The position numbers and the translations under genes were made by a program. A stretch of DNA of 64,000 nt from Rhynchobatus australiae (lineage: Eukaryota), in NCBI GenBank assembly GCA_034780895.1, contig JAUZTB010000001.1, forward strand, positions 44,172,841 through 44,236,840, written 5' to 3'. This document shows, in pieces, positions 1 through 64,000 of this stretch. Numbering within the stretch: the stretch's first letter is position 1; each line of letters starts with the position of its first letter. Under the pieces are notes generated by a model. That model saw only the letters and a list, made by a program, of their open reading frames with translations, was not told the DNA's origin and searched no databases.

Positions 1-642
1 CATTTTGGTAGGTCAAATATGATGGCAGAATATAGTATTAATGGTAGGACTCTTGGCAGTGTGGAGGATCAGAGGGACCTTGGGGTCTGAGAGGTAATAT
101 TGTAGCTATATAGGACCCCGATCAGACCCCACTTAGTGTACTGTGCTCAGTTCTGGTCACCTCACTACAGGAAGGATGTGGAAGAAAGGGTGCAGAAGAG
201 TTTTACAAGGATGCTGCCAGGATTGGGGAGCATGCCTTATGAAAACAAGCTGAGTGAACTCGGCTCAGAGGATGAGAGGTGACCTGATAGAGGTGTATAA
301 GATGATAAGAGGCATTGATCATGTGGATAGTCAGAGGCTTTTTCCCAGTGCTGAATTGGTGGCTACAAGAGGACACAGGTTTAAGGTGCTGGGAAGTAGG
401 TGCAGAGGAGATGTCAGCGTAGATTTTTTTTTACTCAGAGTGGTGAGTGTGTCAATGGGCTGCTGGCTACAGTGGTGGTGGTGGATATGATAGGGTCTTT
501 TAAGAGACTTTTGGAATAGGTACATGGAGCTTAGAAAAGTAGAGGGCTATAGGTAAGCCTAGTAATTGTAAGGTAGGGACATGTTCGGCATAACTTTGTG
601 GGCCAAAGGGCCTGTTTTGTGCTGTAGGTTTTCTATATTTTT
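1..642 (+). mobile_element. CR1-type LINE 3' fragment (young subfamily)
   Basis: RT C-terminal remnant RMRGDLIEVYKMIRGIDHV...TRGH. The 3' tail is shared with copies near 44000, 51515 and 52641. Confidence 0.88.
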
Positions 643-1015
643 AAAATAAAATTACTGGACTTATCTTGCTTAGATTTTTCAATATTCTCTACAGGACAGG
701 GAACCGCCATTCATATGAATAGTTATGCCCCTCCTGTGTGGGTTTGGCTGGTTTAGAATTGACAAGGTAGATTACCCTGCACTTGGGCTTCACTGCCAAA
801 CTCCACATGGAATCTGGTGACACAGCAGAGTGACAGATGCACTACTTCAGTTGAATGCTATTATTCATTTTACTATCATATGATTTGCATAAAATATAAA
901 GTCTGATTTTAAATTCTATCTAATAGATCATGGCATATGTACTTCAAAGAAAGATTTGCTGCTTGGAAGTAGGCTCAGTTTTCTTTTCCATGTAAAGATG
1001 AAATTCTATCAATAC

Positions 1016-1132
1016 CTTAAAAGCTGACTCCAGACTTCCAGAATCATGAAATGCAAGGTTCAGCACCGAGCCCAGGCGTTGGTCAAAATCATATATACAC
1101 GCCATGTATCTGCAGTGATCAGACAAAAATTC
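1016..1132 (-). CDS. DNAH11-like coding exon 9 (gene continues beyond the window start)
   Basis: ctgcag|GAA...AAG|GTATTG, 117 nt. Encodes EFLSDHCRYMACIYDFDQRLGSVLNLAFHDSGSLESAFK. Confidence 0.92.
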
Positions 1133-1350
1133 CTGCAGAGTGCAATGAATACATTTAGATTTGTGAATAATTTAGTTTACATTATTTATTTTTAAAACAT
1201 ACTTTTATAATTGAATACAAATACTAAACAAAATTCTTAAGTCTTTAAATTGGCACAAGACCCATTACAAAGTTTAAAGTTAACTTTAGAATGCAGATAC
1301 TGCAAAATGCAACTATATCTGAAGTTTCACTCCTTGAAAGAGAGCAGTAC

Positions 1351-1518
1351 CATATTATCGCAATCCAGTGGATCGTACTTGCTATCTCCAAATACTCGCC
1401 AACATTCCTGAAATTCTTCATTGATACTGTCAAATTTTTCATTGAAAGCTTTTCCTTTGGAACCTCCTATTACAATTTTCTCTAATTTAAGAAATTCAAT
1501 AGCAGTGGTGAAGAGCTC
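1351..1518 (-). CDS. DNAH11-like coding exon 8
   Basis: tttcag|GAG...ATG|GTACTG, 168 nt. Encodes ELFTTAIEFLKLEKIVIGGSKG...SKYDPLDCDNM. This frame is not in the ORF track. Confidence 0.9.
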
Positions 1519-2206
1519 CTGAAAGCAAATTTACAATGAGCAACTAACCTTTAAAACCATGAACATGGTATCTTATGAATTTTGTTTCATAGAATCATAA
1601 AATGTCACAGTACAGGGGGTAGTCATTTTGTCTTCATGCCTGTGCCAGCCCTTTGGTAGAACTATCCAATTAGTCCCACTTCTCCACCATAATGCAAACA
1701 TTTTGCCTTCACAGATATCAAACTCTCTTTATAAAGTTGTTTTCAAATCTGCTTCCACCATCCTTTCCCTCAAATCATAAAAACATTGGTCATAAAAATT
1801 ATTACATTGTTTGCCATTCCTTTGGGAATCACCATTAAACTATTTCCTTCAGTTACTGACCCCAAGGCTAATTGAAACTATTAGATTCTACTCACCCGAA
1901 ATAATTACTGAATTTCAAATTCCTACATCAAACTTCTTCTGTTCCATAGGAACAATCCAAGCTATTGTCCTTTGACACAAAAGTCTCTCAACCTTAATGT
2001 CATTCTAGTACACCTCTCCAAGGCTTTTTTATCTCTCTCAATATGTGGTATCAAGAGTGGACATTTATCAAAGTCACATTTATCTTCTATTTTCTATAAA
2101 TATCAGCAGTAACAATTAGAATCTTTAAACTGATAATGCTGAGATACACTAAAATAGGTACTATTAACAGATCTTTGTTTACACACGTATAACCGAGTTT
2201 ACTCAC

Positions 2207-2440
2207 CTCAGTTTTCAACAATCTGTCAAGAAACCTATCAAAATGAGCAAAGACCATTTGTGATGGGAAGTCCCAGTGCTTCACTTCCAATGTGCTGTTG
2301 TAATAGCAGGAAATCTTTAATCTGTGTTGATGAAAACAATTCTTGAAGGTTTTGAATACATGTATGGTAACTTGCACCTTCTCTAATGCCTCTTCAATCT
2401 CAACTTTAAAAATCTCTTCAGGAACCAGATAATTTAAAGC
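2207..2440 (-). CDS. DNAH11-like coding exon 7
   Basis: aatag|GCT...GAG|GTGAGT, 234 nt. Encodes ALNYLVPEEIFKVEIEEALEKVQV...WDFPSQMVFAHFDRFLDRLLKTE. Confidence 0.93.
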
Positions 2441-3395
2441 CTATTGACAAAACATACAAATATTGAAATTAAAAATAATGAATATTTATAGTACATGCAC
2501 ACAAGACAACAGCTGATAAGGGACTCCAAATACAAAGCTTCTCAACTGAAATTCTGTTATTGTCAAAAGATCAAACTTTTTTTTAATGACTTTTGTTTTA
2601 TTGTTGCTCTCAGCTGCTGTGGTTACATCAATCAAATTCAGGAAAGTTTTGTAGAATATATTCAAAAATCACATTTCACTTCATGAAAATGTCATAGGAC
2701 TCTTTCAAAAATTGTCCAGAAACAAGTAAATGTAAATAAGATGAATCACAACAGTTCTGATCACCATAAATTGCTTAAAAAAACAGGTTTAAAAGGACTT
2801 CATCTAATATTAACAAATCCATAAGGGTACATAGAATACAGCNNNNNNNNNNNNNNNNNNNNNNNNNNNNNNNNNNNNNNNNNNNNNNNNNNNNNNNNNN
2901 NNNNNNNNNNNNNNNNNNNNNNNNNNNNNNNNNNNNNNNNNNNNNNNNNNNNNNNNNNNNNNNNNNNNNNNNNNNNNNNNNNNNNNNNNNNNNNNNNNNN
3001 NNNNNNNNNNNNNNNNNNNNNNNNNNNNNNNNNNNNNNNNNNNNNNNNNNNNNNNNNNNNNNNNNNNNNNNNNNNNNNNNNNNNNNNNNNNNNNNNNNNN
3101 NNNNNNNNNNNNNNNNNNNNNNNNNNNNNNNNNNNNNNNNNNNNNNNNNNNNNNNNNNNNNNNNNNNNNNNNNNNNNNNNNNNNNNNNNNNNNNNNNNNN
3201 NNNNNNNNNNNNNNNNNNNNNNNNNNNNNNNNNNNNNNNNNNNNNNNNNNNNNNNNNNNNNNNNNNNNNNNNNNNNNNNNNNNNNNNNNNNNNNNNNNNN
3301 NNNNNNNNNNNNNNNNNNNNNNNNNNNNNNNNNNNNNNNNNNNNNNNNNNNNNNNNNNNNNNNNNNNNNNNNNNNNNNNNNNNNNNNNNNNNNNN

Positions 3396-5320
3396 GCCAG
3401 AGGAGCTGTAGAAGTGGGTACAATAATGATGTTCAAAATGTATTTGGACAGAAAAGGTTTAGAGGGATACGGGCCAAACACAGGCAAACGTGGCTAGCTC
3501 ATATAGACAGCTTGGTTGACGTGGATGAGTTGGGCTGAAGAGCGTGTATACATGCTGTTTAACTATGACTCTAAGCTAAATGACTGGAAGTAATGTAGCG
3601 GAATGAGTACAATGTGGAAAAGTGTGACCTTATCCACTAAAACAAATGCTGAGTATTTTTCAAATGCTGAGAGACTGGAAGACATTGGCACTCAAAAAGG
3701 ACTTGTGTCTTTGTACACACATCACTGAAAACTAACACGCAGGTCCAGCAGGCAATGAAACAAAAGGCAAGTTGGCCTGATTATTAAAAGATTTGAGTAC
3801 AAGAGTAAAGATGTCTTACTACAATTATCTAGGGTCTTGATGAAATTACACCTGAAGTATTATGTACAATTTTGGTCTCCTTACCTAAAAGTATATACAG
3901 TACACTTGCTATACATAAAATGAGCAATTTTGAATTTATTCTACAAACTTTCCTGACTAGACTGGATCCTTGGAAAGCATGTGCAGCATTTGAATTGGCT
4001 GGTTCTCTACTCTCCAAGCACAAAATTCTTAGCGGGCTCGGCAAGGTCAGTATTGGAAGGTTTTTTTTTCCCTCCTAGCCAAGGAATCTCGAACTAGGGG
4101 CCAGTCTCAAAATTAGGGGCAAGCTATTTAGAACATGAAAAATAAGAACAGTACGCCACCTGACCCTTCAAACTTAGGCTGCCATTCATTAAAACCATAG
4201 CTAATCTTCTACCTCAATGCCATTTTCCAGCACTTTCCCTATATCTTTGATTCTCTTAACATCCAGAAATCTACCCACTTTGAATGGTCACAATGGATGA
4301 GCCACCACACCATCCAAATGAAGAACTATCACCTCATTCCATTCCTAAACCACCTACCCTTTATTCTGAAACCATTCCTTTGGTCCTAGATTCAGTCAGG
4401 TGAAACATCCCCACTGTATCTCATCAAGCCCTTAAAGCATGTTTTGACAAGATATCCTTTCATTCTTCTCAGGTCTAGAGAATACAGTCCCGATTTATTC
4501 AAACCCTCCTTATACAACAAAGCCCACCATTGCTGGAACCAATCTATTGAAACCTTGTTGCACTATGACAACTACATCCTTTCTTGAGTAAGGAAACTAA
4601 AACTACCTACAGTGCTCCAGGTATAGTCTCACCAAGGCCTTAAAGCAATTGCATTAAGCCTTCCTTACTCTTGTATTCAATCTCATAAAGACAAACATAG
4701 CATTTTTCCTCTCAATCATTTATGACATTTTCTTGTTGTCCTTCAGCAGCTTGTGTACAAGAGCATCGAAGTCCCTTTGAACATCAACACTACTCAACTC
4801 TCACCATTTAACAAATACCTTGTTTTTCTATTAAGTGTATCAAAGTGGATTCCATATTAAATTCCCCCCAGTCCCACAGCTTANNNNNNNNNNNNNNNNN
4901 NNNNNNNNNNNNNNNNNNNNNNNNNNNNNNNNNNNNNNNNNNNNNNNNNAAACCAGGTTCTCTCACTGATATCGAATGTGAAAAGCACCAAACCCCACAG
5001 AACCTCACTGTCCACAGCCTGCCACACAATAACCTATTTATTCCTACTTTGGTTTTTTTCCCCTCCAGCCTACTCTTTTGGGACTGAAATGAGAAATTTC
5101 TTTGGATAACGATGAATCTTTGAAATTCTCTCCACTGGAGGGTTACGGAGGTTGAATCATTGCATTTAAAATGGACTTCTACAAATTTCTGGGAATTAAA
5201 GATAGAAAGCAGAATAGACAATAAAATGTTTGAGGTAGAGGATCATCCCTGACTGACCTTGTGTAATGGCAGGGCTGGCTTAAGGGTCCAAATGTCCTAC
5301 TCTCACTTCTATTTCATTTG
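3396..5320. mobile_element. Cluster of decayed or nested CR1-type LINE fragments on both strands
   Basis: CR1 tail 3396-3572 (+), RT remnant ~3575-4130 (+), reverse-strand fragment ~4135-4860, and a plus-strand continuation ~5090-5320. Confidence 0.7.
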
Positions 5321-5794
5321 TACTTGCACCAGCCGCTTCAACGTTGTCATCCATTACAAAACTCGTGATTCAAAATTGTGATGCGGCAAATAAGGGTAAT
5401 GAATAGGATGCAACACTTCATACATTATATTCATAGAGAAAAATCATTATGTCAAACCTTTGGCTGAATATGTACAAATCTATACTTAAAGCTAATAATC
5501 CAGGATGCACAGAAGTATTTTTTATTTGAAGCACCAACTGTTTCAATGCATTTTCAGTTATCTTTCCTCCATTATTATTGAAATAGTATTTTATAAAAGC
5601 ATTATCTTCATGAAAGATAGACTGGAAACCTTTTTATACTCATCAGAAAAGTTATTTATAATCTGTTGCCACAATTGCAATGGCACAAGGAATACAATTT
5701 AGGAAAATTTATGACCATCGTATACTTTTGTAAATAAACTAGTAATTCAGGATACACAAAGCTCAAGGTATCACCATATGCATTATATTCTTAC

Positions 5795-6006
5795 CTGGTT
5801 GATGATTAAATTGCAGAATTCTTGTAGCAAGACAATAATTCTTGATGGGAAACAATAATATCTGGAATGGCTCCATATTAAGCAGATAGTGTGGAAAAGG
5901 GGAGTAATAAGTTGTTCAATTTCAGGGAAGTTTGATTCTTCCAGTTGGGAAAGATGATATTTCAAAGGTCGAAGATGCAATTCAATGTCCTGAGCCTCTG
6001 AGACAG
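5795..6006 (-). CDS. DNAH11-like coding exon 6
   Basis: ttgcag|CT...CAG|GTAAGA, 212 nt. Encodes [12 protein letters not shown]...[36 protein letters not shown], very close to recalled DNAH11. Confidence 0.95.
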
Positions 6007-7196
6007 CTGCAAATGAGGATTGACGATTATTTTATGATGATTAAGTAACACCTCTAAGAAAACATTGAGGACTTAAAAGATACCTTGGAACATCACCTGT
6101 GACAAGTCAGATAATAACTACTGTTTGGGTTACATTGGGCATTTGCAAATGTCTTCCAATTGTATGATAGGAAAAACAACCCAAAATTACTTTTTATTGC
6201 TATTTCACACCTAGTTAAGAGCACAGGGTTATAAACAAGACCAAGGTTATAAACCAAAGGATTTTTGTTTATAATTATTTACAGCTTTAAAATATCAGTT
6301 TTAATACACGTTTTAAAGCCTTCAAATTGTCACATTTCAAAATGCAGATTCCATTTTAACGTTTAATTTGTTAACAATGAATGCAGTATTTTTAATGTAT
6401 TTTTCCAGGAATTTATTTTGTAGGACTTGCCTGGAGGAGTGATACAAAAAGCAAACATACAAACAACCATATGAATAATATTTTTAAAATGCAAATTCCT
6501 GCAGCATGTGACAAAATAAAATGCTGGAAAGATACAACAAGTTAATCATTATTAGGCAGTATCAGACAATTCAAGTCTTTTGTCCAGCCTGAATTTGAAG
6601 ACAAATTCTCAACTTTGCAACTACAGGTCAGGAGAAATGGGAGAAACAGGTCTTTGAGATTGGATGGGGAAAAAAAAGCAATAAAAATCTCAACCAAAAT
6701 CCCAAAGAAGGCAGTCATCTGTCAAAATTCCTACTTCTCTCTCTACAGCTGCCGCCTTTACTGCTGAGTATTTCTAACATTGTGTTTTTAAGTTTGCAGC
6801 ATCCACAGTACTTTCCTTCTGCATTTCTGCTTAGGAATAGTCTGAGCATAAGGAAAACAATAATATACAATAGTCTACAATGTTCATCCATGTACTGATA
6901 TTGCTGCTTCCAGGCAGCTGTCCAAATCCCAGCGTCTCCCCTTTCAGTTGTTTTCTCTTGACACCAACAAAATATGCTCAATACTTTGCATGTACTAAGA
7001 AACAATGTCAATTTAAAAGTTCATCTTAGATGCATCACTTGCATTTGCTTCTGAAAATAGGATGAAATAATAGTTCTTAAGTGTTTTCTAAATTTCAGGA
7101 AGTCTTTCAGTTTAACATATCCAGATGCCTGGTTATTTAATTTTGAAACACACTATACGACTTTTCATAGTTCACTATCTTATAGCAGTGAGTTAC

Positions 7197-7296
7197 CTTC
7201 TCTTAATTTTAAGATAATGTTTTTGAATGTGGAGTAGTAGCTGCTTCTTGTAATTTTCAGAATATCAGCTATTTTGCAAACCTTGGGATGCTGGAG
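7197..7296 (-). CDS. DNAH11-like coding exon 5
   Basis: ccttaag|CTC...G|GTAACT, 100 nt. Encodes LQHPKVCKIADILKITRSSYYSTFKNIILKLRE. Not in the ORF track. Confidence 0.88.
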
Positions 7297-7689
7297 CTTA
7301 AGGAAACAATTGTAGAGTTATTATCATTAAAATTACTGCAGTAAAGTCAATCTTTTCTGATCTAAAATGATAAAATATCTCATCTTAATGTACAGATATA
7401 TAGGTACTAAATTTTGAGGAAAAGTACTGGCACTGCCAAGCTGCCAGCATTTCCCCTATGCAATTGCCAGCAAGTTTGGAGTTTTGAATTAAGAATTTGC
7501 ACATTTGTGCACGCAAAATCAATTTCCTGACAGTATATTCATGCTGTCTTCTTCATGAAGACTGGTATTACAGTGAAGTTGCATATCCTTATCCTGGTGA
7601 ATACCACCAACTTGAGTTTGCCTTTTATACTAGATCATTGGGAACCACTTGACAACTACCATTTGCAAATAAAAATAGACACAAAAACG

Positions 7690-8640
7690 TTGTCAACTTT
7701 GGATTTTTGGACAGGAAACAGATGGCAAACATAAATGGATCATTTCTATGATAGCAGTGGGGTCCTAGAGATCTGTGTTTAGGCATCAACTATCAACAAG
7801 AACAGTGATGAAGTAACCCAGTTTAGTATTTCTGGATTCCCTGGTGATATTAAGCAATACAAGTTGTAAGGATGACTCAAGAGACCAAGTTAAATGATTG
7901 TCCTGTTGGGACAATGGGGGGGGGGGGGGGGGGANNNNNNNNNNNNNNNNNNNNNNNNNNNNNNNNNNNNNNNNNNNNNNNNNGAGAAACAGTGAACATA
8001 TTGAGGTAATTAGTGAATATTGGCAAGCAATGATATTTAGGGGTGCTTGCACACAAATCTCAAAACATTAATGTAGGTACAGCAAGTAATTACAATGGCA
8101 TATTAGCCTTTGCCGCAAGGAAATTAGAGGGAAGTATTACTGAAGCTATATAGGAGTGAGATCAAAACTGGAATAATATATAGCTTTGGTCTCAGTAACC
8201 ATTATTGGAGGGACAAAGCAAAGGATCACTAGATTTATTTCTATGGTGAGAAGGCTGTCCTTTGAGCAGAATGAGCTACCTACTCTTGGAGATCAGTCAA
8301 ATTAAATTTAAAATGCTTATTGAGCTTAACAGGGTAGATGCTGAGAGGTTTTGCACTTCCCCTGGCTGGACAGTAAAATAGTGCCTAACTGGTCATTGGT
8401 CTAGTTATAGGGCAGACTAATTAGGGCTGAGATCAGAGGAAATGTCTTCACTTAGATCCATATTTTGTAGAATTCTCTTCTACAAAAATTTAGTAGATGC
8501 TCAGTAGATTAATACATTCAAGTCAGATTGATGGATTCTTGAACACCATGGAAATCAAGCAATGCAGGATAGGCTGAAAGACAAGTGGATCTTCATCCGT
8601 GATTTTAATGAATGACAGAACAGGCTCAAAGATCTATGCA
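7690..8640 (+). mobile_element. Decayed CR1-type LINE
   Basis: Degenerate RT and 3' segments resembling the other CR1 copies in the window. Confidence 0.6.
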
Positions 8641-9232
8641 ACTTTCTCCTACACCTTATCAAGGCAAATTAAGATAGCTTTTTTAAGTTCATTTTTTGGG
8701 ATTATGGACATGGCTGGCAAGCCCAGTATTTATTGTCCTTTTCTTATTGTGCCCAAAGTGGCTTGTTCGGCTGTTTTGAGTGGACATTTTTTGAATCAAG
8801 CACATTTACTGCAAGTCTGGAGTGACATTTGGGTCAGCCCAGTTAAGATGTTCCCCTTTGAAAAAGATCAGTGAAACATACAGCTTTTTAATGGCAATCT
8901 GGTAACTTTGAGATTGTCATAACAAAAATGGTCATCATTTGTACTTATCACAGATTAATAGTCAGATTTTAAAATTCCACAGTTTCGTGTATTTGAACTT
9001 GGATCTCTGGATAGTGAGGCCAAGCCTCTGGAATAGATGTTCGACAACTTATCTAACACTTGTTACATACCTCATAGTTACTTTACAAACTATATTCAAA
9101 AACACTGACACAATTTCTTTTTTTTAAAACCATAAGAGCAAACATTTCATGTTAGTGCCATGCTTTAAATTACAGTGACGGCCAAATGCTATCAAAAAGG
9201 CATTGAATTTGCATCAGAATCTACATACCAAC

Positions 9233-9422
9233 CTGTCTATATATTCCAAGCAAGTTTTCTTTTCTTGCTATCCAGAAGTAAATTTCTGCACTTGGTATAG
9301 GATTGAATTCTTCAAACAAGACTTGGGCAGAATCTTGCTTGATAATATCCATTACCTGGTGTGCCCATTGAATTACCATGGATTCAACAGAATGAAGTGT
9401 TGATCTGTCCACTTGTGGAAGG
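9233..9422 (-). CDS. DNAH11-like coding exon 4 (start of the DHC_N1 region)
   Basis: tgtag|C...CAG|GTTGGT, 190 nt. Encodes LHSVESMVIQWAHQVMDIIKQDS...PSAEIYFWIARKENLLGIYRQ. Confidence 0.92.
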
Positions 9423-10619
9423 CTACACAAATAGAGCCACTCAATAAGTTAGATCATTTGGGATCACCTGGCCAGTTTATTTCAACTGCAAATATGTACA
9501 GTAGAAGATTCCAGTACAAATTCCTTAGCATTGAACAGTATTTAGATTATGCATTAAATATGGATTATCAGTGCTTTTTGTTGAACATTATGCTTTATAA
9601 GTAAATAAATACTNNNNNNNNNNNNNNNNNNNNNNNNNNNNNNNNNNNNNNNNNNNNNNNNNNNNNNNNNNNNNNNNNNNNNNNNNNNNNNNNNNNNNNN
9701 NNNNNNNNNNNNNGAACATTATGCTTTATAAGTAAATAAATACTTTGAAACTATACAAAACTAAATTTTTTTTATATAAAAAGTGTCAACAAATTTGGAT
9801 TTTGGATATTTTAGGACAATGGATGTTGGACTAGAAATCTACTGTTACTAAAAGCTTCACACGTGAAATGCACATATTTAAAATCATAAATTCAAAGTTG
9901 GTATAAAGATTTATAAGACAATTTCTGAAAATTCCACGAGGCAGAACTACAGCTAATTTGCTTGGCTATGGAAATGATTTTCATAGCTTTTTTTGAAGTT
10001 GCTCCTTGCTCGAATTGATTCATTTATAGTCCACCAACATCACCAAACCCCACATTTGTTGTCTGTTTCTGATCACACTTGAAGATACTAGAAAGTAGTT
10101 TGCTAAGCCACTTCTAAGGGCAGTTAAGAGTCAATCATGTTGGCAAGAACCAGTCAATCATGCAACTGGATAAACACGCACATTTCCTTCCCTTTTGGCC
10201 ATTGCTGAGCCTGATGGATTTTATCGATCAAATTTTCATGTCTTTTTATATTAATAATTAGTGAATGACATTCTTCTGTTGTTTTTATCTCAAAGTCAAT
10301 TTTGTACCTTCCTGCTCCACCGTTTCTTCCCATATTCCACCAGTTGTCAACCTATCTAGAAATACTCCAGGTTNNNNNNNNNNNNNNNNNNNNNNNNNNN
10401 NNNNNNNNNNNNNNNNNNNNNNNNNNNNNNNNNNCCAATAAAAATTCCAGGGAAAATCTGATCCACCTGTGGCAGAAGAATTTAGGGATAGTACTAAATT
10501 GGAAGCGGCTTATACTAGTTCCGAGGACTGCTTTTTTTTTAAAACTCTCCTAAAGAACAAAAAAATTTAACAAGGTTTGTTTTAACATTTCATGTAAAAA
10601 ATCAAAATATAGATAAGAC

Positions 10620-11345
10620 AGCAGTAATTATGAGAAATGGAAATGTCACATCAAACACTAGCTCCATGCAAGAGCAATCTAGTTCTCCATTGCCCTCTCT
10701 CCCTACCGCCTTGCAAAAGTTCCCTTTAAATGTTAGTTGAATCTATGCCCATCCCAACCACCATCTGCTATTCCTAGCAGTGCATTCAAGACCCTAACCA
10801 CTTCCTGTTTAGAAAGTTTCAGAATTGTCACCAACTTCTTTGCCATTCACCTCCATATTATATCTCCTCGTTCTTGAAAGCTCTACCATTGTGAACAGTT
10901 TCTCCACCTACACAGCTTGAACCTCTCACAATTCTAAAGATTTCCAGCTTCTCCAGTTAATGGGTCATAATTGAAGTCCCTCATCCCTGGAGTCATTTTG
11001 GTAAATTTCTTCTGCACCCTCTCCTAAAGATTCCATATCCTTCCTGAAGCATCAGGAACAAGGTATAATACCAGTGTTTTAAATGTTCAGCAGGATTTCC
11101 TTGCTCTTGTATTTCACACCTCTACAGCTATCTTATAAAGCCTATGATTACATATACCTTTTTAACCACTTGCTCTACCCCACATGCTACTCTTAAGGAA
11201 CCCCCAGATCTATGTCCTTTTATCCATTTTAGAACTGTGCCCTCATGTTTGTATTGCCTTATTTCATTTTCTCTTTCAAAATGTAACACTTCACATTTCT
11301 CAGCATTAAGTTTTATCTGCCATCTGTCCACTCAATCCACCAGCC
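10620..11345 (-). mobile_element. Decayed CR1-type LINE
   Basis: Minus-strand ORF WQIKLNAEKCEVLHF, a typical CR1 RT motif. Confidence 0.8.
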
Positions 11346-11968
11346 TATATCACCTTGAAAATGTGCCTGGTACACCCAAGTATCTCTCTCACACACACAC
11401 TTCCCTCCAGTCCCATGAATTTTTTTTTTGGCATAAGTTAAACTTGAATTACACAGTAGTACCATTCTGGAACCAGATATGCACAAGTTGGGAAAGCTAA
11501 TCAGAACAGTTCAATTGTCACTGAAAACTTATCAAATGTAAAAGAGAATTGAGATTCACATTCAAGATGATGAAGTGTGATTTTTAGTAGTTTATCACTC
11601 AGGTGGTGATCGACCATTGTGTTGATATAACCTTGAATAGAAAGACTTTCATGATCAATTTCACATTATCAGAATAGAGGACAAGAGCACTCCTACTATG
11701 AAATGATTGAGAATATAAAGTATGAAGTTATATTTCTAGTTAGTACTTTATCAGTTTCTGCAACTTCCTTCATGTATTAAAAACTGCTCATCCACTTCCA
11801 TTTTCAAAAAAATATTTCCGTTGCAACCTATCACAATATTTTGGAAGATCTTCAGAGATAAAATTGAAATGAAGCATTACTATCTCCAAAATAGTTCCTT
11901 CCAAAAGCAAACCCAAACAGACAATATTTGCTTATGACTACCTAAGAAAAATCAGTGAAAGGGCATAC

Positions 11969-12168
11969 TTATCTGGACTTTCCACATCTTGAGTTTCAAA
12001 GACACTTTCAGGAACTAGAGGCAATGGCAAAATAGTTTTCCCTTCCATTTGTCCATGAACAACAAATATTTTGCTTTTTATAGTTTCTACATGTCTTTGG
12101 ATATCATGTGACACAGCCTGTGGCCACCCTGAATGAATATTTGTATTGGACAGAACAGGAACCAGAAC
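11969..12168 (-). CDS. DNAH11-like coding exon 3
   Basis: atgcag|GTT...AA|GTATGC, 200 nt. Encodes VLVPVLSNTNIHSGWPQAVSHDIQRHVE...GKTILPLP. Confidence 0.9.
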
Positions 12169-13475
12169 CTGCATGAAATACATAAAAAACACAATGCAAG
12201 AGAACACAGGTTATAACAAAAATAGTAATAACTAGAATTCAATTGTAACCCAACTTAAGTAACTTTGGACAAAAGGGCAAGAAACCTAGCTGTTATGCTG
12301 AAGACCTACAGAACAAAAATTATCAATTAGTCTTTTGGTCAAGCTATCTCAGACACCCAAATGTGGAAGATTGTCCAGNNNNNNNNNNNNNNNNNNNNNN
12401 NNNNNNNNNNNNNNNNNNNNNNNNNNNNNNNNNNNNNNNNNNNNNNNNNNNNNNNNNNNNNNNNNNNNNNNNNNNNNNCCAGGGATAGCCTACTCCACAA
12501 ATCTCATCCAGTAATACATCAGCTGTCTACTACCAAAGTAAAATGATCGAAGTAATTAACAATATCACCCAGATCTATTCATCAACAAGAGTGCAGGATC
12601 ACCAGAACTGTTCAGTATTGAACTTCATTACAACCTTCAACCAGATATTAAAACTTGAGTTCAGAGCCAGAAGAAATACAAAAGTTAGTACAGTCACTGT
12701 CTAAATAATATTCAAATGAGTGAGGTACCAAGATTCACCCTGGGTACCTGGTACAACCCTTGCTTGAATAATATCAAGACTGATAATTTGGGCTCAAATT
12801 GGGTTTGACTTCACTGTATCGTACTCGTCACATTACTGGCCTAATAATCCAATGGCCACTCATTACCACCTTCCATATTCCTTAAACTCATGGATTGGTG
12901 TTCCCCCACATTTAACATCATTTAAAAGAAAGTTCTGATGGTTGCAAGGCACCAAACGTACTCCAGGTGGTGAACATCAGTGTGTATCACCAAGAGTGGC
13001 TCAATAACACCAGTTATAGCTGAATCCTGAAGGACATACCTGCTATTCTGGATTGGGGCAGAGGATGACAGAGCCAACACAAGGGAAGAAATCATTGTCC
13101 TCATCCTCACTGCTGACTTGCCATAGATTTATTAGCCCATAGAAGTATTTGTTGGAGTAGCCAATCTTGTGGAGATGAAGTCCTACCATCACAGTCCAAA
13201 TTCTGTGGCACTTCCACAATGGTAGATTCAGAATACATTTACCAATTTAAAAGTGGGCATTGATAGGACTTGGTAAGCCATCAGCAAGGACAGAATTGTA
13301 TTCGAACACAACATACATCTTAAACCCTGGCATATTCTTTGTGCCAGGACCAAAAAGCTAGGCAACCAACAGCTCACTAATAAGCCGCAACTGAAATGCA
13401 TGTCAGGACCAATAACAGGCAAACATAAAGAACTGCCATCCTGAAGCTGCAACNNNNNNNNNNNNNNNNNNNNNN

Positions 13476-13742
13476 AGCAGCCCATGTTTAATCCTGACCT
13501 CCAGTGCTGTCCATGAGGAATTTGTATGCTCTCCCTGTGAATGCACAAGTGTCCCTCAGGTACTCCAGTTTGTTCCCACATTCCAAAGACACGTAGGTTG
13601 GTAGGTTAATTGGCCACTGTAAATTCACATTAGTGTGCAGATGAGTGGCTGAATCTGTGGGGAGCAGGTAGAGATGTGGGACTGGTGTAGGATTAATGTG
13701 AATAGTTGCTTGGTGACCTGCTTTTGTACCATCATGACTCCA
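13476..13742 (+). mobile_element. V-SINE (HE1-like)
   Basis: V-domain-like core ...cccacattccaaagacacgtaggttggtaggttaattggccactgtaaatt, repeated elsewhere in the window. Confidence 0.75.
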
Positions 13743-15470
13743 ACTACATGCAGGCTAAGCAACAAAAGCAGAATTTTAAAGAATGCTAAATGATGCCACC
13801 CTAAGAGATCAGAATAAAGTTCTGCTGTACTCCTGAATCAGTCGTGAATAATTGGACAAAGAGGTGGAAAAGACCTCATGAACTTAACTGTAATGTGTAC
13901 TATCCACTTTCTTCTGCACCAATTGAGGCTTACTTCAGCCATTCTTCCCAGACCTATGACTCTGTTCATCAAACAGGGCAAGAGTCATTATGTCAAATAA
14001 AAACAAAATCATTCTCTAAATCACCTTCGCCATCTTAGACTAGATGAACAGTTCTTAGATGAACAGTGTTCTTTCATCTTCATTGGACCCAAGTCTAAAT
14101 CTAGCATCTAAACATCAGAAGGATTCCTGCAATTTAAATAGCATTCACCCAATCCAAGTCAACTAGGAATGTTAATAAATACACCTTGCCGTGGCACCTA
14201 TCTTTCCCACATCCTTTACCTCCCATGTTTTCTTTTCTGGTTCTCCATTTCATTTTAATTAAAACCTTTATTTTTTTTTATCAAGGACACTCACTCGGCT
14301 TTGTGACTTAATCACGCTTGTCTATATTGTACAAAACACCCGTCTCAAAATTGATCAAGTATCCTTGGAATCTGAACCCTTCTCTGCTGCATCATTCTCC
14401 ACTTACCTATTATTAATCCCCTTATTGTATTCCTTCATTAACTGAAGCATGNNNNNNNNNNNNNNNNNNNNNNNNNNNNNNNNNNNNNNNNNNNNNNNNN
14501 NNNNNNNNNNNNNCATCAAAGGTGAAGAAATGGTGATTTTTTTTTCTTCAGAACAATGTACATGAAATTGGAAAATGTTTTTGTTAACACAGACAGAAGA
14601 GGGAAATGTAACTTTAACAAAGTTCATTAATTAAGATAATTGCAACACAACACATTATTCACTGTTATTTGATATGAATGATATTAGGTTGCTTTACCAG
14701 TGCCGTTCCATTTGACAAATGATTGACATACAAGCAGCTTAGCATACAAGCAGATGTCATTCAACATCTGTGCTGGTAACAATATTTAATGTACATCAGA
14801 AATTCCTCAATGTCCTCATGTAAATTGTTATTGTCAATTTTGCTCTTTACGTGATTCATATTTGCCTTATGCAACTTGACGAGGTTACTTAATTCAGCCT
14901 ACATTATGCAGGGCTGTTGCAAGCAGTGAAATAAAAAAAGTACTAAATTTACTACGTACAGCAACAATACTATGTATAAAACAGTTTCATCAAAAAGAAA
15001 CATTACACGAATACTTCAGTCAGTGCACAAAGTAATGCAGCGCCAAGGTGATTTAGGATCAATAACACAAGTAAACAATATTCACTCATTTTGCTGACTC
15101 ATACAAGTGTACATTCACAAATCCATGCAGGTCTGCTTGCTGCTGCTTGAATGCATGAAACTACAGAGTGAAAAAAGCAGTTAAAGTAGTCCATTTGTTA
15201 TCACTAGAACTGGAAAAAAAGGAGCAAAGCATTGCATAAGTTTGCATTTCTTAAATAAAACTGGGCTGGTTGCATTTACTGCGAAGTTGTCACACAAGAT
15301 AAACATGGCAACCTCACTTTTTGAAAGTGGTGTCTCAATTGCCACTTCAGTACATTGGCAACTGATCAAGAGGTACCTTCTAGTTTAATGAGCAGACGCT
15401 ATTCACCAGGGCAAACATTATACTTACACTCAAACTATCCAATCTGTTACAAATTATTCAATTATGTTAC

Positions 15471-15611
15471 CTCATTGAATAAAATTGTCAGATGTTCCAC
15501 TGGGTGTTGCAGGATCTCCCCCAGCACTAATTCACTTGCGAGTTCATTTTTCAATGATTTTCCACTGCAGTTTTTTAAAATATAAAGCATTTTGCTTTTT
15601 GATGGAAACGA
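15471..15611 (-). CDS. DNAH11-like coding exon 2
   Basis: caacag|TCG...GAG|GTAACA, 141 nt open. Encodes SFPSKSKMLYILK...LVLGEILQHPVEHLTILFNE. Not in the ORF track. Confidence 0.85.
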
Positions 15612-16201
15612 CTGTTGAAAATTAGGATAATAATTAAAATTAAATCAGCAAATGACTTCACACATAGCTTATTTCAAAAAGCAATTCAATTAGCCCCACT
15701 CATTTGCTTCCTTGTCTTTTTTTTCCTCCAAGCGTTTGCCCAATTCTATTAATGACAGGTATCAAAACCCGTCACTCTCAAATTCAATTCTCTGTTTAAA
15801 AATATGTCCTTCAGTATCGTGCATCAAGTTCTTCTGCCAGTCACCTTAATTCTTTTTGCATTCTGATCATCAATCCTTCAGCATCAGAAATAGTTTTTTG
15901 TATTTTATTCTAAACACCAGGATTTTAACACACGAAGTCTTCTCTTAGGCCTCTGTCCAATGAGAAATGCTACATAAAATGGAAAACGGGCTTAATTTTA
16001 ACTTCTGTGAATATTAAGTTAGGACTTCTTACAAATAAACTCCTGACTTTATTCAGAATGGCCCGTAAGCAAATTTTTCTTTAACTGCTTTTATGTAAAC
16101 AACTTTAAGAAAAGTTATCAGTGAACTTTAAAAAGTCCTTTGCATTCTAACATTCACAAACAGATACGATATGATTTCTATTCGGTAATTCCTTTTTGTA
16201 C

Positions 16202-16441
16202 CTGAACATCAGCGTGCAGGGCTCCGCCAGTTCCAGTAAATAGCAGCAGCCTTTCGTGCTGCTTCTCATCAAGGAAGCCCAATAGTAGTTTCTTGTTTTC
16301 ATCCTCAGCAATGAACCTATTCCACCTCTCTGANNNNNNNNNNNNNNNNNNNNNNNNNNNNNNNNTTATAAAATCTATTCGCTCTTCTCCAACACGAAGA
16401 GTGGATACAAGAGTGTTTGTACCAACTTTCTCTTCAGCCAT
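16202..16441 (-). CDS. DNAH11-like axonemal dynein heavy chain, coding exon 1
   Basis: ATG at 16441. Encodes MAEEKV...ERIDFI[gap]SERWNRFIAEDENKKLLLGFLD...ADVQ|GTACAA, resembling DNAH11 [22 protein letters not shown]. Confidence 0.75.
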
Positions 16442-16731
16442 CGGTGCGTGCCTCAAAAATCTGTGTCGGGATGGAAGAAGAGTGCATATGATTGTAAGTT
16501 GTAAAACGCAACATAATCAGGATTCCACATCATACTAACCATTTATTTCCTGATTTAATTAAAGACTTCGAACTGTACCCGTCCCTTGTCCGCACCGAAA
16601 CGATCGCCTGGGACAGCAACTTTAAAAAAATCCAACAAAGATGCACTGGGATTGTCTCAATAACATCAACTTTAGAAAATGCACAAATAATTGGTGCACC
16701 TTAAAACACGGAAAACTATGTAACATTTTAC

Positions 16732-16830
16732 CTGGTGTCCACTCCAGCCAGTGCGATGGGATTCCAGCTACCTCGTGCTGGATGAGTTTGCTCAGAGGGA
16801 ATTCGCTGGGTTTCTCCCGTCGCTGGACAG
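16732..16830 (-). other. Probable non-coding first exon of the dynein gene (5' boundary unknown)
   Basis: Donor CAG|GTAAAA at 16731 just downstream of the CpG-rich region. Matching acceptor ctcttcttccatcccgacacag| at 16461, 19 nt before the ATG. No ATG in 16830-16732. Confidence 0.5.
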
Positions 16831-16831
16831 C

Positions 16832-17147
16832 CGCGCGCGTCTGCCCAAACCCGCGGCACCCGCCCGCGCGCGTCGGCCCCAACCCCCTGCACCCCCCCCC
16901 GCGCGTCTGCCCAAACCCGCTGCANNNNNNNNNNNNNNNNNNNNNNNNNNNNNNNNNNNNNNNNNNNNNNNNNNNNNNNNNNNNNNNNNNNNNNNNNNNN
17001 NNNNNNNNNNNNNNNNNNNNNNNNTCCCGCGCGCGTCTGCCCAAACCCGCTGCCCCCGCCCGCGCGCGTCTGCCCAAACCCGCTGCCCCCGCCCGCGCGC
17101 GTCTGCCCAAACCCGCTGCACTCACCCGCGCGCGCGCGCCTGCCCAC
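16832..17147. repeat. GC-rich 33-bp minisatellite in the dynein promoter CpG island
   Basis: Unit cgcgcgcgtctgcccaaacccgctgcccccgcc starts at 17028, 17061 and 17094, with variants at 16832-16924. A gap lies inside the array. Confidence 0.9.
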
Positions 17148-18621
17148 ACCTGAACCCTCGTGCGACTGACCGCCCGGTAATGTGATCAGCTGCTCTCCCC
17201 TGGTTAACTGATAAGGCACAGCCAGGTTCGCACTCTGTTTTAGTTGCAACAAACGCGCGAATAAAGATGTTTTATGGAAAGGAGAAATTTTAAATTGCAG
17301 AGTTATTAGAGTTTGGCTGGTCTCCATTCATGATATAAAAACATAATTTTTAAGGTATTCGGCAGGGTCACAGATCTTCCTGAATATTTGCAGCATTTTC
17401 TGTCTACATTTCAGATTTGCAGCATCTGCAGTTTTGTTCGGATTTTCAGTCTCCCAACACGGTCTATTTTGACGAAATGTCATCCACTTTCAATGCTAAT
17501 TCTGTTTCTCGCTTCACAGATGGTGCCTGACCTGATGAGCATTTCTAGCAGCTGCACAACAATTCACGGATAGTTTACAGGCCAATTAATATTTAAAACG
17601 TTCTTTATTGGAATGTATCTACCTTCTAGAGATAGCAAACTGTAAAGTTATTTTGAGCTCGGAACAGTTGCTCAGAGGCAGTCAGTTGCATTCTGAGTGA
17701 ATCGCAAAATATATCTTAAGTGCTGGGACATTACGCTTCTACATTGTTTCTTCATCTTCGTCATCCAAGATGTGCATATTTAATGTTTTGCCCTAATGGT
17801 AATCCTTGTTAGGAGAGGTGTCTTTTAAAGATTGCTATTGTTGTTAACTATCTTTAACAGTCAGGTGACATCACAAAGTGTAGTTGTTCAACACAGAAGC
17901 ACATGGTGAAATTGCTGAATTATTTATGTATTTTTTTTTACTTTTTTAGTAGGCACTGAATGGTGCTATTATAGTACCTTCTCACTCTTCCAGATCTTTA
18001 GTTGAAGTAAACTTAACAAGATATGAGACAAGCTAAGTGAAGGAAAGATTAGGAAGAATGGTGTAACAGTAAAGCCGGATATCATCGAGCTGCATGTGGA
18101 AAATGATTCCACATTAGACAAGAATGGGAAAGAGCTTGGCACGTTTTATTAAAAGCAGCAAAAAGGAAAGCACCAAGGCACCAATGACTTACATTTACGG
18201 ACTTTCAAGGAGCTTAGTAGCTGTTGCCAGGATAGAATTTTAATTTAAATGTTTAATTAAGGTGCTGGAAAGACGAAACAATTCATAGAAGTACTTCACA
18301 GAGAAAACGGGACCTGAAAATGTGATAGTTATTTTGAGGATAGGTCAGCTTTTTTGAGGGGTTGATGCAATGATTTTGAAAAGTCATTGATAAAAAACAT
18401 TTACAATTTCAATTTGGACTGGGTGCTGGGAAGAGAAGTTGGGTGGTCACTTTTAGTGAGAATGGATACGGAGCTGAATCTCAAATATGACAGAAAACAA
18501 GAGATCAACTAGCTCACAAAGCAAATTCATGGTCAGTCTGAAGCAGCCAGAGATGGCTCCATCATAAGCAGATGAATAGACAGTCCAGTTCCTCACTTCA
18601 AGGATGAAAGTCGAGGGAAAT

Positions 18622-18952
18622 TTGGGCAGCATAGTGTCACAGCTGGTAGTACTGCTGCCTCACAGCTTCAGCGACCCAGCTTCAATCCTGATTTCCAGTA
18701 CTGTTTGTGTGGAGTTTGTATGTTCTCTATGACTGCATGGATTTCCTCTAGGTGCTCCACGTTCCTCCCAGATTCAAGATGTGCAGGTTGGTTGGTTAAT
18801 TGGCTGCTGTAAATTACCACTAGTATGTAGGTGAGTGGTAGAATCAGGCTGAGTTATCAGGGAGAATGACGTCAGGGTAAAATAGGTGCTTCATGGCCAG
18901 CATGGACTCATGAGGGCAAAGAGTCTATTTCTGTGCAGTATGGAAACTATGA
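18622..18952 (+). mobile_element. V-SINE (HE1-like), near full length
   Basis: tRNA-like head (gggcagcatagtg...gctgcctcacagc...ttcaatcc), V core, and a CR1-like tail ending ctatgac. Confidence 0.8.
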
Positions 18953-20509
18953 CCAACAGGCAGTGGAGTGGTTGTAAAAGCAGATGGATGCACAGGAATC
19001 TCATGGAAGGTCAAAAACTAAGTATTTTCTCTCCAAATAAACGATGCAAGGCTACTTGGGTGGGTTAAGAGTCATTATGGAGAAAATTTGCATCCAAGTA
19101 TTCCTAGAAGTAAATCAGTAAAAATGCCAGAACATTTGCATATTTATCAGTTACAGTTCAGAATATTTTAATACAAGCCAGAGGGTATGCAGAACTCTTG
19201 CACGATGGCCATAAATGCAGCTCTGCATATTGCCTTTAAATTTCTCCCTTTTTGCCTAATATTTTCTGCAATAATCTTTAACATTTTGAAATAAAGGTGG
19301 AAGTGCTGCAGCAAATGATTGCCAAGTTTTTAAGCAAGTTGGGACTTTACAAACACAACTGTTCAAATTGCCTTATGGACATTCAATAGAAGTGTATAAA
19401 CTCTAACCCAACAATTTAAGGTTTCAAAAGTATTGCAATTTATTTTGTATGAAGATTTCTAACAAAATTAAAAAGGTACAGATCATTATTCTTCAGGAGT
19501 GAAGGACTAGGGAAAGATCAACATAGAGCAGTAAGTAGGTGAAGTCAGAAAGTGATTTAAATGAGCAGTGGAACTGGCAATGGAAAAAAGTGATGAGTTT
19601 TTTTATTCCTCTCGTTGCAGCTTCATTCCAATGTTTTGAATTTTGGCAGTCAGGCCCAATGGGTTGTGAGTGGTGTACCTATACAGAAATCTGTCCTGTA
19701 CCTCAGTTTTGAGATATCAGTCGTAACATTTTATGCAACCTTGATAAGCTGCCTCATTGTCTTAGTATATCTATTGTAGACTTGCAAAGTTGACTCCTGC
19801 AACAATAGATTTTTTTTTGGAAACACCATGGTTAGGTAGGCGGGAGTCATTTTGGACCCTGGCAAAATGTAGTTTCTAAATTGAAAATAAAAGCTCTTAT
19901 GAAAACTGAGTCAGGTCATTGGTTTGGATCTTGCTAGAAAAATAGCATTATTTTGTCAATTTATGCAGGAACAGAGTGCAGACATTCAGATGATTAAGAC
20001 ATGGAATGAGTTGAATCTCAAAAGTTGCTTGTCAAATTAAGCTGCTCCACTGTTGCATAGAACTTTCCCAATTTGCACATAAATTACCCATTAAACGCAT
20101 CAAAAAGCAAATATGGTAATTAAACACTTAAATGACTTAATTGTTAATTCATTGTCAATCAATCTCTAGCCTAGAAATTGAACATCTTAGACCTACTCAT
20201 TCCTTTTAACAGGTAAGTTGTTCTGACACACCAAAATACGGCAACTAGAATGGTGCAGAGAATTCTAGATTCATTACAGATTCAGCATTTCCTATCTATT
20301 TTTCAATTCTATTCTTACAGAATAAATTGTGGCTCGGTATGCCTTACTGGTACTGCACATTTAAACTTTTGTAATCCTTAATCTATTTGCTCCTCTGTCA
20401 AGTTAAAAAAAAGACTAGTTCTTGCCAGTTGTATTAAAACTTGATAAATTTCAGTAGTTAAGGAGATAACATTGCAGGACCTCCATGGCTAGAACTTCCC
20501 AGACACTTT

Positions 20510-21330
20510 AGAGTCATGCAGCACTCAAATAGGCCCTTCAGCCCAACTGGTCCATTCTGACCAAGATTCCTATCCAATCTAGTCCCATATCCCTCCAAAC
20601 CTTTCTTTTCCACGTACCCATCCAAGTACCTTGTAAATGTTATTAACGTACCTGCCTAAATCATTTGCTCTGGCCGCTCATTCCATATACTGACCACTCT
20701 CTGGGTGAAAAAGTTGTCCCTTGGGTTCTTATTAAATCTCAATCCTCTCACCTTAAACTTATGCCCTCTAAAGTTCTTGATTCCCCAACCCTGGGAAGAC
20801 TACTGTGGGCATTCACCCCTCATGATATTATAAACCTTTAAAGATCATCCCTCATTTTTCCAATGCTCCAATGAATAGTCCCAACCTGCTCAACCTCTCT
20901 CCATAACTCAGTCCCTTGAGTCCCAGCAACTCTTTGTAAATGTTCTCTGTACTCTTTTCCAGCTTACTAGCATCTTTCTGAAAGCAGGGTGATCAAAACA
21001 GAACACAATATTCCAAATGCGGGCCTCACCAACACCTTGTACAACTGCAACAATAATCCCAGCTTCTATACTCAAATGTCCTGACTGATGAAGGGCCGCA
21101 TGCCAAAAGCCTTCTTCACCACCATCTACCTGCAATACCACTTTCAAGGAACCATGTACTTGTACTCCCTGGTCCTTCTGTTCCACAACACTCCCCAGGG
21201 CCTTGCAAGCCACAAAGTCCTACCCTCATTTGTATTCCCAAAACACACCTCACACTTATCTGAATTAAACTCCTTTTGCCATTCATTCCTCAGCCCAGCT
21301 AATCAAGATCCCTCTGTTAATCCTGATAAC
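20510..21330 (-). mobile_element. CR1-type LINE 3' fragment
   Basis: Minus-strand ALGSVVEQKDQGVQVHGSLKV and RVQRTFTK remnants plus a CR1 tail. Confidence 0.85.
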
Positions 21331-21384
21331 CATTACTATCCTTGCCACTATATCAGCAGTTACTTTAGGTACAACGTGAACATT

Positions 21385-22620
21385 GAGTTGAAAATGCAAT
21401 TTGCCTACCGCTGCAACAGGTTTATGGCAGACACCATCTCCCTGGCCGTACACTCATCTCTGGAGCATCTGGATAGTAAAGACGCTTATGTTAGACTATC
21501 GTTTATTGACTACAACTCCACCTTCGGTACTATAATTCCGCAAACTCATCACCAAACTCCAAGACCTGGGACTCAACACCTCCCTCTGCAACTGGATCCC
21601 TGACTTCCTGACCAACAGATCACCATCAGTAGGGAGAGGCAGCAACACCTCCACCATGATTATTCTCAACACTGCTGTTCCACAAAGCTCAGTCCTCAGC
21701 CCCCAACACTCAAGACCATGTGGCTAGATACTACTCTAACTCATCTCCAAGTTTGCAGATGATACCACTGTAGTGGGCCATATCTCATTATTTGAGTTGG
21801 AGTACAGGAAGGAGATAGAATGTTTAGTAAGATGGTGTCATAACAACTACCTCTCCTTCAATATCAGCAAAAGAGCTGGTCATTGACTTCAGGAAGGGGG
21901 GCACTACAATGTTCCTGTCGGTTCAGAGGTCAAGAGGGTTGATAATTTCAAGTTCCTATGAGTGAACATTACCAAAAGCCTGACCTGGTCTAAAGGCATA
22001 GATGCCACAGCCAAGAAATCTCACCAGCATCTCTACTTCCTCAGGAGACTAAAAAAATTAGCATGTCCCCATCAACCCTCACCAATTTTTATAGATGCAC
22101 CATAGAAAGCACCCTATCCAGATGCATCACAGCTTGGTATGGCAACTGCTCTGCCTGTGACTGCAAGAAACTGCAGAGTTGTGAACACAGGTCAGCACAT
22201 CATGGAAACCAGCCTCCCCTCCATGGACTATCTATACTTCTCACCTGCTCAGTAAAGCAACCAGCATAATCAAAGACCCCACCCACCCTGGATATTCTCT
22301 CTTCTCTCACCTCAGGCAGAAGATACCAAAGCCTGAAAACATGAGCCACCAGGCTCAAGGACAGCTTCTATCCCATTGTTATAAGATTATTTAATGGTTC
22401 CCCAGTACAATAAGGCAGACTCTTGACCCCTCAATCGACCTCATTATGACCTTGCATCTTATTGTCTACCTGCATTGTACTCTCTGTAGCTGTTACACTT
22501 TATTCTGCATTGTTATTATTTTACCTTGTACTACCTCAATGTACTGTGTAATGAATTGATCTGTATGAACGGTATGCAAGACAAGCTTTTCACTGTACCT
22601 CAGTGCACGTTACAGTAGCC
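21385..22620 (+). mobile_element. Rex1/Babar-like LINE 3' part
   Basis: Frameshifted RT motifs QFAYRCNR..ADTISLAVHSSLEHLD..YVRLSFIDYNSTF, KFADDTTVVG and LTNFYRCTIESTL..CITAWYGN. Confidence 0.82.
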
Positions 22621-22919
22621 AATTCCAAAAAGGTGCAAAAAAGTCAAAAGAAACACAAGACTTCCTACTTGAATTACTTCCAAGACTGAAATACTGTAAT
22701 AAAATCGAATTCAGATTTAGACTACCTTCATTGTTGAGTGCACTAAATCCTAATACACAAAAATTATTTTGTGTATCATTAATATTGTAAAAGAAAAAAA
22801 ATCACTGTGTGGTTAATTCTTTCTGGTACATCTTCCAGGTTAAAATAATGTAGGAATAAAACAGGAGCAATTGTCCAAGCTTCAGATCTATTTTTTGTCT
22901 TCTAGTACTCATATGGTTA

Positions 22920-23235
22920 TACAGCAGAGACAGACCCCATGGCCCACCAAATCCACGCTGACCATCCAGCACCATTTCAGATTAATCCCATTTTCTTCTC
23001 TCCACATTTCCCTTAACACCCCCTGATTTTACCACTCAACTAACACATTAGGGAAAATTTTCAATGGCCAATTAACCTATCAAACCACACAACCTGGGTA
23101 TGTGGGAGGAAAGTGGAGCACCCAGAGGAAACCCATAATTATAATGAGAATGTACAAACCCCACACAGACAGCAGAGATAAGACTGAACACAGGTTACCA
23201 GCACTGTTTGGCAGCAGATCTATTAGATGGCCATT
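22920..23235 (-). mobile_element. V-SINE (HE1-like)
   Basis: Reverse complement of the V core (ggccaattaaccta...tgtgggaggaaagtggagcacccagaggaaaccca). Confidence 0.75.
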
Positions 23236-23939
23236 TTACTACTCAACTTTTCCAGTTTGACAAAGAATATTCACTAGATCCAGCTTAATTGCTATTATAG
23301 TCANNNNNNNNNNNNNNGATCAAAAATGATATTTCTCCTTTGATTCCCTGTTAAATTTAAAGTTTCATGTTTTTGATACTTGTTCTTCCATATTTCAAAA
23401 TGGCTTACTTTCCCTTAAGTACTCCTATTTTTCCAAGTTTCTATCATTTGCTCCCTTGCTGTTTCACAATAGTCAGATGAAAATGTCATAGGAGAACCAA
23501 AGTGGTATCAGAATTTAACCTGGTTTGTTACACAGTAGTTTGATGTCCAAAACATGCATGCATCATTTGTGATGAACAAACCTGAGATATTACAGTTTGA
23601 AGTTTCTCCAGTGACTGCACATTGGCATGTGATAATCTCAAATACGGAGAACAATCTTTGGAAAAGGAACAAAGTTTCATAAAAACAAAAGCAGCATGCA
23701 CACCTAGGCTAATAGGGACAGCAATTTAAATAACATATCCAGTTTCAAATGTTCATAGGACACCATTGGGAAACAATTTAATAATGCTCTTTTCCCATCT
23801 GACCTTGGCATCAAAGGTTAAAAAAATGGTTAGTGCAGACATCATAATTGTAGTTAACATACTCTTTGGGAGAAAATAAAATACAATTCAACTCTTAATA
23901 GCTGAATATTGATGAAATTTAAATAAGGTCAGCAATTTA

Positions 23940-25834
23940 TTGATAGTATAATCTTACTTTATTAGCATTTTAATTTATATTTATACATTTGGAAGGAACA
24001 TGTAACCCTNNNNNNNNNNNNNNNNNNNNNNNNNNNNNNNNNNNNNNNNNNNNNNNNNNNNNNNNNNNNNNNNNNNNNNNNNNNNNNNAACTTTTTTGGG
24101 AGGGAAAGGGGAAAGGTGGAAGAGGTAGGAAGAATGATCTAAATTAGCTCTAAATGCAAAGAAAGTTGCTCAACCCTTTTAAAACATTAACAAAAAGTTG
24201 TTTTTTTTTAAAGCAATTACTACAGAACGGCACTATCCATTATTTTCACATGTAACACACTTTACCTCAGCTGTTGGCACTTGCACATATAACACATCTT
24301 AGTTTCAGGGCCATATTTCCAATGCAACTTAACATTTTTGTGATGAACAAAAAAACTTTAAGGAATTACACAAACTGCAATTCTCATTGTGGGAAAATCC
24401 TCAGGAGGTCTCAAGTCCTATGCTGAGGTACAATGTATATCTTTTTGGAGGGAGTTCTGGATAATCATAATCACACATACTAAAGAGTAACTGGATTAAA
24501 AATGGAAACAATGATCAATAGACTCATCATATAAACATTTCATTGTATAGTTGTGTTTTTATGCCACAATACTATTTTACCTAAAGGATAATGTTAAATC
24601 ATGTGACACTGATAATCCCTTCATAGTAGTGGTTCAAACGCTAAGAACCAAAATAAAAGTAATGAAACCACAATTTGGTTCATCAAAGCTGGTTTATATT
24701 GCAATCTGAATGTTTATTCTGCACAATTGATTTCATTACAAAAAGGACAAGACAGTTAAAAATAAATTTCAAAAGGGTACAAACTATGAGGTGATTCAGT
24801 ACTTTAAAAACTGGCACAAGATGTTGCTAGTATATCCTGGGGAAAAATGCTGCGATTTTTAATAGCACTGCACATCAGCGGGTTGGAAAGAAATAAATGT
24901 CAAATGGAAGCATCTTTATCCCCATTTCTATGGTGTGGAAATGATGATCAAGATTAAATAGTTAAGCAATACCTCTGTAGCCTTAACAAATACATAATAA
25001 AAATACAAACTGAATATATATATTTATATATATGCGCAACAAATAGTTAAGGTAAAAACTTGAATATAGAAAATTACAAAGGGTAGATGCATAAGGATCT
25101 GCAAAGTGTCAAAGAAGCTTCATTTAGTAGCCACTTTGTAACTTCAAGGTTAAATATAATCAACAGTTATTTGGCAGATGATCCTTAACATTAGCAAAAA
25201 ATGGCTTTTAATAAATTGAAAAAATAGATTAAGACTTCAGTTCCCATTTTTACAATATTCCTCTTTTATAAAGAGCTTAGTAACACACAGAAATGCGTAC
25301 TTTGACACTGAACTGACAAACAGCTAGTTTACTAATCACCTTATAGAATGAGACCATCAGTGACCCTTTTATGTTTGAAATATGCTTATTATATCAGAAA
25401 ATGCAATGCGCGAATTAGAAAATTGCTACGAAATTTAATAGAAAACAGATATATCACAATAAATTGTGTTCAAGATGTACATACCATTAACTTTCCCATT
25501 CTGGACTGCATCAACCCCAAATCTTAATTTTCAAGAATCCCCCATCAGTCTTGCATAGCTATTTTCCTGTGTTTATAATCTATCATGAGTGCTGTATTTG
25601 AAAATTGCTACATGTGGTGAGCATCTGCAAAATGTACATGCAACATTGCCAGTGTTCAATAGTTATGAATACTGTATTACAAATACATAGAAAATAAGGC
25701 ATTTTAGTGACATGTCACTTTTCCATAATAGATGAAATTTTATCACACTGATAAAAAGACTGCAGAAAAAGCATAAAATTTACTAGCCATTTGCTCTTTT
25801 ATAAAATCACTAACACATCGTTTCTCTATAAATT
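23940..25834 (-). other. SP3: Probable SP3 3' UTR
   Basis: AT-rich stretch with no recognisable transposons after the stop codon. Minus-strand AATAAA at 24713-24718 and 23958-23963; the end point is inferred. Confidence 0.55.
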
Positions 25835-26163
25835 TTAGTCCATACAGTCATCCCCACCAATTGNNNCTAACTGTATATCGGTATTATGCAACATTTCTTC
25901 AGTATTTGCACCATCAGAATGATCAGTTCCAATCCCTTCCATATGACCCTGCTGAATGTTTGCTATTACAGGTGACATAATAGTTCCTCCTGTTGCAAGG
26001 ATACCAACATCTGAGGCAGATGTCACTTCCATTGATGATATAGCTGCACTGTTATGGCTGGAAAGGTTGCCTCTCTTGTTCTGATGTGTTTTAATGTGCT
26101 TTGAAAGATGGTCACTTCTTATAAAGCGCTTGGAGCATTCTGGGCAGACAAATTTTTTCTCAC
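25835..26163 (-). CDS. SP3: SP3 last coding exon (zinc finger 3 and C-terminus)
   Basis: ctgcag|GT. Encodes [30 protein letters not shown]...IANIQQG...TAA, an SP3-type tail. There is a 3-N gap at 25864-25866. Confidence 0.95.
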
Positions 26164-26331
26164 CTGCAGGTAACATGGGGGAGGGGGGCACAAAAATCAC
26201 AAATCTCTGAAAGACATACTTGCACTTTTCATTGTATTCAGTATTTTGGAGACAAAATAATATTCTTAAACTTTCACTTTTGTAATGTAGGAAACATGCC
26301 CAATGACATGCCTAAAATCTGAAGATTTACA

Positions 26332-26790
26332 AAGTCATAGAGTAATACAGCAATGGAGACAGGCCCTTCAGCCCAACTCATCCATGTTGACCACGGTGCC
26401 CAATAAATAAGTTCATATCCTTCTAAAACCCTCCTATCCATGTACTTATGTAAATGTCTTTTAAACATTATTATTGTACCTACCTCAACCACTTCCTCTG
26501 GCAGCTCATTCCATATACACACCACCCTCTGCATGAAGTTATCCCTCAGATCCTATTTAACTCTTCCACCTCTCACCTTAAACCTATGCCCCCTAGTTTT
26601 TTAGTTCTCCTACCCTGGGAAAAAGACTATGTACATTCAGCCTTCTTATACCCCTCAGCATTTTGTACACCTCTAAAGATCACCCCGCAATCTCCTACAT
26701 TCTGTTCCAAGGAATGAAGTCCTAGCCTACCTAGTCTCTCCCCATAATTCAGGCCTGGCAGCAGCCTTGTAAATGTTCTCTGCACTCGTG
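26332..26790 (-). mobile_element. CR1-type LINE 3' end
   Basis: QRVVCIWNELPEEVVEVGTIIMFKRHLHKYM, a CR1 ORF2 C-terminus. Confidence 0.85.
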
Positions 26791-27923
26791 TACAAAGTAG
26801 ACTCTTGTTTCCTGTGCAAAGTAAATGAGAACGAAATCTTCTGCAGCTTGCTTTTACTGAATAACTAAAACAAATTTATTCTTGATCAAAATGTTACCTC
26901 ACAATATACTAAGTCTTGTAACTTAAATTCCTGCCTGCATAATTACCATTCCATAGTAACTTTCAACCTATGGCAATGCTGTATCAATTTTCTTCCAAAG
27001 TCACAATCTTCAGGGAAACCTCTATGATCCACCATTTCTTCCAAATTACCATGAATTTTGCCATTTAAACACAAAATTAAATACAAAAGGTTCAAAATGT
27101 ACATCTTAACTAATAAATAAATTACATGTACGCTATAGTTCAATTATACCTGCAATACAGCTTTTCCAAAGATTAGGGAATCAACTAGCATAATTGTCTT
27201 CGATAAACATAAACCCCATTTCTTTTATGTTAATAGGCCAAAATAAAATCCAAACAAATAAAATGCAAGGTTAAAATTGTGAAAAATACTGGTCTTTCAA
27301 CTCTTCAATCTAGTTTCAAACTCATTTCAAACTGTCCAAATGCAAGTATCTGTATTGAGTGCTGATTGAGGACAGTATTTCATACAAAGTTGGCAATTTC
27401 ACTCACCAAGCTAAAATGTGAAATGAAGTAACATCACAATAGTGTTCTTTTAATGCAGGAAATGAGGCAAATTATTGGGACAGGGTACTGGAAGGTTTGT
27501 TCTGTTATATTCAATCTGAACAAGTTAGATACTGGCATACACATGGTATTTATTCCATTTCTCTTCGCAAGATTCATTGCAACTGGGAAAAACTAGTTGG
27601 GCTCAATATGCATCATTATATTACAAAAAAAAGCATTTTATAATAAATTGATTTTCAGGACTTTGATATCACTGGTGACCCAAGCATTATTGCCCATCTC
27701 TAACTTCCTTCGATAGTGTGCTATAACCTTGAATTTTCTTGTAAAGGTACTCTCACACTGCCGTTGGGGAGGGATTTCCAGGATTCAGGCACAACAATAA
27801 TGAACATTTTTAATGAACATTCTCTGTATACTCATATCCCATTATTTACATGGCTCCTATAACAGAACTTTATCACCAATAATCAATTTCAACTCTGCTG
27901 CAGGAACTCTGCCGAATTAGCAG

Positions 27924-28184
27924 TACAAAAAAATTCCACTAATCCGGCACACCTGGGACTTTGGTGTGCCAGATTAGCAAATGTTCCAGATTATTGGATG
28001 TTAATTTAAAATTCCAACATACTTTAAATTCAAAGGTGTTACACACTAACATTTCAGTGACCCTGGGGAGTGGTCAGCAAACATGGAAACCAATGATCGG
28101 AAATTGCAAACTGCATCTGCTGAGCCAGATGCCAAACCATCAGGATATCGAAATAGTTAAACAGCAGATTGGACTTTCACTGTA
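27924..28184. mobile_element. Tc1/pogo-type MITE-like element
   Basis: Degenerate termini tacaaaaaaattcc.../...ggactttcactgta, with a subterminal hairpin ctaatccggcacacc / ggtgtgccagattag. Confidence 0.5.
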
Positions 28185-28589
28185 CAGGNNNNNNNNNNNN
28201 NNNNNNNNNNNNNNNNNNNNNNNNNNNNNNNNNNNNNNNNNNNNNNNNNNNNNNNNNNNNNNNTACAATAAAAAAAACTCAATATGGTATTGAATGGCAT
28301 GAATAGCACACAAGACTGATTAGATCAAATTAAAAGTGGAGAAAGAGGAAGCTAATGCTGCCAATTGTAGGCATGAACAATTGATAGCATAACATCCTTT
28401 TGTATTTAATAAGATGGAAGCATGATTATATGCACAGGTGTCCATAAATCAGACAAGCATAACACGGGAATGGCCTGTATAGTCTTTTACCCTTCCTTGG
28501 AACCTTCTTCAAGAAAAACTAATCAACACTACCAAAATCCAAACATTTGCCCTCGGATTTTAGTTATTATATTGCAAGTCTTTGCACTA

Positions 28590-28931
28590 CATAGATGTAT
28601 ACAAAATTATGAGGGGGAAAAGATAGGATGAACGCATACAGGCTTTATCCCCAAGATTGGGTGAGACAAGAACTACAGGACATAGATTTAGGGTGAAAGG
28701 TGAAATATACAAGGGGAAATCGGAGGGGGAACTTCTTCACTCAGAGGGTGGTATGAGTGTGGAACCAGCTGCCAGCGGAAGTGGTAGATGGGGGTTCAAT
28801 TGTAACATTTAAGAGAGGTTTGGAGGGATATTGTCTGGGTGCAGTTAGATGAGACTAAGCAGAAGATCCGGTGGGTATGGACTAGATGGGCCAAAAGGCC
28901 TGTTGCTGTGCTGTAGTACTCTATGACTCTC
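28590..28931 (+). mobile_element. CR1-type LINE 3' end
   Basis: ttcttcactcagagggtggta...gtggaaccagctgccag and tail ctctatgactct. Confidence 0.85.
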
Positions 28932-31479
28932 CACAAAGAATGTGAACTGTCAAGCCTTATTAACTATTCATTTAAAAAAGAGTGAAATACAGACATCAAG
29001 AGTGGAAAATAATATTCCAGTTCCAACTTGCGTAAATGTTACAGGAGGGCAATGTCAGGATCTGAATGAAATGAGGGAATAACTTTTAAAATTCTGGGCA
29101 AGTTACAAAAATGCCACACCACACTTACTGTAGACCTACCATTTCCAACAATACAACATTATCATGCAGTCGCTTTAAAACAAACTTAAATACGAGAAAC
29201 AAAATCTGATTGTGCAAATATGAATAGTTTACCAAAAGACAAATTATCCATTAACAGTGATTTTAAAATTTATATGAAAACTTTATGCAAATATCAACAT
29301 GTTTTGCACTTTCTATCCTATCACTCAGATTTTCACCTTCTACAAAAAGACATAACACAGANNNNNNNNNNNNNNNNNNNNNNNNNNNNNNNNNNNNNNN
29401 NNNNNNNNNNNNNNNNNNNNNNNNNNNNNNNNNNNNNNNNNNNNNNNNNNNNNNNNNNNNNNNNNNNNNNNNNNNNNNNNNNNNNNNNNNNNNNNNNNNN
29501 NNNNNNNNNNNNNNNNNNNNNNNNNNNNNNNNNNNNNNNNNNNNNNNNNNNNNNNNNNNNNNNNNNNNNNNNNNNNNNNNNNNNNNNNNNNNNAGAGAAT
29601 AATGACTAAACTTTATTTCCAAAACAAATCCAACATACATAAGCAAAACTGATGCAATTTTCTGATATAAATGTGACAGAAACCATTCACTGCATTAATG
29701 TCAATTAGAAATGCCAAAATTTGGATGACATTAGATTCCCAGAAAACCCTCAAACTTCCATCTCAGAATCGACTCTTTTAACAATCCCAACACAGGGATC
29801 AAATATTTGAAATAGAATCTCACACCAGAAACATTCTGGAAAATACAAGACTTGTCTTGTGGTTTTGGCCCCAGTACCAACTTCCTTCTTAAATCTTTCC
29901 TTTTTACCTTCATTGTAAACGCACAATAAAGAACTCAAAAAGACATCAGCTTTTCAGTTGTTTCTGCTTCTTCTTCTGTTGTCAAGTACTCCAATTCTTC
30001 AGTGTGAACTTGTTTTTCTATTTCTCTCTCTCTCATTCTCAAGCTCTTGGAAATCATCAGCACAGACTACATCTTGCTTTCTCTAAATTATTAACTACCC
30101 AATCTGCTTTTCTGTCCCTCATATTCTAAATGATACATACATTAACTCCCAAAAATAACTCCTATCGAAAAATATAAACCCCTTTCTCCTTGCAAACATT
30201 TGCATAGTCTCAAACTTCACTTATCAAAATCCTTCACTATGTTANNNNNNNNNNNNNNNNNNNNNNNNNNNNNNNNNNNNNNNNNNNNNNNNNNNNNNNN
30301 NNNNNNNNNNNNNNNNNNNNNNNNNNNNNNNNNNNNNNNNNNNNATACACCCCTTTCTCCTTGCAAACTTTTGCATAGTCTCCAACTTCCCTTTTCAAAA
30401 TCCTTCAGTATGTTATCCTTCTCCGGTTCTCTACCATGCCCATCCTACAGCTCAATTAAAATTCCAAAAGATTTATGTCCCTTCCAAAACACAAGCCACC
30501 CTAATAAATCAGAAGTGTCAATTTTCAATTCTGATCAGAGTGCAGTATTTCTTTTTTTCTGTGCAACCTTTGACACAATTATCTTATCATCCCCCAACCA
30601 TCTCCTCCAATTTGTGGTTAGGTAGGATTTCATCGAGTTAAATTCCCATGATGTCATAAATTCAGGAATTTCCCAGTGATCTGTGCTTGGCTTCTGGTCT
30701 TCTGGACTTGCACAACACCTTTTGGTAACATCACCCATACACTAGTAATCAGCTTGTTCAAGTGCAGTCACAACATCTAGCAAAATCTCTCCTTTAGTTT
30801 TCCCACTGCAAGTATTGTAATGACTGCATGTTCTACACGGTCATAACAAGACTACTTTAAGATACCACTTTGTCCACCCAAATGTACACAAACAAGTCAG
30901 GACCTTGCCATAATGCCTGTACTCTTTCCAACCAGCACTTGTGGTTAAATCTGAGTATGTCCCACCTCAGTGTTCAAATGACTCCACACTAAATGTTACT
31001 ACACCAATTCCTCCACGACCAATTTTGTTCTAGTTTAGGCCAAAAGATTCATTCCCACCTTTATAACAACATCACCTGGCTGATCAACCACCAAACTTTC
31101 TGCCTATGGTCTATTCTCTCTCTCATCATCACTGTTTTCATTTACAAGATGCTGGTCCTCCAAATAAGTTGTACTTAAGAGTTTCATCTGAGTTCAAACC
31201 ATCCATAGAATCACACCTCCTTATGTCTAATTTTTCCAGTGCTAAAATCAACTCCCACAGCCACTTCCTAGTTACAGCCTTTTTTGCATCCTCTTCTTTT
31301 GGAACCCTCCCTGGCACACATCACAAGATACTTGNNNNNCCAACTTCAAGTTCTCAACCATTCCACTAACCTCTTGAACAAAAGTGCTTTTTTAGTAAAC
31401 CCATTTTCCTTAGATCAGCAGTCATTTTCATTGCATCTCTGAAAATACAAATAGGAAAGCGGCAGCTAAGGCAGATGTG

Positions 31480-32190
31480 AGACTCTAGAGAACTATGCCG
31501 GTTAATTAATAGCAGGAAACAAATGGAAGATATGTCTAGTCGATTTTTCTTTGCATCAGTTTTCACTGTGGAGGACACTGCAAATATCCCAAAAGTAACA
31601 GATGGACTAATTTCCAATAACTAGGAGGAAGCTGTAAAAGTCCCAATCACATGGAATGAAATAGTAGAGAATGATGGATGGCACATAAGGGTTTTAAAAG
31701 AGGTGGCTGCAGATATAGTTAACCCATTGATTAAAATTTTTCAAAACTCGCTAAATTCAGGAGGGTACCAGAAGATTGGAAAAGAACCAGTGAGACTTGC
31801 TTCTTCAAAAAAAAAGGGAAGGAACTACAGACCAGTTTAACATCCATTGTTGGCAAGATGCTTGAGTCAGTAATCAAAGAGGAAATAACTATTTAGGAAA
31901 ACTGAATATAATCAAAATGTTAACATGGTTTTATGAAAGGTAAAGCATATTTGACAAATTTGCCTGAATTCTTTGAGGATGTGACAGGAGGAGCTGATAG
32001 AGGGGTACCCATAGATGTAATGTATTTACATTTCCAAAGGCATTTGACAAGGTACTACATAGGAAGCTGGGACATAAATTAAAAGCCCATGGTGTTGGAG
32101 GAAGTGCATTAGCATGGATTGATAACTGCCTATCACATAGAAAACAAGGAGTTGGAATAAACTGGTCCTTTTTCAACCTGGAGGGACTTC
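31480..32190 (+). mobile_element. CR1-type LINE, RT N-terminal fragment
   Basis: Degenerate NYRPV, HGFMKG and FDKV motifs (gaactacagaccagt, catggttttatgaaagg, gcatttgacaaggta). Confidence 0.8.
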
Positions 32191-32545
32191 ACAAGTTCCT
32201 GCCCTTAGATTAAATATTTTTAAACACCCTTCACTGAAATATAACCTTATTAGTCAACAGCATTGCAGCTTCTTAAGGTAAAGAATCTAATTAGAAAAAT
32301 ACGCTTAGCTTATGAAAATCAAAAAAACCAGATGCTGGAAATTGGAAGCATTATTTTTGACGTTGAGCCATTGTACTGCATGTAGAATAGTGCTTGTAAA
32401 ACTATAAAACCCAGCTCTCAATAAAACCTCAAAGAGCTCTGCTAAGAACAATTCAGAATTCACAAGGTACAAACAGTAACTTAGGTCAAGACGTATGAAA
32501 TTCTACAATATCATCATCTTAGAAAGGCAGAAGTATGAAAATGAC

Positions 32546-32745
32546 CTGTGTGTGTTTTTCTGTGACGTTGTAGCTCATCACTGCGAGTGAACCGTTTTCC
32601 ACAAAACACCCAGTTACACACAAAGGGTCGTTCTCCTGTGTGCCAGCGAAGATGAGCTCGAAGGTGGGATGTTTTTCCATAAGTCTTTCCACAACCTGGA
32701 AAATGGCATATATGCTGCTTCTTCTTGCCCAAGTTACTGGAGGAT
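32546..32745 (-). CDS. SP3: SP3 coding exon 6 (C2H2 zinc fingers 1-2)
   Basis: ccccag|A...G|GTCATT. Encodes [63 protein letters not shown]. Confidence 0.95.
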
Positions 32746-33169
32746 CTGGGGAAAAGAAATAAATTCAAATATTATGGACACATTTCAGTCCTTTTCTCTG
32801 AATTCTGTACATGTTTAATATAATTAAAAACTCATGTAGATTTAACGGCAGTTGAATTAAACAGCAATAGCAATTGAAATCAACTTGAAAACTATTTCTA
32901 AAAACATACTACATAGTAGCTTCCAAGAAAATATTCCAGATGTTTTGCAAAATAATAGTGCACAGAGAGCACAGTCCTTCATTTCTGCAATTTTTTTAAA
33001 ATTTAGAATTAAGTTGCAAATTGTGCAATTATTCTGAAATTACTGCTACTCACATTATTTTACATCTTTTAGGATTATATAGCCAGCCTTTAAAATATCC
33101 AAAATAATTATACAAAATACTGAAATCCAGATATTTACTATGTATACCTCGAGCAAATTTACTTATATC

Positions 33170-33608
33170 AACATAGAACAGTGCAGCACAGGAAGACCCT
33201 TCAGCCCACTGACCAAAACTAATCCCATCTGCCTGCACATTATCTGTATCACGCTATTCCCTGCCTGTTCACGTCCCTGTCTAAATGCCTCTTAACTATT
33301 GCTGTCATATCTACTTCCACAACCTATCCCGGCAACATGATCCAGGTACCTCTGTGTTGAAACAAAACTTGACTTGTAAGTCTCCTTCAAACTTTCCCCC
33401 ACTCAGCTTAAAGCTATGCCCTCTAGTATTTGACATTTCCACCAAGAAAACTATTCTATCTATGCCTTGCATAATTTTGTATACTTCTATCAACATGTCC
33501 CTATGCTTCCAACCATCTAGAGAAAACAATTCAAGTTTGTCACTCTCTTCTTATAGCTAATACTCTCCAATCCAGGCACATTCCTAGTGAACCTCTTCTA
33601 CACCCTAA
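33170..33608 (-). mobile_element. CR1-type LINE 3' end
   Basis: MLIEVYKIMQGIDR...SNTRGHSFKL. Confidence 0.85.
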
Positions 33609-34754
33609 AGATATAGAATGAATATAGAAAATTCAGATTGATGGCCAGAATGATGGACATTAAACATGATTTTGTGTCTTTGCTGTAGAAAAAAAATGAG
33701 GATAAATAGTCACCAAGTCAAAGGATACGAGATTAAAAAGATCTGATAAGGCCCTAAACAGTTGAAGCCATATCATCATTTTAAATGGAGGAACAGAGTT
33801 AAAGGAGAATTGAGAGGAGAAATATGAGAAGTGCAGTGAAAATGTGGCAGGATTTGAACAGCGGAATGGGACTTTAGAAGTCCCTGAAAGAGGGACAAAG
33901 GTTTTGGATGACTGAAGTAGTGAGAGGAGGCGCACTGGAGTCAGGGTATTAGCAGCAAATATCTGCAGATGCTGGGAATCTAAAATTAAAAAAAACAGAA
34001 AATGCCAGAGGCACTCAGTAGGTCAGACAGCACCTGGAGTGAGACACAGAATCAAATCTTTCAGATCAATAACACTTCATACCTTGAAAAGTGAGAAAAC
34101 AAGCATAGTTTCTAGTTCTGATAAAGGTTCATTAATCTAAAACATTGACAATGAAATGCTTCCACACTCTACTAATCAGATACAGCCCAACCTGTCAAGT
34201 TCTTCTGGAACTTTATTTGCTTTACGGAGCGAGTCTAGAATAGTTTTCTAACAATAAATGAATAAGCTGTTTGTAATTGATAGCAACCAGGGTCAAGGCT
34301 CAGCTTGGAATTCAACTGGACAGTGAGGTTGTGTGTAATCAGCCAAAAAAAATGGATGGAGTNNNNNNNNNNCTTCCATCATCCTGATGTTCATCTGCAT
34401 GAAGTTACAACTTATCCAGAACTCCTCCTCAAGCCAATTGCACAAATACTGCCCAAGTGTTGAGAAAGGTGCAGCAAGTTAGGTTTTATTACTGCACATG
34501 TAGAAACTGTCCCCTTGTCTGGAAATGCTTCCATTACAGAACAGCTGAAATAAGACAAGCTTGACCCTTGAGGGACAGTAGAGGTGAAGAAAGCCTTACT
34601 AGAGCAAGTCCAACTGATAAGTGAAGTAGAGACTGTTCAACAGCAAGGACAGAAAGATAATGAGAGAAACTTGGGACTGGACTTATTTGGGAATGACCAG
34701 TGGCATGAACATTATATTATAATGACTTAAGGGATGGGGCATCACAGTAAACTG

Positions 34755-35390
34755 GATAAATTGGAGACACCAGGGTTGTTTCCTTGGAGCAGAGGAGAGA
34801 TGTACAAGATTATGAGAACCATTCATAGGGTAGATAGTCAAAATCTTTGTGTCATGGTAGGGGTATCAAAAACAAGAGGGAAAGGGCAGAGTAAGGAGTT
34901 ATAAATGGGGATATGAGTGGAAGGATTTATAAAGGGGGATCTGACAGGAAAGCTTTCCTTTAAAAAAAATACACAGACAGGTTGATATCTGGAAGATGCT
35001 GCCAGAGGTGGTAGAATCGGGTGCAATTACTCAGTTTAAGCGGCATTTAGACAAACACTTAAATAGGCAAGGCATGGAAAGACAGTCCCAATTTGGGTGA
35101 AAAGGATTAGTGTAGTTTGGTAAAAAGGTTGGCGTGAATATGGTGGACTGAAGGACCCATTTCTGTGATGTATGATTTTGAGAACTTATAGATGCATTTA
35201 AAATCATGAAGGGTCAAAATGCACTAAAAGGGTGGTGGGAGCAGATTGAATCATGCTGTTCCAAAGAGTACTGGTTAAATACTTTAAAGCAAAATGTTTA
35301 ACAGCTGTGGGAGGGATAGGGTAATGGGATTAGTTGGATTGGTTTTCCATTGAACTAACCTGGACTACACAAGTTGAATGCTCTTGTAAC
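34755..35390 (+). mobile_element. CR1-type LINE 3' fragments
   Basis: Degenerate ORF2 end and tail similar to the other copies. Confidence 0.65.
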
Positions 35391-36287
35391 TTGCGAGTTT
35401 AAAAAGGAATTGCAAAATGGAATATTTTGTATAAGTAATAAAACTTTAGATCTCAAAAGGAGCTGGCCCTTGTGACAGTTTAAGCAGAGCTGTATTCCAA
35501 ACTGCTAGAAATTGATTTGGTTCAAATTGAGATTTAAGCATTCTATTTACAAGCAATCTCGCATTGTTTATTTTGCATGGACTTGTTGAAAATTCAAAAT
35601 TAAGATTGATGACTAAAGAGGACAAAAATGTACTAAAATATTTACATTTCAATTTAGATGCAATGGCTAATTTGCATTTGATTTACATTTTGAAAAGCCG
35701 AAAACTGGAAATCTAACTTCCATAAATAAAATTTTGAAAGTCCTGCACAGTAGCCAAATCTTAAATTTGCAAATAAAGTTTAACTAATGCAATATAACTC
35801 ATTCAGGGTAAGGATTTTCACCTTCTAAGAAAGCACCTATTATCTCTATAAATTCTGAAATCAAAACGGCANNNNNNNNNNAACCCTCATAAAATGCTCC
35901 CTCCAGATAATTTAATTCAGCACTGACCAATAGATATCACCAATAATAGATGTTCAATCACATTAAAAAATTTTTTATGAATGGCATATTTTAAAAAGGT
36001 ACATCAAGAATATTTAGAGGAAAAAAATTAAACTCTCAGATAAAAACCAACACTTGTGTCTGTGATAATTTGACTACACAATCAAACACTAGTTAAAACC
36101 AAATTAATTAATTCACTGTGGACATTCCAGTAAGTCCAAATAATTCCAAAGCAATGAAAGGCTAATTTCCATAACAAATTAATAAAATTCTGCAGCATTG
36201 GTCCAGAAACGTGAGCATGGTAATGAAGTAAGCAAGGGGAAAGAGAACTTCAATAAATAAAAGATATTATATTAAACATGAGCATAC

Positions 36288-36510
36288 CTTCCCAAGACAT
36301 CCTTACAATTAGGACAGGTACATGCAACTCGGCGAAGTCGTTTTCCTGGTTGATACTGCTGGTCACTTGCATCCTCATCCAGGTTCACAGATACTTGTGC
36401 TAACTCACTGGAACCAAGGACTGATGCATTTCCCACATTAGTCACTGTAGAAGGCTGTGATGCTAGTTGCCAGGATTCGGAGTCATCTTCTTCTTCTTTT
36501 ATTTGAATAT
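36288..36510 (-). CDS. SP3: SP3 coding exon 5 (IKEE SUMO/inhibitory motif and buttonhead box)
   Basis: ttccag|AT...AG|GTATGC. Encodes IQIKEEEDDSESWQL...GKRLRRVACTCPNCKD; phases 1/2 fit the neighbouring exons. Confidence 0.95.
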
Positions 36511-39500
36511 CTGGAATGAATAAGGCCATGTTCAATCTCACCTATAGATTTCAAGATGACAAAAGTGCTTCTGATAAATTTTCATCAATCAATATCCCAT
36601 TGAAGTATAGAGATATTTTATGCAATCATTTCTATTTTGAAAAATTATTGGCAGATATTACAAGTCTTTCCATTATAATTAAATCTGATATCATGCTCTG
36701 AGAGCAAATTTAAATGCAAGTATCTGGACACAAAAGAAAACTAACTTTCTCGTGCAACTGTGCAAACAGGGTTGAGGTTGACGCCTAAGAGCTTCACCTA
36801 CTGCTTTCAGCAAACAATTGCACTGGAATTTGGTAATATTAGCTATATCCCTAATGTAGTAATCAAGGTCAGGAAACTTAAATTCATAATTGGTGCATGG
36901 TATATTAAGATCTAAATATGCTAGAAATTGGAAATAAAGCAGAAATGTTGGAAATACCCAGGTCAAGCAGCATCTGTCGAAAGANNNNNNNNNNNNNNNN
37001 NNNNNNNNNNNNNNNNNCTGATGATTGCTATTGGAAATGTTAGAAGTAAAGTGAGTTTTTAAAAATATTGAAAAAGGGAGGGGATAAGAGAAGGAAGAAA
37101 GGATGGATGGCAGAAGAGATTAAGTAAAGGTCAATGGGATGGTCAAAGGTCGATGGGATAATAAAAGCATTAGTGAATAATGAAGAATAAATATTTGGGA
37201 GCTACAAATAGAAGACAAATACACATCTGAAATTCCTGGCAAAATCATGAGTGCTGGAGATGTCATAATAAATATGCTAGAACTGCTGAAATAATGTTGA
37301 ATCCAGAAAGTTGTAATATGCCTAGTCTTAAAACAAGGCGTTGCTTCTTAAGCAGGCATTAGGCTTTAAGCTGAAAACAGCTCTGAAATAGATGCTTCCT
37401 GACCTGCTGGGTTCCTCCAGCATTTTATGTGCATCGCTCTGAAATGGAGCGGCTTAAGTGAGAGGCAACTAGTTAACATGGGTTTGNNNNNNNNNNNNNN
37501 NNNNNNNNNNNNNNNNNNNNNNNNNNNNNNNNNNNNNNNNNNNNNNNNNNNNNNNNNNNNNNNNNNNNNNNNNNNNNNNNNNNNNNGTTTGTATTTGCAG
37601 ACCAAACAGGTGCTCTGCATGTCATTCGTTTATTCTGCATTTAGTTTCCACAATGACCACTACAGTGAGCAGTGAATGCAATGTATTAAATAAGAAGGTA
37701 AAAGTGCAGTTGCAGTATATCCTTTCACTGAATGTGACGGCAGCATGGATGTTGATGGAAATTAGAGAACCAGAGTATCCTGGAGGAAATATTCCTTTAA
37801 AATTGCTGAAAGAGATCAGGAAGTACATTTTGCTGGTGATATCACATTGCAAACTGAAGATATTTGTTCTTGGTGGACGAGTTGAAGTACAGATATATAG
37901 TTTAATACACATTGCTGGGGTTTGAAGTACAGTGGGAATACATATCAGAATGGTACTAATGAATAATATACACTGATTAGGTCAAGTGGCTTTGAATGTT
38001 ATCCATTTTATGTGATTGAAATAAAACAAAAACAGCTAACAATGTTACAAGTATTTTCTTTCCTTTATTGTGTCAACACTAAAAGTAATCTTGAACCATA
38101 CATTTACAGTCCTGTCTAACCATGACCAATTCTGGCATCTGATCAGCCTCATTGTTGCTGTACCTTGGAAGTTAACAACCCTGTTGTGTTGATGGCAAGT
38201 TGTTTAATATTATAATTTATGCTCTACCAATGGCTGAACACAGCAAGTGAAGCTATACTTGATATTTATACACAAAATGAATAAACTGCTATTATTCAAG
38301 TTAACCTACAACTTAATAGGTTACACTGTTAAAAGCATGTGCGAAAAATCTTGAGTGGATTTTATAAACTGGGTCATCCAATCAAATTAGAATTTAAGGT
38401 ATTTATTCAGTGTCAGGAATGCTATGAAAGGCACTTGAGTACATTGACAATAATAACAAATAAGCCAGAACACAACATATAATGGAAATGGCCATATTAA
38501 AAAAAATCTATTAACACAAAATCTCTCCAATACACTTAGCCTCAATTAAAGGCCTTGATTTCAAAATCATGGTGCCAGGAAATAAACCTTGTTAAAGTTC
38601 AAATATTGCACAATTTATGAACAAATGTAGGCTGAGTGTTTAAGGGAAGAAGATTTACAGTAGGGATCCAGATAAACTGAAAACCATGACTACAGAAGCA
38701 GGATTGGAAACAAAGTTGTCATCCCTAGAAATAAAACCAAGCAGAAATCTCAAGTGGCACGAATATTGTGCTCCCCAACCACAAGTTGAAATATGTTCTT
38801 TCCCAATATGAGAATGTTTACTGGGTCTTACTCAAACTTCATTCTCTACCAAAATAGATTAATGATCAGCATAAAAAGCAAGATTTAGTTTGCATTCTCC
38901 CAAATTAGATTTATTCTTTTTTTTAAACTTGGGATACAGGCATCTCTTACAAGGACAGCATTTATTGTCCAAAAATAACTGTCTTCAAGAAGCTGTTGAT
39001 GAATCACCACCTTGAATCAATGCAATCCTTCTGATAAATGTACACCCTCAAAGCTGTTGGGTGGAGTGTAGGGTTCAGACAAAACAAAAGAAATACAACT
39101 TCAGTTACAAATGCCACTTAGTCCCCTATTCCACAATGAAACAGAATTGTTCAAGAGAGACAACTCACAACCCAAATGATTATATAGCTCTGTAAAAGAG
39201 TGGAATTAGCCAATATCTCCAACCAAGGGTATCAGAAACCAACAAAGGCACAACAAATAAACTCCTTCTCAAAGCAGCAGAAACTTGAGAAGAGAATGTG
39301 CAGCTGGTGACATTCCACTGCCTACTGCTTTTGTCCTTCTTGTGGTAGAAGACAGATTTGGGAGATACAGTCAAAGAACCAATGGCGAGTAACTGTAGTG
39401 CATTAGATTTGTGGCATATATAGTACACATTGCCAGAGGTAATGGTGAAATCAGATACAATTATTATGGTTAAGAGGCATTCAGACACTAAAGTAGGCAA

Positions 39501-39844
39501 GGTATAGAAGGAGACAGACCTAATGTAGGCAAATGGGATTAGTGTAGATGGACAACAATATTAGCATGGACATGGTGGACTGAAGGGCCCCATTTCTATG
39601 CTGCTGTGCTGTATGACCACAATTCAAAGTTGCTGCACTGTATTTTACACATGCTTCACACTGCAGGCACTGAGAGCGAAGGTTGAGGGTCATACTATCA
39701 AGTAGATTACTCTGTCCTGGTTTCTATCTAGCAGTATTAGAGCTGCTTTTATACAAACGAAGATACCATCTTACTCCTGACTGGCACCTTGTAGGTGATG
39801 GAAAAGCTTGGACAATTCAGGAGACAAGTCACTCACCTCATAAT

Positions 39845-40012
39845 CGTCAGACTTCATTAGGTTGTGGGAGAAAATTGGAGCACCAAGAGAAAAGTCTTGC
39901 AGTCACAAGGACAACATGCAGTCTCCACACAGACACACAGGTCAAAATAGAACCCAGGTTACTCGAGCTGCAAGGCTGCAACTCTACTAGTTGCATCACA
40001 GTACCACCCTGA
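39845..40012 (-). mobile_element. V-SINE 5' half
   Basis: Reverse complement of the tRNA-like head and V core. Confidence 0.65.
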
Positions 40013-41524
40013 GGTTGGGCCTTGGACATTTTCCTGGAGAACTTCCAAAGTGTCATCCCAAAGAACTTCCAAAGAATTTCCAAATAATCAACCTCCAACA
40101 ACCACAAGCATCTTCCTTTGTGCAAAATATGATTCCATCCAGTGATGGTCTGGGGCCAAATGGTCCTATTGAAACCAATTAGATGCATATGTGAGCAGAT
40201 TACTCAGTAAGAATGTTGATGGCATCTTCCATCATCTTGCTGACAGTCAACTGATGAGATGGTAATAAAACAGACAGGATGTGTCTTTTTTAAAAAAAAA
40301 CTGTTCAGTAGGTATTCATACAAATATCCAGGTATAATTATTTTAGCCACTTGTGATAGGATAACTTTCTCATCCCAGAAACCAGCCTTGTGAATCTCTT
40401 TTGGACTGCATCCAATGCTTGTATACAATTTCTGTACAATTGTAACAAGACTTCCCATTTCTAAATTCCAACCCCCTAGCTATAAAGGCCAATATGTTAC
40501 TTGCCTTCTCAATTAATTGCTGCACGTGCATGCAACTTTGTGTTCCAAATTAACACTTGGATGGCCCCTGTACTCCACTCATTTGCAGTTTCTCTACATT
40601 TAAATAGTCTAACTTTTTGATTCCTGCTGCCGAAGCAGTTTCCTACATTAAATGCCCACTCACTTATCCTATCTACATCCTATTGCAGAATTCATTCCTA
40701 ACTATGTTCATGCCATCAGCAAACTTGGATCTCTCATACTCTAAAGCCTGCTCCAGATGGTAAACAATTGAATGCCACTGGTTGAGATTTTAGCTGGGAA
40801 AAAAATTCATTCGTTTCTACAGTCTTCTCCATGATAACCAATCTTCAATTCACATTAACACACTACCCCAATATCATCTACTTTCATTAAATTACCTTCC
40901 TTTATGTTTTTATTTATTTATAAGATGTTCCAATATGTTTCTAACTGCAGACAACCCATGCACTGAGGGGCTGTGTTCTGAGAAAGCAGTCATCTGCTCA
41001 TGCATCAAGAAATGCAAGCTGGAAAAATAAGTTCTATTTACTTCTCCCCTCCCCCGCCCACAGAAATTCTATATCTCAATTTTTTGGTGAGTGATTTGTG
41101 AATTCAGGGCAAATTTCTGTTACCTGAACAGCCATAACACAAGGGTCATCTTGTTTTTTTTTTAAAAACACAACTAATAAATACTCTCTTTGAATGTCAG
41201 GCAAATGAAAACTAAAAAAAATTCACACACTTTGGCACAGCAAATCTCTGAACCCATCATAACCGGTCAAAGGCTATCACCGAGGGCCTCAGCAGGACGC
41301 CACATGACCTACTTACTGCTCAGGCCTCCCCAGAACTCTCTGCCCAGTTCCCAGGTGCAAAAAGTCAGCAAGATTTGCATTCCACATCCTGCCTGGATAG
41401 GTGAAAAAAGGTGGTATCGCAGGAAGCAGGCCAGCCTCAGCATAATTCAGTACATCATTTCCTTCCAACACTCACTGCTTTTTCAAATTGTTTTTCATTT
41501 TGGATTTCAACACATTGATCCAGT

Positions 41525-43135
41525 TAACATAAGAACACAAAAGAAAATAGGAGCAGGAATCGGTCACTTGGCCCTTCAAACCTGACCCACCATTCAAATA
41601 TAATCATGGCCGATTTGCCCTGGCCTCCTCTGTGCCAGTTCCTCAGAGCCCTTGATTTCCTGATCTTTCAAAAATTTGTCTACTTCCTCTTTAAATACAC
41701 CCAATGATCTAACTGTCTGGGCTAGAGAATTCCAGAGATTGACCACCCTCAGAAAATTACCATGCACTTTAGCTTTAAATGACTACCCCTCATTTTGTAA
41801 TTATATCCTCACATTCAAAATTCTCCTACTGGTGGAAACATCAACATCTACCCTGTTATCCCTCAGAATCTTAAATATTTTAATAATTCCACTCCTCATT
41901 CTCCAAATTCCAAAGAATATAGATCTAATCTCTTCAGCCACCCATCTAAGGGTAAGTCTATCATCCTAGGAATGAGCCTAGTTGGATGACTTCCAATGCC
42001 AATGTAGAGATTCTTAAATAAGGGGACCAAAACTGCACATGTACTCCAAGTGTGGCATCATCAGTACCCCGTACAATTATAAAAATATTTCTCCATTTCT
42101 AAAATCCAACTATCTTGCAACAAAGGCCAATAAGCCATTTGCCTTTCTAACCTGCTGCACCTGCCTAACATTTTGCAATTTATGCACAAGATTACCTGCG
42201 TCCCTCTGTACTTGACTCATTTGCAATCTTTCTCCATTTAGATAACAATCCACACCAACCAGTGGCACCCATCTGTATTAATCCCATTTTCTACCATTAG
42301 GGAATAATCTAGGCACTGAAGGCTAAAGTAGTCAACCTTTAGATTCCTTGCACTTTCCCACATTAAACTACATTTGTCAAGTTTTCACCCACTCGCTCAA
42401 CCAATTTAAATCCTATTGCAGAGTCATAATATCCTCATTGCAACATGCCCTCCCACATATTTTTGTGTCAATGGCAAATGTGGATACCCTATGCTCTGCC
42501 CCCTTCTCCAGGCCATCAGTACAAATCAAATAATTGAAGACCAAGGATTGATCCTTGGGGCACTCCACTAGTTACATCTTTACAGCCTGAAAAAACACCT
42601 CTTATTCTGACTCTGGTTGTTGCATTGAAGTTAATTTCTAATCCTTGCTAACACATTTCACTCAGTACCAAGAACTCTTATCTTGTGCGCCAACCTCGTC
42701 ACCTTGTCAAATACCTTCTGAAAATTCTAATTTGACAGGTTCCCTCTTTCAACTCTGACAAATGTGAGTTTTAAGGATGTAAGAAGCAAACATTATTTAG
42801 CTTTCATAAAACCATTTGACTTGGTTTGATTACATTAAACTTCTCTAAATGACAATTTATTTCTTCCTTGATTAAAGACTCCGACATCTTGCCAACAACA
42901 GATGTTAAACTAACAGGCCTCTAGTCATCCACTTTTGGACTTCCTCCCTTCAACGATGGAATCATATTTGCAGTTTTCCAATCCACTGGATACCTTCTAG
43001 GAACTCAATGAATTTTGAGAAACGTTAACTATTGACTCCCTAACACTACAACCACTTTAAAACCTTCAGAGGTAGGCTATTAGAGCCTGGCAACTTGCCT
43101 GGCTTTCATCCTGTTAATTTTTCCAATACCTTGTC
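41525..43135 (-). mobile_element. Decayed CR1-type LINE (~1.6 kb)
   Basis: Tail aacataagaac...ataggagcagga and RT remnants (gatccttggggcactccactagttac, ttaaactaacaggcctctagt). Confidence 0.78.
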
Positions 43136-43983
43136 CCGCATAATATTGATTATTATGAGTTATTCTATTTTGTTTGAAACTAGTCCATTAGATATCTTTG
43201 GGATATGTAGTGTTCTCAGACATGAAGAATGATGTAGTGGGTGGTGATCAAAGTCACTTGCCATATTTCACCCAATCCCTTGAGACCTCTCAGCATCCAG
43301 AATTCATGTTGAGAACTAACGGTCACTCTCCCCTGACATGTGTACACATTGCCACCATCTCCAATTGGTTGGTCCTATCTGAGGGACAGGACATTATGGA
43401 ACCTGATGGAGGAGTCTAGAACATTGGTTAAGAGCCATTTTGAGCAAATCTATGTCAGCATGTTGTTTGACGAAGATGTGCAGTTTTCCTTAATTGGGCA
43501 TGTGCCCTGATGGTGTTAATAGGTTGGGTTTGCCTTTGCCCTGTCCTGTTGATCAGGACAGACAATTCTGCCTGATCTGTCTAGTTATATTTAGTGGTAG
43601 TCATTTTGTTGTTAGGCATTTCAAAGCAAAGTCAGAAGAGTAAATAAGATTGTTACAGGCTTGGAGTCAAAATTACCTGACCAATTGGACGAGGTGAAAA
43701 CATTCCTTTGAGGAATTTGGAACAATAGTTCCTTTTGTTTTAGAAAACTAATTAAGTAATTTCACTACCAAATTACTGATTCTCTTTACAATTTCATTTT
43801 TTTTTGTAAACAAANNNNNNNNNNNNNNNNNNNNNNNNNNNNNNNNNNNNNNNNNNNNNNNNNNNNNNNNNNNNNNNNNNNNNNNNNNNNNNNNNNNNNN
43901 NNNNNNNNNNNNNNNNNNNNNNNNNNNNNNNNNNNNNNNNNNNNNNNNNNNNNNNNNNNNNNNNNNNNNNNNNNNNNNNNNNN

Positions 43984-44125
43984 GTTAGATAGGTACATGG
44001 AGCTGAGTAAAATAGAGGGCTATGGGTAAGCCTAGTAATTTCTAGGTTAGGGACATGTTCTGCACAGCTCTGTGGGCTGAAGGGCCTGAATTGTGCTGTA
44101 GTTTTTCTATGTTTCTGTGTTTCTA
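43984..44125 (+). mobile_element. Young CR1 subfamily 3' tail
   Basis: Near-identical to 515-640 and 52641-52770; abuts a gap. Confidence 0.85.
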
Positions 44126-45781
44126 AAATTAAAAGGCAAATAAGAAAGGTGGAATTGATGAGTTTCATCTGCTGTTCAATGAGTTGATGAGAAGGGACTT
44201 CAGGCATTGAAGCAACTGGGGTTATAATAGTGGAAGTGAAAGTAAACTATAGAAGTACATTCAGCAAAAGTTAATGTCTGATGCTCTTGCTTGAAGAACA
44301 TTTTGATTTCAATACATTAATTCTTAAAGCACTTTAACAAAATCTACTTAAGCTTACACAATCATGGAATTACATATTTGGAGCTAGATGTTATTTCAAT
44401 ATTAACTTTGTGTCTTTCCATGGAAGGTATACTTCTACTCCTGACTTTCCTCAAAATATATTACCTCACACTTTTATTCAAGTTGTGCTTGCCACGTGTC
44501 TGGTGGATACGAGTCTCTTTTAGTTCTCTTCAATGTTATTAAAGCTTCTTTTGTCATATCAAGTCTCATAGCTGTGCTCACAATACCAAATCTGGATACG
44601 ACATTACCAACGCTTCTCCAAAGCATGGCATCTGCAACTCAGCTTATCAATGTTCTATTTATTCTCTATCCCAGCCCTCCCCCCCACCCAAAGACATTCA
44701 AAACAATCCATATCTGAATGATAAAGGAGTTATCAGTAATCAATTTTCACCCACAGTAGTTAGTGTTGAAAGCTTACCCAGAAGAAACCACAACGATAGA
44801 GTTAACCTGGGCTTTAGATGAGATGCTGACCACTTAGCATCCTTAAAGCACTTTGCCACTGTTTGCCTGCCAAATGTACAACTTGATGAAAGACAACTGC
44901 CTACAACTTCTCCTTGCCTTGAGAAGGGCTCACTGGATTATTGAATTCAAAGACAACCCATAAGGACACATTAATCCCCCAGCCAAAGTATTTGCATTCA
45001 GCAATTAATTCAGAATCTAGAGCAATTTTGCCTTCTCATAATCTTTCTATACATGGGGTCTCAATCATTGCAGCAGCATTTTCGATTACTTTTTCTTTAA
45101 CACCCATGCATTCTGTAATCATTTCCCCATGCCACAACTACAAGTATCCAAAAAAAATTTTAGATACATGGACTGATTTGATGTTATAGTAGTATCAAAA
45201 TGGGCAATTTTTTGCAACTCCAATTACTTCATCTTGTTATCCTCAAGACACAGCAGTCTGATCCTCAAATCCTTTTATACTTCACACCAGAATTGTTTTC
45301 CCAGTTAAATAACACCTGAAGCTTAATTTGCAGAAAAATATTTAGATTAGAACACATTGCACTCAAATGCACTCATTGTCAAAGCTTATATGAATGAAAA
45401 TGCACATGGTATAATTTGGTATTGATCCAAGTTAATAAACTTTTTCTTAAAGTTTGATAAATCAAGATAAAGCATACTTTCAAAGTTCAAACCTAAAACT
45501 ACAGTGCATAACAATTTATATACTGGTATATTACGCTAGGGTCAAAGATGAAGTTCTTCACGGGAAATGTTAACTGAACATTTGAGATAGAAATTGGGTG
45601 GCACAGTGAACTGAAACCCAAGTGTTATCTTCCATAACACTGAGACGGTAGTTTAAGCCAGCAAAGGAATTAGAAATATTATCCATCTTGTCATGAAGGC
45701 GGTAGGGTCTATCCTCAATGAGGACAAGCAGCTTACATATTCAGCGTTCAATTTTACAGCAGCAATTACATTTACGTAATT

Positions 45782-48700
45782 GTACAGTGGCTGCAAAAGG
45801 GACTCCAGAATGGTGTGTTGCCTCCCTGGTGCTGGGGTCCAGAGAGTCAGAGTGACTACAGAACATTCTTGAGGGGGAGGGGGAGCAGCTAGAAGTCATT
45901 GTGCACGTTGGCACAAGTACCCTGGTGCTGGGGTCCAGAGAGTCAGAGTGGCTACAGAACATTCTTGAGGGGGAGGGTGAGCAGCTAGAAGTCATTGTGC
46001 ACGTTGGCACAAGTAACAGGTTGAGAAAGGGATGAGGTTCTGCAGAGTGAATATAGGAAGCTAGGGAAGAAGTTAAAAAGCAGGACCCTGAGGGTAGTAA
46101 TCTCTGGACTACTTCCAGTGCCGTGTGATAGTGAGGGCAGGAATAGGATATGGCAAATGAATATGTGGCTGAAAAATTGATGTAGGGGGCAGGGATTCAG
46201 ATTTTTGGACCATTAGGATCTGTTCTGGGGTAGAGGTGACCTGTACAAGAGGGATGGGTTACACCTGAACTGGAGGGGGGAACCAATATCCTGGTAGGCA
46301 GATTTGCTGGTGCTACTAGGGCGAGTTTAAACTAGATTAGGAGCAGGTGGGATCCTAAGCATCAGAGAGGCAAGTGAAAAGCTGGAAAGTGATGCACAAT
46401 TCAGCGACAGCAAGTTGAATAAGCACAACAGGCAGGATGGCAGCCAGGAGAAAGGAAAGCCTATTGGATTAAATTGCAAGAGGTCTGACAGGTAAGGCTG
46501 ATAAATTTAGGGTTTGAATAGCTATATGGGGCAGGGATATTATAGCCATTATGGAGACATGGCTAAGGGTGGGATAGGGCTGGCAGCTTAATGTTCTGGG
46601 CTTTAGGCGGGAGGAAAGAGGAGGAGGGGAGCTGCATTTTCGATTAAGGGGAATGTCACAGCAGTGGTCAGAAATGAAATTACTGAAGGATCATCCAGTA
46701 AGGCTTTATGGGCAGAGTTGAGAAATACAAAGGGGACGATCACATTGTTGGGATTGTATATGCCTCCAAATTGTCAATGGGAATTAGAAGAACAAATATG
46801 CTGCAGAGTTTTAAGAATATAGGGCTGTCAAAGTAGATTTTAACTTTCTAACATAGACTGGGACTGCCATACTGTTAAGGGCTTAGATGGGGTGGAATTT
46901 GTTAAGTACATTCAGGAAAGTTTGCTTGGGCAATATATAGAGGGCCCTACTAGAGAGAGGGCAAAGCTCAATCTACTCTTGGGTAATAGAGCAGGGTAAC
47001 TGACTGAGTTGACTGGGGAGCACTTTCTGATCAGTAACCATATTCCTATTGGTTTTAGAGGCCCTGGCCAGGAAAAAGGAGGCATGGGTCAGGTAAAGGC
47101 AACTAAGATCAATTTAATCGCTAGAAGAATACAAGGGATGCAGAAATGTACTCAAGGAGGAAATCAGGCAAGCAGAAAGGGGCATGAGACAACTCTAGCA
47201 GAGATTACAAAAGATTCAAAGAGATTTTATATGTATATTAAGAGAAAAAGAGTAACTAGAGAGAGAATAGGGCACCTCAAAGACCAAAGGGGACACTTCT
47301 GTGTGGAGCCACGAGAGCTGGGCAAGGTCCTTAATGAATATTTCTCCTGTTTTTAATATGGAGAAAGACATGAAGACTTCAGAACTAGGAAAAGTAAATG
47401 GGGAGGTCTTGGGGATGATCTGCATTATAGTAGAGGAGGTGATCTCCAGGGCCTGACCAGGTTTATCCAACACTGAGAGGCCAGAGAAGAAATTGTGGGA
47501 GCCCGCACTGAGGGCTGCATCATCATTAGCCACAGATGAGGTGCCAGTAGACAGGAGGGTAGCGAATGTTGTGCCTTTATTTCAGAAGGGTAGCAAATAA
47601 AAACCTGGGAACTATAGGCCAGTAAAGTCAAACATCTGTGGTAGGTAAGTTACTGGAAAGGATTCTGAGGGATAAGATATATGTACACCTGGAAAGGCCG
47701 GGGTTGATTAGGGATAGTCATCATGGCTTTGTATATGGGATTGAGTTTTTTTTGATGAGAGGACCAAGAAAGTTGATGAAGGTAGGGTGGTAGGTGTGGT
47801 TTATATAGACTTCAGTAAGGCCTTTGATAAGGTTCCACATGATAGGCTGCCCTGGAAGGTTAGATCACATGGAATCCAGGGAGAGCTGGCTAATTGGATA
47901 TACAACTGGCTTGTAGGTAGAAAAAAGATGGCGATGGCAGAAGGTTGTTTCTTGGACTGGAGGCCCATGACTAATGGTGTGCCACAGGGGCTGATGCTGG
48001 GCCCATTGTTGTTTGTCATCTATANNNNNNNNNNNNNNNNNNNNNNNNNNNNNNNNNNNNNNNNNNNNNNNNNNNNNNNNNNNNNNNNNNNNNNNNNNNN
48101 NNNNNNNNNNNNNNNNNNNNNNNNTGCCACAGGGGCTGATGCTGGGCCCATTGTTGTTTGTCATCTATATCAATGATTTAAATAAGAATGTACAAAGCAC
48201 GGTTACTAAGTTTGCAGATGACACTAAAATAGGTGGTATAGTGGACAATGAAGGTCATCAAAAATTACAGGGGAATCTTGATCAGCTGAGTAAGTGGGAC
48301 AAGGAATATCAAATGGAGTTTAATTTAGTTAAGTACGAGGTGTTGCATTTTGGAAAGTCAAATCCAGGTAGGACTTTCACAGTGACTGGCAGGGCCCTGG
48401 GGAGGGCTGTAAAACAGAGGGACCTTGGAGTACAAGTACATGGTTCACTGAAAGTGGAGTCACAGGTACAGGGCAGTGAAAGTGGTTTTTGACACACTGG
48501 CCTTCATAAGTCATGACATTGAGTATAAAAACTGGGAGGTTATGGTGTGGTTGTACAGGACTTTAGTGAGGCTGCACTAACTATTGTAACCACATTAGCA
48601 TTCTGTTCAGTTTTGGTCACCCTTCTATAGGAAGGATGTTATTAAACTGCAAAGAGTGCAGAAAAGATTTACAAGGATGGTGCCAGGACTTGGGGGACTG

Positions 48701-49122
48701 AGTTATACAGAGAGGTTGGACAAGCTAGGACTTTATTCCTTAAAGCATAGGAGACTGAGAGATTGTCTTATGGAGGTGTATAAAATCATGAGGGGCATAG
48801 ATAGGGTGAATACAGACTTTCCCCCACAAAGTTGGGGTATCAAGGACTAGAGGACATAGGTTTAAGGTGAGAGAGGAAAGATTTAAGAGAAACATGAGGG
48901 GCAACATTTTTTATTTTTACACAAAGGTTGTATGCATGTGGAATGAGCTGCCAAAGGAAGTGTTTGGAGCAGGTACAATAACAATTTTTAAAAGACAGTG
49001 GATAGGTACATAGATCAGAAAGGTTTAGGGTCTAATGCTGGCAAATGGGACCAGCTTGGGTGGGGCATCTTGGTCAGCATGGACCAGTTGGGCTGAAAGA
49101 CCTGTTTCCGTGTTATATGACT
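45782..49122 (+). mobile_element. Near full-length decayed CR1 LINE (ORF1 esterase, APE endonuclease, RT), antisense in SP3 intron 4
   Basis: ORF1 SGNH-like VIVHVGT / RVVISGLLPV / DGLHLN, endonuclease remnants, and RT motifs VYIDFSKAFDKVPH, GVPQGLMLGPLLFVIYINDL and KFADDTK. Multiple frameshifts. Confidence 0.92.
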
Positions 49123-49279
49123 AATTGAAAGATCATGGCATTATTCAACATACCTGCAGACAGCACATGATGCAGAAATTCCACAAAGATATGGAAAAAA
49201 ATAACAGATTTATACATCCTTAGCATCAAATTTAGGAAATTGTATTGCATTATAGATCTAGTGAAATCAATATACTTAC

Positions 49280-50735
49280 TTGAATTGTGTGTACCTTGTA
49301 ACTGAATGCCTGAAGTGAATGAATTCACAGTTGCTGTCTGCAATTGTGGGCTACTAACTGTTAATGGAGCTGGTGCAATTGGAGTCAATGCTCCACTGGA
49401 TGCTACTTGGCCCAATGTAACAGTATGCACTGGAGTAAGAGTTATCTGCTGGGTTGGTGCATTCTGAATTTGCACATTTTGCAAGTTCTGGATGTTCTGC
49501 ACCTGAAAGGTTTGCCAGGCAATTTCTCCAGATGGGGTTAACGTTGGGGCTCGTAATATCAGGGAGCCTGCATTTTGGACTACTTGTAGTTGAAGATTCT
49601 GCAAGGCTTGCTGAGGAACAGCTTGTGCAGTAATGGTTTGTCCTGCAATTGTCTGTATTGCCTGCTGCGGAATACTCTGAACAATCTGTGGCTGGACAGC
49701 ATATTGTTGATGTGACTGAAATTGAATTTGATGGTCAGCTGATTGCGAGGCCGAACCTTGTATATCTTGTAACTGTGTTTGATCAACAGTAGGCTGGTTC
49801 ACATGAAGATCAGTTGTTGCCTGTATCTGGTCAGAGGTTGCAGTAGAATTACTACTGGAAGTTTGTTGTGCAGTATCAATATGATCATCTGAAACAACCA
49901 TATGACCCACTGAGGTTGTTGGCACAAACGAAGCTATATTAGTGTTAGAGTCACTAGAAGCTGAATTCTGCACAGCTACAGAAATACTCTGATCATCTGT
50001 CCTTGCTGAGGTATCTATAGTATTTATAGCTTCTGATGAAACAGGTATCATCTGGCTTGAAGTTGTAATTGCTGTAGCATTACTCTGAGTCATGGACTGT
50101 GAAGTAGGTGTTCCCTGCGAATCAACATCAACATTTCCAATCGGCACAAAAGCAACATTTCCTGTTAATCCAACAGGGACATTAGTGAGAAGCTGTGTTT
50201 GACCAGGGTAAGTACCACCACCATAGGCAACTCCTTGGATATGCACCGGGACATGTGCATTACTCTGCTGTATTTGAACTGAAACAGTCGGCGACATAAG
50301 ATTTTGGGTGGTTAGAATATTGCCTGAAGGAGTCTTACCGCCAATTAATGCTTGGCTAGTGCCAGGAATAATTTGAATTTGGCCATTACCATCTTGCTGC
50401 AATGCTGTTTCCGTATTAGATGAGCCTAAGCTCAGCTGCAAGTGTTGCCCATCTCCAGTCTGAATTTGTGGAATAACTTGATACTGAACACTAGGCACTA
50501 CACCCGTTGCAGCTGTGGATGATCCTGGAGCGACAGCAAAGACCTGCTGGTTCTGCAAACCTTGTAAAACATACTGTCCACTTGTTGGTACAGAAGCAGT
50601 GACAGGAGATCCAGGAACCTGTCCAGTAATTTGCACAAAATTACCTGCAGTATCTTTTGTTACTACAGTGGGTGCTGAAGTTATTAGCTGCCATCCATTT
50701 GATGCTGCTAATTGTGCAGAAGCCAAGTCAAGGGG
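49280..50735 (-). CDS. SP3: SP3 coding exon 4 (Gln-rich activation domains A/B and Ser/Thr-rich region)
   Basis: Polypyrimidine acceptor ttcttctag|CCC, donor A|GTAAGT, 1456 nt open. Motifs DLASAQL, VQYQVIPQIQ, QQALQNLQLQ, WQTFQVQ and QQITLTPV match SP3. Confidence 0.95.
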
Positions 50736-51514
50736 CTAGAAGAAAAAAAAAGAAATGCATTATTTTAACATAGTCTAAATATTACAAGATGTTACAAAAG
50801 CTTTGCATTTTTTTTATGTGGGGGAAAAAAAATCAATTAACCAGAATTAAAATTTGATTGCCAAAAACTGATTCTGACAGTTAGTCCTTGCAGCATATAA
50901 ACTTCCATATCAACATTCACAGCCAACCCCTGATCTTGCCAACTCTATCATGTCAATTACAGGCAAGGCACCTTAACACTTTCTTCCATTATCTTCAACT
51001 CTCTACATCTGACCTTCACAGGGAAAAAGAACTCCAAGTCACTGATAACTCTACTTTGCCAACCATAAATATCTACCATTTGGGCTGCCACTTGCAACAT
51101 ACTTGTGGCTACTGCCTAGAGTGGAAACATGGAGCTGAAATTACAATCAGATCAGCCATCATTTTATTAAATGGCAGAGCAGACTTGAGGAGCAAATAGC
51201 CATCTCCTTGTTCACGTTCTTCTAGTTTGCTCAATCACATCCTGACATCAACTTCTGATGCACTTGTCACTATTAAAACCATTTTTCTAAACCTTCCCCC
51301 CCCCACCCCCGTCCTCACCCATCATGGGGCTGTTTACCCTGCTATAGATCAACTCCAAGGGTGATGCATCTGAAACTTTTGGCAGGCAATGAGCTTAGCT
51401 GTTTAACACATGTTGTTGCTCCCAGGTGCTGTCCTCCTCTGCCAAAACCCACACTATTCCAAGATGATCCTGAAATGAAAAGATAAGCCTAGCTACACTT
51501 CATAACTAACCTTA

Positions 51515-51574
51515 CATAGAAACATAGAAAAACTACGGCACAATTCAGGCCCTTTGGCCCACAAAGCTGTGCCG
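51515..51574 (-). mobile_element. Young CR1 subfamily 3' tail (reverse orientation)
   Basis: Reverse complement matches 44060-44119; runs into a gap. Confidence 0.8.
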
Positions 51575-52439
51575 NNNNNNNNNNNNNNNNNNNNNNNNNN
51601 NNNNNNNNNNNNNNNNNNNNNNNNNNNNNNNNNNNNNNNNNNNNNNNNNNNNNNNNNNNNNNNNNNNNNNNNNNGGCTTCTTAACCACAGAGTCAACCTG
51701 CGCAGTCACCTCGAGCATCCTATGGACTCGGATCCCAAGATCCCTCTGATAACCTTCTTAAAACCATTCTCCGATTCCTCTTTCGGTGTCACTTTGAACA
51801 CCAAGACTGAGACTACTACCTTTGCTGCTTCCCACCCTTACTCTAACACACCAGGTTGAGTGCACAAGTTGCTGGTTTTCAGAAGGTAGGCCTGCATGTG
51901 CCTCCAGACCAACTGGACTGACTCAACTCCCTCTGAAATAGCTCAGAAAATTATGCTTGGAAATTTTTCCATGGAAAATACCTTATTTATTATTGACATA
52001 TACATTCCATGAACAAATTTTAATATATATCCCTGCCTTGTCAGATCCTGAACTAGCATCCATCTTCCTTCATATCCCCACTGAACTAGTATGATTAGAC
52101 CCACTGTCTAATACACCAAAATGCTAACGATCCACTTGTTAGCTGTTTTTGAGTCTGTTAATAGTTACGAAAAATACTGAAGCAATGCTGAAATGTTATA
52201 AATGACATTTTATGTGACAGTGACCTTAGCCATCACCTGTCAATCTTCTCAGCTGATCTGCAGCCTTGGACACGGGTGACCACATCATCTCCTTGCAGCA
52301 ACTCTCCTCCCTCATCCAGCTGGATGGGATGGAACTCATCTGCCTTCTTTCTTAATCTAGACAACTGTAGCCAGTGAATTACTTGCAGTAACTTTACAAC
52401 CTTGGGAATCTTCCAAAGATCTATTATTGTTATCCCCTT

Positions 52440-52770
52440 TTTGGGATAACAATATCCCAAAGTGCCCGATTGCACTTACACCGATCATAGCCAAATGCTT
52501 CGAGAGACTGATTTTGAAGCACATTAAATGTGCTATCCCTNNNNNNNNNNNNNNNNNNNNNNNNNNNNNNNNNNNNNNNNNNNNNNNNNNNNNNNNNNNN
52601 NNNNNNNNNNNNNNNNNNNNNNNNNNNNNNNNNNNNNNNNCTAGGTACGTGGAGCTTAGAAAAATAGAGGGCTATGGGTAAGCCTAGTAATTTCTAGAGT
52701 AAGGACGTTCTGCACAGCTTTGTGGGCCGAAGGGCCTGAATTGTACTATAGGTTTTCTATGTCTCTACGT
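52440..52770 (+). mobile_element. Rex1-like RT fragment, then a gap, then a young CR1 tail
   Basis: PIALTPIIAKCFERLIL motif before the gap; CR1 tail at 52641-52770. Confidence 0.7.
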
Positions 52771-54479
52771 CTTCTCTCTGGCAACTATCTGATATTGAAT
52801 CAACCACTTCTGCAAACCAAGTATTTGTCAGGAAAGGCTTCTAACCACATCCACTCCATCACCTAGAATCATTTCACCCGACTCTGGCCATTTTGTCATT
52901 TTCCATGTTCATAAACTCAAATATGACTGAATAGAGCTCTGGACCAAGACGTCACTGTCCATACCTACCTTTCATAGGAAACACCATTCATTCATCACTC
53001 CTGTAGTCGCTGACTTATACTAGTCCCTGGTCTTGCACTATCCATGATTTCAAGTCCCTCAATGGCCCACTGTCCTCAACCTTACATCTTTGATGTGTGG
53101 TCATCCAATACTGGACCTTCATACATCATACACATTCAGTGCTTCGACTCAGCAGTCTCCAACCTTTTGACACACTTCTGTGCCAAACTTTTGACACACC
53201 ACCTCCAAAGCTTAAATTCTCCTTGCATAACCAAGCATTTTTCTATTTATCCTATTCTCTCCATTGATATGAAGCAGCCACATCCAGTTCTACTCTACTT
53301 TAGAAAAAGATTGATCAAATTTCTAGCAAATATCTTTATTAATTCTACATTTTAAAATGCTATTGATTACTTGATTTCAGGAAATACATTTGCATATTAA
53401 TTGTTAATAACATTAAAAATACAGCCATTCACCATCTCTCCCATCATTACTGTGTGTCAACATTAATCAAAGAATAAATGCAAACAAACACATTAAAACT
53501 CAATTACAAGGGTAAAACTTTCATTACTTCGTAGGCTTAAGAGTACAATAGCATCGTTCCTTGGTCAGGCACAACCCATCCACATTCAAGAAGCACACCA
53601 CAATCCAATCTACTTCATCGATACTTTAGTCACTGGACCCAATGCCTTACCCCTCCACAACAGTCAGGAGTTGTAGGTCCACAAAGGCTTTGGCATGTCA
53701 AGTTTACACAATGCCCTGCAGCTACATACCAAGACTACTTAGTCTGTGACAACATATTCTTGTAAATAAAGTCAAGAGGACATCAGTACCTCCAAGTCTC
53801 CTTCCCTGCCACAAACCACCCCGACTTGAACATATGTTTTCCATTTCTTTATAGCAAGCAGGTTACAATCCTAGAACTTCATAATGCCACTGTGGGTGTA
53901 TTCTAAATGTGTGTAATTAACAAAATTTCCATCATGAAACGCAAGCTGTAGGGTAGGAGGGTATGCTCCTAAATCTTTAGAAAATTACTTTTTCTAAACA
54001 TAGTTGCAAAAGAGTCTGTTCCATTTTCAGATCTTTCATCCGCAATAAATTTGTATTAGTGCATAACAATTTAATTTTATTTATTCAAGTATATCACTAT
54101 GAATGGTTATAATGATCCTTTGTCAAAATTTTCAAAATAAAATTTATTAGAAGTATTCATTATTTAAGGAAGTCAACCATTTTGGTTCAGTCAAAAGGTC
54201 GTCTGAATCATGCATGAGATTTGAAGAATAGTTTTTAGAATTAACAGAATAAACCAACTCAACATTTAAAGTGATGTTGTTTTCTCATTTACAAAGGCAT
54301 GCTTATCTAAGACCATTTAAACCCCAAACTCAGTTACACAAACATTTTAAACTAGGTTTAAAATCCCCATCTCTACACTTACAACAGAGGCTATCATTTA
54401 AACTTTATCAGTCATTCAAAAACTGTCACTCAAGATGTTGCCACACATAATTATGACTCACTGATAGGAGTAATTTCAT

Positions 54480-55260
54480 GGATTAATTAATGGAAAGAGG
54501 AACAACAGTAGTAAAACAAAGGTAATTTTTAAAATGGTAGGTTATAACTACAGGGGTGCTGCAAGGGTCACTGCTTGGGCCTCAACCACTTAGAATCTAT
54601 ATTACCAACTTGGATAAATTATATTTGGTCATTTCAAAAAATGCTGACAATACAAACATGAGGAGAATACACTTATCTCCTTTGACAAGAAAGAAAGGTA
54701 TATTATTTTAAAGAGATTAGTTTGAGAGATTTAGGTTTCTTGTACACAAAGAATGTTAACAAACTGGTGGAGCAAAGATTTAAATAAATGAAATGTCATC
54801 CTTTATTGCAAAAGGGATGGGATACAAGAATAAGGAAGTCTTGCTGCAAATGACATGGGGCATTGGAGAGACCACACCTGAAATATTTTGTAGTTTTGGT
54901 ATCCTTAGCCAAGGATTTACTTGCCTAAAATGAAAAGATTCCATAGAATGCCCCATACTATTCAGTATGTAAGATAGAGACTGCCTGTTAGAAACACCTT
55001 CTTAAGATCACAAATCAGTCATTTAATACAAGATGAGAAATTCTCTTATATTGGACGGTTGTCAATTTCTTAAGTTCACTTGGCTAGCAAGCTGTGATTG
55101 TACAATGACTGACCCTATTTAATATGTTCAACAGAATTTTGCACCAAGGGTTTAAATTTCATTTATCTTTGTTCCACCAGTTTGTTTACATTTACAATAG
55201 AATTTTGGACCAAGGAAATCAAGTAACATAGGGTTGAACAATAATAGTGATTTATTCAAA
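54480..55260 (+). mobile_element. Highly decayed CR1-type LINE
   Basis: ggggtgctgcaagggtcactgcttgggcctca (GVxQGSxLGP) and downstream remnants. Confidence 0.65.
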
Positions 55261-55923
55261 TCCTAGAAAGCATCTTCTCTAACCTTGCTCCCAGTTTTTT
55301 TTGTTTTAAATGCTACAATGTCTATAGGAATATAGTAACACAGCCACTTGTAAAGTGATCTAAATACAGTATAGCAGATTTCAGAAGCAAATATTCAGAT
55401 ATATAATGAAAGTAGACAAAATGCAATAAGGAATAAATTACATCAACTGCATTTATCCAATTATCTTACACCCTTAAATACGCTTCACCATAAGGCTTAC
55501 CAGCTGGGTCACCTAGTCAGATGTGGAATTTTGGATTCCTGCCATACACAATTCATAAACATTAAGGAGAAAATTTATGTACAACAAGCCTTTAAAGCAG
55601 TAATGAAGACCACAATCAATAAAAAATGGAAAAACTGGTAGCAGGAGCACTTAATATTAAAGAGATGAGGCAGGAGTATAGGCACGACACTTGCACCTAC
55701 TTCATCCCCAGATTCCATTGTTATTCCTTGTAGTTATCAGCTCATCTTTCAGTATTTCACCATTTTCTTCTTGGACTGAGTAACCTACTTCTCAAAAGCT
55801 CTAAGAGAATCCATTAAAAAGCAAGCTAAGGAACTGGTACCAGGACACCATGAAACCTGTAATGTGACCAGGCAGTTAACATGGGGAGTTTTTGATAAAT
55901 CTAGGAATTATTTGATGATATAA

Positions 55924-55926
<3 letters not shown>

Positions 55927-55962
<36 letters not shown>
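55927..55962. repeat. (GT)n microsatellite
   Basis: About 18 perfect GT units. Confidence 0.97.
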
Positions 55963-55964
<2 letters not shown>

Positions 55965-57454
55965 AAAAATCGGTGGACACAGTACTTATTTTGAAAATGT
56001 TTTCTCAAACGATGCAATGCACAAGGTTATTACTCAAAATGGATGGAGGACTAAAGAAAACACGAGTAAAGTGAGTATATCCAGGTTGGTTGGCTTTACC
56101 AGCCAGGTGCTTTAAGTATAAATACTGAGACCTCATATTAATGAGGGATGAAAGAACAAAAGTATTACATTTAATGATTAAAAAGTCAGTGGGTAAAGTA
56201 AGTTGAAAACAAGGAGCAGGATCTGTAAAGGGACACACTAGTTAAAGTGAGTAAGCAAAATTTTGGCAGTTAGAGAATGTGGAAAAACGTGGAGGGTGTT
56301 CATTTCAACAACACACACAAAATGCTGGAGGAACAGGTCAGACAGCATCTGTGGAGAGAAATAATTAGTCAGTGTTTCGGGTTGAAGACCTTTCTTTTAA
56401 AAAAATGTCAGAAACTAGTAATCATTGAGCATGCAGAAGGACTTGAGTGTCCTTGTACAAAAAAAAACAAAGTTACATTCAGATGCAGCAAGCACTTGAG
56501 AAAGCAAGTAGTATGTTAGCCTTTATTTCAAGGGAGTTAGAACAATAAAGTTTCATTACAAGGCTTTGACAAGAGCACTCATGAAGAACTAAGTGCAGTT
56601 TTGGTGCCCATTCTTAAGGGCATACACTTGCCTTCGAAAGAATGCATTGTGAATTGATTGTTGGAATAAAGGCTGTCCTTTGAAGAACAAGACTAAACAG
56701 GAAGAGCCAACAATCACTGGAATTTACCAGCATTTGATCATTGAAACATACATGACCTTTGAGGGAGCCCGATAGGGTGGATGCCAAGGTCTATGAATAG
56801 GGGACATGGTCAAGATAAAACATTGCTGTGTTAAGACTACAAGGAAATTTCTTCAGTGAATATTCAATCAAGTATATTCAAGGCTCAAGATTGGACTCGA
56901 AATGATAGGCAACGAAGTGAAAGGTCAGCCATGATTGGTTGAGCAGCCAAGGACTCCTGTAGCATTCTCCTGATTCCAATTCATCCAACTACTTGAATCA
57001 TCCACTCCTAACTCACTACCATGTTCTCAATACATCTGGAAATAATTCCAAAAATTTAATTTTGAATAAAATGATAAAGACTGCTGCAGTTCCATTGACA
57101 TTTACTAACTAGGCTTTCAATCAAACTTTCTGTACATCTGTCAATCTTCAGACATTATATGCATTGGAAACAGCATGCATATCACAATTGATGCTGTGCA
57201 ATGGATCACTGTGAAAACCACTACCTTACTGTGTTTTATTTTTAGTATGTTAACTCATCATTAAAACATGAATGGCACATTTCAAAATCTTGCATTTGAT
57301 TTGATTAAGAAAATTGCAGGCAATGTGTTACCCAACATTACAGAAAAGACTCAAACCTAGAAACTTAAAAGCCTGGCTTTTTGCCAGCAGTTCATCCTCC
57401 TCAATCTACCTCTTAACTTTTAGGTCCCTTGCTTTCTATCACATTCTCAACCTG

Positions 57455-58092
57455 AAGTTTGGGCACCCCGCTCAAAATTTCTGTTACTGTGAATAGTTAA
57501 ATGAGTAGAAGAGTGAACTGATCTCCGAAAGTCATAAAGTTAAAGATAAAACATTCTTTTCAACATTTTAAGCAAGATTAGTGTATTATTTGTGTTTTGT
57601 ACAATTTTAGAGTAAAAATGGAAAGGAGCACCATGCAAAAGTTTGGGCACCCCAATAGATTTGAGCTCTCAGATAACTTTTACCAAGGTCTCAGACCTTC
57701 ACTAGCTTGTAGAGTCCATGGCTTGTTCATAGTCATCGTTAGGAAAGGCCAGGTGATGCAAATTTCAAAGCTTTATAAATACCCTGACTCATCAAACCTT
57801 GTCCCAACAGTCAGCATCCATGGGCTCCACTAAGCAGCTGCCAAGCACTCTGAAAATTAAAATAAATGATGCCCACAAAGCACGAGAAGGCTATAAGAAG
57901 ATAGCAAAGCATTTTCATGTAGCCGTTTCCACATTTCGTGATGTAATTAAGAAATGGCAGTTAGCAGGAACAGTGGAGGTCAAGAAGACCAACAAAACTT
58001 TGAGAGAACTGCTCAAGGATTGCTAGAAAGGCAAATCAAAACCCCCGTTTGACTGCAAAAGACCTTCAGGAAGATTTAGCAGACTCTGGAGT
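57455..58092 (+). mobile_element. Tc1/mariner transposon of IR/DR type: left terminal repeat and transposase N-terminus (defective)
   Basis: Direct repeat aagtttgggcacccc at 57455 and 57639. ATG at 57820 starts MGSTKQLPSTLKIKINDAHKAREGYKKIAKHFHVAVST (paired-like HTH), then frameshifted TAKDLQEDLADSG. Ends at a gap. Confidence 0.88.
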
Positions 58093-59799
58093 NNNNNNNN
58101 NNNNNNNNNNNNNNNNNNNNNNNNNNNNNNNNNNNNNNNNNNNNNNNNNNNNNNNNNNNNNNNNNNNNNNAAAGCCAAGGCATCTTTCAGCTGCTCCCCT
58201 AGGTGTGACAAAAGTAATTGTTAATTTGTCAATTAAAACCATCATCCATCCTTTCTTGTTATGTATTGGCAATACCATTAAGCACAACAGGTTAGCAAAT
58301 ACAATGAGTGGAAGCCATTTTAACAATACATGTATAGTTTTCTCTAGATGTGTCAAATCAATTTTCTCAAACTAATTCAGCATGCAAGAAACAATGTAAT
58401 TATCTCCCCAGATAGCATGCCAGTAAATTTAAGAACCAAAATAATGCGTCTATTCCTGGAAGTCAATTCCATGGTGCCCAAATTTCATGCTAACTTTCTA
58501 AGCAGAATACATAACAAAAGAAAAGAAAATTCATGAAATTACACACCACACTTCCACGACCTTAGGTCATTTGATTTAATTAAACCACAATTAACCAGTT
58601 AGCCAGAAAGTGATAACCACATACTTAGCATAACTTTATGCATCAAGGATTCACAATCAGGTTTAAAAAAAAATTGAATGGTTATGGTTCCTTGCCAGAG
58701 TATTTAAAATTTTAAACTTGACCATGTTAGCAGCTGAACTGAATTATGCCACAGAATTTAGGAATGTTAATTTTACATATGGTGCTCATCTGCCAAACAG
58801 CAGACTGGACAAACCAATTAATCAAATTTGCCAATTAAGAGTTCTATGATCTGATAACTATATTGTGAAAAAACTGTGGAATAGCAAACAATCTGGAGGA
58901 ACAGCTCCATAGGGGAAAAGGAACTGTCAACATTTCAGGCTAAAACCATGCATCAGGACTGAAAAGTGGACAATTGCTTCCCCCTGCCCCCACTGATGCT
59001 GGTCAACCCGCTGAATTCCTCCAGCAGATTGTCTGTTGCAGATTCCAGCATCTACAGCAATCTCCTTCATGTCTATGGGTATATGGAAACAGAGTAGTGC
59101 TGTCATCACACTTCTTCCAGAGAAGATCGAAGACTGTATTTGGTAAATTTGGCATGAAGGGGGAATACTGTCATATGCTGGATAGCACTGACGTGGAACC
59201 TAGTTACTGAAGAGAGTTCCAAAATGATGACTACTAGATTGTATTTGACTGTGAAGTGTCAGATAACCAAAATTTTTACTGCATTTGAATTTCAACAGCA
59301 TGGCTACTTCTACAAGCAAAAAAAAACACTTTTTGAATGTGATTTTGTTCATCCAACACAACGTTTATATCTCAGCATGGGTGGGAAATAGAAGAGAAAT
59401 AAGATACACCCTCATTTGGTAAAATAAGTATATTGTGACGGCACAAAGCAATATATAAACATTACAGGGAAACCCAAGTGATTTCCTAGTTGAAGGTCAA
59501 ATAGAACTAGACAATCTATCTTGTTCTTCACAAGACAACTGCATTCAATTTTTAAAAAAAACACATTTTTTCATTTAGGAGATCCTTTTAATTTTACCAA
59601 ACATTAACAGGGGACTAAATGCAGCTCTATTCAAGTCTGGCAATCATTTTCATTTCATTGCACTTGATTACGAAAAAATCGCTATGAATACACATTCTGG
59701 AAAAGATATAGATGCCTTTCAAAAATAAATCCCCACTTTTAACACCGTGTTTTCATTAAAACTGGAGAAGACCACAATGATGAACATTTAAATCAATGA

Positions 59800-60125
59800 A
59801 AGCAGTCCAGCAGTGAGCTAGTAGAACCTGGTTCAATCATGTCGTCGCGTACTGTCTGTGCAATGTTTGCACATTCTCCCTTTGGCCACATGGATTTCCT
59901 CCGAGTTCTCTCATTTCCTCCCGCATCTCAAAGAATAGGTTGGTAGGTTAATTGGTCAATGTAAATTGTCCCTAGTCCTTAGGTGAGTGATAGAATCTGA
60001 GGGAACTTGACGAAAATGTGGAGAGGAAAAGGGATTGATGTAGGATTAGTGTAAATGAGTAGTGGGTTGATGCCGACTTGGTGGGCTGAAAAGTATGTTC
60101 CTATGCTGTATATCACTATGACTAA
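59800..60125 (+). mobile_element. V-SINE (HE1-like)
   Basis: V core tttgcacattctccc...ggtaggttaattggtcaatgtaaattgtcccta and tail ctatgact. Confidence 0.78.
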
Positions 60126-61384
60126 TGAATTGTTTCGGCAGGCAAGATTCCAGTGACAACTGTATAAGAATTTGCTTAGTGTAGATTAACAAACACAATA
60201 CAAAACCTAGAGAGACATCTGTAACTGGTTGTCCTTTCAAGGCATGATTGTGGCAAAATTCTGCAAAGCAACCAGTGGCTGAGAATCAACGTCCCAAATA
60301 AAACAACAAAATGGTAACAAACATATGCAAAAGAATTCCAAGTATTAAAATGCTGAGAATTTTCTGTACTCAGCAGAACATTTGAACATATGAAATATGC
60401 AATGTTTGTTTCACCACAAGAGGATGGAAATACAACTAATAGGCAAAGGTAAATTTGCACACTTCCATGGTAGTTAAACTGAGAGGGACTAAAAGTGAGC
60501 TGACATATTGGAGGTTCTTTATTACCTACAGAGTCGTCAGTTTTTATTTATTCTAACATTGCAGGCACTTCTTCCAATATCCCACGTTTATTTTGTAACC
60601 AAACAGGCGCATCAAGAGGCATTAAAGATCAGAACAACAATTAGCTAAATAATTTTGGTACACTAAGAAAAAGAAATTATTGTAACGTTATGGATCCTGC
60701 CTTTTCCATTAATGGTCCAACTAATATTTTCAGAAAATATAAACTGTTTGGANNNNNNNNNNNNNNNNNNNNNNNNNNNNNNNNNNNNNNNNNNNNNNNN
60801 NNNNNNNNNNNNNNNNNNNNNNNNNNNNNNNNNNNNNNNNNNNNNNNNNNNNNNNNNNNNNNNNNNNNNNNNNNNNNNNNNNNNNNNNNNNNNNNNNNNN
60901 NNNNNNNNNNNNNNNNNNNNNNNNNNNNNNNNNNNNNNNNNNNNNNNNNNNNNNNNNNNNNNNNNNNNNNNNNNNNNNNNNNNNNNNNNNNNNNNNNNNN
61001 NNNNNNNNNNNNNNNNNNNNNNNNNNNNNNNNNNNNNNNNNNNNNNNNNNNNNNNNNNNNNNNNNNNNNNNNNNNNNNNNNNNNNNNNNNNNNNNNNNNN
61101 NNNNNNNNNNNCCACAATTTAAGGGTGTCAAGTTGCCAAACTCTCAAAATATCTTGACTTTTTTTTCCACCACATGGAATCAAATGATAACACTGATATG
61201 AAACATGTCAGTGAATTTTTGCGGTTTAAAAAGGCACCACCCAAACTCCTGAGAGGGTGTGAATTAGTCAGGGGCTTACACAAGAACTGTACACATGTAA
61301 ATTTAAACATGTAATTCTCAATGCCTTCAATAGATAAGAATATTCAAACTTTGAATACAAACCCTAATTTGAGAATCTGAGGTT

Positions 61385-62270
61385 AAATGAAGGCAGTGGA
61401 TTTGATGTAGTCTACATGCATTTTTGCAAGGCTTTTGACAAACACTTGCACGACAGACTAGTCAGAGTTGTGAAAGTTCATGGGACACAAGTGACTGTGG
61501 CAAATTGCATCCAAACTTGTTCAGTGGCAGGAAGTGAACAATAACAGCTCATGGGCATTTTTGTGACTGGAAGGGCTGCACAAGACTCAGTATTTGAACC
61601 TTGCTTTTAAAAATGTTTAGACCCAAATATAGGAGGCCATGATCTGATTCAAAAGTTAGCCATGTGCATAACAGCAAGCAGGGATGCTTCAGACTGCTGG
61701 AAGATGTAGATTGTCCAGCCAAATGAGCAGAAAAATGGGAAATGGAATTTAATCCAGAAGTGCAAGATAGTGTATTCGGAAAACTGCACCAAGAGAATGT
61801 ACCATAAATGGGTGGATTTTAAGGTGTAATAGAACAGAGTCCCTGGAGTGTATGCACATTTAAACACAGCAATACAGACAAGTAAGTTAGTTAAAAAGGC
61901 ATTGAGATGCTACCCTTTATTAGCCAAAGTATATACCAGAGCAGGAAGGTTATGCATACAAGTTGGACAACAGCCTGCAGACTGTGTATAATTTCAATTA
62001 TGTTACAGAAAGACAACTTCACTGGAGAGGATGCAGAGGAGGCTTAATATAGATGCTGTCAGAACTGGAAAAATGTACCTATAAAGGAAATACTGGATAA
62101 GAGGTAGCTGTGAGAGATGTATACAATTACGAGGGGTCCAGAAGAGCAAATAGGAAGCAGCTATTTACCTTGGCAGAGGAAGACAAAAAAAAACAGCTGG
62201 CATAAATTTAAAGCAACTGGTAGAACATTAGAGGGGAGAAGAATAAAATGTTCCTTTTCAACCAGCATAT
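61385..62270 (+). mobile_element. Decayed CR1-type LINE
   Basis: gatgtagtctacatgcatttttgcaaggcttttgacaa (DVVYMxFxKAFDK) and later ORF2 remnants. Confidence 0.75.
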
Positions 62271-62748
62271 ACACAAGGGGTTGAATTGCCTCCTATTGTG
62301 TCTTAATATTTTAATGATACAAAATGGAAGTATTTGTTGCTGATAATGGAAGCTATCAATTGCATGAAATTTAATTTGCCTTAATCAACACAAGCCTCAC
62401 GGATATGGACAATTTGCAAGGGGTTAAGTCATTACAAATGCTTTTAACTGTTAAATGACTTTATTCCATCACCAGTTAGTACCTCAATGTTGTACGAAAT
62501 AGTTTTCCTTGAAGCTTACATTATCCTCGGATTCACTTACCAGTTTAGACAAGCCGTTATGCCTGCCAATTTTTTTTAAAAATGGCACCTTAAGTACGTC
62601 GACAGCAAAGGCCGAGTTCGTAGAAGTTCATTGCACCAAATAATTAGGCTTTTGGTAATGGTATTTTTGGGACGGGGGTGGGGGGCAATCCGGCGATATT
62701 TGATCATTTGTTTTAATGCGTGTTTATACAATTATCTAATAGACTCAC

Positions 62749-62853
62749 CAGCCCGGCTCCAACTGTTGTGGTAGCTCCAGCGGTCTCCGATGGCGGCGAC
62801 CCGATCTTGCTGCACGTAGCTGCCAGCAGTGCAAGCGGTGACGGCTGAATGTT
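62749..62853 (-). CDS. SP3: SP3 coding exon 3 (Sp box)
   Basis: gggtag|AAC...CTG|GTGAGT, 105 nt. Encodes NIQPSPLALLAATCSKIGSPP..., which contains the Sp box SPLALLAATCSKIG. Confidence 0.92.
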
Positions 62854-63044
62854 CTACCCACAGGGGGCGGGTTTAGGAGGAAAGTGGGTGTGAATTAGTC
62901 CGGGGCTTACACAGGAAGTAACCGTACACATCAAAATTTAAACATGTGAACACACACACCAACATACAGCAGCCTGTTTACGAGTAAACTGCGAGACAAA
63001 AGAAAGCGCGGGAGGGAGTGAGCGCGGCCCGGGGCCGAGCTTAC

Positions 63045-63128
63045 CTGTGCCACTGTGCTGGAGATACTCGCTCTGCTTGTCCACGTCCAGCGCAGCCATT
63101 TCCTCCTGCTTCACTGGCTTCTCCGGAG
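63045..63128 (-). CDS. SP3: SP3 coding exon 2
   Basis: Acceptor cgtag|CT, encodes APEKPVKQEEMAALDVDKQSEYLQHSGT, donor G|GTAAGC. 84 nt, ends in phase 1 (see frame finding). Confidence 0.9.
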
Positions 63129-63241
63129 CTACGGGGGAATTAGAGAGAAGAGATGAAGGGTAGAGGAAGATCACTGGGCTGCACCGCCGGCCTGACTCGG
63201 GCCGGGCCGGGCCTCCCCGCCGGGGCGCCTGCACAACCTAC

Positions 63242-63248
63242 CAGTCAT
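63242..63248 (-). CDS. SP3: SP3 coding exon 1 (ATG ACT G)
   Basis: Minus strand reads ctATGACTG|GTAGGT. Spliced to exon 2 it gives MTAPEKPVKQEEMAALDVD, the recalled N-terminus of vertebrate SP3. Confidence 0.9.
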
Positions 63249-63296
63249 AGCGAGCGGTCGGTCGGTCGGTCTGTCGGCGGCTTTGGCGGGCTGGAT

Positions 63297-63311
63297 CTAT
63301 ACGGTTAGCAT
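63297..63311 (-). promoter_or_regulatory. Upstream ORF (MLTV*) in the SP3 5' leader
   Basis: Minus strand ggcaccATG CTA ACC GTA TAG, at -63 to -49 from the SP3 ATG, with an A at Kozak position -3. Confidence 0.7.
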
Positions 63312-64000
63312 GGTGCCTTTTCGGGGCGCCGGGCGAGCGTCGCTCGGGGTATTTTTTTGTTCGTTGCTTTGATTGACGGTGCAGGAAGCGGCGAAGGGTG
63401 GAGCTTGGAGCCGGGGACCGTCCGGGGCTCGCGAAAAAAAACCCGCACGGCGTTTGTTGTCGGCTCAACCCAACGCAATGGCGGAAAGCCCGCCCGCGAA
63501 CCGGCTCCTCATTGGCCGCTGGCGCCCGGCTCGTCCCGCCGAGGCGTCCCGCGATTGATCAGGGGGCGCTGTCAATCATGGCGCTTTCCGCTCATAAAGC
63601 TTGGTTGAGCCCCTGCAGTTTCTTTCGGGATGGGTGGGGGGATGGGTAGGAAGGGGAGGGGTTGGTGTGGAGGGGCAAAGGGCTGGGTTGGAGCCGGTCC
63701 CTGCCCTCATGGGGGGCCCGGTCGTTGGGGCTGTGAGCCTGGCACTGGCCTCTCCCGAGCTGCGGGAGCGGTCTGCAGTCGGCGAGTTTCCCGCTTCCAC
63801 CGAGCCTCGATCTGGGGTCATTTCAATGGCTGCTCGATTAGAGGAGGCATGAGGCTGGGCCCGAGGCTGCGCTCGGCCCCCAAGGGAGAGGCCAAGACGC
63901 TGCAAAGAAAGCGTTTAGTTTGCAGTTTAAGATGAGATCTGACTAGAACGAAGCCCTCAATTCGAAAACGAGTGAGCAAAGAAGAAGCTTCCCTGCACCC

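Follow-up and report, generated by a model that had tools for sequence, protein, structure and literature searches.

Outer-arm beta dyneins assemble into the outer arms and drive ciliary beating. One of them, DNAH11, is needed in human for airway and left-right cilia, and its loss in mammals leads to ciliary dyskinesia and situs inversus. In the sections of Dong et al. (2010; PMC2831330) that treat these regions, SP3-CDCA7 and SP4-CDCA7L are 2R paralogous blocks, SP3 is paired with OLA1, and the human SP3 block holds a DNAH11-like non-coding remnant of a gene that is treated there as lost, with no living orthologue named. Kollmar (2016) instead sets the beta duplications near the origin of chordates, unrelated to whole-genome duplication. 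For zebrafish, the portion of one report that covers expression (PMC6008050) gives an embryonic dnah9l signal restricted to the otic vesicle, and dnah11 expression in Kupffer's vesicle. Table 1 of Yamaguchi (2018) lists Dnah9l directly beneath the Dnah11/DNAH11 row, and the kinship was probably already drawn there, although the table's layout is ambiguous in plain text.

The window analyzed here is a stretch of 64,000 nucleotides from the ray Rhynchobatus australiae (contig JAUZTB010000001.1, positions 44,172,841 to 44,236,840). As the initial annotation described, its minus strand carries an SP gene and a dynein heavy chain gene in tandem, and the spacing of ~9.4 kb given there measures 9,393 bases from the SP stop to the dynein ATG. 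In window coordinates, the exons are as follows.

63242..63248, minus strand: SP3 exon 1, ATG at 63248 (from sequence)
63045..63128, minus strand: SP3 exon 2, with APEKPVKQEEMAALDVD (from sequence)
62749..62853, minus strand: SP3 exon 3, Sp box (from sequence)
49280..50735, minus strand: SP3 exon 4, Q/S/T-rich region (35% identity to the C98 SP gene)
36288..36510, minus strand: SP3 exon 5, IKEE motif and Btd box (from sequence)
32546..32745, minus strand: SP3 exon 6, zinc fingers 1-2 (Pfam zf-C2H2)
25835..26163, minus strand: SP3 terminal exon, with finger 3, the ANIQQG tail and the stop at 25837-25835 (from sequence)
16202..16441, minus strand: first exon of the dynein heavy chain (dnah9l, sister of DNAH11), with its ATG at 16441 (the sawfish protein has the same starting residues)
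15471..15611, minus strand: dynein exon 2 (open frame, AG/GT)
11969..12168, minus strand: dynein exon 3 (open frame, AG/GT)
9233..9422, minus strand: dynein exon 4, start of DHC_N1 (open frame, Pfam DHC_N1)
7197..7296, minus strand: dynein exon 5 (open frame, AG/GT)
5795..6006, minus strand: dynein exon 6, DHC_N1 (open frame, Pfam DHC_N1)
2207..2440, minus strand: dynein exon 7, DHC_N1 (open frame, Pfam DHC_N1)
1351..1518, minus strand: dynein exon 8 (open frame, AG/GT)
1016..1132, minus strand: dynein exon 9 (open frame; the gene continues left of the window)

The seven-exon SP gene encodes a product with MTAPEKPVKQEEMAALDVD, an Sp box, IKEE and an ANIQQG tail. Its earlier identification as SP3 is upheld by the adjoining OLA1, which fits SP3, and by IKEE and the SP3-type N-terminus, which we take to be SP3-diagnostic; IKEE is absent from the aligned piece of the SP gene on a second scaffold, C98. 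The names SP3 and SP4 are based on neighboring genes and motifs rather than on named SP reference proteins. In the assembly, the reading frame is off by one base where SP3 exons 2 and 3 join, a detail overlooked in the initial annotation.

The nine dynein exons in the window, all bordered by AG/GT, join to 534 codons without a stop, in agreement with the earlier reading of open exons with consistent splicing; exon 1 has 11 codons that read N, and Pfam DHC_N1 scored above cut-off in all three exons scanned. A candidate exon at 10549-10308, with a broken frame and no homologue, was dropped. Left of the window, 66 further visible exons carry the gene to C1:43,947,255 on the same scaffold (C1); the gene runs leftward for 242 kb in all and ends tail-to-tail with CDCA7. 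Stops or frameshifts in the downstream motor exons, which had been named as grounds for doubt, did not appear: all 75 modeled exons align over 4,089 codons with 0 stops and 0 frameshifts, and 68 of 74 junctions are bridged in frame, one of them artificially since the exon end reads N. N also fills six gaps (~325 residues), the stop codon and portions of three exons, where a lesion could hide.

Over 4,063 residues, the joined protein shares 96.4% identity with a RefSeq protein from sawfish, so the match is not due to chance. DHC_N1, DHC_N2, the AAA ring and the C-terminal domain follow in gene order, with all 11 dynein exons scanned matching dynein Pfam families, and the Walker A P-loops of AAA1-4 are present (GPAGTGKT, GVAGTGKS, GNAGVGKT and GVGGSGKQ), as is the AAA1 Walker B CFDEFNR; the AAA3 Walker B exon falls in an unread gap. 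In the stalk region the exons are open and show 85-97% identity in alignments with proteins of stingray and shark whose records carry PF12777, and the single stalk-region exon scanned matched AAA_8, not MT. At otherwise invariant columns the protein is altered in 30 of 1,223 (2.5%, versus 1.9% in the sawfish orthologue), and its end branch measures 0.020 (sawfish: 0.019). It has few private changes where sites are conserved, among them an R beside DWGLR where the 24 other rows all have I or V.

The SP3-linked dynein groups with the outer-arm beta class DHC4 (DNAH9/11/17). In the tree, as had been proposed, it falls outside the DNAH11 clade as its sister (SH-aLRT 100), and each of the two clades includes sequences from chimaera, sharks, rays and bony vertebrates; their split therefore predates the divergence of sharks and bony vertebrates. 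Its identity to DNAH11 proteins is 64-67%, compared to 69-96% within its own clade, and in the collected protein set 12 species are represented by both types. This tree is a quick IQ-TREE search with SH-aLRT support only, built without lamprey, hagfish, amphioxus, gamma or inner-arm dynein rows and rooted on the ray's own two C62 genes, which were named by modest margins (472 versus 454 and 181 versus 168 bits). Intron positions were discarded as a paralogue marker: they are shared with DNAH11 (27 of 31 acceptors, 31 of 34 donors) but also with DNAH17 (34 of 41 and 37 of 40, respectively).

Extending the scaffold in both directions yielded the predicted neighbors, CDCA7 to the left and OLA1 followed by an SP9-like gene to the right. 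The C1 block reads DEP-domain gene (43.74 Mb, +), CDCA7 (43.945 Mb, +), dynein (-), SP3 (-), OLA1 (44.26 Mb, -), SP9-like (44.42 Mb, +) and Hox13 (45.56 Mb). The anticipated separate SP4-linked DNAH11 was found on C98, in the order SP8-SP4-DNAH11-CDCA7L: SP8-like (64.91 Mb, -), SP (65.41-65.47 Mb, +), dynein (65.49-65.82 Mb, +), CDCA7-family (65.823 Mb, -), DEP-domain gene (66.09 Mb, -) and Hox13 (105.1 Mb). Five gene pairs thus match in order and orientation on two Hox-bearing scaffolds; a CDCA7-family exon scored 94 bits against a solved CDCA7 for the C1 copy and 80 bits for the C98 copy. Both dyneins sit between SP and CDCA7-family genes, tail-to-tail with the latter, and share the same domain order, but the window gene lies on a HoxD-type scaffold by position and outside the clade of DNAH11 orthologues, whereas the C98 gene has both that clade and the SP4/CDCA7L flanks. 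The sister clades and paralogous blocks support the proposal of a second DNAH11-class gene from vertebrate whole-genome duplication. Judging from synteny, one ancestral SP8/9-SP3/4-dynein-CDCA7-RAPGEF block would have doubled along with a Hox-bearing chromosome, after which human would have retained the SP4 dynein copy, most fishes both, and the ray lineage the SP3 copy.

The C98 gene is a unitary pseudogene, with many lesions at the orthologous place and no intact DNAH11 copy elsewhere in the genome, where tblastn with a clade member surfaced at least four beta-type loci (a stricter first look gave the floor). Nineteen of its 56 aligned exons carry 13 stops and 12 frameshifts, although one stop belongs to an insert that is frameshifted and a short inversion accounts for two more, which puts the number of independent events slightly below 25. 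Its protein is altered at 67 of 953 otherwise invariant columns (7.0%), with an end branch of 0.082 versus 0.019. One relative, organism B, shares two of the lesions, two other relatives lack the damage at the sites checked, and skate and sawfish have full-length DNAH11 proteins; the sequences of organism C (X3) do not extend over the lesion sites. DNAH11 is almost certainly dead in this ray lineage, and because the SP4-linked gene is a pseudogene, the SP3-linked dynein is not the extra motor in this animal that the initial annotation had envisaged. Further lesions appear in the C98 gene outside the set counted here.

That the window dynein is a DNAH11 sister copy and a working gene is very probable. 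A duplicate of DNAH9, to which only database names point, or a true DNAH11 moved or misassembled beside SP3, is scarcely credible: under the model used, AU tests reject grouping with DNAH9 (p=1e-93) or DNAH17 (p=4e-106), as well as an origin by lineage-specific duplication of the C98 copy (p=2e-80), the separate DNAH11 orthologue adjoins the other SP gene, and the SP adjacency recurs in a sturgeon gene model that fuses an IKEE-bearing SP piece to the SP3-linked type. Incipient decay, or a break within the unreadable exons, would draw on the N-filled gaps and stop codon and on the few radical private substitutions, but is very unlikely given no lesions in 4,089 codons where the C98 rate (25 per 2,823 codons) would give ~36, and a branch as long as that of the sawfish orthologue. 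Assembly errors are an equally far-fetched source of the C98 lesions as relocation is of the window gene. The assembly is fragmented (81,522 contigs) and isolated oddities occur, such as a three-base N within SP3 and a single stop within the DNAH17-like gene, but three sister genes come out clean by the same method (0 lesions in 75 exons on C1, 48 in the DNAH9-like and 56 in the DNAH17-like gene), contigs from run X1, which may come from the sample that was assembled, reproduce the lesions in L145 and are identical to the assembly at every letter of L145:1-2086 and 3303-3601, five of the stops change Arg to TGA, as is typical of CpG decay, missense changes are raised as well, and two lesions persist in organism B. 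As for origin, a large segmental duplication could have produced the two blocks, as Kollmar's dating and the lack of any cyclostome row in the tree would allow; it is improbable beside five neighbor pairs in the same order and orientation, Hox13 linkage on both scaffolds, and the attribution of the blocks to 2R in the relevant sections of Dong et al. (PMC2831330). We thus hold whole-genome duplication to be the highly likely origin of the two copies.

The SP3-linked dynein is predicted to act in motile cilia as an outer-arm beta motor. From established dynein biology, its tail would be partnered on the doublet microtubule by a gamma heavy chain (DNAH5/DNAH8 class) and by intermediate chains, and doublet sliding would be driven by ATP turnover at AAA1. 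Since DNAH11 is broken in the ray, the sister copy is a likely candidate for DNAH11-type work, which it would cover in place of the SP4-linked pseudogene; we regard this stand-in role as about evenly poised. Only slightly less probable is that the gene is intact but narrow in use, for example in inner-ear cilia, and that DNAH11 decayed as DNAH9 replaced it or as the task it served, for instance left-right patterning by flow, fell away. The otic-vesicle signal of zebrafish dnah9l (PMC6008050, expression portion) favors such a role; its expression differs from that of dnah11, so the work was already split and a take-over would need new expression. DNAH9 could instead be filling in, the ray's DNAH9-like gene having no lesions in 48 aligned exons, and a review, in the part that concerns batoids, reports no Dand5 orthologue found in them (PMC12344233). 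However, because skate and sawfish keep full-length DNAH11, a batoid-wide absence of Dand5 fails to explain a recent loss of DNAH11. In each of two genes that we presume to be MMP21-like, six visible exons are open, which hints weakly at persistence of the cilia-linked left-right module. Profile searches for other left-right genes were uninformative, with no match for Peptidase_M8, which also missed the expected LMLN, none anywhere with DUF4556, and none with HEM4, meant to anchor MMP21 via its neighbor.

Taken as a whole, we consider it probable that an open-frame DNAH11 sister begins in the window, likely born of whole-genome duplication and likely covering the work of the lost DNAH11. More tentatively, the ray lineage may have recently lost DNAH11 and run its DNAH11-type cilia, including any left-right organizer, on the duplication twin that mammals discarded, making rays, skates and amniotes a natural series of reciprocal knockouts of the two motors. 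The twin lost in human is kept in this lineage, and the gene human needs is lost from it. A wild vertebrate lineage without DNAH11 makes coverage by the sister motor or DNAH9 testable, and bears on DNAH11 ciliary dyskinesia and on left-right symmetry breaking in cartilaginous fish. Nodal1/Nodal2, in the part of PMC12344233 on their hidden paralogy, are likewise early jawed-vertebrate duplicates with opposite losses and masking names; here a structural motor of cilia is concerned, lost recently within one ray group.

By its sequence, the SP3-linked dynein is the dnah9l of zebrafish, gar and coelacanth, found also in frogs, lungfish and two or more lizards. All 13 rows of the dnah9l orthogroup fall in one branch (SH-aLRT 100), the gar, coelacanth, piranha and seabream entries that bear the name '9 like' cluster with the window gene, and the translated published zebrafish dnah9l probe primer gives a motif in 3 of 174 collected proteins, all of the SP3-linked type and one from Danio. 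The gene is indeed kept in cartilaginous fish but is not peculiar to them, since ray-finned fish, coelacanth, lungfish, frogs and at least two lizards keep it; it is already in databases, neither new nor shark-specific. Zebrafish dnah9l differs in setting, in that zebrafish also keeps dnah11 and the ray does not. Tree figures in Kollmar (2016) may already show the fish and shark copies, and the text of one of its two supplement files makes no mention of them. In the open-access papers searched, we did not find three points: dnah9l as the Dong paralogue, the RefSeq name swap, and the DNAH11-less lineage. We propose that dnah9l is the living form of the paralogue inferred from the human remnant in the relevant section of Dong et al. 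(PMC2831330), the chromosome 2 exonic piece being a predicted leftover of the gene that the ray retains whole in 75 exons. Such a paralogue from whole-genome duplication contradicts the main dynein survey's statement that no dynein duplication arose in that way. The name dnah9l is misleading, its sister being DNAH11. Labels vary as had been foreseen (DNAH11, DNAH11-like or DNAH9-like): the zebrafish, gar and coelacanth gene is 'dynein, axonemal, heavy polypeptide 9 like' in Ensembl/UniRef and 'DNAH11' or 'DNAH11-like' in RefSeq. In shark and sawfish the RefSeq names are swapped, with the SP3 type called 'DNAH11' and the true orthologue 'DNAH11-like', so that orthology-based work on the disease gene DNAH11 can choose the wrong copy.

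The window (G000:C1:44,172,841-44,236,840) holds an SP gene and a dynein heavy chain gene on the same strand, as the initial annotation had described, with 9,393 bases from the SP stop to the dynein start. The nine dynein exons in the window have AG/GT ends throughout and join into 534 codons with no stops, of which 11 read N.

Window 63248 (ATG) to 25837-25835 (stop), minus strand: SP gene, seven exons
Window 16441 (ATG) to 1016, minus strand: dynein heavy chain gene, nine exons
G000:C1:43,969,376 (contig C1 of the ray assembly): GC-AG intron of the dynein gene

With 400 kb fetched leftward of the window, the dynein gene reaches C1:43,947,255 and shows 75 visible exons over about 242 kb. Exon junctions are in frame at 68 of 74 (one GC-AG, one artificial where an exon end reads N), and the remaining six, each with N in its interval, enclose about 325 unseen residues. 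The impression that the gene is intact held up across the 4,089 visible codons, in which frameshift-aware alignment found 0 stops and 0 frameshifts. Pfam domains in the dynein exons scanned (11 of 11) ran in the order DHC_N1, DHC_N2, AAA_6, AAA_lid_1, AAA_8, AAA_9, Dynein_heavy and Dynein_C. The sequence also has four P-loops and, in AAA1, a Walker B motif. The gene changes 30 of 1,223 otherwise invariant columns (2.5%), compared to 1.9-3.0% in four batoid references. The window gene is an open, constrained heavy chain in the sister clade of DNAH11.

We then compared the surroundings of this gene on C1 with those of a second dynein gene on contig C98 of the same assembly.

C1 43.74 Mb, plus strand: DEP-domain gene
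C1 43.945 Mb, plus strand: CDCA7-family gene, tail-to-tail with the dynein, whose last exon is about 1.6 kb away
C1, following the CDCA7-family gene, all minus strand: dynein, then SP, then OLA1
C1 44.42 Mb, plus strand: SP9-like gene
C1 45.56 Mb: Hox13
C98 64.91 Mb, minus strand: SP8-like gene
C98 65.41-65.47 Mb, plus strand: SP gene
C98 65.49-65.82 Mb, plus strand: dynein (DNAH11 orthologue)
C98 65.823 Mb, minus strand: CDCA7-family gene
C98 66.09 Mb, minus strand: DEP-domain gene
C98 105.1 Mb (105.11): Hox13

From human gene order, we take the DEP genes to be RAPGEF4/5, the single-exon SP genes SP9/SP8 and the clusters HoxD/HoxA. Both flanks predicted for the window by the initial annotation were found, CDCA7 to the left, where the C1 CDCA7-family exons match solved CDCA7 at 98 and 94 bits (80 bits for the corresponding C98 exon), and OLA1 then an SP9-like gene to the right. 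The separate SP4-linked DNAH11 that it anticipated is the C98 dynein, which lies beside an SP gene and nests in the DNAH11 clade with sawfish and skate. In a sturgeon gene model that its source flags as unverified, part of an SP gene with the IKEE motif is fused to an SP3-type dynein (a member of the window gene's clade), so the SP-dynein adjacency extends beyond the present ray assembly. Only three Hox13 genes were found in the genome (C1:45.56 Mb, C98:105.11 Mb and C71:3.25 Mb), a fourth Hox cluster being either missing or unassembled. A single-piece OLA1/YchF C-terminal domain with one TGA, likely a processed copy, lies on small contig C2768:23,620-23,871 (stretch L102).

The window protein is 96.4% identical to its sawfish RefSeq counterpart, 91.4% to stingray, 85% to shark and 78% to chimaera, with 69-74% for gar, coelacanth, frog, lizard and cyprinid and 64-67% for DNAH11 proteins; by these values the animal is probably a ray close to the sawfishes. 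A word-based, length-limited search with the frog member returned 1,061 proteins, of which we considered 120. In a set of 120 collected proteins of more than 1,400 residues, 108 were nearer the SP3-linked type and 12 nearer DNAH11. A FastTree tree of 46 rows and a quick IQ-TREE tree of 25 rows (LG+G4, SH-aLRT) both gave two sister clades with full support, each containing chimaera, sharks, rays and bony vertebrates; together with the matched blocks on C1 and C98, these bear out the proposed origin of the window gene as a sister of DNAH11. The window gene groups with sawfish and stingray, in one clade with the 'heavy polypeptide 9 like' proteins of gar, coelacanth, piranha and seabream and with lungfish, frogs and two lizards. 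AU tests on 12 rows rejected joining the window clade to DNAH9, joining it to DNAH17, and pairing the window gene directly with the C98 gene.

Both types occur in at least 12 species, including chimaera, seven sharks, sawfish, coelacanth, bowfin and lungfish. The 120 matches listed of the 1,061 from this word-based, length-limited search included no SP3-type protein from turtle, crocodile, bird, mammal or skate, which only hints at absence from these groups; the two lizards are the only amniotes with the type among them. No stingray protein of DNAH11 type was among the matches listed, and further reciprocal losses among batoids are possible (skates without the SP3 type, stingrays without the DNAH11 type). 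RefSeq names in sharks and sawfish look swapped, with SP3-type proteins called 'DNAH11' (P0028, P0053, P0127) and the true orthologue 'DNAH11-like' (P0105, P0101, P0126).

The main new result is that the C98 DNAH11 is a pseudogene.

G000:C98:65,490,300-65,818,600 (stretches L068-L098, L148-L149), plus strand: SP4-linked DNAH11 orthologue, more than 20 stops/frameshifts
L145 about 3321-3354: short inversion within one exon of this gene

Aligned to skate DNAH11, it carries 13 stops and 12 frameshifts across 19 of 56 aligned exons, compared to 0 by the same method in the window gene (75 exons) and in the DNAH9-like (48) and DNAH17-like (56) genes. Of the 13 stops, one sits within a frameshifted insert and the short inversion accounts for two. 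Five stops are Arg to TGA. Additional lesions appear against sawfish DNAH11 and toward the 3' end, the end branch is four times as long as that of sawfish, and changes fall in 7.0% of the otherwise invariant columns (67 of 953). The initial annotation had inferred an extra DNAH11-class motor: there is indeed a second gene, but it is not extra in this ray, whose C98 copy is dead. The DNAH9-like and DNAH17-like genes are two further beta-type (outer-arm beta heavy chain) genes on contig C62; their best solved matches are DNAH9 and DNAH17, with modest margins. The DNAH17-like gene has one in-frame TAA near an N run (C62 about 9,768,097, L133), in an exon outside the 56 counted, and is otherwise clean; this TAA is an error, an allele or early decay of a sperm-type beta chain.

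We compared lesion sites in contigs from five of the 13 sequencing runs listed, as single contigs of depth 5-13. Run X1 (organism A) may be the sample from which the assembly was made; it agrees with the assembly without a difference across L145:1-2086 and 3303-3601, spanning six lesions. X2 (organism B) has, among the differences listed, no differing letter at the L145:160 stop and no gap at the 913 insertion, and is without the two-base deletion at L145:173 and both L146 lesions. All five sites are free of lesion in X5 (organism D), both L146 lesions are absent from X7 (organism E), and the sites fall outside the coverage of X3 (organism C). The loss of DNAH11 probably predates the split of A from B and postdates the parting of their line from D and E, introns being about 95-97% alike; we hold this dating with moderate confidence. 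Full-length DNAH11 records exist for sawfish and three skates.

The window gene belongs to a known family and is itself already known, under a misleading name. Yamaguchi et al., 2018 (PMC6008050) count dnah9l among three beta chains of zebrafish and seem to place it with DNAH11 in a table. In Dong et al., 2010 (PMC2831330), SP3-CDCA7 and SP4-CDCA7L are described as 2R paralogous blocks, with OLA1 as a neighbor of SP3, and a non-coding stretch of human chromosome 2 that aligns to an exon region of DNAH11 is reported as a remnant; SP names are swapped in their prose and correct in their Table 4. In open-access literature, with subscription journals largely outside this scope, we found no report tying dnah9l to the SP3 block or of DNAH11 loss in any ray. 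What is notable beyond the gene itself is the reciprocal DNAH11 loss in the ray lineage, the swapped database names and a conflict with the main dynein survey, which holds that none of the dynein duplications goes back to whole-genome duplication.

Synteny and tree suggest that the ancestral block doubled along with its chromosome before the shark-bony fish split. By established dynein biology, the window product would form the beta head of a two-headed outer arm, its tail pairing with the gamma chain and AAA1 ATP turnover powering doublet sliding. The chances seem about even that, after DNAH11 loss, it serves as the sole DNAH11-class motor and covers some DNAH11 cilia. Hidden paralogy has been described for Nodal, with Dand5 not found in batoids (PMC12344233).

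Two MMP21-like genes with open visible exons are a weak sign that the cilia-linked module for left-right patterning is retained. Three further probes of this module in the genome were blank and uninformative either way.

C17:22,057,230-22,064,650: MMP21-like gene
C75:14,631,000-14,643,400: MMP21-like gene (the two genes about 40-68% identical exon by exon)

The SP motifs quoted in the initial annotation, which we take as marks of SP3, are present in the window SP gene, and OLA1 adjoins it on C1. Its exon 2-3 junction (window 63045/62853) is off by one base in frame as assembled; the cause is either an error in the assembly or the loss of the longest form of SP3. The SP3 introns hold what we take to be broken reverse-transcriptase-like retroelement pieces and a transposase-like piece (window 31,625-32,210; 47,745-48,850; 57,757-58,372). 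A GC-rich imperfect tandem repeat spans a 100-N gap at window ~16,800-17,150, lying 360-700 bases 5' to the start codon of the dynein. Two residues past DWGLR in AAA1, the window dynein has R (C1 about 44,095,190, L026); all the other aligned beta chains (24 of 24) carry I or V there.
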